In this document: positions 1 through 64,000 of the stretch, piece after piece | How the letters are laid out: every line of letters starts with the position of its first letter | Numbering within the stretch: the first letter of the stretch is position 1 | Origin: an uncultured Atopobium sp. | GTDB taxonomy: Bacteria; Actinomycetota; Coriobacteriia; Coriobacteriales; Atopobiaceae | DNA length: 64,000 nt | Direction: 5' to 3' | Assembly (NCBI GenBank): GCA_938036925.1 | Contig: CALHVU010000052.1 | Location: 893 to 64,892 of the forward strand | Notes under the pieces: generated by a model | The model's database searches: none | Seen by the model: only the letters and a program-made list of their open reading frames with translations | What the model was told of the DNA's origin: nothing | Made by a program: the position numbers and the translations under genes

Positions 1-1
1 A

Positions 2-772
2 TTTTCCCTGCTTGTGTTGTTGTTCTTATGCGCGCTCATCACGCTTGTAGTTCAGAAGGTTAACAAGAAATACTGGAACGTTCATAACGTTTCGTATGAT
101 ATTCCTAGGCTTTCGTCCAATACACTGCTTGCGATTGTGCTACTCACCCTCGTAGTGGCGCTGAGAAGCTATGTCGGCATGGTTATGGCATTTCCTTGGA
201 AGAGCGAGATGCTCTTACTGGTATTAAGCATCCTTGGCGTATTTGCAGGTAAAGCTCTTGGTGGAGTGGTTGCTGATCGTATTGGCTTCAGGACTACAGC
301 TATCTCCTCGCTCATTGCTGCAGCTACTTTATTTGCGCCCTCATGGGAGATGCCGGTTATGGGCCTTCTGGGTGTATTTTTCTTCAACTTTACTATGTCC
401 ATTACGCTGGCATCTCTGGCAAATATCTTTCCTAACGCAAAAGGCACTGCGTTTGGGCTGGCTAGTTTCTCTCTAGCTGTTGGTGCGCTGCCTGCACTTT
501 TGGGATTCCGAATTGAGCACCCATTGATGCTCTCTGCTATGAGTTTGGTCTCGGCACTTGCGTTGGGCGTAGGTCTTACGTTAGTCAAAGATTCCGTGGC
601 TACAGGGCCATTTGGTCATGAGCGTATGTTCCAGGCGGCACAAGTTGTTGAGGCTGTAGAGGAAGATGTTCTAATCGCAGAGCCATCTGATCAGGTTGAT
701 GAGCTTGCGGTTCAAGACGAGTGTGTGGCTGAAGACTATCTTGTGGCTGAAGACAAACAAGCAGAAGGCTAA
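2..772 (+). CDS. Membrane transporter, MFS-like C-terminal half; 5' end lies outside the window
   Basis: Frame is open from the window edge to the stop at 770-772. Several hydrophobic spans, a GKALGGVVADRIGFR loop typical of MFS inter-helix loops, and an acidic tail. Confidence 0.6.
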   Translation, partial: FSLLVLLFLCALITLVVQKVNKKYWNVHNVSYDIPRLSSNTLLAIVLLTLVVALRSYVGMVMAFPWKSEMLLLVLSILGVFAGKALGGVVADRIGFRTTAISSLIAAATLFAPSWEMPVMGLLGVFFFNFTMSITLASLANIFPNAKGTAFGLASFSLAVGALPALLGFRIEHPLMLSAMSLVSALALGVGLTLVKDSVATGPFGHERMFQAAQVVEAVEEDVLIAEPSDQVDELAVQDECVAEDYLVAEDKQAEG

Positions 773-776
773 TGGC

Positions 777-1154
777 ATGGACGACCAAATATTTTTGTTG
801 CCGTATTTGATTACCATTATTCCAATATTTGCGTTTTGTCTGATTCTGACTATTACTGTTGAGCTTATTGTCGCAAAATCGCTGGGCGTTAAAGACAATC
901 AAGCGCTGTTGATTGTTGTTGCTGCTCAAGTGCTTACTAATCCAATTGCCGTTTTTATCACAAGCGCCCTTGTTGATGTGGTTGCTAACGACGTTCAGTA
1001 CTGGGCGTGCGTCATAACTGTTGAGCTGGTTGTTATTGCTGTCGAAGGTCTCATTTACAAGGTAAAAAGAGTAAGCAACACCCCATGGACTCTTTCAATC
1101 TTGGCCAACCTTGCGTCAGTAACCGTAGGTATTCTCGTTCAAACACTTATATAA
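777..1154 (+). CDS. Hypothetical small membrane protein (125 aa)
   Basis: ATG at 777 lies 5 nt after the upstream stop. About 4 hydrophobic spans; no family recognised. The longer ORF from 696 overlaps the upstream gene. Confidence 0.55.
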   Translation: MDDQIFLLPYLITIIPIFAFCLILTITVELIVAKSLGVKDNQALLIVVAAQVLTNPIAVFITSALVDVVANDVQYWACVITVELVVIAVEGLIYKVKRVSNTPWTLSILANLASVTVGILVQTLI

Positions 1155-1160
1155 AAATTT

Positions 1161-1196
1161 GGCGAGAAACCCTTTGAATAGAAGGGGTTTCTCGCC
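1161..1196. terminator. Bidirectional hairpin built from an inverted pair of the GGCGAGAAACCC word
   Basis: GGCGAGAAACCC at 1161-1172 and GGGTTTCTCGCC at 1185-1196 give a 12-13 bp stem. A/T runs flank both sides. It sits between convergent gene ends. Confidence 0.7.
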
Positions 1197-1225
1197 AAAC
1201 TTGGGTGATTATTTGAGTTGAAGCC

Positions 1226-1366
1226 TTAATGAACCATCGCAATAAGAAGAGCTCCGACCATAAGACCAATGGATGTTCTGAGAGCCGCTGAGGCTTGCCT
1301 GTGCAAGAGCTTTTGCGCGCGGGTTGCGTGCGTGAGCTGGGCTTCTGAAGTGTTGAGTGTACGCAT
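1226..1366 (-). CDS. Small ORF (46 aa), tail-anchored membrane peptide, last gene of the metal ABC operon
   Basis: Absent from the ORF track (<60 aa). ATG at 1366 has GAAAGGAGG 4 nt upstream and lies 13 nt after the permease stop. Peptide: MRTLNTSEAQLTHATRAQKLLHRQASAALRTSIGLMVGALLIAMVH. The hairpin at 1161-1196 follows it. Confidence 0.5.
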   Translation of the reverse strand: MRTLNTSEAQLTHATRAQKLLHRQASAALRTSIGLMVGALLIAMVH

Positions 1367-1379
1367 TGGTCCTCCTTTC

Positions 1380-2216
1380 TTAGTTCTTGTCTAGTATATG
1401 CATAAAAGTAAGCTTTGGTAAACTCTTTAGTATAAAAATGATACAAAAAACCACGCCGAGGGTGAGTCCAATCATTCCTCCAGAAGAGGCATCTAAGTAA
1501 TAACTGCCTGTTATTCCAATCAAAACGCTAATCGTGGCAATAAGCGGAGAAATCCAGAGCATATGCCGCATCTGATTGGTAAGAAGCCTTGCGCAGGCAC
1601 CCGGAACAATAAGCAGCGAGACTGACAAAATGACGCCAACTGCCTGGAGCGATATGACAATTGCGAGGGCTAGGGCAACAAGCAAGAATGAAGTGAGTGT
1701 TTTAGTAGAAAGACCGATTGCTTGAACCTGCGTTGGATCAAATGAAAGCAAGGTCAGGTCCTTGTTTTTAAGGATGAGCAGGATTGCAATGGGAAGGCCA
1801 ATACAAAGAACTTGCAGCATGTCGGGAGTAGTGACCCCCAAAAGGTTTCCAAAGAGTATGTGTGAGAGGTTAATTTGGCTTGGAACCTTGGATATGAGAA
1901 CTGTTCCTAGTGCAAAAAACGTTGTAAATACAATGCCGATAGCAGTATCGGGGCGCACAATTTGGCTCTTTTTGACTTGTCCGACCAACACCACGGTAAT
2001 GAGAGCAAATACCAGTGCTCCTACCAGATAGGGAAGCCCCAGCAGGTGAGCAATGACCACGCCCGGGAGAATAGAATGCGAGATGGCGTCGCCCATAAGC
2101 GACCAACCCATATGCGTAATCCAGCAGCTTAAAAGTCCGCAGACTATGGCGGTTGCAATTCCGGTGATGAGGGCTCGCTGCATGAATGCGTATTGGAGAA
2201 TGTCTACCTCAGGCAT
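1380..2216 (-). CDS. Metal (Mn/Zn/Fe) ABC transporter permease, ABC-3 (TroC/MntB/ZnuB) family
   Basis: Polytopic membrane protein starting MPEVDILQYAFMQRALITG. ATG at 2216 overlaps the ATPase stop by 8 nt. Operon context with an ATPase and a cluster-9 binding protein. Confidence 0.85.
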   Translation of the reverse strand: MPEVDILQYAFMQRALITGIATAIVCGLLSCWITHMGWSLMGDAISHSILPGVVIAHLLGLPYLVGALVFALITVVLVGQVKKSQIVRPDTAIGIVFTTFFALGTVLISKVPSQINLSHILFGNLLGVTTPDMLQVLCIGLPIAILLILKNKDLTLLSFDPTQVQAIGLSTKTLTSFLLVALALAIVISLQAVGVILSVSLLIVPGACARLLTNQMRHMLWISPLIATISVLIGITGSYYLDASSGGMIGLTLGVVFCIIFILKSLPKLTFMHILDKN

Positions 2217-2961
2217 GGAGCACCTCCTCAATGTGGGTATCTTCGGAAATACCAAGGTTCTGCAGGAGGGCATCTCCAGAAAGAATTTCTTTTGAAGAGC
2301 CCTGTGCGGTTATGGTTTTATTGATGACCAGGCAGAGCGGGAATTTTTGCTGAGCCAAATTGATGTCGTGAATTGAAACGAGCAATGTTTTGCCTTCTTT
2401 GCTGAGGTTATTGAGCTGTTCGGTGATGATAGCCTCAGAGCGAGCGTCTACTCCCGCAAACGGTTCGTCGAGAAATACCAGCTCAGCAGCTTGCGCTATT
2501 CCGCGTGCCACAAAAACACGCTTTCTTTGTCCGCCCGAGAGTTGGGCAAGTGGACGATCTGCAAGGTCGGCCAGGTTAACGCGTTCAAGCGCCTGGGCAA
2601 CCAGCTCTTTGTCCTGAGCGGAAGGTATGCGCATCCAACCCTGATGAACATATCTTCCCTGCATAACAACGTCTTTTACGAGCAGCGGAAACGTCGCGTC
2701 AATTGCCTCCGTTTGAGGAACGTAGGCTACTTTGCCCTGCTTGCGCGCCTGTGAAAGAGGTTGCTGACCCCAAGTAAGTGAACCCTCCCATGCGATGGTG
2801 TCCATCAGTGCTTTGAAGAGCGTAGATTTTCCGGCGCCATTGACGCCTACAAGTGCGCAAAGATCTCCTGTTGAGAGCGAGAAATTCACGTCATAAATGA
2901 CGGGTTTCTCGCGGTCTTTTTTCTCGTACCAGGCGCAAAGTTGCGAAACACAAAGATTCAT
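2209..2961 (-). CDS. Metal ABC transporter ATP-binding protein
   Basis: Walker A GVNGAGKST, signature LSGGQRKR, Walker B LVFLDEP. ATG at 2961 lies 7 nt after the binding-protein stop. Confidence 0.9.
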   Translation of the reverse strand: MNLCVSQLCAWYEKKDREKPVIYDVNFSLSTGDLCALVGVNGAGKSTLFKALMDTIAWEGSLTWGQQPLSQARKQGKVAYVPQTEAIDATFPLLVKDVVMQGRYVHQGWMRIPSAQDKELVAQALERVNLADLADRPLAQLSGGQRKRVFVARGIAQAAELVFLDEPFAGVDARSEAIITEQLNNLSKEGKTLLVSIHDINLAQQKFPLCLVINKTITAQGSSKEILSGDALLQNLGISEDTHIEEVLHA

Positions 2962-2968
2962 CGAACAA

Positions 2969-3991
2969 TTACCTTCCCATGAGACCAGATACGATTGCGT
3001 CTGCGTCGTGTTGCAGCAGGTCAAGATAGGTGGGCACGGGGCCGTCAGCTTCCGAGAGGGAGTCTACGTACAAGATGTTCTTCTCGTCAGTCTTGAGGAC
3101 AGCACCCGTCTCGTCGGCTACCTGCTGCATTGCCTTAGGACTGACCGTTGACTCACAGAACACCGCAGGAATTTGCTGCGCCTTTACAGTTTCGACGACT
3201 TTGGCAATCTGCTGCGGAGTGCCTTCATCAGCGGCGTTAACGGCCCAGAGGTAGAGTTCCTTCATGTTGGTGTCGCGGCACAGGTACGAGAACGCTCCCT
3301 CGCAGGTCACAAGCGTGCGCTGGCTCTCTGGCAGAGTGCTAAGCTCCTCAATCAGGTGAGAGGAGATGTTGTCGAGCTCCTTTTTGTATGCGTTGCCGTT
3401 GGCCTCGAAGTCCTTGGCGTGGTCAGGGACAAGGTTGCTTAGCGCGCGGACGATATTCTCGACGTAGATTTTGCCATTTGCGGGCGACATCCACGCATGC
3501 GGATTGGCCTGACCCTGGTAGTCACCCTCTGCGATGGGGATGGCGGTGATGCCTTCGCTGAGGTCAGCGCGCTGAGCAGGCGAGTCGTCGACGAAGCGCT
3601 CAAACCAGCGCTCAAGACCCAGGCCGTTGTTGAGGATGAGCTGGGCTTTCTGTGCGCGCTTGAGGTCGTCGGGTGTTGGCTCGTAGTCGTGGATCTCGGC
3701 GCCGGCCTTGGTGATGGACTCTACCTGGCAGAACTCTCCCGCAACGCGAGAAGCCATGTCTTGGATGACGGTAAAAGTGGTCAAAACAAGGGGAGCCGAG
3801 GAGTTTGGGTTTTGCGCGGTGCTTGAGCTGGTAGCAGAATCGCGTGGGCCACACGCGGCGAGAGAAGCGATGGCTGCTGCGGAACTTGCGCCGAGCAAGG
3901 TGAGCACTGACCTGCGGGATAGGAGAGGGTTGCAGGTGAGGCGCGATTGTGGGTTTGCGACTGTCGAGATATGCGTGCAGCGATGTTTCAT
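2969..3991 (-). CDS. Metal ABC substrate-binding lipoprotein (TroA/PsaA/ZnuA cluster-9 type)
   Basis: Signal peptide with lipobox LAAC. ATG at 3991 is preceded by GAAGGAAG. First gene of the operon. Confidence 0.85.
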   Translation of the reverse strand: MKHRCTHISTVANPQSRLTCNPLLSRRSVLTLLGASSAAAIASLAACGPRDSATSSSTAQNPNSSAPLVLTTFTVIQDMASRVAGEFCQVESITKAGAEIHDYEPTPDDLKRAQKAQLILNNGLGLERWFERFVDDSPAQRADLSEGITAIPIAEGDYQGQANPHAWMSPANGKIYVENIVRALSNLVPDHAKDFEANGNAYKKELDNISSHLIEELSTLPESQRTLVTCEGAFSYLCRDTNMKELYLWAVNAADEGTPQQIAKVVETVKAQQIPAVFCESTVSPKAMQQVADETGAVLKTDEKNILYVDSLSEADGPVPTYLDLLQHDADAIVSGLMGR

Positions 3992-4120
3992 AGCGACTTC
4001 CTTCAAAGAGTTGAGAGCAGGTAGTTACGGGACTGAAAGCAAGAAACTGATAGCGTGAAGCCAAGAGTTAGGAGTTTTGGAGCTACGAGCTCAACGGGTT
4101 TCTCTCCCTATTGTATTCCT

Positions 4121-4144
4121 AAAAGTTAGCTTTGTCTAACTTTT
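4121..4144. promoter_or_regulatory. Candidate metalloregulator operator (DtxR/MntR-type inverted repeat)
   Basis: AAAAGTTAG-CTTTGT-CTAACTTTT: perfect 9-bp arms, about 130 bp upstream of the binding-protein start, in the divergent promoter region. Confidence 0.45.
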
Positions 4145-4373
4145 GAAATTTACGAGGAAAGAAAAAGGGTTAGATTTGCAGACAAATGTCCAAAAGATTG
4201 AACATGAAATTTAATGTGTCATTTATGTCGCATTTTAAGCAAATTATTTTCCTTTGGCTTATTTACCATAGGATTTGTGAAACAAAAATAATTTTTCTAT
4301 AGCAAATTATGTGAATATGGCTAGAATTTATTTTGTTTCCTAATGGTTTGTGCTCGTTAAAAAAGGAGAGAGC

Positions 4374-5126
4374 ATGGCATTCGATTTTACAGGTAAGCTG
4401 GTTCTGGTTACAGGCGGAAGCGCTGGTATTGGCGCTGAGATCTCCAAGGGTATTGTTGCTGGAGGTGGACATGTAATCGTTTGCTCTCGTCACGAGGACA
4501 CTGGCCGCAAGTTTGTCGAGGAGCTCGGCGAGGGTAACTTCTTCTACACAATGGACATTGCAGATGCCGAGGGCGTCAAGAAGACCGTTGCTCAGATTCT
4601 TGAGGAGTGCGGCGACGTCAACGTTCTTATCAACTGCGCTGGTCGCATCAGCTCCGTTCCTTTCACCGAGGTTGACGACAAAGAGTGGAACAACACTATC
4701 AACACCAACCTCACCGGTACCTACAACGTAACTCACGCTCTCTGGCAGCACTTCATTGATCGTGGTGGCGCTCGCATTGTCAACGTTTCTTCCGTTGCAG
4801 GCAAGATTGGCGGCGGCCTGCTTGGCACCGTTGCTTACGCTGCTTCCAAGGCTGGTGTTAACGGATTCACCAAGGCTATCGCTAAAGAGGGCGGTAAGTA
4901 CGGCATCTCTTGTAACGCTGTCTGCCCATCCTTCACCATTACTGGTATGACCACTGCACTTTCCAACGATCCTGAGAAGTACAACAAGGTCATCAGCATC
5001 ATTCCTTTGGGCCGTCCTGCTCAGCCATCTGAGCCAGCTCAGATGATTCTGTTCTTTGCTTCCGACGCTGCTAGCTTCGTCAACGGTGAGATTGGCGACT
5101 GCGACGGCGGCATCGTAATGGACTAG
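4374..5126 (+). CDS. SDR-family oxidoreductase
   Basis: TGGSAGIG Rossmann motif and YAASK catalytic motif. AAGGAGAG RBS lies before the ATG at 4374. Confidence 0.9.
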   Translation: MAFDFTGKLVLVTGGSAGIGAEISKGIVAGGGHVIVCSRHEDTGRKFVEELGEGNFFYTMDIADAEGVKKTVAQILEECGDVNVLINCAGRISSVPFTEVDDKEWNNTINTNLTGTYNVTHALWQHFIDRGGARIVNVSSVAGKIGGGLLGTVAYAASKAGVNGFTKAIAKEGGKYGISCNAVCPSFTITGMTTALSNDPEKYNKVISIIPLGRPAQPSEPAQMILFFASDAASFVNGEIGDCDGGIVMD

Positions 5127-5135
5127 GTGGAGTAC

Positions 5136-6131
5136 ATGGCTGAAAAAGAACCAATCTCCATCCAGCACCCATTTAAGGCTCTGGGCCGCATTCCAGGTGC
5201 AAACATCCTGGTACCACTGCTTCTTGGCGTTTTCATGAACACAGTTTTTCCAGACGTTTTTCCAACGCTTGGTAGCTTTACTGCCGCAATGACCGTTAAG
5301 GGTACTGCTGCTCTGGTTGGCGCTTTCATGTTATGTGTTGGTGCAACAATTTCGTTCAAGAGCGCACCTAAGGCTGCACTTCGCGGTGCAATCATCATTA
5401 TTTCTAAGGTAATCTTCTGCGTTGCTCTTGGTCTGGCCGTTTTGTTCTTCTTGAACGACAACCTGCTTGGCCTGTCTTCTATGGTTATCCTTGCTGCTTG
5501 CTCTGGTGCAAACAACTCCATGTATGCAGGCCTGATGGCTGATTATGGCAACGAGTATGAGCAGGGTGCAGTTGCAATTACTACGCTGGTAGTTGGCCCT
5601 CCAGTTACCATGCTTGCTCTTGGTGCAACTGGTCAGTCTCCAATTAACTGGTCTTTGCTTGGTGCGGTTCTGCCAATTATTATTGGTATTCTGCTTGGCA
5701 ACTTCTTCCCATCCATGAAGAAGATGCTGACCAGCGCGCTGCCAGCTATTATTGTAATGACCTTCTTTGCTATGGGAACTACTATGAAGTTTGATTCCCT
5801 CATCATGGCTGGTCCTGCAGGCATTCTGCTTGGTGTTATCTGCTCCGTTTGCGGTGGCTTTATCAACTACTTTGTTGATCGTGCAACTGGCGGAAGTGGT
5901 ATTGCTGGTGTTGCTATTTCTTCCTGTGCAGGTGCAAATGCACTTACACCTGCTGCTATGGCAGAGGCTAACCCAGCCCTGTATGGCGGTGCTGTTCTTG
6001 CAACAGCAAACGCACAGGTAGCAGCTGCAGTTATCGTTACTGCAATCCTGACACCACTGATTACTGGTTATGTCGCTGAGCACTTTGCTAAGAAAGACAA
6101 CACTTCAGAGAAAGTTGTTGAGGCTGCTTAA
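5136..6131 (+). CDS. kdgT: 2-keto-3-deoxygluconate permease (KdgT) family transporter
   Basis: N-terminus ...LGRIPGANILVPLLLGVFMNT and a polytopic profile resemble KdgT. ATG at 5136 follows GGTGGAG, 10 nt after the SDR stop. Confidence 0.7.
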   Translation: MAEKEPISIQHPFKALGRIPGANILVPLLLGVFMNTVFPDVFPTLGSFTAAMTVKGTAALVGAFMLCVGATISFKSAPKAALRGAIIIISKVIFCVALGLAVLFFLNDNLLGLSSMVILAACSGANNSMYAGLMADYGNEYEQGAVAITTLVVGPPVTMLALGATGQSPINWSLLGAVLPIIIGILLGNFFPSMKKMLTSALPAIIVMTFFAMGTTMKFDSLIMAGPAGILLGVICSVCGGFINYFVDRATGGSGIAGVAISSCAGANALTPAAMAEANPALYGGAVLATANAQVAAAVIVTAILTPLITGYVAEHFAKKDNTSEKVVEAA

Positions 6132-6152
6132 CAAGTTCTACAGTTCAAGCAC

Positions 6153-6187
6153 AAAATCCCAGCACCTAGCGGTGCTGGGATTTTTTG
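6153..6187 (+). terminator. Rho-independent terminator of the SDR-kdgT unit
   Basis: AAAATCCCAGCACC-TAGC-GGTGCTGGGATTTT followed by additional T residues. Confidence 0.85.
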
Positions 6188-6305
6188 TGCTGCGAAGCAG
6201 CACTGGTTTCGCGCAAGAGTTGCTCGAAGAATGGCAATAGACGGCTGATAGGGGGGGCGGTGGATGCAGAGATCCTTCGCGAATCACTCGAATAAGTCTC
6301 CAAGT

Positions 6306-6453
6306 GGTAAAAAATGCGTTTAGTTGGAGATTTCATTTTTCTGCATACAGTGTTTGCCCAGATAAAAGTTTTTGAGGAGGTAAAAAATCGTCTTAGTTGG
6401 AGATAAAACGTCTAATTTTTAATTTTCATTTCCAACTAAACGGCTTTTTTACC
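6306..6453. repeat. Structured intergenic element: two 25-nt direct repeats plus one inverted copy
   Basis: GGTAAAAAATGCGTTTAGTTGGAGA at 6306-6330, GGTAAAAAATCGTCTTAGTTGGAGA at 6379-6403, and the inverted TTTCCAACTAAACGGCTTTTTTACC at 6429-6453 followed by TTTTT. Confidence 0.8.
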
Positions 6454-6523
6454 TTTTTCGGCACATAATTTTGAGCTCAAAAATTACGTATTCACAGGAA
6501 TGCATTTTATGACATGATTATGC

Positions 6524-6554
6524 AAAAGGGGTCAGAACAAAACGTTCTGACCCC
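6524..6554 (-). terminator. Rho-independent terminator of the AraC-family gene
   Basis: GGGGTCAGAAC-loop-GTTCTGACCCC, with a T-run on the minus strand. Confidence 0.8.
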
Positions 6555-6644
6555 TCGAGTTGCAATAAAACTTGCGATCAGCTTTGCCATAAGTAATTGG
6601 GTGCGTAATTTCTACATGCAGTAACTGGCAATATCAAGCAGCAG

Positions 6645-7454
6645 TTACTTAATCAGGACATTTCCTTCATAGCTGTCATGAACATCTTGAGGCGTGACGC
6701 CCATGTGCTTCTTATATAGTCGGCTGAAATAGAACGGATCGCTATAGCCAACTGCCTCGGAAGTCTCTCGCACAGAAAGACCAGATTGAAGTAGCTGTTG
6801 AGCATGATCAAGACGCTTTGCAATAATGAATGTCATTGGGCGAACGCCAAATGTTTGGACAAAATTGTTGGAGAAACGTTGAGTGCTCATTCCGCAACGT
6901 TTAGCCAGGCCAGGGATGGTAATTGGATCTGCAAAGTGGAGCTCAATGTACGTGCGAGCCTCAGCCATGCTCTCCTGAACCTTTTGGCTGTTGGTGAGTA
7001 GGAACATAGACTTGATGAGCTCGGTGCCATTGACAATCTGAGCAACACGATTGTCCAGCGATGGGGTGGTGTTAAGTTTTTCCAGGTCAAGCACCTTATC
7101 AAGAATGCGGTCGAATCCTTGAGGATCAAATGCATAGGCATTGAAGATTGGGCTGGTGACATCGCCCTGAATGCCATCATAGTAGATGTTTACATGGTCA
7201 AACGAGCGTCCGTAAAGGGTTCGATATGTTACTGTCTGACCTGCAGGAACATGTACAACCGTAGTTCCTTCGCAGACAAATTCATTTCCACCAATAGTAA
7301 TCTCGGCAGCTCCAAAAACAGGAATGATGAAAACAGAATGAGCAAGCGAAAAGGTAACTTGGGAGTCAGCAATCTTCTGTTGGCGGTTGATCGAAAACAC
7401 ACTATACGTCTGCCGCGAATAGGTCTCTTTTAGCTCCTGCAGATTAGCCTGCAT
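6645..7454 (-). CDS. AraC-family transcriptional regulator (cupin-like sensor plus HTH)
   Basis: C-terminal AraC HTH (GYSDPFYFSRLYKKHMGVTP). GAGGAG RBS before the ATG at 7454. Confidence 0.9.
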   Translation of the reverse strand: MQANLQELKETYSRQTYSVFSINRQQKIADSQVTFSLAHSVFIIPVFGAAEITIGGNEFVCEGTTVVHVPAGQTVTYRTLYGRSFDHVNIYYDGIQGDVTSPIFNAYAFDPQGFDRILDKVLDLEKLNTTPSLDNRVAQIVNGTELIKSMFLLTNSQKVQESMAEARTYIELHFADPITIPGLAKRCGMSTQRFSNNFVQTFGVRPMTFIIAKRLDHAQQLLQSGLSVRETSEAVGYSDPFYFSRLYKKHMGVTPQDVHDSYEGNVLIK

Positions 7455-7897
7455 AGAATCTCCTCATTTCAAAAGCGCTCTAATGCGCCGAATATTAAAA
7501 ATAACATGGAGAGTATTTTAGCCAGCAGAACCGCGATTGCAACCCCAAAATCAAATAAAATGCCATTTCAGGGGTTAAATTTTGATTAACGAGAAAGACA
7601 ATTGCCTACGTAACTTTTATAGAATGATTTTAAAAAGAACAATTTATGAATAAATTTTGTCCATTCAAATTAAAGATTTTACGTTTTGATTGTTCGCTTT
7701 AAACTGCCGATAAATAGCGTTTTTTGATACCATAAATTAGTTATGCACAAATGGTTTCTTCAGGTTAACTTTAGATACTACAAACTTCTTTGAGATGTCG
7801 TAGCTTTCTTTTAGTTTTCATGAATTCCATTGGTTTTGCAGGTTTTAGGTTTAGGTTTTATTGGCTTCTGTAGAGGTTTCTCGTAGAAGGTTTGTAT

Positions 7898-9934
7898 ATG
7901 GAGCAGCTTGCACACGTTTTTTCACTTATCGTTCAGCCCGCATACGACTTGACCGGCAGTTGGTGGGCGGCAATCTTCCTTTTTACTCTTGCGACTAAAA
8001 TCATCCTGATGCCCCTGGCACTTTGGACGCAACAAAATTCTATTGTTATGGTGCGCCTTATGCCCGAGACCTTCCGCTTAAAGACTCGCTACTTCGGCGA
8101 CAGGGAGACCATCGAGGAGCGCTCCAACGAGCTCAACAAAAAGGCAGGCTATCACCCGCTATTGAGTCTTATTCCTCTGGCAATCCAGGTAGTCATCCTG
8201 TTCGGCCTAGTTGACGTTATCCATGGCATCACCGATTCTGGTGCGCCTGGCACAGAGTTTTTGGGCATGACCCCAATCATCGATGGCGGTATCACCTGGA
8301 TTATGCCACTGGCAGCAGCTTTGTCCTCGGTTGCTCTTGGTCTTGCTTCCAACAAGCTGAATCCGCTTCAGCGCGAGCAGTCTCGTGCAGAGAAGAACAC
8401 CACAAACGGCCTTTCTATTGCAATGTCGCTGGTACTTGCAGTCTACGTTGTCTGTGGCATGGCATTCTATTGGGTTTGCTCAAACCTTCTCTCAATCCTG
8501 GTCCAAATTGTCTGCAACATCATCATCGACCCTCGTAAGCAGGTTGATTACGACGATCTCAATGCTGCTCGCGACGAGTTTGAGGCAATGGACGCAGCAA
8601 CTAAATCCACTCACAAGTGGTTCCAGCGCGATCCTCATGCCGCTCGCGAAAAAGAGGACTACAAGCGCTTCTTTGACACCATCGGCAAGCACCTGGTCTT
8701 TTACTCCGAATCAAGCGGTTTCTACAAGTACTTCCAGGGCGCCATCGAGTGGCTGCTGGCAAACTCTGACATTCGTATCCACTATGTCACCTCTGACCCT
8801 AACGACCAGGTCTTTGAACTGGCAAAACAGCAGCCTCGCCTGATTCCGTATTACTTGGGTCAGCGTCGCCTTATCACGCTTTTCATGAAGCTCGACGCTG
8901 ATGTTGTGGTAACTTCCCTCGGCGACCTGGAGAGCTCCTACATGAAGCGCTCCTATGTGCGCAAAGACGCTGAATACATGTATATGTGCCACCATATGAC
9001 CTCCATGACGGTCACCTCAACGCGCAACGAGTACACCTACTACGACGACGTCCTCTGCGTTGGCCCTCACCAGCAGCACGATCTTGAGCTGGTCGAGAAG
9101 TACTACGGTACGCCATCCAAGAGAAAGCCTGCTATTGGCTACGATCTTCTCGATAGGTCAATCAAAAACTACCAGAAGCAGAATCTGGGCCAGCGCAAAC
9201 CTGGCGAGAAACCCCTGTTGCTGATTGGTCCTTCGTGGCAGTATGACAACTTGATGGACAGCTGCCTTGACGGCCTGCTTGAGCAGCTCATGGGCCGCGG
9301 CTGGCGCATTGTGGTCCGCCCACACCCAGAGTATTTGAAGCGCTATCCTGCCCGCATGGAGGAGATTCTTGCTCGCTACGCTGAAGCGGACCCAGAGGAG
9401 CTCTCCTTTGAGACTGACTTCAGCTCCAACACTTCGGTTCTCTCGGCTGACCTGCTCTTTACTGACTGGTCGAGTGTTGCTGAGGAGTTCTCGTTTACCA
9501 CGCTCAAGCCGTCGGTCTTCATTGATACCGCGATGAAGGAGAACAACCCCGACTGGAGCAAGATTCATTCGGATCCATGTGACATTACGCTCAGAAACGA
9601 GATTGGCCGCAGCTTTGATCCTAAGGACCTCTCGGGCCTGGGCGACGCGGTTGCGCAGATGCTTGAGGAGACCGATAGCTGGTCGCACAAGATTGAAGAG
9701 ATTCGTAACAATATGATCTTCAACCTCGGCCACGGCGGAGAAGCCGCAGGTAAGTTCATTCTTGAGCGCGTTTTGGCGCACCAGGAGGGAACCGCGGACG
9801 CTGACGTCGAGAAGACCGACGACGCAGCAACCGAGGTTGACGCCGACGCAGCAACCGACGAAGCAGCAACCGAGGTTGACGCCGACGCCGCAAGCAACGG
9901 CAACGCCGAGAAGGACAGTGATCTCCGTGCGTAA
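7898..9934 (+). CDS. Fusion protein: YidC/Oxa1-like membrane domain plus TagF-like CDP-glycerol glycerophosphotransferase domain
   Basis: The N-terminal ~220 aa resemble the YidC core (AAIFLFTLATKIILMPLALWTQQNS..., 5 TM). The C-terminal part carries TagF-type motifs (LLIGPSWQYDN, VVRPHPEY, LFTDWSSVAEEFSF..KPSVF). Acidic repeat tail. Confidence 0.65.
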   Translation: MEQLAHVFSLIVQPAYDLTGSWWAAIFLFTLATKIILMPLALWTQQNSIVMVRLMPETFRLKTRYFGDRETIEERSNELNKKAGYHPLLSLIPLAIQVVILFGLVDVIHGITDSGAPGTEFLGMTPIIDGGITWIMPLAAALSSVALGLASNKLNPLQREQSRAEKNTTNGLSIAMSLVLAVYVVCGMAFYWVCSNLLSILVQIVCNIIIDPRKQVDYDDLNAARDEFEAMDAATKSTHKWFQRDPHAAREKEDYKRFFDTIGKHLVFYSESSGFYKYFQGAIEWLLANSDIRIHYVTSDPNDQVFELAKQQPRLIPYYLGQRRLITLFMKLDADVVVTSLGDLESSYMKRSYVRKDAEYMYMCHHMTSMTVTSTRNEYTYYDDVLCVGPHQQHDLELVEKYYGTPSKRKPAIGYDLLDRSIKNYQKQNLGQRKPGEKPLLLIGPSWQYDNLMDSCLDGLLEQLMGRGWRIVVRPHPEYLKRYPARMEEILARYAEADPEELSFETDFSSNTSVLSADLLFTDWSSVAEEFSFTTLKPSVFIDTAMKENNPDWSKIHSDPCDITLRNEIGRSFDPKDLSGLGDAVAQMLEETDSWSHKIEEIRNNMIFNLGHGGEAAGKFILERVLAHQEGTADADVEKTDDAATEVDADAATDEAATEVDADAASNGNAEKDSDLRA

Positions 9935-12083
9935 AACGGTCGCTTCATCTGTGAAAGCACCAGTCAGTGCCGCCGTCCACAAGACGCGTGTACTCTTTGT
10001 GCATGCTGCGTTGTATGTTGTAGCACTGACGTTGGTCTGGTGGGCACTGCTGCCAGCAATTGCTCAGGCGTATGTTGACCCGTCAGTTATGACCTACACC
10101 ATCCAGGCACTGGCAGCAGTCGTAGTTGCACTCTCTGCGGTGCTTGGCGTTGCGTTTAGGCGCTCTCGTAAGGTGCTCTTCCGTCTGCTTAAGATTGATG
10201 AGAACGCCAATAAGATTGTCGAAGGCAAAGTTCACAAGGTTGACGCCAAAGGTGCTGAAGCTGCAAATACTCAGATGAAAGAAATCCTTGCAGCAGAAGC
10301 CATTCGTCTCAAAGAACAAAAAGAGGGAACCCTCAAACCTAAGGGTCGTATTGGTGTCGCATTTCTTGTCTCTTTCTTTACTGTCTTTACTATCTTGGTC
10401 GTAGCCCCACTTGAGCTGGTGGCAAGCAATGCGCGAGACCTTTCTTTCAACCTCAACGATGTTGCAGGTCCCGTTATTATTGCAGGTCTTATCCTTACGA
10501 TCATTCTTACAGTGCTTCTATCACTCCTGCGTAAGCGTGTGTTCAACGTTGCCGTTGCATTTGTAGGCGCCGTCGGTGTGGCGTCATACGTTCAGGCAGT
10601 ATTCTTGAACGGTGGTATGCCACTTGCAGATGGTCATGAGGTTATTTGGTCAGACTTCACAACCCAAATGATTGTCTCTGGCCTCATTTGGCTAGCAATC
10701 ATTGCAGCTGCAGTGACCTTCTCGCTCCTAAAAGCACGTCAGCTCCGAACGGGCCTTTTGGTAACCGCAACCGCGCTTATCATTGTCCAGACTGTTGGTG
10801 TTGCAAGTCTGTGGGGACCTGCAATAGCAGCGTCGATAGATGCTCACGCCGAGCACCAGCAGGTTGTTGCAACGCGCGAGGGCCTCTACAACGTTTCCTC
10901 CAAGAAGAACGTCGTGGTGTTTGTTCTAGATACCACTGATACCGCTTTTGTCCAGAAGCTTTACGATGAGCATCCAGAGACATTTGCGCCTCTTACTGGC
11001 TTTACGTGGTATAGAAATTCCGTCGGCTCCATGATTCCTACGCGTTATGGTGTTCCATCGCTGCTTTTTGGCTCCCGTCCTCAGCCTGGCGAGAATTTCA
11101 ACGATTTTGTCTACAACTGGGCACAAAGTGATCAGTACCTCAAGGATATTCAGAATGCTGGATATCAGGCAGGTTTGTATACGGACCAGTTGAACTACTC
11201 TCACTACAGAGACACTGCGCAGAAGTATTCTATCAACTACCACGAGCCTCGTGGTCGTGGTATAGATAACCAGCTAGACGTGCTAGGTGCGCTGCGCATT
11301 CTCTACAAGACGGCATTCTGTAGGGACATGCCTTGGGTATTTAAGCCTCGATTCTGGTATTACACCGAGGACCTCAATATGCGTATGCGCAGACCAGTCA
11401 ACATGGACGAGGTTGATCTTTCTTCTCAGCCTTACACCGAGGATGACCTCAAGTATTACCAGGAACTTCAACACTACGGTCTCTCGATTGATGACAGTGC
11501 TGGTCAGAAAGGATCGTTCCGCTTTATCCACCTTTTTGGTTCACACCCACCTTATACGCTTGATCGTAACGTTGAGCCTACCAGCGATCCAAGCAAGCAA
11601 AACGTTGATGAGCAAACCATCGCGGCTTACAGAATTGTTGCGCAGTATATCGCTGAACTTAAGCGTCTTGGTGTGTATGAAAACACGTCTTTTATTATTA
11701 CCGCAGATCACGGTGACTGGTATTTGACTAATAACGATATCCAGCAGCCTTCCGCTCCAGTCATTATGTACAAACCTGCTGGTCAGACTGCTGAAGAGGC
11801 GGCTCAGCCTATGCAGATTTCTGACGCGCCTGTCTGGCACTACGATATTCTGGCGCAGACACTCAAGGATATGGGCGTTGACCAGCAGACGCTTTCTAAC
11901 TACACCACACCGCTTGATGAGTCTTATGAGGGTGAGACGCGTCCTCGTTACTACATTGAGACCATTTCAAACGGCAAGCAAGACATCTTTGTCAGGGAGT
12001 TTGTCATTAACGGTGACGCCAACGACATGAAGAATTGGAGCCTCACGGGCAACGAATGGCCTGTTGAACCATGGCATGACTAA
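9927..12083 (+). CDS. LTA-synthase/sulfatase-like (alkaline phosphatase superfamily) polytopic membrane protein
   Basis: Multi-TM N-domain followed by an extracellular domain with VFVLDTTD, HLFGSHPPY and IITADHGD motifs. Start uncertain (GTG at 9918 or 9927, overlapping the upstream stop). Confidence 0.7.
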   Translation: MRKTVASSVKAPVSAAVHKTRVLFVHAALYVVALTLVWWALLPAIAQAYVDPSVMTYTIQALAAVVVALSAVLGVAFRRSRKVLFRLLKIDENANKIVEGKVHKVDAKGAEAANTQMKEILAAEAIRLKEQKEGTLKPKGRIGVAFLVSFFTVFTILVVAPLELVASNARDLSFNLNDVAGPVIIAGLILTIILTVLLSLLRKRVFNVAVAFVGAVGVASYVQAVFLNGGMPLADGHEVIWSDFTTQMIVSGLIWLAIIAAAVTFSLLKARQLRTGLLVTATALIIVQTVGVASLWGPAIAASIDAHAEHQQVVATREGLYNVSSKKNVVVFVLDTTDTAFVQKLYDEHPETFAPLTGFTWYRNSVGSMIPTRYGVPSLLFGSRPQPGENFNDFVYNWAQSDQYLKDIQNAGYQAGLYTDQLNYSHYRDTAQKYSINYHEPRGRGIDNQLDVLGALRILYKTAFCRDMPWVFKPRFWYYTEDLNMRMRRPVNMDEVDLSSQPYTEDDLKYYQELQHYGLSIDDSAGQKGSFRFIHLFGSHPPYTLDRNVEPTSDPSKQNVDEQTIAAYRIVAQYIAELKRLGVYENTSFIITADHGDWYLTNNDIQQPSAPVIMYKPAGQTAEEAAQPMQISDAPVWHYDILAQTLKDMGVDQQTLSNYTTPLDESYEGETRPRYYIETISNGKQDIFVREFVINGDANDMKNWSLTGNEWPVEPWHD

Positions 12084-12127
12084 GCTGGGTGCTTTGACGC
12101 GCCTGTTCAGGAGGTCCTACCGGCTCT

Positions 12128-12256
12128 ATGATTTACTCGCAAAAAGCTCGCATTGGTGGTGTTACCTACGAATTTAATGCAAGGGGTGAAGCGCATAAAG
12201 CACTACCAGGAAACATTGTTCCTAAAGCATATAAGCCACTAGTTGAGGCTGCGTGA
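12128..12256 (+). CDS. Possible small ORF (42 aa) carrying one cell-wall-binding-like repeat
   Basis: Absent from the ORF track. AGGAGG lies 12 nt upstream of the ATG. MIYSQKARIGGVTYEFNARGEAHKALPGNIVPKAYKPLVEAA. Its stop overlaps the next gene's ATG (TGATG). Confidence 0.3.
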   Translation: MIYSQKARIGGVTYEFNARGEAHKALPGNIVPKAYKPLVEAA

Positions 12257-12897
12257 TGACTATGAACAAGAAACATAAATGGCTGCCTCTAAAGATTTTC
12301 TCTATAGTTCTGTTTCTTATGGCCACTGTCTTCCTCTTGTGGAATACATTTGCTACGCCCTACCCATGGGCAATTGACTCACTTCAGCAAAAAGCGGTAG
12401 AGCGGGCCACACAAGAAGCTATCAATACCGCCAAGCAAGAAGGAGACGGCGGAAAGCCTTACCTCAAAGACATCGACTATATGAAGCTCACGCTTGGCAG
12501 TTGCTATATAGGAGTAAAACCAGAAACCCGGAACAACCTTATTTGGGAGATTCGATATAGAGATAAACCTGTGGGATATGTCATGCAAGAGCTCGGAACT
12601 TTAAGGTTCTCCGCTCTTGCCGGCAATTACGAGTCCTTCAAACTCGTGGATTTGGAGGAAATTTCTCTTGACGACTACAAGGAAGTAAGAGACGGCTCTG
12701 TAGAACTTGGACCTTTTGAATGGAAACTTCCCTTCGGTTGGGTAACGGTTGATGGACACAAAGCGTACCGACAAATCAACGGCTACCTTTTTTCACATGG
12801 GCTAGCAATAGTTGATGACTACTATTATGAGTTCGATGAGAATGGATATCTCATAAAAGCGATAGGTCCGGCACTGGATTCAGAAACCGAAAATTAA
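12253..12897 (+). CDS. Membrane-anchored hypothetical protein with a C-terminal cell-wall-binding-type repeat
   Basis: N-terminal TM span. C-terminal GWVTVDGHKAY...YYYEFDENGYLIKA resembles choline/glucan-binding repeats. Start is ATG 12256 or 12262. Confidence 0.6.
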   Translation: MMTMNKKHKWLPLKIFSIVLFLMATVFLLWNTFATPYPWAIDSLQQKAVERATQEAINTAKQEGDGGKPYLKDIDYMKLTLGSCYIGVKPETRNNLIWEIRYRDKPVGYVMQELGTLRFSALAGNYESFKLVDLEEISLDDYKEVRDGSVELGPFEWKLPFGWVTVDGHKAYRQINGYLFSHGLAIVDDYYYEFDENGYLIKAIGPALDSETEN

Positions 12898-12949
12898 GTG
12901 ATCCCGCAACAGTTCTATATGTTGTTTACGATCATTCCGGAAATGTAAC

Positions 12950-13201
12950 TGAACTCGCCGAAAAAAGAAGGAGGCCATCAATACTGCCCGTCAGGAAGGA
13001 GATGCGGGAAAGCCATACCTGAAAGACATCGACTATACAGAACTTACCCTTGGTGGTTGTTATGTAGGGACGAATTTTAATACATAAATTCCGTATGGAA
13101 AAATAATGCCAATTGCCAGTCAAGCTTGCGTGTTTGATGACAGCGGATATCTTGTAAGAGAAGGGCCGTTGGAGGATTTTCCATCAGTTTCGGATACGTA
13201 A
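12950..13201 (+). pseudogene. Decayed partial paralog of the preceding gene
   Basis: Translated fragments KEAINTARQEGDAGKPYLKDIDYTELTLGGCYVG (stop at 13085-13087) and ..FDDSGYLVREGP.. match QEAINTAKQEGDGGKPYLKDIDYMKLTLGSCYIG and ..FDENGYLIKAIGP.. of the 12253-12897 product. Confidence 0.65.
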
Positions 13202-13250
13202 CGTAGGATCCGGATACCTGCGGGTATCTGTGTGGGTTGCGTCAATTGAG

Positions 13251-14081
13251 TTACATAAACGCAATAGTATGCGGACTCATATAAAGCGAGCAAGAAGAAA
13301 TCTGTAGTGCAGGAAGCTCAGGTAAACCTGCAAGGTTGCATCCTGACCCCACATACGCAACAAGAATCAATACAAGGCCAATTGCGATAAAAATACCACC
13401 GAACAGCGAGAGCAGTCTTTTCGAATGTCCTTCTGACCATGACGTTGTATTTGTTCGCTCCGTGGAGGCTGTGGTCTTCTCGGCAGGAACTTGTGCAAAG
13501 AAATGAGCAATCCACTTTGCATAGTCTCGTGCGCTTTGCACGAGAGAATGCATTATGCGAGCTACTATCGGTATTACCAGTATGGAAACACCTCCTATGA
13601 GCAGAAACACACCGGCAGAAAGCGCGCCGGAAAGGAACATGTCGTGCAGAAATCCCACTACAAGTGCCGGGATGCTCATTACTCCGCAGAAAAGACCACA
13701 GGCAACTGCAAAGCATAATGAAATAACAAGTGCCCAAATTACAAAATAAATGCTCAATGCCGTAAGTGCGAGGGCAAACGTAAGGGGTATCCAGACAATA
13801 GCGCCTATGACGAGAAGTACGATAGTTATGGACATAAGCACCGAATCAGAGCGGATACGCTGAGTTGCGCGTAGAAACGCAGGCATACTCTCCAGTGCTG
13901 ATTGAACCGCATCATCAATGCTTCCCATGGCTGCTACGGCTTTTTCCTCGGACATACCGTCTTCCATACGGTCGTGTATTGCCTCGTCGTAATAGGCAAG
14001 AGCATCATCAATGCTGTTTTTGGGAACATGCTTTTTCTTAAGGTTTGCGCGAAGTTCGGCAAGAAACTCATCCTTTTTCAT
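13251..14081 (-). CDS. DUF1700-like membrane protein (PadR-associated)
   Basis: N-terminus MKKDEFLAELRANLKK...DDALAYYDEAI followed by TM spans. 4-nt overlap with the padR stop. Confidence 0.75.
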   Translation of the reverse strand: MKKDEFLAELRANLKKKHVPKNSIDDALAYYDEAIHDRMEDGMSEEKAVAAMGSIDDAVQSALESMPAFLRATQRIRSDSVLMSITIVLLVIGAIVWIPLTFALALTALSIYFVIWALVISLCFAVACGLFCGVMSIPALVVGFLHDMFLSGALSAGVFLLIGGVSILVIPIVARIMHSLVQSARDYAKWIAHFFAQVPAEKTTASTERTNTTSWSEGHSKRLLSLFGGIFIAIGLVLILVAYVGSGCNLAGLPELPALQISSCSLYMSPHTIAFM

Positions 14082-14392
14082 GACGATGCTCCTTCTTTAA
14101 TGTAGGAGAGAATGTCTGTAATGGAGGCCTCATCAGCGATAAATCGTGAGAGTTCTAAGTGTCCCGCGTCAGTAATCAAATAATATTTGCGGAGACGACC
14201 GTTGTGCTCACGTGTGTATTCGGAAAGGAAATGTTGCTTAGCAAGACGTTTCAAAATGGGATAGAGCGTTGACTCGGAGAGCTCAAGCGATGCAGGGGCA
14301 TCCCGGATGATTTGATACCCGTAGGAATCTTTGCGGGCTATGGCTGCGAGGACGCAGATATCAAGAAATCCACGCTTCAGCTGTGCATCCAC
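14078..14392 (-). CDS. PadR-family transcriptional regulator
   Basis: GFLDICVLAAIARKDSYGYQI...STLYPILKRLAKQHFL winged-helix signature. Confidence 0.9.
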   Translation of the reverse strand: MDAQLKRGFLDICVLAAIARKDSYGYQIIRDAPASLELSESTLYPILKRLAKQHFLSEYTREHNGRLRKYYLITDAGHLELSRFIADEASITDILSYIKEGASS

Positions 14393-14407
14393 AATACGTC
14401 TCCTTCA

Positions 14408-14432
14408 ATATACTATGTGATACATAGTATAT
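14408..14432. promoter_or_regulatory. Candidate PadR operator
   Basis: ATACTATGT-GAT-ACATAGTAT, perfect 9-bp arms containing the ATGT/ACAT cores, 16 bp upstream of padR. A weaker second site, CATACT-N11-AGTATG, lies at 14443-14465. Confidence 0.6.
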
Positions 14433-14807
14433 ATTACTCAGGCATACTATGCAATACACAGTATGAAAAAATATAGTATGAACTTGCCATCTTTGTAGGT
14501 GTTGTAATATTTCTATAGCGCTATGTGTGTGAAAATAGTATGTATGAAAGACGGTCCGGTGGCGGACAAAGGAGACATGAGTTGAACTTCCGTGAAGACG
14601 ATGCCGATACACAGAACAACACCGACGTGCAAAAAAAGCAATGGACTCGCTTGATCACGATTTGCTGACAGGCGAGACGCTGGACGTTGGAGATAAAGTT
14701 ACGCGTCGGCTCTCACAGGAGCAAGCCACCCTGCCTCATCCCGCTGCAAAATCGTCAGGCCCCATACAGAGCAAGCAAGAAATCACAGCAGAAGCGGTTA
14801 AGAAAAT

Positions 14808-14851
14808 GAACTGCCTCCCATTTCTTATGTCCAAGAAATGGGAGGCAGTTC
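14808..14851. repeat. REP-like perfect palindrome, copy 1
   Basis: GAACTGCCTCCCATTTCTT-ATGTCC-AAGAAATGGGAGGCAGTTC (19-bp arms), downstream of the minus-strand gene that ends at 14927. Confidence 0.9.
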
Positions 14852-14926
14852 AACACGACGCGGCTTTTTTGGTGACTAGTTATAGGAGCGGCTCTGTGAA
14901 GAGAGCTTGCCTGCGACCTGGGATTA

Positions 14927-16624
14927 CTATGGCAAAATCCATGCAGGTAGACCATCAGAGAAGATACGTGCGAGTGGGTACGCCTCGTCAATAGTCAGTG
15001 TTGCAACAACGCGATAAGGACCTTCTGCTGACGTATCAAATACCAGCGCAAGGGGTTTTTCGCCATCAGTAGTAGGAAGTGCAAGGTAGATGCAGTGCTT
15101 GGACGGATTGTAGAGCTCAACGGCCATGCGCCATCCGCGCTTTGCAGCTCGCAAGGCGTTTTGTACCAGAGGCGAGTTGTCATCAAATCCACGCTCGGAA
15201 TCAAAGAGCAGGGGCGCGGCACCTGGAACGGGAAGCGAGAAGTCGGCGTCGGTATGCATGAGCTGCTGCTCGTTCTTTCTGTAGACGTACGCTGCAGAAA
15301 GACACGCCTGCGCCGCCTGTAACGAAGGCGCGTCGCTCAGATAGGTGGTACAAAGCGCGTTCCAGTCGGAAACAGGAGCCTCGTTCATAACCACGTCAAC
15401 AGGGTTGATAGGTAGCTGCTTTGCTGCGGTAGGAAGCTTTTCCCATGAAGCAATGGCAGATTTTGGCAGTCCGTGAAGCACATCAACTGCCTGATCCTGC
15501 AGCTCATCTGCAGAAACGCTGAGCTTCAAGAGCGTCCAGGGACGCAGAGCACCGCGCTTAGACTTACGAATGGTAGCGGTAATAACCTCGTCTGTCTGCG
15601 GTTTCTTGTAACGCGTGTTAAACGTGAACGTGCCGCCCTTGGAAATGAGCGCGCGAGAAGACTCGGCAAGTTTGAAGTCTTCTTCCAGCTGTTTGAGGAC
15701 GTTAGCATCAACGGGAGCCATCTGATACAAAATGCCGAGAAGCTCGTTGTTGACGTGGACATCTTCCTCAAAATTGGCAGGGTATGTTGGGGTAGGAGCA
15801 GGAGCCTCATTCTGATTGGTTGCCTGCGTAGAAGCCTGGGATTCAGAAACTGTAGTGCTAGAGACAGAACTTGTTGCACTCATGGCCTGCTGCAATACTG
15901 AAGGAGCGGCCTCAAGCGTCTTCTCTTCATCGGAGCCGTCGTAGGGATTGTAGGTAACGGTAAGCGAGATGGTAGGCTCGGGCACTACAGGCTCGGGCAC
16001 TACAGGTTCGGGCACTGTAGGCTCGGCGGCTTTAGGCTCTGGAGCGACATCATCGGTTCCAGCGGGCTCTGGAGCAGCGTCATCGGCAGATTCTTGCCGG
16101 AGGTCTTCTTCAGGCGCCTCTGCACAAGGCGTTGCTACAACAGGCACCTCAGCAGCAGATTCCTCTGCAACAGACAGTTCCTCTGAGCTCTCCGCGACAG
16201 GTAGCTCCTCTGGCTCCGTTGGCTCTTCCTGGGCAGGAAGCTCCTCAACTACAGGTTCCGCTTCAACTACCAGGTGTTTTGGCTTGAGCGCGCGAATGGA
16301 CTTTGCCCCACGTCGGCGTTTCCATGGTTTGCCATTGTTTTGCGACTCGACGTTTTTCTCGCCAGCTACAAGGGCAGCCTCAAAGGTGTCAAAGGTCAGA
16401 AGCGTCGCGTAGACGTAGCCTTTTTTGAACGCAGTGATTTTGATGAAATCGGGGCACGCCTCCATGAGAGCGCGGATGTCGTCAAAGCCAAAATCCTGCG
16501 GTGCAAGGTCGTCTTCAATGAGCACGCCCTCAACGGTAGAGAGGGGAGTCTGCTTAGAGACGCCAATGGTTGCTTTGAGTAGTTTATACAGGTAGAGAGC
16601 GTGTTCTTGTTTTATAACAGCCAT
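14927..16624 (-). CDS. Hypothetical protein: OST-HTH/LOTUS-like N-terminus, P/E/A-rich linker, conserved-looking C-domain (possibly DUF3825-like)
   Basis: 565-aa ORF. N-terminal ...FGFDDIRALMEACPDFIKI... pattern, then an acidic proline-rich low-complexity region of about 130 aa. Family assignment is tentative. Confidence 0.6.
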   Translation of the reverse strand: MAVIKQEHALYLYKLLKATIGVSKQTPLSTVEGVLIEDDLAPQDFGFDDIRALMEACPDFIKITAFKKGYVYATLLTFDTFEAALVAGEKNVESQNNGKPWKRRRGAKSIRALKPKHLVVEAEPVVEELPAQEEPTEPEELPVAESSEELSVAEESAAEVPVVATPCAEAPEEDLRQESADDAAPEPAGTDDVAPEPKAAEPTVPEPVVPEPVVPEPTISLTVTYNPYDGSDEEKTLEAAPSVLQQAMSATSSVSSTTVSESQASTQATNQNEAPAPTPTYPANFEEDVHVNNELLGILYQMAPVDANVLKQLEEDFKLAESSRALISKGGTFTFNTRYKKPQTDEVITATIRKSKRGALRPWTLLKLSVSADELQDQAVDVLHGLPKSAIASWEKLPTAAKQLPINPVDVVMNEAPVSDWNALCTTYLSDAPSLQAAQACLSAAYVYRKNEQQLMHTDADFSLPVPGAAPLLFDSERGFDDNSPLVQNALRAAKRGWRMAVELYNPSKHCIYLALPTTDGEKPLALVFDTSAEGPYRVVATLTIDEAYPLARIFSDGLPAWILP

Positions 16625-16768
16625 AATGCTCCTGAGATAGTAGTTAGTGGACTACATACTACTCGATTTTGAACAGACAAAGATACTGATTACGCACAGA
16701 AAGTCGCAATACGTAGCGAAAAAGCGAGAATGGACTGATAGAATAAGGCTAGATTGAAGGGAGCTTAC

Positions 16769-18172
16769 ATGATTGGTCGTTTTATTAAGAGAGCTGCAGT
16801 TAGAGCTGCAGGTTTAGCAATTACTCAGTATGCCGCAAAGGCAGCACTTCAATCCGAGGCCGGAAGAAAGCTGCTTGCTACAACGGCTTCTAAGGCTGCT
16901 AACTTAGCAGGCAATATCGCAAAGGAGCAGCTTACCGCTGGGTTTAATGCTCATATTAGGCCAGCACTCCCAAGTGGCGATGTCATTCAGTCATCAGTCG
17001 CTCGTGCTCAGTCTGCGCTTCGTTCGGCTCAGACCTCTGTTTTGGCTGCTCAGGCACAGCTTCAGTCTAATCTAGAGAATCGTTTTTCTCGCCCAAAGAA
17101 CAAGCTTTCAAAGCAACTTGCAAGCACTGCAGAGTCGCTTGAAGAGATGGGGGAGACCCTGGCCGAGCACCAGGATGCTGCCGCAGATATCGCAGTTGCA
17201 GATGTTGTTGAGGAAATTGCTGCTCAAGATGGACAGGATTCTGACGCTCTGTTAGCTTCTACCAAGAAGCGTAAGTCGTTTAGAAACGCGGCAATTGCTG
17301 GTGGCGTTGTGGCTGGTGCTGCTCTTGGTTTAGCTGCATACGGTGCTTATTCTATTGCTCCACGCAAGCAAAATGATCGCCTGCTTCTGGAGCGTTGGCA
17401 CGAGATTGCTCGTCATCGCTATGCTCACCGTGGCCTCTACAACAACGAGGCGGGCATTCCAGAGAACTCCCTGCTTGCTTTCCGCGCAGCTGTCGAGAAG
17501 GGCTTTGGCTCCGAGGTTGATGTTCACCTGACCGCAGACAACAAGTTGGTAGTTGTTCACGATTCAGCACTTGATCGCCTCTGTGGCGTACAGAAGATTG
17601 TTGAGGAGTCCACGCTAGAGGAGCTTCGTGGTCTTAGGCTTCTTGCTACTGACGAGCAGATTCCAACGTTTGAGGAAGTCCTTGAGGTTTATGCATGGAG
17701 TGGCTCCGGTGAGCTACCTGCACCTTTGATTATTGAGGCTAAGACACGCAACAATAACGCTGAGCAGCTGACAGAAAAGATTATGCAGGCTCTTGATCTT
17801 CGTCCCGTTCGTGCATGCATCGAGAGCTTTGACCCTCGCGTTTTGCAGTGGCTGCGTCAGAACCGTCCTGAGATGCTTCGCGGCCAGCTCTCAGAGAATT
17901 TCCTGGTTGACCGTCAGACTAAGCACATGAACATTGCTACACGAGCTGGCGCTACAGCTCTCTTTGGTAATTCTGTTGGTCGCCCAGACTTCATTTCATA
18001 CAAGTTTGAAGATCGCAAGAACCCCTTTGTTAAGCTGGCTTGCAATACCATGGGCGCACATCTGATTACCTGGACCGTTAGGAACGAGGAGGACATGATT
18101 GCCTCCGAGCTTGAAGGTGCACCTATCATCTTTGAGGGATTTATTCCAACTCCCGCGTCGCTGATCAACTAG
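16769..18172 (+). CDS. Glycerophosphodiester phosphodiesterase (GDPD) domain protein, membrane anchored
   Basis: HRYAHRGL...ENSLLAFRAAVEKGFGSEVDVHLTADNKLVVVHD motif set. TM span before the catalytic domain. AAGGGA RBS before the ATG at 16769. Confidence 0.85.
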   Translation: MIGRFIKRAAVRAAGLAITQYAAKAALQSEAGRKLLATTASKAANLAGNIAKEQLTAGFNAHIRPALPSGDVIQSSVARAQSALRSAQTSVLAAQAQLQSNLENRFSRPKNKLSKQLASTAESLEEMGETLAEHQDAAADIAVADVVEEIAAQDGQDSDALLASTKKRKSFRNAAIAGGVVAGAALGLAAYGAYSIAPRKQNDRLLLERWHEIARHRYAHRGLYNNEAGIPENSLLAFRAAVEKGFGSEVDVHLTADNKLVVVHDSALDRLCGVQKIVEESTLEELRGLRLLATDEQIPTFEEVLEVYAWSGSGELPAPLIIEAKTRNNNAEQLTEKIMQALDLRPVRACIESFDPRVLQWLRQNRPEMLRGQLSENFLVDRQTKHMNIATRAGATALFGNSVGRPDFISYKFEDRKNPFVKLACNTMGAHLITWTVRNEEDMIASELEGAPIIFEGFIPTPASLIN

Positions 18173-18182
18173 CTTTCCAATC

Positions 18183-18214
18183 GGTGAGAAGAACGTTTGG
18201 CGAGAAGAACGTTT
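18183..18214 (+). repeat. 16-bp tandem duplication containing a variant of the abundant word
   Basis: GGTGAGAAGAACGTTT and GGCGAGAAGAACGTTT are adjacent. An exact inverted GGGTTTCTCGCC follows at 18259-18270. Confidence 0.8.
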
Positions 18215-18312
18215 GGCTTAAACTACGTCCAAAACTCTATGTCTATCTGGGACTCCACGGGTTTCTCGCCCGCGGAGTTTCTTGTGAAAAGTTCCTTAAG
18301 ATTGTTGTATGA

Positions 18313-18328
18313 ATATATGTACATATAT
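18313..18328. promoter_or_regulatory. Perfect 16-bp palindrome upstream of the P-type ATPase
   Basis: ATATATGTACATATAT, 47 bp upstream of the ATG at 18375. Candidate metal-sensor (ArsR/SmtB-like) operator. Confidence 0.35.
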
Positions 18329-18374
18329 CAATTTAAAGAGTAGACTAGGTATAACAACAACCCAAGGAGGAGCT

Positions 18375-20270
18375 ATGAGCTCAAAGACAAAGGTGAAAAT
18401 TGCTCGCATTGTCTGTTCTGCTGTTTTGCTAGGTATTGCTTACGCGGTTGAACACGCATTTGACCTGCAGCTCTGGCAGGCACTGTTGCTTTACCTGTTG
18501 CCTTACGCTGTTGCGGGATACGATGTTGTTCTAGAAGCATGGGAGAGCATCACTGAGGGCGAGTGCTTTAACGAAGACTTGCTCATGACCATTGCTACTG
18601 TTGGTGCCTTGCTCATTGGCTTTGTGCCTAACGGTTCTCCTATGTTTGATGAGGCCGTCTTTGTCATGCTGTTCTTCCAGGTAGGAGAGGTGTTTGAACA
18701 CCTTGCTTCCGATAACAGCAAGAAGTCTATTGCCAAGCTTATGGATATTCGCCCTGACAGCGCAACGGTTGAACGTGACGGACAGCTGCTCACTATCTCT
18801 CCAGAAGAGATTAAGCTGGGAGAGATTATTGTGGTTAAACCCGGCGACCGTGTTCCTGTTGACGCAGAGATCGTCGAGGGTTCTACCAGTCTTGATACCG
18901 TCGCTCTTACTGGTGAGAGCGTGCCTCGTGACGCAACGGTGGGGGATAACATTATCTCGGGCTGCGTAAACCTTTCTGGCGTGGTACGCGCCCGCGTTAC
19001 TCACCTCTTTGAAGACTCTACTGCTTCCCGCATCATTAAGCTGGTAGAGAGCTCAAACCAAAACAAGTCCAAGAGCGAGAGGTTTATTCGTCGTTTTTCT
19101 CGCGTGTATACTCCAGCAGTTGTTTACAGTGCCATTGCGCTGGCGTTTTTGCCACCACTGCTTTCGGGGGACTTTGTAGCTAACGCTTCTACCTGGGCTG
19201 TAAGGGCACTTACCTTCCTTATTGCATCTTGTCCGTGTGCGCTGGTAGTTTCCGTGCCACTGGCCTTCTTTGGCGGTATTGGCGCTGCTTCGAAGGAGGG
19301 CATCCTAATCAAGGGCTCTTCGTACATTGATATGCTTTCTACCCTTGATACCGTTGCCTTTGACAAGACCGGTACGTTGACCGAGGGTGTCTTTGAGGTT
19401 CTGGCTGTTCATTCTCAGACCATTGGCGAGAAGGACCTTCTGCACCTAGCTTCTCACGTTGAGATGCACTCCACACACCCCATTGCTGCAGCTCTTCGTG
19501 CTGCTTATCCAAGCGAGGACGATAACTGTGTTATCACGGACATCAAAGAAATTGCTGGTCAGGGCATTTGCGCTAACGTGAATGGTAAGAGCGTTGCTGT
19601 TGGCAACAGCGCACTTATGGAGAGCGTAGGAGCTTCTTGGAAAGCGTGCGAGAACCACGGAACCATCATTCACGTGGCTGTTGATGGGACCTACATGGGC
19701 CACATTGTTATTTCTGACCGCGAACGAGCTGATGCTCCAGCAGCAATCGCTTCCCTCAAAAACGTTGGCGTTTCTAGGGTTGTTATGCTCACGGGCGATA
19801 AACGCGACGTTGCAGAAGAGATTGCTGCTCAGATGGGCATCACTGAGGTTCGCTCTGAGTTGCTTCCACAGGATAAGGTTTCTGCCGTTGAAGGCCTTCT
19901 CGCCCAAAAGACAGCTGGTAAGTCCCTTGCCTTTGTTGGCGACGGCATCAATGATGCACCCGTTCTTGCACGCGCTGATGTAGGCGTTGCTATGGGCGGT
20001 TTGGGGTCTGATGCTGCTATTGAGGCCGCAGACGTAGTTCTTATGGACGACAAGCTTTCTAAGCTCTCAAAGGCCGTAAAGATTGCTCGTCATACCTTGG
20101 GTATTGCAAAGCAAAACATTGTGTTTGCTATTGGAGTTAAGGTTGCTGTTTTGATCCTTGCAGCCTTTGGTTTGGCTCCCATGTGGCTAGCGGTCTTTGG
20201 AGACATAGGCGTTATGGTGCTTGCGGTTCTTAATTCCACTAGAGCTTTGAATATAAAGTCGATTAAGTAA
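18375..20270 (+). CDS. Heavy-metal translocating P1B-type ATPase (Cd/Zn/Co-like)
   Basis: CPC motif (SCPCALV), DKTGTLT, GDGINDAP. No N-terminal HMA domain. AAGGAGGAG RBS. Confidence 0.9.
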   Translation: MSSKTKVKIARIVCSAVLLGIAYAVEHAFDLQLWQALLLYLLPYAVAGYDVVLEAWESITEGECFNEDLLMTIATVGALLIGFVPNGSPMFDEAVFVMLFFQVGEVFEHLASDNSKKSIAKLMDIRPDSATVERDGQLLTISPEEIKLGEIIVVKPGDRVPVDAEIVEGSTSLDTVALTGESVPRDATVGDNIISGCVNLSGVVRARVTHLFEDSTASRIIKLVESSNQNKSKSERFIRRFSRVYTPAVVYSAIALAFLPPLLSGDFVANASTWAVRALTFLIASCPCALVVSVPLAFFGGIGAASKEGILIKGSSYIDMLSTLDTVAFDKTGTLTEGVFEVLAVHSQTIGEKDLLHLASHVEMHSTHPIAAALRAAYPSEDDNCVITDIKEIAGQGICANVNGKSVAVGNSALMESVGASWKACENHGTIIHVAVDGTYMGHIVISDRERADAPAAIASLKNVGVSRVVMLTGDKRDVAEEIAAQMGITEVRSELLPQDKVSAVEGLLAQKTAGKSLAFVGDGINDAPVLARADVGVAMGGLGSDAAIEAADVVLMDDKLSKLSKAVKIARHTLGIAKQNIVFAIGVKVAVLILAAFGLAPMWLAVFGDIGVMVLAVLNSTRALNIKSIK

Positions 20271-20291
20271 AAGAGTCAGGGCTGCTGGCCT

Positions 20292-20319
20292 AAAAAAGAG
20301 CGCTCGCAAAGGAGCGCTC
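20292..20319 (-). terminator. Terminator shared by the convergent ATPase and trmB genes
   Basis: GAGCGCTC-GCAAAG-GAGCGCTC hairpin with a T6 run on the minus strand. Confidence 0.7.
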
Positions 20320-20371
20320 CTACAAAGGTTGTTTTCACAAACGGCTGTTTCTACACATAGCTAATTACAAA

Positions 20372-21199
20372 TTACTGAGCCTTCTTACGAAGTCTACGAG
20401 CACGGTTTGCAAGATTGCGGACCGTGCTTTCCATTCCATGAGGAACGTAGGCCAGCGATTCTAAGTCTTCTGGAAGGTAGTCAACAAGACTGACAGGCTC
20501 TGTGGGTGTGAAATCTGCTGGTACAGGACCTGGAGCAATCAGGTAGGCATGAACCTTAGCGCCCTGGGCGCCAAGTTTTTGTTCGTACTCACTAGGAACA
20601 TCGTGAGGAAAATCGTTCTGTGCATCTCGCGTTTTCCAAATAAAGTTGTAACCAGCAACTTCAACTTGCTCAAGAGAAAAATCAAAAAGTGGCTGACTGT
20701 CCGTTTTAAGACGAACAACACCCTCTTTAGCTAAAACATTTCTATACTGCATAAGACGCTCAGCATCAGTGAGGCGCAACTTTGCCTGCCTGATTCGAGG
20801 AAATGGTGCAGGGAAGTTGAGATAAATAACAGAGACTTCTTCTGGCGAGAAGTACTCATCAATCTTCATGCCGGTACCAGGTACTACGATGGCGTTAGGC
20901 ACTCCTGCTTCATACATTGTTTTAGCAGCATATGAAATACAGATAGGTTCTGTATCAATGGCTACAAAAAGCACGTTAGGATTTGCCTTAGCTTGAGCAG
21001 CAGTAAAAGATCCCTTGCCGCAGCCAAGGTCTACACGGACCTCAGAGAAGGGAACATGCCCCTCAGCAGTAATTGGCGCACACGCAGAAGCCCACGTACC
21101 TCTCAAAGTCTCTGGATGAGGCTCAATAACGCTGGAATACGCCTCTAAGCGCTCTTCCAGAACAAAGTTTTTAGGCAAACGTGCATGTAGTGCGCGCAA
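20372..21199 (-). CDS. trmB: tRNA (guanine-N7)-methyltransferase
   Basis: VRVDLGCGKGSF SAM-binding motif and TrmB-like length. TTG start with a GAGGAG RBS. Confidence 0.8.
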   Translation of the reverse strand: MRALHARLPKNFVLEERLEAYSSVIEPHPETLRGTWASACAPITAEGHVPFSEVRVDLGCGKGSFTAAQAKANPNVLFVAIDTEPICISYAAKTMYEAGVPNAIVVPGTGMKIDEYFSPEEVSVIYLNFPAPFPRIRQAKLRLTDAERLMQYRNVLAKEGVVRLKTDSQPLFDFSLEQVEVAGYNFIWKTRDAQNDFPHDVPSEYEQKLGAQGAKVHAYLIAPGPVPADFTPTEPVSLVDYLPEDLESLAYVPHGMESTVRNLANRARRLRKKAQ

Positions 21200-21235
21200 A
21201 GCAACTCCTCAACAAGCAGGCAAAATCAGCTTTTT

Positions 21236-21853
21236 TTACAGAAGCTGATCAAGCGTTTCTCCGTACGAAGGTAGGAATTCTGTCATAAAATCGCGCACTT
21301 CTGGAAGAGAATCTGCTAAATCTTCAACAACTCCACGAGTTGAGGCTTCAGCGGTAATAAATTCTGAGTTTCCAGACTGAGCCTCCTCAATACACTTAAT
21401 GAGTGCTGCAATCTTATCTGCAGCTTTAATAAGCTTTCTAAGATAAGCTTCACTCTCTGAAGCCTCAGTGCTGTGAGTAAGCACCTGAGCATAGGCATCT
21501 TGCAGGTCTTCTGGCAGTGTGGAGAGAATGGTTTTCTCGGCACGTGCTTCTACCTGATGATACGCATCTCTAATCTCTGAATTAGCGTACTTTACAGGCG
21601 TAGGCATGTCTCCGGTGATAATCTCTGATGCATCGTGATACATACCAATAAGGGCCGCGCGATCTGCGTCAAGATTTCTGTGATAGCGCACATTTGCAAT
21701 AGTTGCTAGGCAGTGAGAAATAACGGCCACGTCAAGGGCGTGTTCAGCAAGACTTTCTGAGCGAGAATTGCGCATAAGCGACCAGCGCTCAATGTAGCGC
21801 ATGCGAGAAATAAGTGCAAAAAAGCTGGACTGCGACGAAGAATTCTGAGACAT
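21236..21853 (-). CDS. HD-domain 5'-deoxynucleotidase (YfbR-like)
   Basis: RWSLMRN..ESLAEHALDVA...YHDASEIITGDMPTPVKY pattern of the YfbR family. Confidence 0.8.
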   Translation of the reverse strand: MSQNSSSQSSFFALISRMRYIERWSLMRNSRSESLAEHALDVAVISHCLATIANVRYHRNLDADRAALIGMYHDASEIITGDMPTPVKYANSEIRDAYHQVEARAEKTILSTLPEDLQDAYAQVLTHSTEASESEAYLRKLIKAADKIAALIKCIEEAQSGNSEFITAEASTRGVVEDLADSLPEVRDFMTEFLPSYGETLDQLL

Positions 21854-22134
21854 TGCCCCTCCTTAATTTGTTTTCTCAACCTTACCACGGATACCGGACA
21901 AAAACTGTTTTTGACACAACTATGCAATGTAGTCATAGCAAATATGAAGTAATCAAATACTTTAGATGTTTATATGAAATTATTGATATCTGAACATCCG
22001 TTCATGGGTATTTTTGCTCCGCTTACCGGCAACCATGGCTAACTTATTCCAAAGGAGTTAACCCAGGCTTACTATGCAAGTAAACCTCGTCCGTTTAAAA
22101 GAAGTGAGCGGACAACAAAGGAAGGATGGGAAAC

Positions 22135-23382
22135 ATGAGTAAGTATGCTTTTGTAGGCGGCAAGCTCGTTGACGGTACTGGTGCTGCACCGGTCGAGGAC
22201 TCCCTTGTCCTTATCGATGAAGACAAGATTACCTATGCTGGTCCTCGTAAAGAGGTCCCAGAGGGATATGAGGTACGTGACGCATCTGGCCATACCGTAA
22301 TGCCTGGTCTTGTTGATACACACCTGCACTTCTCCGGCAACCTGACCGACAACGATAACGACTGGGTTATCGAGTCCGTTGCTCAGAAGCAGGCATGCGC
22401 AGTCAAGCAGGCTTATGATGCTCTTACCCACGGCCTCACCACTGTCGTTGAGATTGGCCGCAATGGTATTGCTATCCGCGACCTCGTTAACATGGGCATT
22501 ATGCAGGGTCCTCGTATCTTTGCTACCGGCCTTGGCCTTTGTCGCGTTGCTGGTCACGGTGACTCTCACCACCTGCCACTGCAGATTTCCAAGGACGGAC
22601 ACCCTTGGGGCGACCAGGTAGACGGTCCATGGGAGCTTCGTAAGGCAATTCGTCGTCGTCTCCGTGAAGAGCCTGACGGCATCAAGATCTGGGCAACCGG
22701 TGGCGGCATTTGGCGCTGGGACTCCGACCGTCTGCAGCTCTTCTGCACCGAGGAAATCAAGGCAATTGCTGACGAGTGCGCACTGGTAGGCATTCCTCTG
22801 TACGCTCACTCCTACAATAACTTTGACGCTGCATATGACTGCGTCCGCTTTGGTTGCAAGCAGCTCATTCATGGCTTTGAGCTTGACGAGCGCACCATGA
22901 AGCTTATGGCTGAGCAGGGAACATACTTCACCCCAACCATCGGCTTCCTGCCAACTTGGTACGGAACCTATCCACCAGACTGGACTCCAGAGCTTGATGC
23001 ATTCCCAGGCGAGACTGTTGTCGAGAAGGGCCTTGCACGCACCTACGCTAACCTGCGTAAGGCTTATGATATGGGCATCACCATTACCATCGGCTCCGAC
23101 TCCTTCAGCTTTGTCACTCCTTACGGCTACGTCACCATCGACGAGATGTATGACTTTGTCGAGAAGGTTGGCATCTCCATCCTTGATACTGTTGCAGCTG
23201 CTACTTACAACGGCGCAAAGATGCTGGGCAAGGAGAACGAGTTTGGTGCTGTCAAGGAAGGCCTCTCCGCTGATATCCTCGTAGTCAAGGGCGACGTTGC
23301 TAACAACATCCGCGACCTCACGCCTGAGAACATGGACGTCATCATGAAGGAAGGCAAGATTATTGATCGCGGTAGCTTCTAA
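22135..23382 (+). CDS. Amidohydrolase-family metal-dependent hydrolase
   Basis: MPGLVDTHLHF HxH motif and a TIM-barrel-sized protein. The second ATG (22135) is better spaced from the AAGGAAGG RBS. Confidence 0.8.
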   Translation: MSKYAFVGGKLVDGTGAAPVEDSLVLIDEDKITYAGPRKEVPEGYEVRDASGHTVMPGLVDTHLHFSGNLTDNDNDWVIESVAQKQACAVKQAYDALTHGLTTVVEIGRNGIAIRDLVNMGIMQGPRIFATGLGLCRVAGHGDSHHLPLQISKDGHPWGDQVDGPWELRKAIRRRLREEPDGIKIWATGGGIWRWDSDRLQLFCTEEIKAIADECALVGIPLYAHSYNNFDAAYDCVRFGCKQLIHGFELDERTMKLMAEQGTYFTPTIGFLPTWYGTYPPDWTPELDAFPGETVVEKGLARTYANLRKAYDMGITITIGSDSFSFVTPYGYVTIDEMYDFVEKVGISILDTVAAATYNGAKMLGKENEFGAVKEGLSADILVVKGDVANNIRDLTPENMDVIMKEGKIIDRGSF

Positions 23383-23415
23383 GCTTCCAGCTCGATAATT
23401 TGTAACGCGAAGGTT

Positions 23416-23452
23416 GGGCCCTGACTCACTTAAGCGTCAGGGCCCACTTTTA
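23416..23452 (+). terminator. Rho-independent terminator
   Basis: GGGCCCTGAC-loop-GTCAGGGCCC followed by ACTTTTA. Confidence 0.75.
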
Positions 23453-23507
23453 CAGGCAAGAAGTTTATTCTTTGATATAAAAGTTCGACATTTGATAGGA
23501 GCTCACT

Positions 23508-24653
23508 ATGTCTGAACCAAAGCAGGTGAAAATTGTGCTGCTTACCGGCTATTTAGGCGCAGGTAAGACCACTATTTTGAACCACATTCTCTCTAACACT
23601 GAAGGTATTCACGCAGCAGTTATCGTCAATGATATTGGCGAGATTAACGTTGATGCTGGTCTTATTAAAGACGGCGGCTACGCTAAAGAAGGCGACGTTA
23701 TTCCTCTGACCAACGGTTGCCTCTGCTGCACCCTTTCTAATGACTTGGCACTTCAGTTGGGTGATTTGGCCGATACCGAGGAGTTTGACTACATCATTAT
23801 TGAGGCTTCGGGCATCTGCGAGCCAATCCCCATTACCTATAACATTTCTGCATTCTGCAATCAGAGCCAGCATGCAACTAATCACTCTCACCTCAACCTT
23901 GATAACATCGTCGCAGTTGTTGACTGTGCTCGCATGTTTGAGGAGTTCCACAACGGCGCCGATCTTCTCGACCCAGATATTGAAGAGGATGACATCGAGA
24001 ACCTGCTTATTCAGCAGATTGAGTTCTGCTCTACGCTGGTACTCAACAAGACCGATCTGGTTACTCCAGAGCAGCTCCACGAGCTCAAGGCGCTTGTTCG
24101 TGGCCTGCAGAAAGACGCCGTTATTGTTGAGGCGGTCAACGGTGACATTCCAATGAGCGAGCTTATCAATACGGGCCGTTTTGACTTTGACAAAGCTTAC
24201 GCCTCCGCTGCCTGGATGGATGCAATGGAGCATCCTGAGGAGCACGAGGACCCAGAGGTTTTGGAGTACGAGATTACTACCTTTGTGTATCGCCGCCGTC
24301 AGCCATTTGACCTGGACAAACTTAACCAGTTTGTGGCTAGCTGGCCAAAGAATATCATCCGCGTCAAGGGTAGCATCTGGATTTCGCAAGACCCCGAGAT
24401 GAGCTACGTATTTGAGCAGGCTGGCAAGCAGGTCCAGTTCTACGAGAATGGCATGTTCTACGCATCGCTGCCAGAGGATGAGCGAGAAACCCTTCTTGAC
24501 GAGAAACCCGAGCTACGCGCAGAATGGGATGATGAACTGGGCGATCGTCAAACTAAGCTGTGCTTCATTGGCCGTCATATGAACCATGAGGAAATTGAAG
24601 CCGGTCTGGATGCATGCCTTACTGAATATGCTCCTGACGAGTTTGACTACTAG
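23508..24653 (+). CDS. COG0523 (CobW/ZigA/YeiR-type) metallochaperone GTPase
   Basis: P-loop GYLGAGKTT, CxCC motif GCLCCT, acidic/His-containing linker, CobW_C-like end. Confidence 0.9.
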   Translation: MSEPKQVKIVLLTGYLGAGKTTILNHILSNTEGIHAAVIVNDIGEINVDAGLIKDGGYAKEGDVIPLTNGCLCCTLSNDLALQLGDLADTEEFDYIIIEASGICEPIPITYNISAFCNQSQHATNHSHLNLDNIVAVVDCARMFEEFHNGADLLDPDIEEDDIENLLIQQIEFCSTLVLNKTDLVTPEQLHELKALVRGLQKDAVIVEAVNGDIPMSELINTGRFDFDKAYASAAWMDAMEHPEEHEDPEVLEYEITTFVYRRRQPFDLDKLNQFVASWPKNIIRVKGSIWISQDPEMSYVFEQAGKQVQFYENGMFYASLPEDERETLLDEKPELRAEWDDELGDRQTKLCFIGRHMNHEEIEAGLDACLTEYAPDEFDY

Positions 24654-24689
24654 CGTTTTCAGCGCCAAGAGCTCCGGCGCTTGAGACGA

Positions 24690-24718
24690 GGGACCCAGTT
24701 TATCCGGGTCCCTTTTTT
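24690..24718 (+). terminator. Rho-independent terminator
   Basis: GGGACCC-AGTTTATCC-GGGTCCC followed by TTTTTT. Confidence 0.8.
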
Positions 24719-24734
24719 AGGTTAGAGGTGCCTA

Positions 24735-25586
24735 ATGACCAAGATTGAGCAGCTTAAAGACTGGATTCAGTCGTCAGATAACATTGTTTTCTTTGGTGGC
24801 GCAGGCGTGTCAACGGAAAGCGGTATTCCTGATTTTAGGGGTACTAACGGTCTGTATCGCCAGGGCGGCATCAAGGTAGAAAACATGACCATTGGCCTGG
24901 GCCAAGACGGCTATGACATGGGAAAAGAAGCCTACGACCTGGGAAATGGAGTAACGGTTGACCCCGATAACGAGGAGTCTTTTGCCTACAGTAAGGCGCC
25001 AGATTTTACGCTTGAAGAGATCTTCTCGCTCGATGTGTTTTTTGATTACCCCGCAGCGTATTACACGTATTTTAGAAACTCTCATCATTTGGGGGAGGCT
25101 CAGCCAAACATTGCTCACAAGTGGCTGGCAGACTTGGAAGCTGCGGGAAAGTTGCGCGCGGTGGTGACGCAAAACATCGACGGACTGCATCAAGCTGCTG
25201 GTAGCAAGCGTGTGTTTGAGCTCCATGGCAACGAGACGCGTTTTTATTGTCCCGAGTGCGGCCACACCTACACGCTTGATCAGATTGAAGAGCAGTCGTC
25301 TGTGGTGCCGCTCTGTCAATGCGGCGCAGTTATTAGGCCTGATATCGTCTTTTACGGAGAGGGCCTTGATATGGACACGGTTTACGGCGCGCTGAATGCT
25401 ATCTCACAAGCGGAGGTTCTTGTAGTTGCAGGAAGTTCGCTGGTAGTGCAGCCTGCCGCTGGTCTTCTCGACTACTACGAGGGCAACAAAATGGTCATTA
25501 TCAACGACCAACCTACGCCGTACGATGGTCGCGCCAATCTGGTGATCAGAGACAGAATAGGAGCCGTCATAGAACAGCTCCTGTAG
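24735..25586 (+). CDS. cobB: NAD-dependent protein deacylase (Sir2 family)
   Basis: GAGVSTESGIPDFRG, QNIDGLH, Zn ribbon CPECG...CQCG. An insertion of about 60 aa follows the first motif. Confidence 0.85.
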   Translation: MTKIEQLKDWIQSSDNIVFFGGAGVSTESGIPDFRGTNGLYRQGGIKVENMTIGLGQDGYDMGKEAYDLGNGVTVDPDNEESFAYSKAPDFTLEEIFSLDVFFDYPAAYYTYFRNSHHLGEAQPNIAHKWLADLEAAGKLRAVVTQNIDGLHQAAGSKRVFELHGNETRFYCPECGHTYTLDQIEEQSSVVPLCQCGAVIRPDIVFYGEGLDMDTVYGALNAISQAEVLVVAGSSLVVQPAAGLLDYYEGNKMVIINDQPTPYDGRANLVIRDRIGAVIEQLL

Positions 25587-25620
25587 AAAAACGCCTACCC
25601 GCGAAAGTGCAGGTAGGCGT
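25587..25620 (-). terminator. Hairpin terminator (T-run on the minus strand) for the pyrophosphatase gene
   Basis: ACGCCTACC-loop-GGTAGGCGT, with TTTTT on the minus strand. Confidence 0.65.
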
Positions 25621-25636
25621 TATCATTTCAATCAAT

Positions 25637-25722
25637 GGCGAGAAATCCGACGCGCGAGAAACCCGACGAGCGAGAAAGTTGCGCAGTGGAAGCTCGCATA
25701 AGGCGCGACGCGCGAGAAACCC
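25637..25722 (+). repeat. Direct array of four copies/variants of the abundant word
   Basis: GGCGAGAAATCC at 25637, CGCGAGAAACCC at 25653, AGCGAGAAAGTT at 25669, CGCGAGAAACCC at 25711. Confidence 0.85.
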
Positions 25723-25725
25723 GTG

Positions 25726-27393
25726 TTAGTTGGCGTTTTCCTCGGCGAGCGTCTGAAGCGTTGCCATGAGAGATGGAACAACCTGCTTCTTACGACTGAC
25801 AACACCTGGAAGAACAGCAATGTTGCCGTCAACCTTTACGTTAAAGGCGCGCTCGATGACGTTGGCAGCATTTGCGCCGTAGAAGAGCATCTCGGTGACC
25901 TGGCTCTTAACGTCGGTGAACATGTAGAAGACCATTGGAAGCTCTTCGGACTTAGCAGCAGTCTCCAAGAATGGTCCAACAAGTTCCTCTGCAGCTTTGC
26001 GGCTGGACTCGGTCATGAAGGAGCCCTGGCCAACGCCAAACTTTACGCCGCCACGGCTGAATACCTTGTAGTCACCGTGGAAGACTTCTTCTGCAGTACG
26101 ACCAGTGAGGTCTGCGCCAGCGTCAAACATTTGCTCAGAGTAAGCGTCAATGTCTTCTCCGCAAATCTCTGCAAGCTTCTTACCAGCAACAATATCGCGC
26201 TCGGTGCAGGTAGGGGAGCGGAATGCAAGGGTGTCGGAAAGAATTGCAGAGAGCATAAGGCCAGCAATATTCTTTGGAATATCAATGCCGTACTCGTGGT
26301 AAAGGCCATAGATGATGGTGCAGGTGCAGCCAACAGGGACGTTTCTAAAGGTAATTGGGTTGGAAGTCTCAATGGAGCCGATGCGGTGGTGATCAACAAT
26401 CTCCATGATCTCTGCTTGCTCAAGACCATCAACTGCCTGAGTGCGCTCGTTGTGGTCAACAAGAATGACATGCTTCTTGCGAGGGTTCAAAAGACCAGGG
26501 CCGCTAATAAGACCAGCAAAAGTACCGTTCTCGTTAATAACAGGGAAGAAGCGGTGCCTTGAGTTGGTCATTTCCTTACGAGCATCATCAATTGCGGTGT
26601 TGACGCTGAACTTAAGGATGTCGTCAGTGAGCATCTTCTCACGTACAGGCATAGACATGATAAGCAGGCGAGCTACCTCAAAGGTATCGCGTGGAGTGCT
26701 GATAATAGCGCAATCACGCTTTTTAGCCAGGTCAATGACGTCCTGAGCAATTGGAGCATCGCAAGAGACAATAAGGCAAGAAGCACCGTGCTCAACTGCG
26801 ATAGTCTGGTTCTCATGGTTGCCAGCAACAACAATGATATCGCCAGCGTCAACAATCTCTGAAAGAGCGGAAGCGCTGGTACCAACACGAATATTGCCCT
26901 GCTTAACAACGCCCTGAGGATCACCAAGAACCATGGTGCCACCAAGCGTAGAAACGATATTTGCATAGCTTGTCTTAGCCTTAGAGAGCAGGTTTGGCTC
27001 GGAAAGGCTCATGTTTGCATTTGCAATATCTTTAACGGCAATCAGACCGGTAAGCTCTTCTTCCTCATCAGTAACGCAGAGTGTATCAAGCTTAACGTCT
27101 TGCATAAGCTGCCAAGCAGCATAAAGACTCATTCCAGCATCAACTTTTGGCTGAGTCTGAATCTCTGCATCTTTGATCTGAGGAGTAACGGTAGTAATAA
27201 GCTGAGGCTCTTCAAAGCCAAAGTGATTTAAAACAAACGCAGTCTCACGGTTGAGTGAGCCAGCGCGACGAGCTTCATAGATAGGGTTATCAATCTGATT
27301 TTTGAGATACGCATAAGAAATTGCAGCACAAATGCTGTCTGTATCTGGGTTCAAATGGCCAATGATATTTACTTTACGAATTGCTTCTGCCAT
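25726..27393 (-). CDS. ppaC: CBS-domain-containing family II (DHH) inorganic pyrophosphatase
   Basis: DHH-family motifs (GHLNPDTDS, VDHNE, DHHRIG), an internal CBS/DRTGG-like insert, DHHA2-like C-terminus. Confidence 0.85.
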   Translation of the reverse strand: MAEAIRKVNIIGHLNPDTDSICAAISYAYLKNQIDNPIYEARRAGSLNRETAFVLNHFGFEEPQLITTVTPQIKDAEIQTQPKVDAGMSLYAAWQLMQDVKLDTLCVTDEEEELTGLIAVKDIANANMSLSEPNLLSKAKTSYANIVSTLGGTMVLGDPQGVVKQGNIRVGTSASALSEIVDAGDIIVVAGNHENQTIAVEHGASCLIVSCDAPIAQDVIDLAKKRDCAIISTPRDTFEVARLLIMSMPVREKMLTDDILKFSVNTAIDDARKEMTNSRHRFFPVINENGTFAGLISGPGLLNPRKKHVILVDHNERTQAVDGLEQAEIMEIVDHHRIGSIETSNPITFRNVPVGCTCTIIYGLYHEYGIDIPKNIAGLMLSAILSDTLAFRSPTCTERDIVAGKKLAEICGEDIDAYSEQMFDAGADLTGRTAEEVFHGDYKVFSRGGVKFGVGQGSFMTESSRKAAEELVGPFLETAAKSEELPMVFYMFTDVKSQVTEMLFYGANAANVIERAFNVKVDGNIAVLPGVVSRKKQVVPSLMATLQTLAEENAN

Positions 27394-27632
27394 CTTCGCC
27401 TCCCTGATAATGTCGATGATGTAACTTTCTAATTAGAACACACTTTAGTAAGCACATTTTGTTTCTTTTCTAATACCACCTTGTAGTGTACCCCTCTCTC
27501 TTTTTACTTAGAACAGAAAATCGCAGAAAAACAGCGGGCGTACCTGTGAATCTGGTAAATGTGTATAGGACAAATGACAATTCAAAAGTTGAAGGAAATT
27601 AGTACAATGAAATAGTTAACAAATCGATTGAA

Positions 27633-28451
27633 TTGGAATACCTAGTGAGTTCTCCTACGCGTTTTTCTGCTAAAAAAAGAAACGCTCGTCATATGGTTAA
27701 AGCAGCGCACGTCCCTGAGCCTTCATCTGAGGCAAGGGAAGTTGCACCTGTAGAAGCACCTCAGGCTCCCGTAGAGAAGGCTGATACTACGGCAAGTCCA
27801 GTGGCCTCTCTGCAGACTGCATCTGAGCAGCTTTCGTCTGCTTTTACGTCGTTTGTGCAGCGTAAGCCTGCAGAAGTGTCTGCTGCACAGCCTGCAGAAA
27901 AGTCCGCTACACAGCCCGCAGAAAAACCTGCAGAAAATATGCGGTCTAAAGTTGAGCCAGAAAAAGAGAAGCGTCAGAAAACGCCTCTATCTGCCCGCAA
28001 AAGCATTCGTGTGGAGAAGCGTCCTCGCAATCAAGCAGATCCAGAACCAGAGCAGCGTCATTCTCGCCCGGTGAGTGCGGGCAGAAGAAAGCTCGAGCTG
28101 GTAAGCGTTGTTGCAATTTTGGTGCTTGCGGTGCTCTCGATTGTTCTGGTTAACCGACCAAGTCAAAAAACGCTGGTATTCGGCGACAATCAGGTGACGT
28201 ATACCGGCACTACCATTCAGGGAAAGATGAATGGTCAAGGCAAAATGACCTTTGAAAATGGCGATACCTACGAGGGAGAATTTGTTGATGGGTATTTCCA
28301 GGGTATGGGAACGTATACTTCAAAAGATGGCTGGACGTACGAAGGTCAGTTTGTAAAAGGCCAGGCAGACGGACAGGGAAAGCTCACTACGCAAGACAAC
28401 ATTGTGTATGAAGGAACTTTTAAGCAAGGGATTTATCAAAGTGCGAATTAA
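27633..28451 (+). CDS. Membrane-anchored MORN-repeat protein
   Basis: C-terminal YEGEFVDGYFQGMGTYT..YEGQFVKGQADGQG..YEGTF MORN repeats and one TM span. Start uncertain (TTG 27633, GTG 27646 or ATG 27693). Confidence 0.7.
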   Translation: MEYLVSSPTRFSAKKRNARHMVKAAHVPEPSSEAREVAPVEAPQAPVEKADTTASPVASLQTASEQLSSAFTSFVQRKPAEVSAAQPAEKSATQPAEKPAENMRSKVEPEKEKRQKTPLSARKSIRVEKRPRNQADPEPEQRHSRPVSAGRRKLELVSVVAILVLAVLSIVLVNRPSQKTLVFGDNQVTYTGTTIQGKMNGQGKMTFENGDTYEGEFVDGYFQGMGTYTSKDGWTYEGQFVKGQADGQGKLTTQDNIVYEGTFKQGIYQSAN

Positions 28452-30252
28452 ATGGTTTTCGCTTGTACGTATAACAGGACTCGTTTTAGTCCTCATATAT
28501 CACTTTTTTAAGGATGCGCTTCCAGGCGGCTTTATTGGTGTCGACGTATTCTTTACGTTCTCGGGCTATCTCATCACGGCTCTTTTGATTGACGAGTTTG
28601 CTCGCTTTAGATCCATCGACGTCATTGGATTCCTGCGCAGGCGTTTCTACAGAATTGTGCCGCCGCTTGTGTTTATGGTGCTTGTGTGCACGCCGTTTCT
28701 TCTGCTTGTGCGTACCGAGTTCATTTCCGGTATTAAGTATCAGATTGCCGCAGCTCTTGGCTTTGTGACTAACTACTTTGAGATAGTTCTGGGCAACAGC
28801 TATGAGAATCAATTTGCTCCTCACGTGTATCTGCACACCTGGAGTCTTGCCGTTGAAATGCACTTTTATGTGCTCTGGGGTTTGTGCGCCTGGCTGCTTG
28901 CTTGCATGAGCAAAACAATTAGAAGCTATAAGGTAAAGATTGCTGGAGCTTCCCTGGTGCTATTGGTTGTTACTTACTTGGCGATGGCCACCGGCGCCCA
29001 AAACTCCACGAATCTTTCTATCCAGTATTTCTCGACGCAAACGCACGTGTTCCCCTTCTTTATCGGTGCGCTTTTATCGTGTGTTGCAGGAATTGCCCAG
29101 ACAGGCGAGCTCTTTGACCAGCTTGAGCAGAAGCTTTCTACTCAGCTAACGCTTGTGGGCCTTGTGGCAAGTTGCGGCGTTCTTGTCTTTCTGAGCGTCT
29201 TCATGCACTTCGAGGACCTCTTTACGTACACCTTTGGTTTCCTTTTTGCCTCGCTCGCAGCAGCCGCAATGATTTTCTTTGCTCGCATGTTGCATCAAAA
29301 AACCGAGGGTATCAACGAGCCTGGCATCGTTTCTTTTGTGGCAGATACCAGCTACGGCGTGTATCTGTTCCACTGGCCTTTGTACATTATTTTTGCCGAG
29401 AAGGTCGATCCAGTCCTGGCTGCACTTCTAACCCTGGTGCTTTCGTTTGTATTTGCAAGTTGCTCGTTCTATGTGCTTGAGCCAGCGTTGGCAGGGAAGT
29501 CTCCAGAGATCTTCTCGCGCATCAAGCTTGATGGTAAGAAGGTTTTGCGAGGTACCGGCCTTGCGCTTATTCCTTTTGCTGCGGCCGTTGCCTTTATTGC
29601 GCTAACCGCTCCACAGCTTAGCGATTTCCAGAACGATCTGCTGCTCAACGCTTCGTTACAGGAGCAGAGCACCATGACCATGACTCGCAAGCATGCGGAT
29701 ACCTCGCAGGCAAGCAACTACAACGTTGTTGAGGGAGTCACCTACATTGGCGATTCTGTTTCGCTGCGTGCTCGTTCTTACCTGCAGGATGCGCTGCCCG
29801 ATGCTCAAATTGACGCTTCTGTTAGTAGAAACGTGGCGATGGGCGTAGATTTGCTGCAGTCTGCAATCGACAACAACACCCTCTACCAGGACGTTGTTGT
29901 TGCCCTGGGTACCAACCCTGTTGGCGGCTCCGATGCGGTTGATAAGATTGTGGACATGCTGCCGCGTGGACATCGTCTGATTTTTGTCACTCCGTATGAC
30001 GGTAGAAACTCCGATCCAAATGCTGGTGCAAATGCCATCCGTGCTCATGAGCTTGAGCTCGCTCAACAGTACGACTTCATTACCATTGCGGATTGGGCAC
30101 AGATTGCTCAGGATAATCCTGACATTTGGGCAGGTACTGACTACGTTCACTTTGGCTCAGATTCAGATTCCATTAATCGAGGCGGTACCCTCTACGCGCA
30201 GATGGTTAAAGACGCCGTAGATAAAGCAAATCAGGGCCACGTAAAACCGTAA
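28441..30252 (+). CDS. OatA-like O-acyltransferase (acyltransferase-3 domain plus SGNH-like domain)
   Basis: LRITGLVLVLIYHFF..GFIGVDVFFTFSGYLIT motif, about 10 TM, C-terminal YIGDSV SGNH-like domain. The GTG at 28441 overlaps the upstream stop. Confidence 0.8.
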   Translation: MRIKWFSLVRITGLVLVLIYHFFKDALPGGFIGVDVFFTFSGYLITALLIDEFARFRSIDVIGFLRRRFYRIVPPLVFMVLVCTPFLLLVRTEFISGIKYQIAAALGFVTNYFEIVLGNSYENQFAPHVYLHTWSLAVEMHFYVLWGLCAWLLACMSKTIRSYKVKIAGASLVLLVVTYLAMATGAQNSTNLSIQYFSTQTHVFPFFIGALLSCVAGIAQTGELFDQLEQKLSTQLTLVGLVASCGVLVFLSVFMHFEDLFTYTFGFLFASLAAAAMIFFARMLHQKTEGINEPGIVSFVADTSYGVYLFHWPLYIIFAEKVDPVLAALLTLVLSFVFASCSFYVLEPALAGKSPEIFSRIKLDGKKVLRGTGLALIPFAAAVAFIALTAPQLSDFQNDLLLNASLQEQSTMTMTRKHADTSQASNYNVVEGVTYIGDSVSLRARSYLQDALPDAQIDASVSRNVAMGVDLLQSAIDNNTLYQDVVVALGTNPVGGSDAVDKIVDMLPRGHRLIFVTPYDGRNSDPNAGANAIRAHELELAQQYDFITIADWAQIAQDNPDIWAGTDYVHFGSDSDSINRGGTLYAQMVKDAVDKANQGHVKP

Positions 30253-30556
30253 GCTCACTTAAACCACAAAAGGCCACGTCAACCAAAATAACCTACGTTA
30301 GTCCACAATTTTGTTGCCATTCTCCCTACTCGTTCGTAACGACGCGGTTGAATGGCAATTTACAGTGCGATTGTGCTATATATCTTGGAGATTTGGTGTC
30401 CCTTGCGACAAACCATCCGAAGACGGCAATCTAACGCGAGCCATGATCGCAATTAATGGGTCAATTCATTATTATGTATAAATAAGGACAAATATTCGTA
30501 ATGATGAATAGCTATATATAAATAGTTTAACTACCTCTATTTTCGAGCCTCTAGCT

Positions 30557-30686
30557 ACACACCTATGTCGGATAATCTGCTAAATGTGAAGCAAAAAACA
30601 CACCTAAGTCAAATAATCTGCAAGATATAGAGGTTTTGAGTACAATGTATACGCCTTTTGAGCAGATTATCTGACATAGGTGTGTT
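30557..30686. repeat. ~130-bp structured repeat element, copy A (direct repeat 1, direct repeat 2, core, inverted repeat)
   Basis: ACACACCTATGTCGGATAATCTGC at 30557-30580, ACACACCTAAGTCAAATAATCTGC at 30598-30621, AATGTATACG core, inverted GCAGATTATCTGACATAGGTGTGT at 30662-30685. A homologous copy lies at 40861-40990. Confidence 0.85.
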
Positions 30687-30772
30687 CTCGCGTTCCACGT
30701 CGCACCCTCGCGCTCCACGTCGCACCCTCGCGCACCGCATCGAACCCTCGCGCACCGCAACGTGACCTCGCG
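30687..30772. repeat. Phased 20-bp tandem array with CTCGCG anchors
   Basis: CTCGCG occurs at 30687, 30707, 30727, 30747 and 30767. Units: TTCCACGTCGCACC / CTCCACGTCGCACC / CACCGCATCGAACC / CACCGCAACGTGAC. Confidence 0.85.
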
Positions 30773-30881
30773 TTTTGCAGGCATATCCTCTTTCCAGCTT
30801 CTCTACTGTGGAGTCCCCGCGATATTTCATTAGAATGGACTATGTGAATATTTCATCTGACAGCCCCTTAAGGAGGAGCAC

Positions 30882-32561
30882 ATGGCAGAGTTTGTCTATC
30901 AGATGTACAAAGCCCGCAAAGCTGTCGGCGAGAAGGTCATCCTTGATGACGTCACCGTCGGCGTGTACCCTGGCGCAAAAATCGGTGTCGTGGGTCCAAA
31001 TGGAATGGGAAAGTCCACACTGCTCAAGGTTATTGCCGGCATAGAGGACGTCTCTAACGGCGAGGCAAAGCTTACCCCAGGTTACACCGTTGGCCTGCTC
31101 CAGCAGGAGCCGCCGCTGGATAAGACCAAAACGGTCAAGGAGAACATTGAGCTTGCCTTCGGTGACCTGCTTGCCAAGATTGCGCGCTTCAACGAGATTG
31201 GCGTTGAGATGGGCAATCCTGACGCCGATTTTGACGCGCTCATGGCAGAGATGGGCCAGCTCCAGACCGAGATCGACGCAGCTAACGGCTGGGACCTGGA
31301 CAGCCAGCTCTCTCAGGCAATGGATGCGCTCCAGTGCCCTGATCCAGACTCTCCCGTCACCCACCTTTCGGGTGGCGAGAAACGCCGTGTAGCCCTATGT
31401 CGTCTGCTTCTCGAGGCACCTGACTTGCTGCTTCTTGACGAGCCCACCAACCACCTTGACGCTGAGTCGGTGCTCTGGCTTGAGAAGTTCCTGCATGATT
31501 ACCCCGGCGCCGTCATGGCTGTCACGCACGATCGCTACTTCCTCGACGACGTCGCCGAGTGGATCTGCGAGGTTGATCGCGGACAGCTTTATCCTTATGA
31601 GGGCAACTACTCAACTTACCTGGAGAACAAGGCAGCTCGCCTTGAGGCTCAGAACCAGCAGGACGCTAAGCGCGCAAAGAAAATGCGCGCTGAGCTGGAG
31701 TGGGTTCGTTCGTCTCCTAAGGCTCGCCAGGCAAAGAACCGCGCGCGTCTTGATCGCTATGAGCAGATGGAAGCAGAGGCTCGTGCGTCCAAGAAACTCG
31801 ACTTCACCGAGATCCAGATTCCTGTGGGTCCGCGCCTGGGCCAGAAGGTTCTGGAGGCCGATCACATCCATAAGGCCTTTGGAGACCGCGTTCTTATCGA
31901 CGACCTCTCGTTTAGCCTGCCAAGAAACGGCATTGTTGGCGTGATTGGCCCTAACGGTGTTGGTAAATCTACGCTGTTCAAGGCCATTGTTGGCCAGGAG
32001 GAGCTCACTTCCGGCACGCTTGAGATTGGCGAGACGGTTCAAATTTCTTACGTTGACCAGCTCAGGCAGGGAATCGATCCAGATAAGACTATCTGGGAGG
32101 TTGTCTCCGACGGAAACGACTTCATCAAGGTGGGGGACACGGAGATTCCAAGCCGCGCCTATGTGGCTAGCTTCGGCTTCAAAGGACCTGATCAGCAGAA
32201 ACGCGCTGGTGTCCTTTCTGGTGGCGAGAGGAACCGTCTAAACCTTGCCCTTACGCTTAAGCAGGGTGGAAACCTCCTGCTTCTGGACGAGCCTACCAAC
32301 GACCTCGATATTGAGACGCTGGAAAGCCTTGAGGATGCACTTGAGCGCTTCCCAGGATGCTCGGTGGTAACCAGCCATGACCGCTGGTTCTTGGACCGCA
32401 TTGCTACGCATATCCTTGCGTGGGAGGGCGACGACGAGAACCCAGGTAAGTGGTTCTGGTTTGAGGGTAACTTTGAGGCTTACCAGGCCAATCGTATCGA
32501 AAGACTTGGCCAGGAGGCTGCTCGTCCTCATCGTATCCATCGCAAACTTACGCGCGATTAA
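30882..32561 (+). CDS. ettA: ABC-F translational throttle ATPase EttA
   Basis: MAEFVYQMYKARKA N-terminus and two ABC cassettes (GPNGMGKST/LSGGEKRR and GPNGVGKST/LSGGERNR). AAGGAGGAG RBS. Confidence 0.9.
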   Translation: MAEFVYQMYKARKAVGEKVILDDVTVGVYPGAKIGVVGPNGMGKSTLLKVIAGIEDVSNGEAKLTPGYTVGLLQQEPPLDKTKTVKENIELAFGDLLAKIARFNEIGVEMGNPDADFDALMAEMGQLQTEIDAANGWDLDSQLSQAMDALQCPDPDSPVTHLSGGEKRRVALCRLLLEAPDLLLLDEPTNHLDAESVLWLEKFLHDYPGAVMAVTHDRYFLDDVAEWICEVDRGQLYPYEGNYSTYLENKAARLEAQNQQDAKRAKKMRAELEWVRSSPKARQAKNRARLDRYEQMEAEARASKKLDFTEIQIPVGPRLGQKVLEADHIHKAFGDRVLIDDLSFSLPRNGIVGVIGPNGVGKSTLFKAIVGQEELTSGTLEIGETVQISYVDQLRQGIDPDKTIWEVVSDGNDFIKVGDTEIPSRAYVASFGFKGPDQQKRAGVLSGGERNRLNLALTLKQGGNLLLLDEPTNDLDIETLESLEDALERFPGCSVVTSHDRWFLDRIATHILAWEGDDENPGKWFWFEGNFEAYQANRIERLGQEAARPHRIHRKLTRD

Positions 32562-32598
32562 CGCATAGGTGACGAAAGAGCAGCGTACACAAACAGAA

Positions 32599-32623
32599 GA
32601 TAAAAATAGTAACTATTTTTATC
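32599..32623. promoter_or_regulatory. Perfect 25-bp A/T-rich palindrome between ettA and the ferritin gene
   Basis: GATAAAAATAGT-A-ACTATTTTTATC (12-bp arms). Confidence 0.4.
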
Positions 32624-32669
32624 GTTAAGATTTTGTGCAGACTGTTTAAGAGACTAACAACTGGGTATC

Positions 32670-32703
32670 AAAAATGAGAAGCCAAAGAGCTTCTCATTTT
32701 TTA
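32670..32703 (+). terminator. Rho-independent terminator 32 nt before the ferritin start
   Basis: ATGAGAAGC-loop-GCTTCTCAT followed by TTTTTT. Confidence 0.75.
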
Positions 32704-32734
32704 TGAGAAAAAAGTTATGAGGAAAGAGAAGAAC

Positions 32735-33250
32735 ATGGCACTTGATACAAACGTTGGTAACATCCTTACTCAGCAAATCAACAAAGAGTTCTATTCCGCT
32801 TATCTGTATCTAACCTTTGCAGATTTCTATGAGGAGCAGGGCCTGAAGGGCTTTGCAAACTGGTATGTTATTCAGTCTCAGGAAGAGCTTGCTCACGCAC
32901 GTATTCTTCGTCGTTACCTGCTTGATAACGATTGGACTCCAACCATGGAGGCAATCGCAAAGCCAGACCTTACCTTCTCCAAGGTAGTTGAGCCAATCAA
33001 GGCAGCATACGAGCACGAGCAGTTCATTACCGCAAGCATTAACGAGTGCTATGCCGTTGCTCAGAAGGCAAACGATTTCCGTACCATGCAGCTGCTTGAC
33101 TGGTACGTTAAGGAGCAGGGCGAGGAAGAGGCAAATGCTTCCGATCTTCTCAAGGCAGTGGAGCTCTTTGGTGGAGATCCAAAGAACCTGTATGACCTTG
33201 ACCGCGAGAACGCCGCTCGCGTCTTTGTCGCACCAACTATGCCAATGTAA
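32735..33250 (+). CDS. ftnA: Non-haem bacterial ferritin
   Basis: LTQQINKEFYSAYLYLTFADFYE...SQEELAHA ferroxidase-centre pattern. ATG at 32735 follows AGGAAAGAGAAG. Confidence 0.9.
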   Translation: MALDTNVGNILTQQINKEFYSAYLYLTFADFYEEQGLKGFANWYVIQSQEELAHARILRRYLLDNDWTPTMEAIAKPDLTFSKVVEPIKAAYEHEQFITASINECYAVAQKANDFRTMQLLDWYVKEQGEEEANASDLLKAVELFGGDPKNLYDLDRENAARVFVAPTMPM

Positions 33251-33351
33251 GTAGCGGCTTAAGCGCAGCTCGTTTGCGGCAGCAGCTTAAGCGCGACCCG
33301 CACGCGGGTGGGCGGCAGCTTGCGCGCAGCAGCTCGTTTGTAGCTTATACG

Positions 33352-34257
33352 CTACAGTGGAGTTTCAATAGCCTCTGATTTGTTCGAAGAGGCGCCTGAA
33401 AGCTCAGCAAAGATGGCACCGCCTATGATGCAGGCGGTGCCTATTATTTTGAGAAGACCAAAAGGCTCGCCAAGGATAAGTGCCGAGAAAATAACTGCAG
33501 ATAGTGGCTCAAGGTAGCCAAAGACTGCCACGCGCTGAACTGGAATCTTGGTAAGTTGTGGGAAATACAAAAATGATCCAAGGCCTGTGTTAAAGAGGCC
33601 GATGGTCAAAACGGCAAGCCAATTTACCGATGCTGGATCCGCGGGCAGCTCAATGCCATGGAATATAACAGTAACCAGAGCAACAATAGCGCAGCCAATG
33701 CCCAGCTGAATGCTGGTGCCTTCAATACCAGAAACATCTTTGAGCTGCCTGTTACAAATAACCATGACGGCATAAAGAACAGCAGAGAGAGCGCCTAGAA
33801 GAAGGCCAGCTGGCGAGAGGTTCAGTCCAACTCCATAGCCAATAATAAGGGCAGCTCCAATAACAACTATAAGGAAGCCAAGTATCTTTTTAGCAGTGAG
33901 TTTCTCGCCAAATAAAAGGGGAGAGAGCGCCATTACAATAACGGGACCGCAGTAATACTCAAGTGTTGCGATTCCAACGCCTACCAGGTGATACGCCTCA
34001 AAAAGGAAGGTCCACTGAAGACCCAAGGCAATGCCTGATCCAACGAGCGCCTGGAAGTCTTTGGGGTAGTTTTGAATGGTAAAAGCCTCTTTTTGTACAA
34101 GTTTAACCATGAGCAAAAAGAGCGTTCCCAAAAGCATACGGAAGAAGACAATTTGGTAGCTAGGAAGATTGATAAGGCTTGCAACGATTCCATTAGAACC
34201 GCAGATGATAAGCGCAATTAGGTAGAGCACGGTAGGTTTAAACGTGGCGTCTCTCAT
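33352..34257 (-). CDS. EamA/DMT-family transporter
   Basis: About ten TM spans in two EamA-like halves. Confidence 0.8.
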   Translation of the reverse strand: MRDATFKPTVLYLIALIICGSNGIVASLINLPSYQIVFFRMLLGTLFLLMVKLVQKEAFTIQNYPKDFQALVGSGIALGLQWTFLFEAYHLVGVGIATLEYYCGPVIVMALSPLLFGEKLTAKKILGFLIVVIGAALIIGYGVGLNLSPAGLLLGALSAVLYAVMVICNRQLKDVSGIEGTSIQLGIGCAIVALVTVIFHGIELPADPASVNWLAVLTIGLFNTGLGSFLYFPQLTKIPVQRVAVFGYLEPLSAVIFSALILGEPFGLLKIIGTACIIGGAIFAELSGASSNKSEAIETPL

Positions 34258-34260
34258 CGG

Positions 34261-35283
34261 CTACTCGCAAATTTCTGTATCCACGGACTGTGGAATTCTA
34301 TCGTTACAAATTACCTGGTAGAACAGTTTTTCTTGCTCCCGCTGATCGGAGGTCTGACCAAGCATCCACATAGTTTTTGCAACCAGGGCCTCGGTGGTCA
34401 TGTCGTCTCCAGAGAGAACGCCAGGCATATCCTGATAAGCCCTACCAACTTCATAAACGCCAAGGTCAAGGCCCTCTTCAGGGACTTGCGTAGTGATAAC
34501 AACCGTGCGACCAGAAGCAATCCAATCGGTGATAGCTTCCTCATAAGAGCCGTCGTACGAAGGGATGCCGCCAATACCAAAGGTTTCAAGCACAATGGCG
34601 TCGTAGTCATTCTTCAGAAGGTAGAAGATAGATGGATTAAGCTCGGGGGTCAGTTTAAGCACAATGACACGTGTATTAAGCGTTTCATAGGTGGTAAGAC
34701 CGCCATCTACCTGCTCTTGATTTGGAGCACTACGAATAATCTTGTTGCCACGGATGTGGGCAAGCGGTGGATAATTCATGCTCGTAAATGCATTGAAGCT
34801 CAGGGTGCGCTGTTTATGAGCGCGGGTGCCGGCAATAACCTCGTTGCCAAAAACCACCACAACTCCGGCGCTTCTGTCGTCAAGTGCGTAGAGAACGGAG
34901 TGGTAGAGGTTAAGTTTGGCGTCGGTAAACGGATTTGCCATTGGCTGTTGAGAGCCTGTGAGCACAATGGGTTTCTCGCTATTTTGAATCAGGTAGGAGA
35001 GGGCAGCGGCGGTATATGCCATGGTATCGGTGCCGTGAAGGATAATAAAGCCGTCGTAGGCATCGTATGACTCAATAATGGCGTCTCTGATTTGGAGCCA
35101 GTCTTGAGGACGCATATTGGTGCTGTCGATATTCATGACTTGTTTGAAATCAAATTCACAGAGGTCATGAACAAGAGGGACATTGGCTAAAAGCTCTTCT
35201 CCCGAAAGTGAGGGAGCCAAGCCCGATTCAGTGGAAACAGAAGCAATAGTTCCTCCTGTTGCCATCAGTAAAAGTTTCTTCAC
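34261..35283 (-). CDS. ansA: L-asparaginase, type I
   Basis: KKLLLMATGGTIAS and ILHGTDTMAYTAA motifs. GTG at 35283 has a GGGGGA RBS. The 132 codons upstream in the ORF-track entry are judged non-coding. Confidence 0.85.
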   Translation of the reverse strand: MKKLLLMATGGTIASVSTESGLAPSLSGEELLANVPLVHDLCEFDFKQVMNIDSTNMRPQDWLQIRDAIIESYDAYDGFIILHGTDTMAYTAAALSYLIQNSEKPIVLTGSQQPMANPFTDAKLNLYHSVLYALDDRSAGVVVVFGNEVIAGTRAHKQRTLSFNAFTSMNYPPLAHIRGNKIIRSAPNQEQVDGGLTTYETLNTRVIVLKLTPELNPSIFYLLKNDYDAIVLETFGIGGIPSYDGSYEEAITDWIASGRTVVITTQVPEEGLDLGVYEVGRAYQDMPGVLSGDDMTTEALVAKTMWMLGQTSDQREQEKLFYQVICNDRIPQSVDTEICE

Positions 35284-35433
35284 ACGTCCCCCATGAACTC
35301 CAATTGTGCAGACTTTACAGAAAATCAGTCTGTATAGCGCTTTATTGTAACGGGATAGATGCTTTTCAGGGCGAGAAAAGCAAAGTCGGTGTATTCTTTT
35401 TTTGGTAAACGAATCTTTTAGCAAGGATTGTTG

Positions 35434-35907
35434 ATGGCAGAGAACAACCTCTTTGGTTTTGGTAAGAAAAAGCGTCCAACTCAGGTTCCACCTACTGTCT
35501 CTCGTAATGGGGAGTCTTCTACCTCTCCGCGTGCGGTACGAGGTCGTCACGCAGCTGTTGGAAGCCGTGCACAGGTGCAGCGTAGGATGACGCAAGATCG
35601 CCCAACAAATCCCGTTAACCATGCCCGTGCAGATGCCGCCCGTACACGTGGTCGAGCAAGAACTGCTTACGGCAATCACTATGGCACGCTTAACCCCAGA
35701 GATGAAGCTCAGGCAGCATATGCGGCTAGAAGACGTCGTTCTTCTCGCATGAGACTGGGTCGTGTGGCGCTGGCGGTATTGCTTGCAGCCATCATTCTGT
35801 GGGTTGTATTTACGCTGGTAAGTTCATGTAGCCCAGGAGGCGCTTTTGCGCATGCTCAGGCACTTGATCCTACCGTTACCCTGACCGGTTCAGTGAAGGT
35901 CGGATAG
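35434..35907 (+). CDS. Hypothetical protein: Arg-rich N-terminus plus a single TM span
   Basis: ATG at 35434. Highly basic 100-aa cytoplasmic part, one TM span, short exterior tail. Confidence 0.5.
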   Translation: MAENNLFGFGKKKRPTQVPPTVSRNGESSTSPRAVRGRHAAVGSRAQVQRRMTQDRPTNPVNHARADAARTRGRARTAYGNHYGTLNPRDEAQAAYAARRRRSSRMRLGRVALAVLLAAIILWVVFTLVSSCSPGGAFAHAQALDPTVTLTGSVKVG

Positions 35908-35962
35908 CCTTGCAGGCTGCGGCGTGACTGTGGAGTGTCCAGTAGTTTCGATGTGTAAGTTG

Positions 35963-36925
35963 CTACTTTGGGCTCTTGCTTGTAGAGACGCGTGAGAAGT
36001 CCAAATTCAAATCAACTGAACCGGTAATACCGTCAACTTGTCCTGTTGAGGTGTATTGCCATATCAAAAAATTAAAGTTTACGTCTGGCTGATCAACGTA
36101 TTGCGCCAGCCAGATAGGCTCGTCAAGCGAGACCAGGTCAAAGCGATTTAGATCAACTTTGTTGCCATACACAATGACACGATATCCTGCTTCTTGAATA
36201 GTGGTGCAAAACGCGCGCGCAATTGCGTTAGTTTCTGCGGGGGAAAGGTTGTCGGCGCGACCGCTGTAATCGGGAGAAGGCTCCAGGTCAAACGCAACAG
36301 GGAGAGCAAGCTTTGTAACTCCCGCTTCCCGTAACTGTTGCAGAACAAAAGCAGCCTCTTCGCGAGCCTCTTCCACGTTAATAGCCTGTGAGAAGAAGTA
36401 CACGCCTACATCAAGACCAGCGCTTTGTGCGCCCTTAAGATTGGTTTCAAACAGCTCATCTGCACGAATGCCACCTTCAGTGGAGCCTCGATAACCAATG
36501 CGAAGCATGGCAAACTGAATGTTATCGGCTGCAACGGCCTCCCAGTCAATAAACCCCTGGTGAGAAGAGACATCAACGCCCGTGCGCGTGAGTTCTTCTC
36601 CGTCCACCACATAATGTGCGCGACCCGTTGCGTCGTAGATAAGGTTTTCCCATTCATACGGGACTTCGTTTTTGATAATCAGGTTGTTATCAAAAGACAG
36701 GGAGAAAAGTCCCTGGCACGATTGCAATAATGCCAGCACAAACACAATGGCCAGCGCAATGAGGCCCCATTTGACAACAGGATTGTTCTGGGAATTTTTC
36801 TCAAGCGTATGCATCGCCCGCTGCTTACGTTTTGAAGCGTTTGCAGAAGCAGGTGCGTGTTTAGTTTTAGAACGAGTCGTAGAGTTTCTCGTTTTCTTGC
36901 TTTTATGTGAGCTGTTAAAAATCAC
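35963..36925 (-). CDS. GH25-family muramidase (lysozyme), membrane anchored
   Basis: GVDVSSHQGFIDWEAV...FAMLRIGYRG GH25 motifs and an N-terminal basic region plus TM span. The GTG at 36925 overlaps the upstream stop (GTGA). Confidence 0.85.
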   Translation of the reverse strand: MIFNSSHKSKKTRNSTTRSKTKHAPASANASKRKQRAMHTLEKNSQNNPVVKWGLIALAIVFVLALLQSCQGLFSLSFDNNLIIKNEVPYEWENLIYDATGRAHYVVDGEELTRTGVDVSSHQGFIDWEAVAADNIQFAMLRIGYRGSTEGGIRADELFETNLKGAQSAGLDVGVYFFSQAINVEEAREEAAFVLQQLREAGVTKLALPVAFDLEPSPDYSGRADNLSPAETNAIARAFCTTIQEAGYRVIVYGNKVDLNRFDLVSLDEPIWLAQYVDQPDVNFNFLIWQYTSTGQVDGITGSVDLNLDFSRVSTSKSPK

Positions 36926-38403
36926 TGGTGAAAGAATTGTCCTTGTTCAAAAATTGGCTCGCAGCATACGTTAATGCCCAACTTGTGATAAATGGACTCG
37001 TCGTCGCTTGGAATAATTGACGAGAAGTACGCGTCACATCCGTGGAGTAGTTGCGTGGCATCAACGGCTTTTCCAGCCAACGGATTGGTAATTGAGCTGA
37101 TAGAGAGCGCAATGAGCATCTCGTCAGCGCAAAGGCTGGTACGAGCTAGTTTAAAGTTGTTCTCTTTTAGTGCGCAAATGGGCCTTAAGACCTCATCCGA
37201 CACAATAAACGTCTTCTTCTCAATGCCAACGACGTATTTGAGGGCGTTGAGCAAAAGCGACGCAGGCGCACCTAAAAGCTCTGAAGTCTTGCCGGTAATA
37301 ATGGCGCCGTCAGGCATAACCATGGCGCCCGCAAGCTTTCCTGTCTCTTCTGCTTTGTGCAGACAAGCAGCATGAGCTGGCGAGAAATTCTGGTCAACGT
37401 TAACGTCTTTCATCAAGAGATTAATCTTTGAAAGTTCGCGCTCACCCATACCCGTACGCTCGAGTTTCTCGGCAGCTCTAAACCACCTGCGTACAATCTC
37501 TGCCTTTGAAGCTTCCTGGCACACCGCATCGTCAATAATGCAGTTGCCAACCATATTGACGCCCATATCGGTTGGGGACTGATAGGGGCTGGTACCTGCA
37601 ATCTTCTCCATCATGGCCTTGAGCACGGGGAATGCCTCGACGTCACGGTTGTAGTTAACGGTAACCTCGCCGTGAGCCTCAAGGTGATACGGATCAATGA
37701 TGTTGTTATCGCCCAAGTCTGCCGTAGCCGCCTCGTAGGCAACGTTGACGGGGTGCTTAAGCGGCAGGTTCCAGACAGGGAAGGTCTCAAATTTAGCGTA
37801 GCCTGCGCGGACTCCACGGGCATTCTCGTTGTAGAGCTGTGAAAGGCAGACAGCAAGCTTGCCAGAGCCAGGACCAGGCGCTGTTACAACTACCAGAGGA
37901 TGCGTAGTCTTTACGTACTCGTTTTTACCGTAGCCCTCCGCCGAGACAATCAGGTCAATGTTGGAAGGATAGCCCTCAATAGGGTAATGGCGATACACAG
38001 CAATGCCCATGTTCTCCAGGCGCGCACGATACGCTTTTGCCTTTGGCTGGCCAGAGTACTGCGTAATGACAACGCCGCCAATAGCAAGGCCGCGAGCTCG
38101 GAAGATGTCCATAAGCCTTAGAACGTCATCGGCATAGGTAACGCCAATATCGCTTCTACGCTTGCCGTTTTCAATATCGTTTGCGTTGATGGCAAAGACA
38201 ACCTCTGCCTCGTGAGCAAGCTGCTGAAGCATCTGAGCTTTTGCATCTGGAGCAAATCCAGGGAGGATGCGAGAAGCGTGGTTGTCGTCGAGCAGTTTAC
38301 CGCCAAACTCAAGGTAGAGCTTGCCGCCAAACTCACTGATACGCTGGTGAATTCGATCCGCCTGCATAGTGATGTACTTCTCGTTATCAAAGCCGATACG
38401 CAT
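36922..38403 (-). CDS. DUF1846 (UPF0371) family protein
   Basis: MRIGFDNEKYITMQADRIHQRI..GGKLYLEFGGKLLDDNHASRILPGF matches the family's conserved N-terminus. AGGAGGA RBS. Confidence 0.8.
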   Translation of the reverse strand: MRIGFDNEKYITMQADRIHQRISEFGGKLYLEFGGKLLDDNHASRILPGFAPDAKAQMLQQLAHEAEVVFAINANDIENGKRRSDIGVTYADDVLRLMDIFRARGLAIGGVVITQYSGQPKAKAYRARLENMGIAVYRHYPIEGYPSNIDLIVSAEGYGKNEYVKTTHPLVVVTAPGPGSGKLAVCLSQLYNENARGVRAGYAKFETFPVWNLPLKHPVNVAYEAATADLGDNNIIDPYHLEAHGEVTVNYNRDVEAFPVLKAMMEKIAGTSPYQSPTDMGVNMVGNCIIDDAVCQEASKAEIVRRWFRAAEKLERTGMGERELSKINLLMKDVNVDQNFSPAHAACLHKAEETGKLAGAMVMPDGAIITGKTSELLGAPASLLLNALKYVVGIEKKTFIVSDEVLRPICALKENNFKLARTSLCADEMLIALSISSITNPLAGKAVDATQLLHGCDAYFSSIIPSDDESIYHKLGINVCCEPIFEQGQFFHQ

Positions 38404-38507
38404 GCGTCCTCCTGCCAAGATTTACTGTAGAAATTGTATCATCAAGCAAAGACTTCCTATACGCTATAAGCTATACAGAAAACAAATAAACAACCAAGGA
38501 GTTGTGT

Positions 38508-38957
38508 ATGGATAGCAAGTTTTCACGAACACCTTCTCGTGGCGAGAAGTTCAAAGAGCTAGCTCTCAGTGCTTTGCGTGCGTTTGGTTATGGTTGTCTT
38601 ACAGCGGCTGGAATGAGCGCTGGTATCTTTGCATTTGCGTACTTTACCAGCGGTATGAATATGTTTACGGGCATCGATTGGGTGCGCCGTGTCATGTACG
38701 TCATTTCTTCTTTGGGGATTATTGCTTGCGGCGTTGGTTTGCTCTTTAGCGGAAAAGAGTACGAGGACCGTCAGATGGGCTTTACGCGTGATATTGATGA
38801 CCCCATCAGCCTTAAAGAAGGAAAGCTTGATCCTCGTATTTCAAAAATCGAGACCAATCACCTTTCTTGGCAGGCAGCAATCCTTTATGCCTCAATTGGT
38901 ATGTTTGTAGTTACCACTATCTTTGACGAGGTTATGAGCCATACCTTCTTGATGTAG
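38508..38957 (+). CDS. Hypothetical membrane protein
   Basis: ATG at 38508 follows AAGGAG. 3-4 TM spans. Confidence 0.6.
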   Translation: MDSKFSRTPSRGEKFKELALSALRAFGYGCLTAAGMSAGIFAFAYFTSGMNMFTGIDWVRRVMYVISSLGIIACGVGLLFSGKEYEDRQMGFTRDIDDPISLKEGKLDPRISKIETNHLSWQAAILYASIGMFVVTTIFDEVMSHTFLM

Positions 38958-38966
38958 GTATTCTCG

Positions 38967-39064
38967 CTAGTACAGAGATAACTCACTAGTACAGTGGCAG
39001 CTTGCTAGTACAGAGGCAGATTGCCTAGTACAAAGGTAGAGCGCCTAGTATAAAGGCAGCTCGC
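38967..39064. repeat. Five tandem 19-20-bp CTAGTA-containing units between convergent stops
   Basis: CTAGTACAGAGATAACTCA / CTAGTACAGTGGCAGCTTG / CTAGTACAGAGGCAGATTGC / CTAGTACAAAGGTAGAGCGC / CTAGTATAAAGGCAGCTCGC. The last unit is the 3' end (GELPLY-stop) of the Pth2 gene. Confidence 0.85.
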
Positions 39065-39485
39065 CCGTTAACGGATCAATATCTTCTGCAGCCAGTGGCT
39101 CAAACGCTAGACAGGTAAATGTTGGTTCTCCATGGAACTCGGTAAAGCCCGCGTCCCTAATAAGGGCCACAACAAAGCCACGAGCTTTTCCCTCGACAGC
39201 AAGCTCAAGCAACGCTTCTTCAGAATCAACGTAGACGCATACCTTTGCAACGCCAGCATCAAACCAGTTAGTGATTGCAGAGGTATCTTCGTCAGCATGG
39301 TCCAAATAGACCCAATTCTGATCATCGGTAACACGAACCTGATCAAGTCGACGCTCTTTTGCAAGTGCCATCAGCGTGGCTTCAACACACGCATGACTTG
39401 CCTGAGCGGCAATTTTACCTTTTCGCATCTTAAGATCGCGACGAATAACAATCATTTGTTTTGATTTATATGAAGAGCTTGGCAT
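39045..39485 (-). CDS. pth2: Peptidyl-tRNA hydrolase, PTH2 (archaeal/eukaryotic-type) family
   Basis: IVIRRDLKMRKGKIAAQASHA ... ALIRDAGFTEF.GEPT.TCLAFEP pattern. Start is ATG 39485 or 39455. Confidence 0.75.
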   Translation of the reverse strand: MPSSSYKSKQMIVIRRDLKMRKGKIAAQASHACVEATLMALAKERRLDQVRVTDDQNWVYLDHADEDTSAITNWFDAGVAKVCVYVDSEEALLELAVEGKARGFVVALIRDAGFTEFHGEPTFTCLAFEPLAAEDIDPLTGELPLY

Positions 39486-39702
39486 GAAAGACCTTTCTAG
39501 AAACTGAGTGCTAAGTGTACCATTCACGGCTTTCCGATTTTTGTCGCAAGAAAATCCCGAAGGATCAAAAAGGCTCTCTAAAACCAAGAGCGGCGAGAAA
39601 AACGTTTAATGTTCAGCTTGTTACATCAATAAGTTAAATAACGGCACCTGAGTAGAAAGTTGATTCTTGTCTATGTTGCTAGGGTTGACTGAGGAGGTGT
39701 CT

Positions 39703-40191
39703 ATGAGAGAGTTAGTTATTTTTATCATGTATATCTGGGCTTCAATATCGGATATGCGAAATCGCACTATTCCAAATAGAATCCCTATTTTGTTTGCTAT
39801 TTCATGGCCTATTTGGCTTGCCACAAATGAAAAGCGCACTGAGTTACTGATAAATGCATTATGGAGTGAGCTCTTTGTTATATGTGTACTGATTACCGTA
39901 GGTATAGTTACAAAATTTATAGGTCATATGTCTTCTCTGGGAGGCGGAGATATTAAACTTATTCTCTCAACATGCCTTTATCTTGAAATAAAAGAGACAT
40001 TTGTCTTTTTATTTTCGGCAAATATTTTTGGTGTTATGTTTTCTTTTCTGTTCTTTATTTGGCGTAAATTTTTTAAAAGAGAAGACAGTAATAAAAAAGA
40101 AATTACCAGTTCAGATAGTGTATTTATGTACACATTTCCGTTTGCACCATTTCTTGGATTTGGTGTGGCACTTGCGCTATTTTTACGCTAA
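39703..40191 (+). CDS. A24-family prepilin/preflagellin-type aspartic peptidase (TadV/CpaA-like), orphan
   Basis: Two Asp motifs (ISDMRNRTIPN and GGGDIKL) in a 162-aa polytopic protein. GGAGG RBS. Markedly AT-rich. Confidence 0.7.
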   Translation: MRELVIFIMYIWASISDMRNRTIPNRIPILFAISWPIWLATNEKRTELLINALWSELFVICVLITVGIVTKFIGHMSSLGGGDIKLILSTCLYLEIKETFVFLFSANIFGVMFSFLFFIWRKFFKREDSNKKEITSSDSVFMYTFPFAPFLGFGVALALFLR

Positions 40192-40577
40192 AATCGGGAA
40201 GTGTTATATGAATTTAAAAATTCTTCTAATTCCCGAATATATAAAAAGTTTTTTCTGCTATCAATAGTTTACACGTTGCGTTGAGAGATTGAGTACCCCC
40301 AACACTCAATTTCATTACTGAATGGCCCCGACTGTTCAGATCTCTCGTTATGCGAGGCAACGTATGCCATGGAGGCAGGACGACTATTAACGTGGTCGCA
40401 CACATGTCGCCCTGCCTCATGGCAACCTTTAAGAGCAAGAAGCTCTGCTTCTGATATACCCATTATTTCAAGTATTTAAAAGTAAATATACAGCTACTAA
40501 GCTATTTTCCTGTGGTTTTATACGTGCCAGAAACCAGCTGCATGGATCATCCAAAATCTTAAAAGCCAGATGGCATA

Positions 40578-40621
40578 GAACTGCCTCCCATTTCTTGGAC
40601 ATAAGAAATGGGAGGTAGTTC
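40578..40621. repeat. REP-like palindrome, copy 2
   Basis: GAACTGCCTCCCATTTCTT-GGACAT-AAGAAATGGGAGGTAGTTC (one mismatch). Confidence 0.9.
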
Positions 40622-40860
40622 ATATGCGGGTGATTATGATTCTGCAGCGTGTTAGCGTCGGCTTTTAGGCCTGGCGCACAAAATAGCGCAGCTTTGGTAG
40701 GTTCTGCCGAAGAATCGACATGTTCTTAATCAAGATAGCAGGCAGCTAGGCGGTCGCACTACCTGATATGCATCTCTATGCATAAACTTCATCTAATATG
40801 CTTAAACATGAATAGACTTATATAAGAAATTTAACTATCAATAAATTCCGCACCTAAGGA

Positions 40861-40990
40861 ACACACTTAAGTCAGATATTCTGCACAATTGCGGCCATAT
40901 TACACATCAAATGAAGATAATCTGCACGTTTGAGGTATTTTCAGCGTAATGTATACGTCTTTTTGACAGATTATCTGTCATAGGTGTGTT
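40861..40990. repeat. ~130-bp structured repeat element, copy B
   Basis: ACACACTTAAGTCAGATATTCTGC at 40861, ACACATCAAATGAAGATAATCTGC at 40902, AATGTATACG core, inverted CAGATTATCTGTCATAGGTGTGT at 40967-40989. Collinear with copy A. Confidence 0.85.
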
Positions 40991-40992
40991 TT

Positions 40993-41036
40993 GAACTGCT
41001 TTCTATTTCTCGTGTCCAAGAAATGGGAGGCAGTTC
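40993..41036. repeat. REP-like palindrome, copy 3 (degenerate left arm)
   Basis: GAACTGCTTTCTATTTCT-CGTGTCC-AAGAAATGGGAGGCAGTTC, directly abutting element B. Confidence 0.8.
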
Positions 41037-41099
41037 AAAGCCGCGTGAAAACGTGGCTTTTTCTTTATGCAATGTTGTTGAAGCTGCAGATGTTCTAGC

Positions 41100-41912
41100 T
41101 TAATATCCCTGCTTAGAGGCTGGGATCTTGGCGTCAGCAATGGTGTCCAAAAACGTCTGAGCATCGCGACAAGCCATAAGCTCCTCAGGAAAATCAACCT
41201 CTTCAAGCAGCTTAATAACGGAGTGTGCATCAGCAATGCGGGTTGCAATGTGAGCATCTGAGCCAAAGGAAACCTTACATCCCAGCTCAGCACAGGTTTC
41301 TGCAATCACGCGACAACGCTCAATAGCAACTTCACGTTGGCCCTCATCGTGCGTAGCCTCGTTCATCTCAATAAGCTTACCGCGATCGCGACACTCTCTA
41401 ACCAGAGCCGGAACATCAAAATCTAAACCACTGCGACCAAGGTGACCAAGAATCAAAACATGTGGATTGTCCAGCGCATTTACGTACATCTGGGTAATCT
41501 GTTTCTGCGAAGCACCGGCCGCCCACTGCTTGCTATGGATGCTGGCAACCGCATAATCGCAGGTACCCAGAATGTGCTCGCCAAGAATATGAGGCTGGCG
41601 GAGTTTATCGCCATTAATGCCCTGGTCAAACGTAATGTCGTAGGCAAACAGATTGCCTTCAAGATCAACAATGTCTACCTCAGCGCCGTGGAGCAGCCTG
41701 ACGCCGTACCAGGTTTCTGGCCAAATGGCGGTGTTCATATAGAACTGGAAGTTCTTGATAGTCTGCTGGTCATACAGCATGGACGAGAAGTGGTCGGTGA
41801 TTCCGAGCAGTTCATAGCCGCGCTCAGAAGCTGCACGAACATTCTCCTCAATGGTTGAATAGGCGTGCCTTGAGTACAGACTATGAGTATGAACGTCGCA
41901 AGTAATACGCAT
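41100..41912 (-). CDS. PHP-domain phosphoesterase (YcdX/histidinol-phosphatase-like)
   Basis: CDVHTHSLYSRHAYS...GITDHF PHP motifs. Confidence 0.8.
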   Translation of the reverse strand: MRITCDVHTHSLYSRHAYSTIEENVRAASERGYELLGITDHFSSMLYDQQTIKNFQFYMNTAIWPETWYGVRLLHGAEVDIVDLEGNLFAYDITFDQGINGDKLRQPHILGEHILGTCDYAVASIHSKQWAAGASQKQITQMYVNALDNPHVLILGHLGRSGLDFDVPALVRECRDRGKLIEMNEATHDEGQREVAIERCRVIAETCAELGCKVSFGSDAHIATRIADAHSVIKLLEEVDFPEELMACRDAQTFLDTIADAKIPASKQGY

Positions 41913-41979
41913 GACGTGCTCCTTCGAATCTCAATCGACAACTCTAGTTAATCACGGCCGCCACCTTGAGGCAACCCTG

Positions 41980-42001
41980 GCGAGAAGACCGGTCTTCTCG
42001 C
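41980..42001. terminator. Perfect 22-nt palindrome made of the word variant, downstream of xthA
   Basis: GCGAGAAGACC|GGTCTTCTCGC. No clear T-run. Confidence 0.5.
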
Positions 42002-42013
42002 TACCTGCACAAA

Positions 42014-42793
42014 CTACAGCTCAATACTTAGCTCAACAGGGCAGTGGTCGCTGCCGTAGACCTCGCTCAAGATAGATGCGCTTTTGACCTGTTCAGCAAT
42101 GCGATCGGAGACCAGGAAGTAGTCGATGCGCCAGCCGGCGTTGTTCTTGCGAGCGTTGAAGCGGTAGCTCCACCAGCTGTAAGCGCCGGTCATGTCCGGA
42201 TGACGATACCTAAAGGTATCGGTAAAGCCTGCGTCCAACAGCTTGGTAAAGCTCTCGCGCTCCTCATCAGAGAAACCTGCGTTTTGCCTGTTAGACGAAG
42301 GATTCTTGAGGTCAATTTCGTTGTGTGCAACGTTAAAATCGCCGCAGGTAATTACTGGTTTTTGCTCAGACAGCTCAGTCAAAAACTCGCGATAGTGCTG
42401 ATCCCACTCAAGACGCTCGTCCAGGCGCGCAAGCTGGTCTTTTGAGTTTGGTGTGTATACGCACACAAACCAGAACTTCTCAAACTCCAGCGCACAAATG
42501 CGACCCTCGTCGTCAGCAACGGGGCATCCAATCTGACGAATTACCTGCAGAGGGGTTTCTCGCGAGAAAACCGCTGTGCCCGAATAGCCTTTTCTTTCTG
42601 CGTAGTTCCAGGTTTGAACGTAGCCGGGAAGGTCCAGCTCAACCTGGCCTTCTTGCAGCTTAGTCTCTTGAAGGGCAAATACATCAGCGTTTATGGTTTC
42701 AAAAATTTCCGTGAACGAAGGCTCTTTCTTGAGCACGGCGCGCAGACCGTTAACGTTCCAGGAAATCAGCTTGTACTCTCGAGTATCGCTCAT
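42014..42793 (-). CDS. xthA: Exodeoxyribonuclease III
   Basis: KLISWNVNGLRAV...ETK....SDHCPV EEP-family motifs. Confidence 0.9.
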   Translation of the reverse strand: MSDTREYKLISWNVNGLRAVLKKEPSFTEIFETINADVFALQETKLQEGQVELDLPGYVQTWNYAERKGYSGTAVFSRETPLQVIRQIGCPVADDEGRICALEFEKFWFVCVYTPNSKDQLARLDERLEWDQHYREFLTELSEQKPVITCGDFNVAHNEIDLKNPSSNRQNAGFSDEERESFTKLLDAGFTDTFRYRHPDMTGAYSWWSYRFNARKNNAGWRIDYFLVSDRIAEQVKSASILSEVYGSDHCPVELSIEL

Positions 42794-42997
42794 AACTCCT
42801 CTTTCATACTGTGACCTGGTGGTTTAGACCACAGTGGATATATATCACAGTAGCCGCGAGTGACGCGCGTTCCACGCTCCAGTTACGGCGCCAAGCGGTG
42901 CGTTTGCGGCAATAAACTTTCAATAAATCCATGGTATACGACTAGTAGCCACCAATACCGCTACAATAGAAACATTCATAGCTGGCAAGGAGGATTC

Positions 42998-44470
42998 ATG
43001 CTTCGTCAAAGCTACAACACCTGGCAATGTGGAACTCACACTATCTCGTTGGCGCGTCCTAGGATTATGGGCGTTCTCAACGTCACTCCAGACTCGTTCT
43101 CTGATGGCGGAAAGAACTTTGATCCAGATGCTGCAATTGCACGCGGTCTACAGATGCTGGATGAAGGCGCTGACATCATTGACGTTGGGGGAGAGTCTAC
43201 TCGACCAGGTCACACACCTGTTCTGCCTACAGAAGAGGCTGAGCGTGTAGTGCCTGTGGTGCGTGCGCTGGTGGCTGCCGGCGCAATTGTTTCCATTGAC
43301 ACGCGTCACGCCGAGGTAGCAAAGATGTGCGTCCGCCTTGGAGCATCCATCATCAATGACGTTTCTGGCTTCACCGATCCAGAAATGGTTGCTGTAGCTG
43401 CGGAGTCTGACTGCGGCTGCATTGTGATGCACTGGAATAAGGACGGCCTTGGTGCTCGTGTTGAGCGCAAGCAGGTTCAGCTGGATGATATGCGCCCTTC
43501 TCGCCCTACTGGTAGCGCAGCTGCTCGAGCCGCAGCTACAGGAGCCGAGACACGCACGCTGAGCTCGCAGCGCCGTTTTACCTTGCCTGAAGAGGCACCT
43601 ATCATGCGCCAGATTATGGGCTTTTTGGGCGACCAGGCTCGCGGTCTGATGCGCGCTGGCGTTTCCAAGGACCGTATCTGCATTGACCCAGGTCCAGGCT
43701 TTGACAAGTTTGCCGACGAGGACGTTGTTATTCAGCGTGCTACTCGTTCGATGGTTTCTATGGGATATCCGCTGCTCTGCGCCGTGTCAAGAAAGCGTTT
43801 TGTCGGCGCTGTTTCTGGCGTAGCCGAGGCTACCCAGCGCGACGCAGCTACGCATGCAATTTGCATTGCCGCAATCACCAACGGTGCCCGTATCCTGCGC
43901 GTTCACGATGTTGCGGGAACCGCTCAGGCTATCAACGCTTACTGGGCTATGACCGAGCGCGACCCTCGCCAGGGATTTGTGGCGCTTGGCTCCAACGTGG
44001 GTGACCGCGTGGGTTATCTGGCCCGTGCTACGCAGCTCATCGATGAGATTCCGCTGACCTGCGTTGTTTCTCTCAGCCACGCCTACGAAACTGAGCCTGC
44101 ATACGGTATTGCTACACCTGTGGTAAACGCCGTTGCTGAGATTAGAACTGAGCTCCATCCTCTGGTACTGATGGATAAGCTGCTTGAGGTAGAGAACGCT
44201 CTCAACCGCACACGCAAGAAAGGCGAGGAGGGCCATGGACCTCGCACTATTGATTGCGACCTTCTGTGGGTTGAGGGCGAACAACACGCAGGTAAACACC
44301 TCACTTTACCTCATCCACGCATGGGTGAGCGCGATTACGTGCTTGTTCCTATGGAGGATCTGATGCACGACCCTGTGCGTTTCTTCTCGCACGGTGGCGT
44401 AGAGATTGTCCCTCCTGACCAGCGTGTTGGTCACGTTACCGAGGACTTGGGAGCCATTACGTGGGAGTAG
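42998..44470 (+). CDS. folP: Fused dihydropteroate synthase / HPPK (FolP-FolK)
   Basis: FolP: IMGVLNVTPDSFSDGG, DIGGESTRPG. FolK: ALGSNVGDR, GPRTIDCDLL, LPHPRMGERDYVL. AAGGAGGA RBS before the ATG at 42998. FolP carries an insertion of about 50 aa. Confidence 0.85.
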   Translation: MLRQSYNTWQCGTHTISLARPRIMGVLNVTPDSFSDGGKNFDPDAAIARGLQMLDEGADIIDVGGESTRPGHTPVLPTEEAERVVPVVRALVAAGAIVSIDTRHAEVAKMCVRLGASIINDVSGFTDPEMVAVAAESDCGCIVMHWNKDGLGARVERKQVQLDDMRPSRPTGSAAARAAATGAETRTLSSQRRFTLPEEAPIMRQIMGFLGDQARGLMRAGVSKDRICIDPGPGFDKFADEDVVIQRATRSMVSMGYPLLCAVSRKRFVGAVSGVAEATQRDAATHAICIAAITNGARILRVHDVAGTAQAINAYWAMTERDPRQGFVALGSNVGDRVGYLARATQLIDEIPLTCVVSLSHAYETEPAYGIATPVVNAVAEIRTELHPLVLMDKLLEVENALNRTRKKGEEGHGPRTIDCDLLWVEGEQHAGKHLTLPHPRMGERDYVLVPMEDLMHDPVRFFSHGGVEIVPPDQRVGHVTEDLGAITWE

Positions 44471-45195
44471 CACAGGAAGCTTTAGAGCTAGCACGCGGTG
44501 GTGCACAAACGGGAGAGTTTGTGTTCCGCTCCTTTGACGTGCTGGAATGTGCTGCATCTGACCAGGATGAGTGCTGCGAGTTGGTCTTTGATTCATCATC
44601 AACACCAGCGCGTCCGTCATCTGGCGAGAAGCCCTTTGAGGTTGCAACGGTCGTACGTCTTGGGGTTTCAATGCCCTATGTACCTGCAGTTCCATACGTT
44701 GTAGCACTGGGAGTTTGCCAGTTCTTGCGCGCAGCAGATGAGAGCTTTGGCATTTGCTGGCCTTACGATATCTGCTACAAAGACCAGGTAATTGCCTCAA
44801 TTAAGGCCACTGCTGGGTATCAAGAGGGCATGTTTGCTGTGGTAAGCGTTGTCGCAGACGCTAAGGCGCTGAGCTTAGCGTTTGATGTTGCAGACAACAC
44901 AGAGCTTCTCGCCAAAAAAGTATCTGAGCTGGTGATTCAGAGCGTAAGCGTGTGGGAGCAGCAGGTTAAACGTGCAAGGAGTTTTGCGGGACCCATCGCA
45001 CTCATTCTGAGCGACTACTTTGATATGGTTCCTTTGCTTGGACAGCAGGTCAATAAGGTATACCCCAGCGGCAACGTTGCGCTGACCGCTCGATTTGGCG
45101 GCATTGACGTGTGGGGCCATGCCATCCTTGTTGATGAGGATGGTAAAGAAATCCTTGTAAGTGAGGAAGAAGCTTCTGTAGTTCCAGCGGTTTAA
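44461..45195 (+). CDS. Biotin-protein-ligase-like (BPL/LplA fold) protein lacking the GRGRxGR loop
   Basis: ICWPYDICYKDQVIASI resembles the BirA KWPND..K.aGIL segment, and the C-terminus GGIDVWGHAILVDEDGKE..VSEEE resembles the BirA SH3-like end. No Gly/Arg-rich ATP/biotin loop was seen. GTG start overlaps the folK stop. Confidence 0.4.
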   Translation: MGVAQEALELARGGAQTGEFVFRSFDVLECAASDQDECCELVFDSSSTPARPSSGEKPFEVATVVRLGVSMPYVPAVPYVVALGVCQFLRAADESFGICWPYDICYKDQVIASIKATAGYQEGMFAVVSVVADAKALSLAFDVADNTELLAKKVSELVIQSVSVWEQQVKRARSFAGPIALILSDYFDMVPLLGQQVNKVYPSGNVALTARFGGIDVWGHAILVDEDGKEILVSEEEASVVPAV

Positions 45196-45233
45196 CTGCT
45201 GGTTTATCTGCGGTAACGCGGCTGCGTCGTCAG

Positions 45234-46016
45234 CTACTCGGCGGCTTGAGTAGACTGCTTCCAGATCAGATAAATTCCACGCATGGTAAGCTGCGGATCA
45301 ACCACGTCAAAGACATCTGTTGCTTCGCTAACGGTGTTTGCCAGGCCACCCGTTGCAATAACGGTTGCGCCCTCAATACCAGGCTCTTTGAGCGTTCTGG
45401 CAACTAGACCCTCTGCCTGAGCGGCTGCGCCCACTACGATACCTGCCTGAACAGCGCTTTCTGTGGTGTTACCCAAGACGGTCTCGGGCGCTTTAATAGG
45501 AATGCTAGAGAGCTTAGCTGCACGCGCAAACAGTGCGTTTGCAGAGATCATAATACCTGGTGAAATAGCGCCTCCGCGGAATACGCCGTCCTTATCAACA
45601 ACGTCCAAATTAGTAGCGGTACCAAAATCAACCACAATAACTGGATAGCCGTAGCGCTCAGTTGCAGCAACGGAATTTGCTACGCGGTCGGCACCCACAA
45701 GCTCGGGGTGGGGGATATTGAAGCGAATCTTATCCGTGGAAAGCGCGTTAATGCGGGTCAGAGGCTTGTTAAGCAGCAGCTCAAAGCAGCGCTGCCAAGC
45801 ACGTGTGATAACAGGAACCACGCACGAAAGTCCACCCGCCTCAACGTCGTCTAGACTCAGTCCATCTTTCTGGAAGAACGTGAAGAGACGGCCGTGCAGA
45901 ATGTCGGAGGTGTCGCTTTGATCAGTAGGCATTCTCCAGCCGCGCACCATAGTGCCTTCGCTGTCAAATAAACCAATGGCAGTTTGCGTGTTACCCACAT
46001 CAATCGATAAAAACAT
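45234..46016 (-). CDS. coaX: Type III pantothenate kinase
   Basis: MFLSIDVGNTQTAIGLF, ...DFGTATN, ..ATGGLA motifs. Confidence 0.9.
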   Translation of the reverse strand: MFLSIDVGNTQTAIGLFDSEGTMVRGWRMPTDQSDTSDILHGRLFTFFQKDGLSLDDVEAGGLSCVVPVITRAWQRCFELLLNKPLTRINALSTDKIRFNIPHPELVGADRVANSVAATERYGYPVIVVDFGTATNLDVVDKDGVFRGGAISPGIMISANALFARAAKLSSIPIKAPETVLGNTTESAVQAGIVVGAAAQAEGLVARTLKEPGIEGATVIATGGLANTVSEATDVFDVVDPQLTMRGIYLIWKQSTQAAE

Positions 46017-46110
46017 TATGCCTCCGAGGGCTGTAGACCAGCTTTTTTATGACGTATTGGATTTTAGCCCATTGGGCGTATCTCTAAAGTTGTCGTGAGG
46101 AAGAAAAAAG

Positions 46111-46165
46111 TTGTTTTGCAGTTGTTTTGCAGTTGTTTTGCAGTTGTTGCACAGTTGTCGTACAC
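46111..46165. repeat. 11-bp tandem repeat (5 units)
   Basis: GTTGTTTTGCA x3, then GTTGTTGCACA and GTTGTCGTACA. A related GTTGTCGTGAG lies at 46089. Confidence 0.85.
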
Positions 46166-46323
46166 AAGAATTATCTGCACAAAATGTGAATTTCTCGCCA
46201 AGTACTTCTAGCAACAGAAGGGTTGTTCTGCTATACTTTTTCAGCTTATTGTCTTGTTGAGCACGTGCTCATAAAGACACCCCTGCTCTGGTCGGAAACC
46301 AGGGCCGATGTAAGGAGTCCTGC

Positions 46324-46737
46324 ATGAAGCAAGGTATTCATCCAGAGTACGTAGAGTGCACCGTTCGTTGCACCTGCGGAAACACCTGGACCACACACGC
46401 AACTGTTCCAGAGATGCGTCTTGACCTCTGCGACAAGTGCCACCCATTCTATACGGGTCAGCAGAAGCTTGTCGACACTGGTGGACGTGTCCAGCGCTTC
46501 GCCGATAAGTTCGGTGGCGCAGCAAACGCTGCTCTCGAGGCTGCTAAGGCTGCCAAGGAGGCAAAGGCTGCTAAGGCTGCTGAGCAGGAGGCTGCTCGTA
46601 AGGCTGCTGCTGAGGCTAAGGCTGCTGAGAAGGCAAAGCGTGCTGCTGAGTTCGCAAAGAACGCACCAGCTGCAGAGCCAGAGGCTGAGGCTGAGGCCGA
46701 GGCCGAGGCACCTGCAACCGAAGAGGCTGCAGAGTAG
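46324..46737 (+). CDS. rpmE: 50S ribosomal protein L31 with a ~70-aa Ala/Lys/Glu-rich C-terminal extension
   Basis: MKQGIHPEY...CTCG...[26 protein letters not shown] core, then [34 protein letters not shown]...[10 protein letters not shown]. Confidence 0.9.
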
Positions 46738-46774
46738 CAGGTATTTGCTCGCGCAAAACCGCAGAGTACAGAAT

Positions 46775-46802
46775 CGGGGTGGCTTCGGCTGCCCCGTTTT
46801 TG
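46775..46802 (+). terminator. Rho-independent terminator of rpmE
   Basis: CGGGGTGGC-TTCG-GCTGCCCCG followed by TTTTT. Confidence 0.8.
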
Positions 46803-46869
46803 TTTGGCGAGAAACCCTCTCAACTCAGAGGGTATACTTGAAAGTGAAAAATCTGCCGTCGGAGGACGA

Positions 46870-49215
46870 ATGGAATCACTGTATACAAAGTATCGCCCGC
46901 AAACGTTTGAGCAGGTAGTTGGCCAGAAGCATGTGGTCGGCACTCTTGAGCGAGCGGTCTTGGAGCAAAAGCTCAGCCACGCATACCTGTTCTGCGGACC
47001 TCGCGGCACAGGTAAGACCACTATGGCTCGCTTGCTGGCAAAAGCTATCCTTTGTCACGAGGCGCCTGGTCATCTGCCCGACGGCACTTGCGAGGACTGC
47101 CAGTTGATTGCTGCCGGTCAGCATCCAGATGTCTTTGAGATTGACGCCGCTTCTAACACCGGCGTTGATAACGTGCGAGAAGAGATTATTTCTCGCGCTA
47201 GCTACGCTCCTGTGCGCGGCAAAGGCAAGGTTTACATCATCGACGAGGTGCACATGCTTACCTCGGCGGCATTTAATGCCCTGCTCAAAACGTTGGAGGA
47301 GCCTCCTTCGCACGTGACGTTTATCATGTGCACCACCGATCCTCAAAAAATTCTTGCAACTATTCTGTCCCGCGTGCAGCGTTTTGACTTCCGCTCCATT
47401 GCCGCTGATGAGATGGCAGAGCACCTGGTCAACGTCTGCAAAAACGAGGGCTTTACCTACGAAGACGCAGCTATTGATCTTATTGTTCGTCATGCGCGCG
47501 GTGGCATGCGTGACGCTCTGTCTTCTCTTGAGCAGCTCTCCGTTTACGGCGGCGGTGTCATTTCTGAGCAGACGGTTCGTGACGTTTTGGGTCAGTCGTC
47601 CGGCTCTCTTATCAACAACGCTGCAATGGCCCTGGCTCAGCGAGACATTTCTTCACTCTTTACCACGGTAAATACGCTGTTTGAAGGCGGCAAAGATCTG
47701 CTGCAGTTTACGCGTGAGCTTGCCGTTCACGTAAGAGATCTCTACATTGCCGCAGCTGTGGGTGTTGATTCTCCTGCGCTGGCAAATTCTACCGCTTCGA
47801 CCGAGCAGCTTACCAAGGAAGCCCAGGCATTTGGCTCGGTTGATCGACTCTCCAGAGTTCTGACCGTTTTGGGCGACGCGGCCAATCAGATGCGTACCGC
47901 CGTTAACCAGCGATTGGTCCTGGAGGTTGCATTCACCAAGCTGGCGCGCCCCAACACGGAGCTTTCATTGGAAGCGCTGGCAGATAGGGTAGCTGTTCTT
48001 GAGCAGCAGTTGGCAAACGGTGTTGCTGTTGCTCCAGTTGGCGAGAAACCCGCAGCTCCCGCGCCTGTTTCGGCTCCGGCGCCGCAGCCAGCTCCTGTTG
48101 CCGTGCCCGCACCTGCGACGGTTCCAGCGCCGCAGCCTGCACCAGCGCCGCAGCCTGCACCAGCTTCACAACCGGCACCTGCACCACAGCCAGCGCCAGC
48201 TCCGCAGCCTGCACCAGCACCCGCAGCTGCGCCAGCTCCGCGACCAGCGCCTGCGCCACAACCTGCGCCTACGCCTGCTCCAAAGGAAGTTGACCAGGCA
48301 GACGCACTTCTCGTCAGACAGTGGAAAGAAGTCGGCAAGGTTTGTGCCTCAAAAAATGCTGCTCATGCAGCACTGCTGGTCAGCTCAACGCTCGAATCGG
48401 ATGACGGCTCTGAGTTGGTAGTTACACTGCCCAAGGGCTCCTCGTTTGCAATGAGGATGCTCAGCGCGCCGGCAGTTTCCGAGTTTGTAAAAGAGTGCGT
48501 TGCTCAGGTTATGGGCCCGCGCCGCATCAAATATGTTGAGTCGAGCCTTGCTGCAACGGCAATCTCTCGAGAGAAGCGTGCAGCTCAGGTGCCGGCTCCA
48601 GCTCCTGCACCTGCAATTCCAGTGGCCCCTGCTGCGCCCGTCACACCAGCTCTTGAGCCAGTTGCGCAGCCCGCTCCTGCCTCTGTTCCCGCTCAGGCAC
48701 CTGCGCCAACATCAGAACCTGCAGCCCCTGTAGCTCCAGCACCTGCAGCTCCCGTTGTACCAGCGCCAGAGGCGTCATATCCGATGCCTTGGGATGAGCC
48801 TGCGTCTGGCGGAGCTTCCGTTGAGACTCCTGACTACGATCAGGTACCTTACAGCGATGACGATGTAGCTGCGGTTTTTGACGATTCCGTTGAAGATGTC
48901 GCTTCAGCTCCAGTCGTGCCTACGCCTGCACCAGCGGCTCCAGTTGCACCCGCACCAGCACCTGCACCTGCAGCGCCTGAACCCGCAGCACCCGCGCCGG
49001 CGCCTGCACCTGCAGCGCCTGAACCCGAACCAGTTCCGGCTCCAAAGCCTGCTCCAGTACCAGCTTCACCAGAGGACATCGCTGCTCGTTCTGCGCTTCC
49101 TCCAGAGCTCAACAGCGTGGCAGACATGCTTGAAAAGGTATTTGGACCAGCGGTTTCTTTGTCGGTAGAGAAGAAGCTGGATGCCGAAACTCCCGTAGAC
49201 CCTGCAAACAACTAG
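46870..49215 (+). CDS. dnaX: DNA polymerase III subunit gamma/tau
   Basis: LYTKYRPQTFEQVVGQ, GPRGTGKTT, IIDEVHML, Zn module CxxC. GGAGGA RBS before the ATG at 46870. Long Pro/Ala-rich repeats in the C-terminal half. Confidence 0.9.
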   Translation: MESLYTKYRPQTFEQVVGQKHVVGTLERAVLEQKLSHAYLFCGPRGTGKTTMARLLAKAILCHEAPGHLPDGTCEDCQLIAAGQHPDVFEIDAASNTGVDNVREEIISRASYAPVRGKGKVYIIDEVHMLTSAAFNALLKTLEEPPSHVTFIMCTTDPQKILATILSRVQRFDFRSIAADEMAEHLVNVCKNEGFTYEDAAIDLIVRHARGGMRDALSSLEQLSVYGGGVISEQTVRDVLGQSSGSLINNAAMALAQRDISSLFTTVNTLFEGGKDLLQFTRELAVHVRDLYIAAAVGVDSPALANSTASTEQLTKEAQAFGSVDRLSRVLTVLGDAANQMRTAVNQRLVLEVAFTKLARPNTELSLEALADRVAVLEQQLANGVAVAPVGEKPAAPAPVSAPAPQPAPVAVPAPATVPAPQPAPAPQPAPASQPAPAPQPAPAPQPAPAPAAAPAPRPAPAPQPAPTPAPKEVDQADALLVRQWKEVGKVCASKNAAHAALLVSSTLESDDGSELVVTLPKGSSFAMRMLSAPAVSEFVKECVAQVMGPRRIKYVESSLAATAISREKRAAQVPAPAPAPAIPVAPAAPVTPALEPVAQPAPASVPAQAPAPTSEPAAPVAPAPAAPVVPAPEASYPMPWDEPASGGASVETPDYDQVPYSDDDVAAVFDDSVEDVASAPVVPTPAPAAPVAPAPAPAPAAPEPAAPAPAPAPAAPEPEPVPAPKPAPVPASPEDIAARSALPPELNSVADMLEKVFGPAVSLSVEKKLDAETPVDPANN

Positions 49216-49321
49216 AACTTCTCGCGATATTCTCGCGATATGACGCTTTGGTGCATGGATCCTCATGCGCCAGCGCAAAAAGCGCAACTTGTCTAAAATA
49301 GATACGACGATAGGAGAACAT

Positions 49322-49660
49322 ATGGCACGTGGTGGATTTAACATGGGCGGCATGAACCGCAATCAGATGATGGCTCAGGCTCGCAAAATGCAGGAGCAAC
49401 TGCTGGAGGCCCAGCAGAAGGCTTCCCTTATGCAGGCAACCGCAAGTGCTGGTGGCGGCGCTGTTAAGGTAACCGCATCCGGCGACCTGCGCCTGACTAA
49501 CATCACCATTGATCCTGAGGCAATTGATCCTGAGGATATCGAGATGCTCCAGGACATGATTCTGGCAGCCGTAAACGATGCTCTTGAGTCCGCTGAGTCT
49601 CAGGCATCTGCCCAGATGAGCGCAGTAACTGGCGGACTGAATATTCCAGGACTGTTCTAA
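49322..49660 (+). CDS. ybaB: YbaB/EbfC nucleoid-associated protein
   Basis: MMAQARKMQEQL...VKVTASGD....I.IDPE pattern, in the conserved dnaX-ybaB-recR order. AGGAGA RBS. Confidence 0.9.
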   Translation: MARGGFNMGGMNRNQMMAQARKMQEQLLEAQQKASLMQATASAGGGAVKVTASGDLRLTNITIDPEAIDPEDIEMLQDMILAAVNDALESAESQASAQMSAVTGGLNIPGLF

Positions 49661-49663
49661 TCC

Positions 49664-50275
49664 ATGGCGTTTGATACCACAAATGATGGTCGCGCGCTGC
49701 AGCGCTTGCTTGACGAGTTAGGCCGACTACCAGGCATTGGTCCAAAATCGGCTCAGCGCATTGCCTACCATCTTCTAGAGGTTGATTCCGAGGAGGCCCG
49801 CCGTTTGGCGCAGGCTATCTTGGAGCTTAAGCAGCAGGTGCATTTTTGCCCTATCTGCTTCAACTATGCAACGCGCGACGAATGTGACATCTGCCTGGAC
49901 TCTTCCAGGGATCGCAGCAAAATCTGCGTGGTCTCCGAGCCTAAGGATGTCTCGGCAATCGAGCGTACCGGTGCGTTTCACGGCCTCTACCACGTTCTGG
50001 GCGGCGTAATCTCGCCTATGGACAAGATTGGTCCTGAGCAGCTCCATGTGCGTGAACTGCTGTCCCGCTTGGCTGATGGCACCGTTACCGAGGTAGTTCT
50101 GGCAACTAATCCGGACGTTGAGGGAGAAACAACCGCAACGTACCTCTCCAGAACTATCAATCCGCTTGGAATGACGGTTACCCGACTGGCAAGCGGACTT
50201 CCCGTAGGTGGAGACCTTGAGTACGCAGATGAGGTAACATTGGGACGTGCAATTGAAGCACGTCGGGAGGTTTAA
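49664..50275 (+). CDS. recR: Recombination protein RecR
   Basis: [17 protein letters not shown] HhH, Zn finger [16 protein letters not shown], Toprim segment. Confidence 0.95.
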
Positions 50276-50277
50276 GC

Positions 50278-50949
50278 ATGGCAAACCACATGAGAACAAG
50301 TTCATCTGGCGAGAAGACCCCTGAGGCTTCATCGGTTGACATGAAGAATATTTCAACGCTTCGTGCTGGTCAGGGCGCACAAATTCCTCAGAGCCCACGA
50401 CAGGCCGATAACACGCCAGAACCTCCAAATAGAAAATCGGTCATCATCTTGGTGGTCGCAGCTATTGTTGCGCTTACTGCTCTGTTCTTTATTGTGCGCT
50501 GCGCTACAAGCACAAAAAGTGAATCTGCAAGCCAGCAACCAAAACAGACTCAGTCCGCCTATGCCGACGAGAAGCAGCAGGATGAGCAGGCAGTTGACGG
50601 CTCAGTTACCTTCCACGGCATGAAGTACTCCCTGGAGAAGCAAAGCGACGGCAAAACTGCTGTTGTCCGTACGAGTGACTCGGGAACTAAGAGCGTTCTG
50701 TTTGAGGTTGAGGGAACTCCTACCAGCCTGATTCTTTTTAACGACACCATTTTGGTTCCAGAGAATCGCGATTCTGGTTGGGATGTTGTGGCATGTGCTC
50801 TGGTAGACGGCTCGCTTCCAACCCTTATTGCCGATAAGGACGGCAAGGCTGTTGGTGGAAACGGAACTATCACTGCAGCTACGCTTGACGGAACTACACT
50901 TAAGGTAACCGATTCCACAGGAAACACCACCAGCGTTGCTCTTCAGTAA
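50278..50949 (+). CDS. Hypothetical membrane-anchored protein
   Basis: Disordered N-terminus, one TM span (VIILVVAAIVALTALFFIV), beta-rich exterior part. Starts 3 nt after recR. Confidence 0.6.
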   Translation: MANHMRTSSSGEKTPEASSVDMKNISTLRAGQGAQIPQSPRQADNTPEPPNRKSVIILVVAAIVALTALFFIVRCATSTKSESASQQPKQTQSAYADEKQQDEQAVDGSVTFHGMKYSLEKQSDGKTAVVRTSDSGTKSVLFEVEGTPTSLILFNDTILVPENRDSGWDVVACALVDGSLPTLIADKDGKAVGGNGTITAATLDGTTLKVTDSTGNTTSVALQ

Positions 50950-51113
50950 AAGCAACGCGAAGAAATTGTGGATTTCCAGTGGGCGTTCATGTTTCTGAGC
51001 TGCGGATATTCTCGCCAAGTGGTTATTTTCAAGAAAATTTTCAAATTCGTTGGAAATAACGCTAGACAAGAATAAAAGTTCCCTGTATTATTTCAATTCG
51101 CAACAAGGCGTCC

Positions 51114-51190
<77 letters not shown>

Positions 51191-51200
51191 TTGCATGTTC

Positions 51201-51224
51201 AAGCCCTCTTCGGAGGGCTTTTTC
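51201..51224 (+). terminator. Terminator after the tRNA
   Basis: AAGCCCTC-TTCG-GAGGGCTT followed by TTTC. Confidence 0.8.
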
Positions 51225-51322
51225 ATTACCAAAAAAGTCCAGCATAAAAGATTTAAATTACATCTTTAATTTATTGAAACCAAGTCAGAAAATAGAGCAT
51301 TGTGTGATATCTTTACATCAGA

Positions 51323-52141
51323 ATGTGTCTAAGTGCTTCTGCTACAGAAACATTTAAAAGCAGAGGTAAAGTGAGGTGGATTGTGCGGGATCAGAATACT
51401 TTGGATGCGCTGTCGCAACGCGATAGTGTAAGTTCCATATCCGCAGAATCTTCCAATACGGAACACACTTCAGATTTGATCAAGAAAATTGCTGTTTTTG
51501 ATTTTGATGGAACCGTCATTTCTGGACAGTCAGGACTCTTGTTCTCTGCGTATTTGCTCCGCCGTCATCTGTCCTCAATTGCACGCACGCTCAAGCTTGT
51601 GTGGTGGGGAGCTCGCTACAAGCTGCACCTTCCTCAAAGGCAGGAAGAGGCGCGTGAGCTGGTTGTTGGCGCACTTACGCAGTATAGCGTTGAGTTTGCA
51701 AATGCTGTCATGCACGATTTTCATCGCGAGGTAATTGAGGGCATGTATCGTCCTCAGGCGCTAGAAGAGGTGCGTCGTCGGCAGGCAGAAGGTTGCTGCG
51801 TGCTGTTGGTGTCAGCAACGTTTGAACCTATCGCGGAATTGGCCGCTCAGAAGCTGGGAGTGGACGCGTTTTTCGCCACAAAGATGCAGGTGGGAGCCGA
51901 CGGGCACTATACCAGCAAAGTCGACGGTCCCGTGATCGAGGGCGCTCAGAAGTTGGTCTCGGCAACTGAGTGGTGCAACCAACGCTTTGGCGAGGGCAAC
52001 TGGGAGATTGCGTACGCGTACGGCGATCACTACTCGGACGCAACGCTTTTGTCTGCAGCTCAAACGCCGTGCGCTGTTTGCCCTGGTCCAACGCTTGCCA
52101 GACTTGCAAACAAGCGCGGCTGGAAAATTTTGAACTGGTAG
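51323..52141 (+). CDS. HAD-IB family hydrolase (SerB-like)
   Basis: IAVFDFDGTVISGQS motif I and later SAT.. and GD..SD motifs. Start uncertain (ATG 51323 or a downstream GTG). Confidence 0.75.
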   Translation: MCLSASATETFKSRGKVRWIVRDQNTLDALSQRDSVSSISAESSNTEHTSDLIKKIAVFDFDGTVISGQSGLLFSAYLLRRHLSSIARTLKLVWWGARYKLHLPQRQEEARELVVGALTQYSVEFANAVMHDFHREVIEGMYRPQALEEVRRRQAEGCCVLLVSATFEPIAELAAQKLGVDAFFATKMQVGADGHYTSKVDGPVIEGAQKLVSATEWCNQRFGEGNWEIAYAYGDHYSDATLLSAAQTPCAVCPGPTLARLANKRGWKILNW

Positions 52142-52236
52142 CAACGACTGAACTAAGAGCAACATCTGAACTAAGAGCAATATCTGAACCGATAGCAAGA
52201 ACCAACCTGTAACAATGACTGACCTGGTCACAAGCC
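52131..52236 (+). repeat. Six ~18-bp tandem units reiterating the HAD gene's 3' end with in-frame stops
   Basis: TGAACTGGTAGCAACGAC / TGAACTAAGAGCAACATC / TGAACTAAGAGCAATATC / TGAACCGATAGCAAGAAC / CAACCTGTAACAATGAC / TGACCTGGTCACAAGCC. In-frame stops at 52139, 52154, 52172 and 52193. Confidence 0.85.
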
Positions 52237-52293
52237 AGATAAGTGAGAAAAGCAGTCCCTCAAGCGGACGCACGAGGGGTACTTGGAGAACCA

Positions 52294-52890
52294 ATGGAAA
52301 TTTCGCGCAAAACTGACTATGCAATCCGCATGCTTTCTTCGCTGGTAAGAAGCCCAAAGAAGCTTCTTTCTGTTCGCGACGCCGCAGAAGAAAACGATAT
52401 TCCATACTCCTTTGCTCGCTCAATCCAGCATGACCTGGTCATTGCAGGCGTGATTGTCAGCACGCGCGGCGCTCACGGTGGCATGATGCTGGCCATTGAT
52501 CCTACTGAGGTAAGCGTTCTTGATATTGTCGAGGCAGTTCAGGGACCTGTTTTTATTTCCAGCTGTGAGTGGGCAGGTCCTAATAACGAGCCATGCCCTC
52601 GTCATAATTCGTGCTATTTTGGGCCTCTTTGGTGCAGTGCTGAGAAAACCTTGCGTAATTTCTTTGCGTCCGTGACTCTGCATCAAGTTGTTGTAGAGGG
52701 TCTTATGCCAGAGATGGTGGGCGAGTTCCAGCTGGTAAAGAATGAGAACGCCCAGCGTAATGAGCAGATTATCCAGAATGCCGCTGCCGCTATTGAGGCT
52801 GAGATTACTGCCGGCACATTTGATAACCTGCTTGATGGTGAGGTTATTTCTGCCGAGAAAAAGCCTTACGAGTTCAATATTGGTCGATAA
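52294..52890 (+). CDS. Rrf2-family transcriptional regulator with a C-terminal extension
   Basis: MEISRKTDYAIRML.......LSVRDAAEENDIPYSFARSI...L..AGVIVSTRGAHGG. Cys residues (SSCEW...PCPRHNSC) lie in the putative cluster region. Confidence 0.85.
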   Translation: MEISRKTDYAIRMLSSLVRSPKKLLSVRDAAEENDIPYSFARSIQHDLVIAGVIVSTRGAHGGMMLAIDPTEVSVLDIVEAVQGPVFISSCEWAGPNNEPCPRHNSCYFGPLWCSAEKTLRNFFASVTLHQVVVEGLMPEMVGEFQLVKNENAQRNEQIIQNAAAAIEAEITAGTFDNLLDGEVISAEKKPYEFNIGR

Positions 52891-52909
52891 GAAAATCTCA
52901 CATATAAAA

Positions 52910-53863
52910 ATGAGTGGCGAAGTGGAACCCGCATCAGAACTCACGCCAGAGCTGCGCGAGTTTGTCGAGTTCGTAGCCAAGAAAGGTCGCGAGTTGTATC
53001 GCGATTTGCCTTGGCGTCGCACGTATGACCCGTATGCTATCTGGATTTCTGAGGTTATGCTTCAGCAGACGCAGGTCAGCCGCGTAGATGGCCGCTGGCA
53101 GAGGTGGCTGGAGCGCTTCCCAACGGTTGATGCGCTGGCTGCCACCGCGCCTTCGGACGTGCTTGAAGAATGGCAGGGCCTGGGCTACAACCGTCGTGCT
53201 TTGTCCGTGCATCGAGCTGCTCAGGCAATTTCTGAAGCAGGCGGAGTCTTTCCACAAGATCAAAAGGAGCTGGTAAAGCTTCCAGGTATTGGTCCCGCAA
53301 CTGCTGCGGGTATTCGTGCGTTTGCGTTTAATCTGCACGGCGTCTACCTGGAGACTAACGTGCGCACGGTCTTTCTGCACGAGTTGTATCCCCAGGCAGA
53401 AGGCGTGCCAGACTCCGAGCTTGTCCCGCTGGTAGAGCTCACGTGCCCTGCGAGTGTTGAGGACGCCGTGGACGCAGTCGCAGCGGGCGCTGATGCCGCT
53501 GTGAACACCGCAGCGGAGACCGACGAGACGAAGCTCACGCCACGTAGCTGGTACTACGCCCTTCTCGACTATGGCGCGTACCTGAAAAAAACCATTCCCA
53601 ACCCTTCACGAAGGTCCAAAAGCCACGTCAAGCAGTCGCGCTTTGAGGGATCTCATCGACAGAAGCGAGCTGAGCTCTTGCGCGTCCTTCTCGCCCATAA
53701 AGACGAAGGCGGAGCGGAGTTTGAGACGCTTCACCAGGAACTCTGCCAGATTGAGGTCAATGCGGGGCGAGAAACCCTTGATGAGCAGGTTACCCTTGGC
53801 TTACTTGAAGAACTTGCGAAGGAAGGCTTTTGTCAGAAAAATGATGAATACTGGTTGCCCTAA
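52910..53863 (+). CDS. HhH-GPD base-excision glycosylase, MutY/EndoIII-related, no Cys4 Fe-S loop seen
   Basis: LPWRRTYDPYAIWISEVMLQQTQV, WQGLGYNRRA, LPGIGPATAAG. LETNV sits where MutY has xDGNV. No C-x6-C-x2-C-x5-C motif. Confidence 0.7.
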   Translation: MSGEVEPASELTPELREFVEFVAKKGRELYRDLPWRRTYDPYAIWISEVMLQQTQVSRVDGRWQRWLERFPTVDALAATAPSDVLEEWQGLGYNRRALSVHRAAQAISEAGGVFPQDQKELVKLPGIGPATAAGIRAFAFNLHGVYLETNVRTVFLHELYPQAEGVPDSELVPLVELTCPASVEDAVDAVAAGADAAVNTAAETDETKLTPRSWYYALLDYGAYLKKTIPNPSRRSKSHVKQSRFEGSHRQKRAELLRVLLAHKDEGGAEFETLHQELCQIEVNAGRETLDEQVTLGLLEELAKEGFCQKNDEYWLP

Positions 53864-53915
53864 ATGGTTATAATTCATAGTGCTGACGAAGGGGTCAGTA
53901 TATGAACATAAGTGC

Positions 53916-53929
53916 TAATGATTATCATT
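53916..53929. promoter_or_regulatory. Fur-family (PerR/Fur-like) box upstream of rubrerythrin
   Basis: TAATGAT-T-ATCATT, a 7-1-7-like inverted repeat 112 bp before the ATG at 54041. Confidence 0.5.
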
Positions 53930-54040
53930 TGCATTTGTTCACCACAGGTAACACGGCGCTACCCAGGCGCTTAACATCGCGCTCACAAGCGCTTTGACAT
54001 GCGTTAACGTGCCACTCGTTAGCGCGGGAGAGGAGAAAAA

Positions 54041-54586
54041 ATGGCAGTAGATTTTGAGAATTCTCAGACAAAGAAGAACCTCGAGGCAGCTTTTGCTGGT
54101 GAGTCCCAGGCTACCAACAAGTACAGCTACTATGCTTCCCAGGCTGCAAAAGATGGTTATCAGCAGATTTCCAACATTTTCACCGAGACTTCTGGCAACG
54201 AGAAAGTTCACGCTAAGCTTTGGTTCAAGTATCTCCACGGTGGCAAGATTCCAGAGACTGCAGAGAACCTCAAGGACGCAGCTGCTGGTGAGAACTACGA
54301 GTGGACTACCATGTACGCTGACTTCGCTAAGGTAGCTGAGGAGGAGGGCTTCGCAGAGATCGCTGCTAAGTTCCGTCTTGTCGGCAACATCGAGAAGACT
54401 CACGAGGAGCGCTATCAGAAGCTTCTTGAGCGCGTTGAGTCCGGTGAGGTCTTTGAGCGCGAGGGTGTCAAGGTTTGGAAGTGCCTCAAGTGCGGTCACC
54501 TGCACGTTGGCGCATCTGCACCAAAGGTCTGCCCAGTCTGCGGTCACCCACAGGCATACTTCGAGGAGCAGTCCCTCAACTACTAA
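54041..54586 (+). CDS. rbr: Rubrerythrin
   Basis: [16 protein letters not shown] diiron four-helix domain plus C-terminal rubredoxin CLKCG...CPVCG. Confidence 0.95.
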
Positions 54587-54653
54587 GTTGCAGGTGCTCT
54601 GAGCTGCGCGACCGTGCGGAGTTGCAGCTCAGCCTTCTAGTGCGTTAAAATGT

Positions 54654-54692
54654 ACCCGCCAGCAAGTCAATGGCCTGCTGGCGGGTATTTTT
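54654..54692 (+). terminator. Rho-independent terminator of rbr
   Basis: ACCCGCCAGCA-loop-TGCTGGCGGGT followed by ATTTTT. Confidence 0.8.
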
Positions 54693-54707
54693 GTGCGTGG
54701 ATGTTGC

Positions 54708-54727
54708 GGCGAGACGGGTTTCTCGCC
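54708..54727. repeat. Short hairpin formed by the abundant word and a partial inverted copy
   Basis: GGCGAGA-CGGGTT-TCTCGCC. The exact GGGTTTCTCGCC is at 54716-54727. Confidence 0.8.
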
Positions 54728-54762
54728 AGGCGCGCCGTGCGCTCGGGTCGCGCCTGATTTCT

Positions 54763-54858
54763 GCAAAGAATCTGTAACATTTGCCTAAAAACATCAAAGA
54801 ATCGGTGGATTTGCCTGATTTTGTCAAAGAATCGGTGGCTCAAATACAGATTCTTTGC
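54763..54858. repeat. 13-bp inverted repeat bracketing two 30-bp tandem units
   Basis: GCAAAGAATCTGT at 54763, ATTTGCCTAAAAACATCAAAGAATCGGTGG at 54779, ATTTGCCTGATTTTGTCAAAGAATCGGTGG at 54809, ACAGATTCTTTGC at 54846. Further repeats (GCACTTTTCAGGCA x2, TTTCTCGyyATGTCTGAGTAA x2) extend to 55027. Confidence 0.85.
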
Positions 54859-55152
54859 ACTTTTCAGGCAGACTTTAAAGCGCGTCCGAGTTTGCCCTTC
54901 CATGGAGCCTGATTTTCTCGCCATGTCTGAGTAATTTGCCGGAAAAGTTCACCAAGTCTGAGCTATTTGCCGGTTTTTCTCGTTATGTCTGAGTAAATGT
55001 ACTCAGACTTCATGCACTTTTCAGGCACGCAATTTCAAGCCTCACTGATAGAGCTCACGCATCACCGCAGAAACCATGTGTTATCTGCGCCAAGTCGAGC
55101 TAGATCCGCAAAACCGTATATACTCGAATGAAGCGTTATCTGGCGAGAAGCC

Positions 55153-55303
55153 CCGTGTGCTCGGAACCCTCGTGGACCCGTCGCTCGACACGGACCCGCC
55201 GCTCGTCAAGAACCCGCCGCTCGTAACGGACCCGCTGCTCGTCACGAACCCGCTGCTCGTCACGGACCCGCCGTCCCTCGTGGACCCGGCGCGCGCCGCG
55301 GGC
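55153..55303. repeat. 18-bp tandem array (about 7-8 units) upstream of the antiporter
   Basis: CCGTCGCTCGACACGGAC / CCGCCGCTCGTCAAGAAC / CCGCCGCTCGTAACGGAC / CCGCTGCTCGTCACGAAC / CCGCTGCTCGTCACGGAC / CCGCCGTCCCTCGTGGAC / CCGGCGCGCGCCGCGGGC. Preceded by GGCGAGAAGCCC at 55142. Confidence 0.85.
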
Positions 55304-55341
55304 TCGCCGCCATTGCCACCCACGACCAGGAAGGAAGCCTG

Positions 55342-57642
55342 TTGGAGACATTCGAATTTGTGCTCATTGTTCTGACCTGCGTCGCGGCTTCCTCGGTTAT
55401 CGACAAGTTTGTCAACGTCTCCATCCCCGTTATCCAGGTTGTTATCGGTCTGCTTGTTGCGCTCGTGCTGCCCAACGTCCAGGAGGTTCACCTGGAATCC
55501 GAGCTCTTTATGCTGCTCTTTATTGCCCCACTCCTGTTCAACGAGACGAGAGAAACCAACATTCGTGCACTTCTTCTCAATCTGAACAGTATTTTGTCGC
55601 TGGTGATTGCTCTGGTAGTTGTCAGCGTGCTTTCGGTCGGCTATGCCCTCCACCTCATGGTCCCCTCAATTCCTCTAGCTGCGGCGTTTGCGCTGGCCTC
55701 GGCCCTGGGACCAACCGATGCAGCCACCGTCACCGCGCTTAAATCCAACATCCACCTGACCCATCGCCAGCAAACGCTTCTCTCGGGAGAGTCCTTGATT
55801 AACGACGCATCCGGCGTCGTTGCATTCCAGTTCTCCGTAGCTGCGGCTGTGACGGGTGCGTTCTCGCTGGTAGACGCAGCGGGATCTTTCACAGTGCTTT
55901 TTGTGGGCGGCGTGGCAATGGGAATTGTCACTGGCTTTGCCTTCTCTGCCATCAACGCAATGCTTGGTAGGTTGGGTTACGAGGACACCGTTGCAAACGT
56001 CCTCTATGAAGTACTGACACCGTTTCTTGTCTATCTTCTTGCCGAAACCTTCCACGTTTCTGGCGTACTTGCTGTTGTAGCAGCCGGCTTGGTGATTGCG
56101 CTCCCACGAAGGCAGAGCAATAATGCGCTATTTGCAAGGCAAAAATTGGTCTCAGATTCCACGTGGAAAGTCATCAGCTTCCTCATCAACGGCACCATCT
56201 TTGTCTTCCTAGGAATGCAGCTCCCCCTTGCCGTGCTTCCTGGCACCAACGGCGGCCTCAATATCCTGCAGATTCTAGGAATTGTTGTCGTGATTACCCT
56301 GTTCATGCACGGTGTCCGCTTCGCATGGCTCTACGCGCTGGAAACTTACAAGCTCCACAAGGGCGGTCATCTCTGCACCGGAAAAGACGCCGTCGACGGC
56401 GAGAATGACCTCGCAGGTAGCAGCCCCGACGGCGAGAAACCCGACCAGCCGCTCGCTGAACTGGGCTCGGAGCAAACCTCGGAGCAGATCGCTGAGCAGC
56501 CCAAACCCACGTGCGCCATAAAGCCCATCTCAATCACGTCGGCCGAGGTCATCAAGAACGTGCTGGTTACCACTGTTGCAGGTGCAAAAGGTGCGGTAAC
56601 GTTATCGATTATCCTCACCTTGCCTCTCACAACACAGTCCGGAGCAGCGTTTCCGCAGAGGGATCTGCTGATTACCATCGCCGCCGGCGTTATTCTCGCC
56701 ACGTTGCTTTTAGCGGACAATCTGTTACCCGTGCTATCAAAGTCCCCTGAAGCAGACTCTGACCTGCCCGAACGTCTCCATGAGGGAGAGATTGCCGTCT
56801 TGGAAGCAACGCTTGCGGAGCTCAGGAGATTGCTGCAGTCGGAAAACTCCAAAGCAAAGTATCTACCTGCGCTTTGTTTGACTATCACGCGCTATACCAA
56901 CCGCTTGTTTGCCTCTCGCATCACTGTCCCTGGCTCGGGAGAACTTGTCAAAAAGCTGGTCCTTCACGAGACAGAAGTCCAGCAGAAATGCCTCGAGGAG
57001 CTACGTGAGCGCCATATTAAAACGCACAACCCCATTCCGTGGGATCAAATTGTCGATGACATTACTTCAATCCGCAGGTCAGTAGGCTATTACGGACCTA
57101 TTGCAAATATTGCTGCAACAACAAACCACCGCTCGCGTATTACCGTTGCTCTTCACGAGCTTAAGCTGGCAGCGCAACGCATCATCGACGGCGAAATCAG
57201 GCACCTTGAAGACGCAGACCAGTCCTACTACCAGGCGTGTTTATACGCGCTTGAGATGGAATACGCGGAGCTTGATGACCTGGAACGCATCGCTAACGGT
57301 GACGATGAGGAGTTGGCGGTCATCGCATCTAATCTGATGATCGACCACGAGTCAGCAATTGAGTCCATCTGGGGCCGCATCAATATCAATGATGAGCATG
57401 ACTCCAGCACCACCCAAGTCTCCTACCTGCTGCCTTACAACCTGAGCTCACACAAGATGTCGCCTCACTTTAGGCAGCAGATTGCGGACGCTCGAAAATA
57501 CGCCGACGACGTGGCAGAAAACGCCCTGCGCATTGAGTTGGACCAGATTTCGCGCCTGCAGTTTGAGGGTGTCATCGACCGCGAGGTTGCCTCTCACCTG
57601 CGCGAGAACGTCTACTACCTGCAAATGACGTTGAGTGAGTAG
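55342..57642 (+). CDS. CPA1-family Na+/H+ (cation/proton) antiporter with a long cytoplasmic C-terminal domain
   Basis: METFEFVLIVLTCVAASSVIDKFV... N-terminus typical of the YjcE/NhaP2 type, about 12 TM, then a soluble domain of about 330 aa. TTG start with an AGGAAGGAAG RBS. Confidence 0.8.
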   Translation: METFEFVLIVLTCVAASSVIDKFVNVSIPVIQVVIGLLVALVLPNVQEVHLESELFMLLFIAPLLFNETRETNIRALLLNLNSILSLVIALVVVSVLSVGYALHLMVPSIPLAAAFALASALGPTDAATVTALKSNIHLTHRQQTLLSGESLINDASGVVAFQFSVAAAVTGAFSLVDAAGSFTVLFVGGVAMGIVTGFAFSAINAMLGRLGYEDTVANVLYEVLTPFLVYLLAETFHVSGVLAVVAAGLVIALPRRQSNNALFARQKLVSDSTWKVISFLINGTIFVFLGMQLPLAVLPGTNGGLNILQILGIVVVITLFMHGVRFAWLYALETYKLHKGGHLCTGKDAVDGENDLAGSSPDGEKPDQPLAELGSEQTSEQIAEQPKPTCAIKPISITSAEVIKNVLVTTVAGAKGAVTLSIILTLPLTTQSGAAFPQRDLLITIAAGVILATLLLADNLLPVLSKSPEADSDLPERLHEGEIAVLEATLAELRRLLQSENSKAKYLPALCLTITRYTNRLFASRITVPGSGELVKKLVLHETEVQQKCLEELRERHIKTHNPIPWDQIVDDITSIRRSVGYYGPIANIAATTNHRSRITVALHELKLAAQRIIDGEIRHLEDADQSYYQACLYALEMEYAELDDLERIANGDDEELAVIASNLMIDHESAIESIWGRININDEHDSSTTQVSYLLPYNLSSHKMSPHFRQQIADARKYADDVAENALRIELDQISRLQFEGVIDREVASHLRENVYYLQMTLSE

Positions 57643-57643
57643 C

Positions 57644-58408
57644 ATGAGCGCTACACCAGATACGCACCACGCCGCCGATGCGGCTACACATCCCATCGCC
57701 GATGCAGCTACACACCCCGCCAACCCCATGGCGAGAAAAACAATCATCTCCGGACTTTTCATCCACACGCAGATGTCCTCTGTAGCAGGAGCTCCTATTG
57801 TCTACCTCTTGGGTGACGTGGCCGACAACTCCCCCATTCAGGTACCTGAGGGCGTCAGCCTAGTGAACATTGGAGTTGACCTGTGGGAAGAGAACTTCTC
57901 GCCCTGGTGCGCCCCGCGCGTTTTTGCCAAGGGTCCCAACTTTGGCGACGGCGCCCAGAAAACGCTCGATACCCTTATCAACCAGGTCATCCCCTGGGCG
58001 GAGTCGGAGCTTACCGATCCGCCGGCATATAGGGTGTTTGTGGGATACTCGCTTGCTGGCCTGTTCAGCCTCTGGGCCGGCTTATCACAGGCTTGCATCA
58101 CGCCTATCCCAACCTTCCAGCGCATTGGAGCTGTCTCCGGATCGTTTTGGTTCCCAGGGCTTTTGGACTACGTAGATCAGCAGCTCAGAGGAGGGGCGGT
58201 CAGCCTCACACACGCTTATCTTTCTTTGGGCGACCGAGAAGCACGAACCCCCAATCCACAAATAATGCACGTGCGAGAAAACGCAGAGCTTCTCGCCAGC
58301 AGGTTTGAGAGTGCAGGATTAACCTCAATGTTTGAGCTGAACCGTGGGAATCACTTCCAAAACGTTGAAGGCAGAATGCAGAAAGCTCTGGACTGGCTGG
58401 TCAAATAG
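57644..58408 (+). CDS. Alpha/beta-hydrolase esterase (putative-esterase / IroE-like family)
   Basis: GYSLAG nucleophile elbow and a later LSLGDRE...H pattern. Start uncertain (ATG 57644 or 57728). A 21-bp tandem duplication lies in the 5' region. Confidence 0.7.
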   Translation: MSATPDTHHAADAATHPIADAATHPANPMARKTIISGLFIHTQMSSVAGAPIVYLLGDVADNSPIQVPEGVSLVNIGVDLWEENFSPWCAPRVFAKGPNFGDGAQKTLDTLINQVIPWAESELTDPPAYRVFVGYSLAGLFSLWAGLSQACITPIPTFQRIGAVSGSFWFPGLLDYVDQQLRGGAVSLTHAYLSLGDREARTPNPQIMHVRENAELLASRFESAGLTSMFELNRGNHFQNVEGRMQKALDWLVK

Positions 58409-58447
58409 GGTAAGATTCTTCAGAACACACGTGTCCAGAGAGGTTTT

Positions 58448-59809
58448 ATGCCCAATCCAAAGCAATTTGACAGCAAAACTGAATCACCCGGTACAGCCTC
58501 CGGCAAGCAGTCTGACTACTTATTTGCGCTCATTCTTTCCCTGGTATTTGGCATTTTTGGTATTCCGCAGTTTTATCTTAAAGGCTGGAAATCGGGACTT
58601 ACCAGGCTTGCCATAAACGCAGCGCTGATTGTCGGCGCATTTGCCCTGGCACAAACTCTTACCTCGCCGTCGATGCTTTCTTACCTCCTACCAGCAATTT
58701 TTTCGCTTCCGGTTATCGAGAGTGCTCTGAACCTTATCTATGAGGATGCCAGTGCTCCCAAAAAGCTCCTAAAAGGCAAGCTCAAACCACATAAACGATA
58801 CGCCGGAAAGCAGAAAGCTGGAATCGCGCTCGCCACGCTGACGGTAGCGCTCTACTTTAGCGCAGCGCTCACGCAGCCGCTTCCAACCACCCTATCACCT
58901 GTGGGATCCTTGGGCCAACAAACCGCAGTTCAAGCGCCTGGCGGGTCCTCCCAATCAGACTCCAGCGTGCCGTCTGCTACCGCACAGGCCAGTACAAACG
59001 TCACTATCAAGTTCATCGACGTAGGCCAAGGAGAGGCTATTCTCATTGCACTTCCCGAGAAAACCATGCTCATCGACGCAGGCCCCACAGGATCTGCTCC
59101 AAAAATTGCCCAAGTGCTCCAAGAACTTGGCCGAAACAAGATTGATTACCTGGTAGCCACCCATCCCGACGAAGATCACATCGGTGGTATGGCGGACGTC
59201 ATTTCCAACACCCAAATTGGGACCATTTACGCACCAAATAAGACAAACAACACGGCAACATACAGAAAGTTTCTGACCGCTATCCAGAACAATAACCTGC
59301 AGATAACCCTTGCCGAAGCAGGCACTATCATCGACCAAACCGACAGTTACAAGCTAGAAATTCTCTGGCCCAAAAAAGACGCAAATTTCCCCGAAACCAA
59401 CGATTACTCGATAATCATTAAGCTGACCGTTGGCAACAAAACGTTCCTCTTCACAGGAGACGCGCCCACAAATGCCATCCTGAACTCCAATCCAGGTCAC
59501 ATTGACGTGCTCAAACTCTCCCATCACGGCTCTCGAACAGGCACTACCGAGGTGCTGATTCACAAGCTCTCGCCCACCTACGCCGTCCTCTCGTACGCCG
59601 TGGACAACTCCTACGGCCACCCCATGCAGTCAGTCCTGAATGCCCTCCGCAAACATTCCGTTGAGGTCTGGGGCACGGGTGCCAATGGAACCATTACTAT
59701 TACCTGCGATGGTACAAACATTGATATATCTGGCGAGAAACCCGGCACGGTTGTAGCTCCAACCTCACAAGATAAATCTGGCACGTCGTCAAAATCGAGG
59801 ACCAAGTAA
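58448..59809 (+). CDS. TM2-domain plus ComEC-type metallo-beta-lactamase-fold protein
   Basis: N-terminal TM2-like segment (YLFALILSLVFGIFGIPQFYLKGW). C-terminal MBL domain (IKFIDVGQGEAILI, LVATHPDEDHIGG, LKLSHHGS). Confidence 0.8.
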   Translation: MPNPKQFDSKTESPGTASGKQSDYLFALILSLVFGIFGIPQFYLKGWKSGLTRLAINAALIVGAFALAQTLTSPSMLSYLLPAIFSLPVIESALNLIYEDASAPKKLLKGKLKPHKRYAGKQKAGIALATLTVALYFSAALTQPLPTTLSPVGSLGQQTAVQAPGGSSQSDSSVPSATAQASTNVTIKFIDVGQGEAILIALPEKTMLIDAGPTGSAPKIAQVLQELGRNKIDYLVATHPDEDHIGGMADVISNTQIGTIYAPNKTNNTATYRKFLTAIQNNNLQITLAEAGTIIDQTDSYKLEILWPKKDANFPETNDYSIIIKLTVGNKTFLFTGDAPTNAILNSNPGHIDVLKLSHHGSRTGTTEVLIHKLSPTYAVLSYAVDNSYGHPMQSVLNALRKHSVEVWGTGANGTITITCDGTNIDISGEKPGTVVAPTSQDKSGTSSKSRTK

Positions 59810-60054
59810 TGAAAGCAATCATTGATCGATTTGAAGACAACAATCTTGCCGTGCTTGAACTAAACGATCAGCCAGGCAATATATTTACCGTTTCTGTTGA
59901 TGAGCTTCCAAGCAATGCTCGTCAGGGTGACGTTCTCTACTACCAAGACGGCTCGTGGACGCTAGCCGAGAAAGAGACAGCCCAGCGTCAATCCGATATC
60001 GATGAGCTGTTTAACTCCCTGCTTGCACACGATGATGACGCGTCAACCGAATAA
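59809..60054 (+). CDS. DUF3006-family small protein
   Basis: MKAIIDRFEDNNLAVLEL....LP.NARQGDVL pattern. Its ATG overlaps the upstream stop (TAATG). Confidence 0.75.
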   Translation: MKAIIDRFEDNNLAVLELNDQPGNIFTVSVDELPSNARQGDVLYYQDGSWTLAEKETAQRQSDIDELFNSLLAHDDDASTE

Positions 60055-60069
60055 TCCCAGATAAAAGTA

Positions 60070-60139
60070 AAAATATGCGATTTTAGAATATTTATAAAAC
60101 TGCACGTCAACCTATAAATATTCGATTTTCGCATATTTT
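60070..60139. repeat. Long imperfect A/T-rich inverted repeat
   Basis: AAATATGCGA..GAATATTTAT (60070-60095) versus ATAAATATTC..TCGCATATTT (60114-60139). Two 10-bp perfectly complementary blocks per arm. Confidence 0.7.
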
Positions 60140-60166
60140 GTAACATACCCTTTTACCTGCATAAAT

Positions 60167-60192
60167 AAAAAAGCGTCTTCACGAGAAGGACG
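60167..60192 (-). terminator. Terminator of the flavodoxin gene
   Basis: CGTCCTTC-loop-GAAGACG on the minus strand, followed by TTTTTT. Confidence 0.7.
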
Positions 60193-60330
60193 TCTGTGTA
60201 GAGCACTTTTATCCAAGACAAAATGTGATATATTAAAGATTGCTGGTGGCGCAGTTTCGCTCTGCATAGAGGGAGGACACGCCACCCGCTTTATAAAGCC
60301 ACGATAGCCGCAGCCATTCTCTTCTCATCT

Positions 60331-60816
60331 TCAGCTAGAAGTACTCGCATCGTCTAACCCTATCAAATCCAGCCATTTTTGCACTTCACTAAAAGTATAC
60401 GTGCCTTTTACCGCCAATCCTGGTATCACACGAGAAGCACCGCATTCTCTCTGATACTCCTCAATCATGTTGCCAAATCCTCCGCCGCCGTGCGTGCAGA
60501 ACGGAATGACAGTCTTTCCACTTAAATCTGTTGCCCGTAAAAACGAAAGCACCGGAGGGGCAAATGTCTTAAGCCAGTTAGGAGATCCTATAAAGACAGT
60601 ATCAAAGTCAGCAACATCTATATCGTATTGCATCAGTGCAGGACAAACGCCCTTTTCTATTTGAGCCCTGACCTCTTTTACTGCCGTGTTATACGAGAAA
60701 GAATACGAATCTTGAGGCTTAAGCTCCAGCAGCTCGGCATCTGTAATCAGCGCAATATCCTCCGCAAGCTTTCTTGTGATGCCGGAATACGAATAGTACA
60801 CAATCAAAGACTTCAT
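60331..60816 (-). CDS. Flavodoxin-family protein
   Basis: MKSLIVYYSYSGITRKLAE...FIGSPNW...IPFCTHGGGG pattern. Confidence 0.85.
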   Translation of the reverse strand: MKSLIVYYSYSGITRKLAEDIALITDAELLELKPQDSYSFSYNTAVKEVRAQIEKGVCPALMQYDIDVADFDTVFIGSPNWLKTFAPPVLSFLRATDLSGKTVIPFCTHGGGGFGNMIEEYQRECGASRVIPGLAVKGTYTFSEVQKWLDLIGLDDASTSS

Positions 60817-60968
60817 GTAAGAATCTCCACTACCAGCCGAGAATAACGTGCCGTTGAGGCATTACGTCAAATTATTTGCCACAAGTATAGTTGATAGGAT
60901 TAACCAACCAACGACTAATCGATTTCCCATGTCAGCCATATGCTATATTGAAGTAGAAGTGCCCCGGT

Positions 60969-60986
60969 TATCACCAATTGGTGATA
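60969..60986. promoter_or_regulatory. Perfect 18-bp palindrome, candidate HTH-repressor operator
   Basis: TATCACCAA|TTGGTGATA, 153 bp upstream of the flavodoxin start. Confidence 0.4.
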
Positions 60987-61035
60987 GCTGCGGCGCTTTT
61001 TTATTGATAAGCGTAAGCATGTTTAAATATACTAA

Positions 61036-61059
61036 ACAAAAAGCCGCCCTAAGGCGGCT
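61036..61059 (-). terminator. Terminator of the ATP-grasp gene
   Basis: AGCCGCC-TTAG-GGCGGCT on the minus strand, followed by TTTTTG. Confidence 0.8.
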
Positions 61060-61173
61060 AATCACAACGGCCAGGATTTGCACCTGGGTCATCTCCAACA
61101 AGGGCACTGCTAATTGTGCTACACGTTGTTGATGTAATTCTACATTCCTGAAATATAATGTCAACGAAATAGC

Positions 61174-62466
61174 TTATGACCAGCGCTTTCCGTCTGGATC
61201 TAAATGAGAAAGCCAATTTATTTCATCCTGAATCTCTTGCCTTGATTCCTCGCTTTGATCCCAGTAGCCGCGTCCAACTGAAGTTGGCGCCATGTGGGTA
61301 AACATCCAGATGTTACCGGGATTTTGAAGTGCAGTTACAATTTCCGGATCACTTACTTTCTCTAATGCGAAATGTTCAAGTTTTCTGACATCCATAACAA
61401 CGCGTATATATTTATCTGTATAACGAGGGATGCCTATTGCAGCAACACGTTCGTCCCAATTTGGTGGATGAAGAAAAACTTTTGTACCCGGAGAAAAATG
61501 ACGTGTTCCATGAACTATACGTTTATCCTCACCAATCTTATTTTCATCTCTAACTTCTGCCGTAAGACACCATATCCATTCTGGAATATGAGGTGCCCTT
61601 TTTATGCATTTAGCAAGTGTTGCATAGAATTTCTCGATGTCTTCACCAATCGGGACCTGAGACATCTGTCCGTCAAAAAACCTATAACATTTCCAAATGC
61701 CCTCTTTTAACAAGATGAAATCGCAAGCATAAAACAAGTTCCAGGTAACATCCTGAAATGATCCAATAAGCTTTTTAGGTGGTTTGGGTAAATTGGGACA
61801 AATTGTTAAGGCATCAGGCTCTAGAGGACTTTCAAAAAATGCTTTACCTTCAAAATAAAAAACTCTCCAAGTCACAGGAATCTCATTACATGTAGCCTTT
61901 GTTACATATTCCTCAAAGAAAGCCCCACCAGTAAAGCAAATACCTTTTGCTTTCTCAAATTTTTTAGCAAGTTCTTTGCCCTCATTTCCAGAAAAATATC
62001 CTATAGCTAGGCTTTCATTCAAATCACTAAGAGGACCATCAGCATCTCTTACAACATAAACAGAAGGAAGGTGAGAACCATGACCACTTGAACCAAAACA
62101 TGCACCAACATTAATACTCTCTATTGCATAATCCCCTGATAAAGAATGTCCTCCCAAACCTCTTTCTTCAGGTCCGATTACACGCCAAGAATCAGTCAAA
62201 AGCCTATACCCTAAAGACAAAAGATCATGCTCTAGGCGTTTGTAATTTTCTCCAGACGTTGGATGACAGCGAAGAAACGTTGGCATGTCATGTCTTGGAG
62301 CTTTATCACAAATAAGTTCTTCGCCATTAAGATATGCCTCGTAATTAAAAAGATGAACATCAAACTGTGAAAACTCTTTTGCTGCCGACCACTCGTTATA
62401 CCAAACAGAATCAACAACATTAGGGTTTTCTGCAGAAGATTCGAACAACAGAGCAATTTGCTCCAT
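61174..62466 (-). CDS. ATP-grasp-domain protein (R2K/DUF4343-like) fused to an unrecognised ~130-aa C-terminal domain
   Basis: Pattern VDSVWYNEWSAAKEF..FDVHLFNYEAYL, TWRVFYFEGKAFF, ACDFILLKEGIWKCYRFFDGQMSQVP resembles the ...EWR.F...gk... / ...D.a....G.W.iiE..DGQ.SG.. ATP-grasp signature. AT-rich relative to its neighbours. Confidence 0.6.
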   Translation of the reverse strand: MEQIALLFESSAENPNVVDSVWYNEWSAAKEFSQFDVHLFNYEAYLNGEELICDKAPRHDMPTFLRCHPTSGENYKRLEHDLLSLGYRLLTDSWRVIGPEERGLGGHSLSGDYAIESINVGACFGSSGHGSHLPSVYVVRDADGPLSDLNESLAIGYFSGNEGKELAKKFEKAKGICFTGGAFFEEYVTKATCNEIPVTWRVFYFEGKAFFESPLEPDALTICPNLPKPPKKLIGSFQDVTWNLFYACDFILLKEGIWKCYRFFDGQMSQVPIGEDIEKFYATLAKCIKRAPHIPEWIWCLTAEVRDENKIGEDKRIVHGTRHFSPGTKVFLHPPNWDERVAAIGIPRYTDKYIRVVMDVRKLEHFALEKVSDPEIVTALQNPGNIWMFTHMAPTSVGRGYWDQSEESRQEIQDEINWLSHLDPDGKRWS

Positions 62467-62480
62467 TACATTCTCCTTTA

Positions 62481-62520
62481 AAAAATGGCATCTCCATGCA
62501 ATATGAAGATGCCAAAAAAG
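62481..62520 (-). terminator. Intrinsic-terminator-like hairpin immediately upstream of the ATP-grasp RBS (possible attenuator)
   Basis: Minus strand reads CTTTTTTGGCATCT-TCATATTGCATGG-AGATGCCATTTTTT, then AAAGGAGAATGTA-ATG. Confidence 0.55.
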
Positions 62521-62708
62521 ATAATTGGCTCTCTTGAGCCCGCACTATCCAGTACGCAATTTAGTAGCATTATTTTACATCAAATGAGAAGTGACGCGAG
62601 ATAGTAAACTTAATCAAATATACGCCAAACAAAAAAACGAGACCGATTCCCGACAAGCAACTGCCCGGGCGTATCTCGTTTTTTATCAGTCTATGTAATC
62701 GTTAGCGC

Positions 62709-63431
62709 TTAGTCAAACCAGATCTTTACAACATCACCGTCTGCGGAAGTAATATCCACAAGTGTGCCACTCTCGCCAGTCTTTGCAGCGTCCATAAGCG
62801 CATCAAGATTGATGTTAGAGAGCTGCTCCTGAGTCTCCTGATTAAGATAGCTTCCGCTGACCTGAATTCCTGAATTCAAAACAAACTTTGCCAAGCCCAG
62901 AGGCACGCACATATCAACAACGTCGCCGTCGTCGGAGACTACATACACGTGCAGACCGTGCTTTGCAGAACCGTTGCCCAGGCGAACGCCCTTCTTCTTG
63001 CTACCATCAGCCTCGTCGTTCTTCTCGACTTTGATCATGCTCTTACCAAAAAGCTTGCCAAAGCTGAAACCTGAAGACTGAGTAGCAATACCCTGGCTGA
63101 CTTGCTCGGTGGACTCTTCTACGATCTCCACGGGCTCGTCAGCTGCTACGGAAACAACCTCAGCAGTGCTCTTCTCGGCAGCACTCTCTTGGGCAGCGAC
63201 ACTCTCCTGAGCGGAAGCACTTGCACCACTCAAAAGCTCATCAACGGATACGCCAAGGAAGCGCGCAAGATCTGGCAACAGCGAGATATCTGGGTAGTTA
63301 ATGTCGTTCTCCCATTTGCTCACCGCCTGCGGGCTCACGTTCAGCTCTTTTGCCAGACGCTCCTGCGTTGCAGTTTTAGTCAAACGAAGACGTGCAATGC
63401 GACGACCAAGGGTCTCAGATGAAGTAGTCAT
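62709..63431 (-). CDS. XRE-family HTH regulator with a C-terminal beta-rich domain
   Basis: LGRRIARLRLTKTATQERLAKELNVSPQAVSKWENDINYPD HTH_3 motif, acidic linker, C-terminal ...DGDVVKIWFD. Confidence 0.85.
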   Translation of the reverse strand: MTTSSETLGRRIARLRLTKTATQERLAKELNVSPQAVSKWENDINYPDISLLPDLARFLGVSVDELLSGASASAQESVAAQESAAEKSTAEVVSVAADEPVEIVEESTEQVSQGIATQSSGFSFGKLFGKSMIKVEKNDEADGSKKKGVRLGNGSAKHGLHVYVVSDDGDVVDMCVPLGLAKFVLNSGIQVSGSYLNQETQEQLSNINLDALMDAAKTGESGTLVDITSADGDVVKIWFD

Positions 63432-63681
63432 AGTTGCTCCTTTTTTCTCAACTCATTATTACTGAAATAGCTTGCGGGCCGCTGATTTCACTATGAGTCG
63501 TAACAATACGTTCAACAAGAACGCATCAGTTGAGTTGGGTATCGCAACGGTTTCCAGCCACTCAACAGCAGGTTGAGTTCGCAGGTAAACTATGCTTTTT
63601 GACCGAAAATTACTTGCTCTAAAATCATTCTCCCACTACCATTTAAACAAGAAACTTTTGATGTTTGAGAAAGGTCTGTCT

Positions 63682-64000
63682 ATGGCTGGCGAGAAGAACT
63701 GGGTGTTCTGGACCAGTGGTGCGCATATTGTTTCTGGTTTTGAGCAATGCGCTACAGACGGTTTTGTTGGCGTTGACGCAGATGGCGTCGTGTACCTCTT
63801 TGATAACAATCAAAACGTCTTTGCTTCAGCCCACGCTTCAGATATTGAAGGAACAGTCGGTAGCTGGAGAGGAACCTGGCTTACCATTGACGATAAAAGA
63901 TATGTTCTAGAATTTGTGCCTCTTGCAGATAAGATTGCTCCTCGCCTGATTTTTGGAGCCATAAGCAATGTCTTTCTGCAGGAGCTCCATCACGGAGATC
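63682..64000 (+). CDS. Hypothetical protein, 3' end outside the window
   Basis: Absent from the ORF track (no stop inside the window). ATG at 63682 follows GAGAAAGG. Frame is open for 106 codons to the window edge: MAGEKNWVFWTSGAHIVSGFEQCATDGFVGVDADGVVYLF... Divergent from the XRE gene. Confidence 0.55.
   Translation, partial: MAGEKNWVFWTSGAHIVSGFEQCATDGFVGVDADGVVYLFDNNQNVFASAHASDIEGTVGSWRGTWLTIDDKRYVLEFVPLADKIAPRLIFGAISNVFLQELHHGD

Follow-up and report, generated by a model that had tools for sequence, protein, structure and literature searches.

An over-represented gapped DNA word in an Atopobium genome that resembles DNA uptake sequences

The window analysed here is a stretch of 64 kb from an Atopobium/Lancefieldella genome (Coriobacteriia, Actinomycetota), which we examined together with about 150 kb of related loci. 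It contains ten exact copies of the 12-mer GGCGAGAAACCC, a word with no copy across 100 dinucleotide shuffles, and 16 copies of its 11-mer core against 0.02 expected; the core tops the over-representation ranking of the window's 9- to 12-mers. These counts, and the positions and strands of the exact copies, agree with the original prediction. Its other positions were mostly right as well, except that a core listed at 24481 begins at 24482, 24481 being the start of AGCGAGAAACCC. Two copies given there as one-mismatch forms, at 41979 and 50308, are both GGCGAGAAGACC, with two mismatches, and a one-mismatch copy at 15053 sits on the minus strand.

We found that GGCGAGAAACCC belongs to a wider gapped motif, (T)GGCGAGAA-NNN-C, of which it is only the most frequent form. 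This superset of the 12-mer, GGCGAGAANNNC, which had been overlooked, has 42 copies in the window, compared with 0.63 in shuffles and an average of 0.6 for composition-matched permuted controls (n = 279). All 42 GGCGAGAA octamers in the window carry C at position 12, and GGCGAGAANNN followed by any base other than C is absent from the window. The inner core CGAGAA is likewise almost invariant, its single-mismatch variants having 0–4 copies against 47 for the consensus in a pooled, partly redundant set. Positions 9–11 are free, with a lineage preference for ACC in the window genome and for G-N-N in relatives. Motif density is ~0.65–1.1 per kb, or one copy per ~1–1.5 kb, and spacing is no more even than random (CV 1.04). 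In the literature that we searched, the word was not found described.

Copies lie in intergenic DNA and also within genes, where both orientations occur. Exact GGCGAGAAACCC is read in sense as G-E-K-P in a YidC-domain protein (9203..9214, +), the DnaX linker (48040..48051, +), a Na/H exchanger (56431..56442, +) and an MBL-fold protein (59732..59743, +), and as G-R-E-T-L in an HhH-GPD glycosylase gene (53766..53777, +). Sense copies of other forms include CGCGAGAAACCC in an ABC ATPase gene (2902..2913, −; R-E-K-P, conserved in relatives), AGCGAGAAACCC in asparaginase (34969..34980, −; S-E-K-P), AGCGAGAAACCC and GACGAGAAACCC in a CobW/COG0523 gene (24481..24492, +, R-E-T; 24498..24509, +, D-E-K-P) and GGCGAGAAGCCC at 44623..44634 (+; G-E-K-P). 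In xth, CGCGAGAAACCC (−) overlaps CGCGAGAAAACC (+) at 42553..42572; the minus copy is sense and is read as S-R-E-T-P on the conserved ExoIII K-E-T-P site. The remaining sense copies are GGCGAGAATTTC (11088..11099, +), GGCGAGAAAAAC (16352..16363, −; 57730..57741, +), GGCGAGAAGGAC in a P-type ATPase (19425..19436, +), GGCGAGAAGGTC in an ABC-F gene (30927..30938, +), GGCGAGAAACGC on the ABC signature LSGGEKRR (31374..31385, +), GGCGAGAAACTC in an EamA transporter (33898..33909, −), GGCGAGAAGTTC (38541..38552, +), GGCGAGAAGACC (50308..50319, +), GGCGAGAATGAC in the Na/H exchanger (56398..56409, +) and GGCGAGAAGAAC (63688..63699, +). Antisense copies are GGCGAGAAAAAC in a GDPD gene (17082..17093, −), GGCGAGAAGGCC in the P-type ATPase (19893..19904, −), GGCGAGAAGTAC in a methyltransferase gene (20844..20855, +), GGCGAGAATGAC (28057..28068, −), GGCGAGAAAAGC in asparaginase (35370..35381, +), GGCGAGAAATTC (37379..37390, +), GGCGAGAAGGGC (43494..43505, −), GGCGAGAAGCTC (44902..44913, −; 58286..58297, −), GGCGAGAAGGAC in the HhH-GPD glycosylase gene (53684..53695, −), GGCGAGAATAAC in the Na/H exchanger (56689..56700, −) and GGCGAGAAGTTC (57892..57903, −).

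Between genes lie GGCGAGAAGAAC (18199..18210, +), GGCGAGAAATCC after a Sir2 gene (25637..25648, +), CGCGAGAAACCC (25653..25664, +; 25711..25722, +), GGCGAGAAAAAC (39592..39603, +), GGCGAGAAATTC (46188..46199, −), and GGCGAGAATATC (51005..51016, −). An exact GGCGAGAAACCC is found upstream of dnaX, 15 nt before TATACT (46806..46817, +), and the Na/H exchanger gene is preceded by GGCGAGAAGCCC (55142..55153, +). Another GGCGAGAAACCC (54716..54727, −) precedes a minus-strand gene, unless it falls inside a small ORF, and GGCGAGAAAATC (54911..54922, −) belongs to the same region. Inverted pairs at gene ends, which the original prediction had stressed, proved rare. The one exact GGCGAGAAACCC pair in the window (left arm 1161..1172, +; right arm 1185..1196, −) forms a hairpin between convergent genes (−30.3 kcal/mol, z −7.4) that resembles a bidirectional terminator and is conserved in seven related species; among 185,579 species genomes scanned, exact pairs turned up only at two orthologous loci, in Atopobium genomes. 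Two overlapping palindromic variants complete the inverted copies in the window: GGCGAGAAGACC/GGTCTTCTCGC in an intergenic hairpin (41979..42001), and the xth pair (42553/42561). A single GGCGAGAAACCC between two plus-strand genes (18259..18270, −) is within a terminator-like hairpin (−21.3 kcal/mol, z −3.1).

Relative to genes, the octamer is ~9-fold enriched in each orientation: under a codon model, sense GGCGAGAA..C was observed 19 times against 2.0 expected, and antisense 12 times against 1.4. Enrichment in both orientations indicates that the word acts on DNA rather than RNA. The consistent sense orientation reported earlier holds for the full form and fails for the core. In genes, the ACC-tail form has 11 sense and no antisense copies (Fisher p = 0.006 versus other tails), although the codon model predicts only ~1.7-fold fewer antisense copies, and all 17 ORF copies within one mismatch of the 12-mer are sense. 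This bias, the co-orientation of most intergenic copies with the adjacent gene and the strong preference for the G-E-K-P frame would fit a signal on sense-strand RNA or the non-template strand, such as the site of an RNA-binding factor (the alternative first proposed), an ops-like NusG-paralogue site or an sRNA target. We consider such a signal improbable, because the antisense core, with its invariant C at position 12, is equally enriched; a locus from a 69%-GC metagenome-assembled genome (L155) has eight sense, seven antisense and four intergenic copies; the 18259 copy is antisense to both of its neighbours; and Rfam had no match at motif sites.

Of the 17 sense ORF copies, 13 are read as x-E-K-P and three as R-E-T, the two frames named in the original prediction. 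The peptide GEKP occurs seven times against 0.2 expected, GEK and EKP are 4–5-fold enriched, and CCC encodes proline in 10 of 11 EKP peptides although it makes up only 17% of Pro codons. After synonymous-codon shuffling, GCGAGAAACCC fell from 10 copies in gene sequences to 0.2, and the antisense octamer from 12 to 1.4. These results support the earlier proposal of selection on nucleotides: copies, once made, are kept by a force acting at that level. It is hardly credible, then, that the word has no nucleotide-level meaning and reflects a longer mobile repeat or a common G-E-K peptide combined with codon usage. Sense frame 0 does use the commonest Gly and Glu codons, and in high-GC relatives GGC-GAG-AAG-NNC is made of preferred codons. 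However, this reading is contradicted by the synonymous-codon shuffles, the antisense enrichment, the use of the rare codons CCC and CGA and the existence of intergenic copies. The flanks of copies are also unrelated to one another, and copies differ from their orthologues by substitutions without indels, which speaks against all of them belonging to one mobile element.

Comparison with relatives points the same way. In genomes 92–95% identical to the window, the specified bases are 96–100% identical, compared with 92–95% for the background and 83–90% for third codon positions, whereas the NNN positions are at background identity; this comparison of word and flanks had been suggested as a check and came out in the word's favour. 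Several copies sit on conserved peptides (ExoIII K-E-T-P, asparaginase E-K-P-I, ABC LSGGEKRR and RecR L-L-A), and copies come about by single-base changes where the codons were already close to the word, insertion playing no part. Three orthologous sites, in xth, in a 244-aa gene and ahead of dnaX, read GCGAGAAACCC in the window clade and GCGAGAAGAAC in oral taxon 199, a sister lineage. At 44623, L141/L143 have GGCGAGAAACCC and oral taxon 199 has GGCGAGAAGAAC, as it does at the place of the 46806 copy; to judge from these sites, GGCGAGAAGAAC looks like a dialect. The same core occurs in lineages spanning 43% to 69% GC, at ~1 per kb in the 69%-GC Atopobiaceae genome. Carriers are Atopobium/Lancefieldella and some other Atopobiaceae, and other members of the family lack the core motif. 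We conclude that (T)GGCGAGAA-NNN-C is a lineage-specific recognition word in double-stranded DNA.

Point substitution as the only origin of copies, together with lineage-specific preferences, is also what would be seen if the word were a side product of biased gene conversion or repair. An activity such as a methyltransferase, a nicking enzyme or mismatch repair would then recognise the word and turn near-cognates into it, so that it accumulates without a function of its own. The scarcity of one-mismatch variants and the absence of GGCGAGAANNN[not C] would be expected from such conversion. As a word of very high copy number inside genes, HIP1 of cyanobacteria (GCGATCGC) offers a precedent; like the present word, it is of octamer scale, lies inside and outside genes, spreads by substitution, has lineage variants and is of unsettled function. 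HIP1 is palindromic, however, and overlaps known methylation sites, whereas our word is asymmetric and spans 12 bp, and in this it differs from known sites of methylation or very-short-patch repair. Its ~65-fold enrichment is far above known repair-bias effects, and no candidate enzyme was seen within the window. We therefore regard this origin as rather unlikely.

Chi (RecBCD/AddAB) and KOPS/SRS (FtsK/SpoIIIE) are likewise over-represented, read by proteins, tolerated in genes and specific at the family level. Few octamers in their genomes are more over-represented than Chi and KOPS, and SRS (GAGAAGGG) has GAGAA in common with the word. A polar chromosome signal of this type, serving a recombination helicase–nuclease or a DNA translocase, would also fit the mild plus-strand excess in the window (25 versus 17). 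Those signals, however, are contiguous 5–8-mers, co-oriented with replication and much less enriched. The word has a gapped 12-bp footprint unlike any known Chi and no real skew (52/49 for the relaxed form CGAGAANNNC, 11/8 at L141, 9/10 at L155), and its two orientations interleave where cumulative GC skew keeps one sign, so that we give a polar signal very little credence.

A more serious possibility, though one we hold to be less probable than not by some distance, is that the copies form an array of sites bound by an abundant chromosomal protein with sequence specificity, which might serve, for instance, to organise the nucleoid, in segregation, in repair or in defensive self-recognition, with each site held by selection and unlinked to transformation. 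The gapped 8+1 architecture, of about one helical turn, and the sharp specificity are typical of a protein footprint; independence of orientation and strand, random spacing, conserved specified bases and a core shared across such different GC contents also fit. We know of no nucleoid or segregation protein, however, that needs more than 1,000 highly specific sites inside coding regions altering protein sequence. In addition, low-GC segments are depleted of the motif (0.18 versus 0.84 per kb; ratio 0.21, controls 0.65), and such motif-poor DNA is probably younger. Site-by-site selection accounts less easily for this depletion and for the replacement of dialects at orthologous sites, both of which follow naturally from a drive.

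The best reading, which we favour tentatively, is that the word may be a self-recognition word resembling a DNA uptake signal. Within the transformation machinery, a receptor for DNA at the cell surface would prefer word-bearing fragments, uptake and homologous recombination would raise copy number in resident DNA by molecular drive, and a shift in receptor preference would yield dialects in sister lineages. GGCGAGAAACCC would then be the full optimum, and within genes it would fit only the sense frames G-E-K-P and R-E-T because coding constraints block the antisense. The sole competence-related gene in the window encodes an MBL protein that matches ComEC in its C-terminal domain only, below the family cut-off, and our literature search found no competence report for the Atopobium/Lancefieldella group. 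Uptake with sequence specificity has, to our knowledge, been described only from the Gram-negative Neisseriaceae and Pasteurellaceae; uptake sequences like those of Neisseria and Haemophilus are undescribed in this bacterial group.

The uptake sequences of Pasteurellaceae (USS) are AAGTGCGGT and ACAAGCGGT, and that of Neisseriaceae (DUS) is GCCGTCTGAA with its dialects. The analogy with them, drawn in the original prediction, is supported in part. Like them, the word is short, asymmetric and present about once per kb on both strands; it lies in genes with a strong reading-frame bias and enriched peptides, arises by point mutation rather than transposition, has an inner core far stricter than its outer positions, shows lineage dialects at orthologous sites, is scarce in atypical DNA and forms terminator-like hairpins in some inverted pairs. 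By contrast, it is gapped (8 + NNN + 1), its spacing is no more even than random, and its host is Gram-positive, from a group without known uptake specificity. Strict sense orientation and inverted pairs, part of the original analogy, are not general properties: the rarity of pairs, and the exclusively sense copies of the full consensus within genes, are further differences. USS and DUS have a comparable density (PMC2817400, table 1), about double the tripeptides they encode (PMC2817400) and have a coding-strand share of 40–63% (PMC2817400, table 2), a range that the sense bias of the ACC-tail form exceeds.

Many copies per genome and some gene-end hairpins are features shared with REP/BIME, Correia and other miniature repeats. 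These elements, however, are longer and intergenic, have conserved flanks and spread by insertion, whereas copies of the word share only nine bases, are mostly coding and came without indels.

All ten copies of the 12-mer GGCGAGAAACCC listed in the original prediction were found at the positions and on the strands claimed, and none appeared in 100 dinucleotide shuffles. The 11-mer core, which is part of this 12-mer, occurred 16 times in the window (0.02 expected), and an unbiased k-mer scan returned it as the top over-represented 9- to 12-mer. Most of the other listed positions were also correct, except that the copies at 41979 and 50308 differ from the 12-mer by two mismatches rather than one, the core placed at 24481 begins at 24482 and the copy at 15053 is on the minus strand. 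The octamer GGCGAGAA occurred 42 times in the window, and all 42 copies continued with three nucleotides and then a C (position 12). The gapped form GGCGAGAANNNC accordingly had 42 matches against 0.63 expected in the 64-kb window, GGCGAGAANNN[not C] had none against 1.8 expected in the window, and permuting the octamer while keeping the gapped C gave 279 controls with a mean of 0.6 copies. The preceding base (position −1) was T in 69% of copies, position 9 was A or G, and positions 10 and 11 were free, with ACC as the commonest tail (12 of 42). Because the octamer is always followed by C12 and ACC is its most frequent tail, GGCGAGAAACCC is the full form most often taken by a gapped motif that has roughly one copy per 1.5 kb. 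Variants with one base changed in the inner core CGAGAA or at C12 were nearly absent and G1, G2 and T−1 were looser, in pooled counts that are partly redundant because two Atopobium-like loci (L095 and L098) are orthologues of window regions; no statistics rest on them.

Gene calls were made here and then checked with Pfam and NCBIfam. Among the 17 copies in ORFs with at most one mismatch to the 12-mer, 13 were read as x-E-K-P (frame 0) and 3 as R-E-T, in agreement with the frames originally described. The corresponding peptides were enriched in the window (GEK, 15 against 3.4 expected; EKP, 11 against 2.4; GEKP, 7 against 0.2). Codon tests ruled out an explanation at the peptide level, in which a G-E-K-P motif would be selected: 10 of 11 E-K-P tripeptides used CCC, a codon that makes up 17% of Pro codons. 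Shuffling of synonymous codons left 0.2 cores in gene sequences, compared with 10 observed, which supports the earlier claim of selection on nucleotides and argues against a codon artefact. A mobile repeat would spread copies together with their surroundings by insertion, as REP and MITE elements do, and these are longer, intergenic units; by contrast, about three quarters of the motif copies lie in ORFs, their flanks are unrelated and orthologue alignments show substitutions between copies and no indels. A repeat or codon artefact is thus scarcely credible.

The motif acts at the level of DNA. In the sense orientation, the octamer was observed 19 times against 2.0 expected from an independent-codon model and 6.0 from synonymous shuffles, and in the antisense orientation 12 times against 1.4 expected from either; C12 was present in every antisense copy. 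The core is therefore enriched about nine-fold in each orientation relative to genes, and this antisense enrichment makes it improbable that the word is a signal read in RNA or on the non-template strand. All 17 of the 12-mer-like copies in ORFs were in the sense orientation, as predicted. This bias was confined to the ACC-tail form (11 sense, 0 antisense and 6 intergenic) and did not extend to the core with other tails (13 sense, 12 antisense and 7 intergenic; Fisher p = 0.006 versus the ACC tail). For the ACC-tail form, rare codons (xGG or GGG) are required in two of the three antisense frames. The bias is only partly explained in this way, because the independent-codon model makes antisense copies fewer by only about 1.7–2.4-fold. 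We rejected avoidance of GGG in mRNA as the cause, as sense strands carry GGG 410 times and CCC 466 times. Most likely, the ACC form is sense-only because loops accept the peptides G-E-K-P and R-E-T but not G-F-L-A, V-S-R or G-F-S.

A polar signal of the Chi or KOPS type would be co-oriented with replication. The motif was instead balanced between strands, with splits of 25/17 (plus/minus) in the window, 52/49 for the relaxed form CGAGAANNNC, and 11/8 and 9/10 in related loci, an indirect test, made without reference to the replication origin. Both orientations were also interleaved where the cumulative GC skew keeps one sign, which argues against such a signal, and we regard it as very unlikely.

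The original prediction had proposed comparing conservation of the word with that of its flanks in related genomes. In relatives 92–95% identical to the window, the nine specified bases were 96–100% identical, exceeding both the background (92–95%) and third codon positions (83–90%), and the NNN positions were conserved at the background level. Whole motifs were retained in, for example, 10 of 13, 9 of 10 and 10 of 10 cases, compared with fractions of 0.56–0.69 expected from masked control 12-mers. Several copies fall on conserved peptides, such as K-E-T-P in ExoIII, E-K-P-I in asparaginase and the ABC signature LSGGEKRR; together with the substitution-only changes, this shows that the word is written into sites that already nearly fitted it.

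In orthologous loci reached through DnaX and RecR homologues, motif density and form varied among lineages. Loci from close relatives of the window (L141–L144 and L151–L153; GC 47–54%) had 0.65–1.1 motifs per kb, nearly always with C12. Atopobium sp. oral taxon 199 and a relative (L145 and L154; GC 52–54%) had 8–12 per 20 kb, with G at position 9, the tails GAAC, GCAC or GCTC and almost no ACC form. G at position 9 was shared by a locus from the Atopobiaceae MAG GCA_030525685.1 (L155; GC 69%), which had 19 copies in 20.6 kb (8 sense, 7 antisense and 4 intergenic). We found seven motifs in Olsenella sp. An285 (L157; GC 68%), two in Olegusella (L156; GC 64%), and three and none, respectively, in loci from two other lineages (L147 and L149; GC 62–66%). 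Three orthologous sites, two of them within genes (xth and a 244-aa gene) and one upstream of dnaX, carry GCGAGAAACCC in the window clade and GCGAGAAGAAC in oral taxon 199, and the encoded amino acids shift accordingly. For the conserved RecR peptide E-V-L-L-A, the coding sequence of motif-bearing lineages is G-NNN-TTCTCGCC, whereas others use different synonymous codons.

Several further candidates were rejected. The putative dialects CACTCCCGACAC and CTTCCGACATCC in L147 and GACGTACACTA in L149 proved to be repeats, tandem or inverted, that are local to single intergenic regions. In L147, a 66%-GC Atopobiaceae contig, CACTCCCGACAC and CTTCCGACATCC belong to an array repeated in tandem every 52 bp (15600–15860), in one intergenic region upstream of an EndoIII-like gene. 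ACCCCGA, considered as a genome-wide word in L147, reflected a sense-frame D-P-D/E codon effect. A metagenome scan with the 14-mer TGGCGAGAAACCCG returned 120 loci, almost all of them chance matches on unrelated environmental contigs; the two Atopobium-like loci among them were L095 and L098. As a separate observation, GAACCCAAAC and GGGTTAAAAC/GGGTTAGAAA in the L155 locus were strongly over-represented (4–8 copies against 0.01–0.05 expected).

The motif was depleted in low-GC DNA. Segments at 4–8, 12–16 and 60–73 kb, the last including an extension from L152, had 0.18 copies per kb compared with 0.84 elsewhere, a ratio of 0.21 where composition-matched controls gave 0.65 (Poisson p about 0.002). 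Their GC content suggests that these segments are foreign or recently acquired. A block at 43–44% GC (window 60000–64000 and, past its right end, L152 1–9300) has almost no motif copies; it contains four paralogous genes of about 315 aa without a Pfam match and an HTH regulator, and is probably an acquired island.

Inverted pairs, pointed to in the original prediction, are not a general feature, because they are restricted to two orthologous loci per Atopobium genome. This emerged from a scan of one genome per species, which returned 13 Atopobium/Lancefieldella MAGs and a few unrelated hairpins. Window positions 1–7 kb are 92–96% identical to six of the pair-carrying MAGs and 83% identical to a seventh. 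Intergenic copies of the Pasteurellaceae uptake signal sequences (USS) and Neisseriaceae DNA uptake sequences (DUS) often form inverted pairs that serve as terminators; in the window, one exact inverted pair and two palindromic variants were present.

Uptake sequences occur about once per kb in both orientations, originate by mutation and recombination, show reading-frame bias and enrichment of the peptides they encode, are absent from genes without homologues and occasionally form terminator pairs (PMC2817400). Dialects of DUS have been described in Neisseriaceae (PMC7371117). The likeness of the word to these systems, raised in the original prediction, held for density, occurrence on both strands and in both orientations (the ACC-tail form excepted), frame bias, peptide enrichment, origin by substitution, lineage dialects and scarcity in low-GC DNA. 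It failed for spacing, which is more even in USS and DUS; here the coefficient of variation was 1.04 against 0.96 for random placement, indistinguishable in a 64-kb sample of low power. On the basis of this likeness we tentatively favour an uptake-signal-like word, maintained by molecular drive: a sequence-specific receptor would recognize it, DNA bearing it would be taken up preferentially, and drive would raise or keep its frequency. The Gram-positive host, whose group is not known to be competent, random spacing, rare inverted pairs and strictly sense ACC-tail form count against this reading. We class the word among hyper-abundant DNA words specific to a lineage and stop short of placing it within USS/DUS, which are defined by preferential uptake.

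To our knowledge, sequence-specific DNA uptake with genome-wide words is confined to two Gram-negative families, and we know of no genetic tools for the Atopobium/Lancefieldella group. Full-text searches of a library of limited extent, covering the word, the octamer, uptake sequences in Atopobium and competence in Lancefieldella/Atopobium, returned nothing relevant; within the limits of this literature, the motif is undescribed. The sole competence-related similarity in the window is a 453-aa membrane-associated MBL-fold protein (58448–60054), whose match to ComEC/Rec2 is limited to the nuclease-like domain at the C terminus (TIGR00361 positions 440–663; 113.9 bits, under the cut-off of 190); it is not a ComEC. 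A DUF3006 gene comes after it.

Other explanations were considered. A chromosomal DNA-binding protein with an array of sites is possible, although we doubt it. Biased repair or conversion, giving a HIP1-like product, is unlikely; HIP1 is a palindrome and the word is asymmetric. About as probable as the binding-site array is a broader reading, in which the word could be the address label of a previously unknown genome-wide system of Atopobiaceae unrelated to transformation. For example, a protein that reads GGCGAGAA-NNN-C in double-stranded form could distinguish the cell's own DNA from foreign DNA, or act in chromosome organization or repair. Its specificity would drift between lineages, and the strict sense orientation of the full 12-mer would reflect a second, transcription-linked reading.

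If the motif is an uptake word, these Gram-positive Actinomycetota of the mouth and gut would be predicted to be naturally competent and to have a DNA receptor that is sequence-specific. Adding the word to DNA would then be a recipe for transformation, its presence would separate resident from imported DNA in metagenome bins, and comparing lineages with and without it could pinpoint the receptor. If it is not an uptake signal, it would point to an unknown protein–DNA recognition system with more than 1000 sites per genome, a total extrapolated from the window and related loci rather than counted.

We also observed other hairpins and repeats. The word forms another conserved inverted-pair hairpin, absent from the window, in seven scanned loci (L003, L005, L007, L014, L017, L018 and L019); this hairpin, with a spacer about 21 nt long, adjoins a T-rich terminator, and in L019 (2708–2752) it sits between two LPXTG/Cna_B/SpaA surface-protein genes. 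Palindromes of 20–22 bp, such as GGCGAGAAGATCTTCTCGCC, consist of two overlapping inverted word copies with shared tails (L141 2333–2356, L019 6962–6985 and window 41979–42001), and a GATC-tail form recurs in several loci. Unrelated high-GC MAGs (Solirubrobacteraceae, Chloroflexi, an Actinomycetota bin and Thermoanaerobaculia) carry hairpins with exact 12-nt arms GGCGAGAAACCC/GGGTTTCTCGCC (L009 2811–2845, L011 4331–4365, L012 6953–6987, L013 311–345 and L004 3533–3564), some lengthened by GGGGYGT...ACRCC, with L009 and L013 near-identical. These may be a separate repeated hairpin element. In L149, two inverted pairs of [G/A]ACGTACACTA (16487–16605 and 17843–17960) flank a 351-aa gene without a Pfam match and look like paired operator sites.

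Within the window, AAGAAATGGGAGG occurred five times (0.07 expected; 14807–14852, 40584–40615 and 41018–41030), as one solo copy and two inverted pairs, each perfect and with 6 nt between its arms. The consensus scan reported the pair at 14807–14852 as a terminator-like hairpin with a 20-bp stem, and the element looks like a small REP-like hairpin. CTAAGGCTGC also occurred five times (0.22 expected), at 5368, at 16890 and as three copies, 27 and 45 nt apart, at 46544–46625. These three lie within the ORF of ribosomal protein L31, which is long (137 aa), and suggest that its C-terminal extension contains a short tandem repeat. Rfam identified an L31 leader of the Coriobacteria type upstream of rpmE (46285–46317) and a tRNA gene (51114–51187). 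A look-up of the protein at the left end of the window gave no match. The linker in the C-terminal half of DnaX (47900–49215) is hypervariable, with an N-terminal half that is 98–100% identical (49% query coverage) across more than 120 clusters kept apart at 90% identity.
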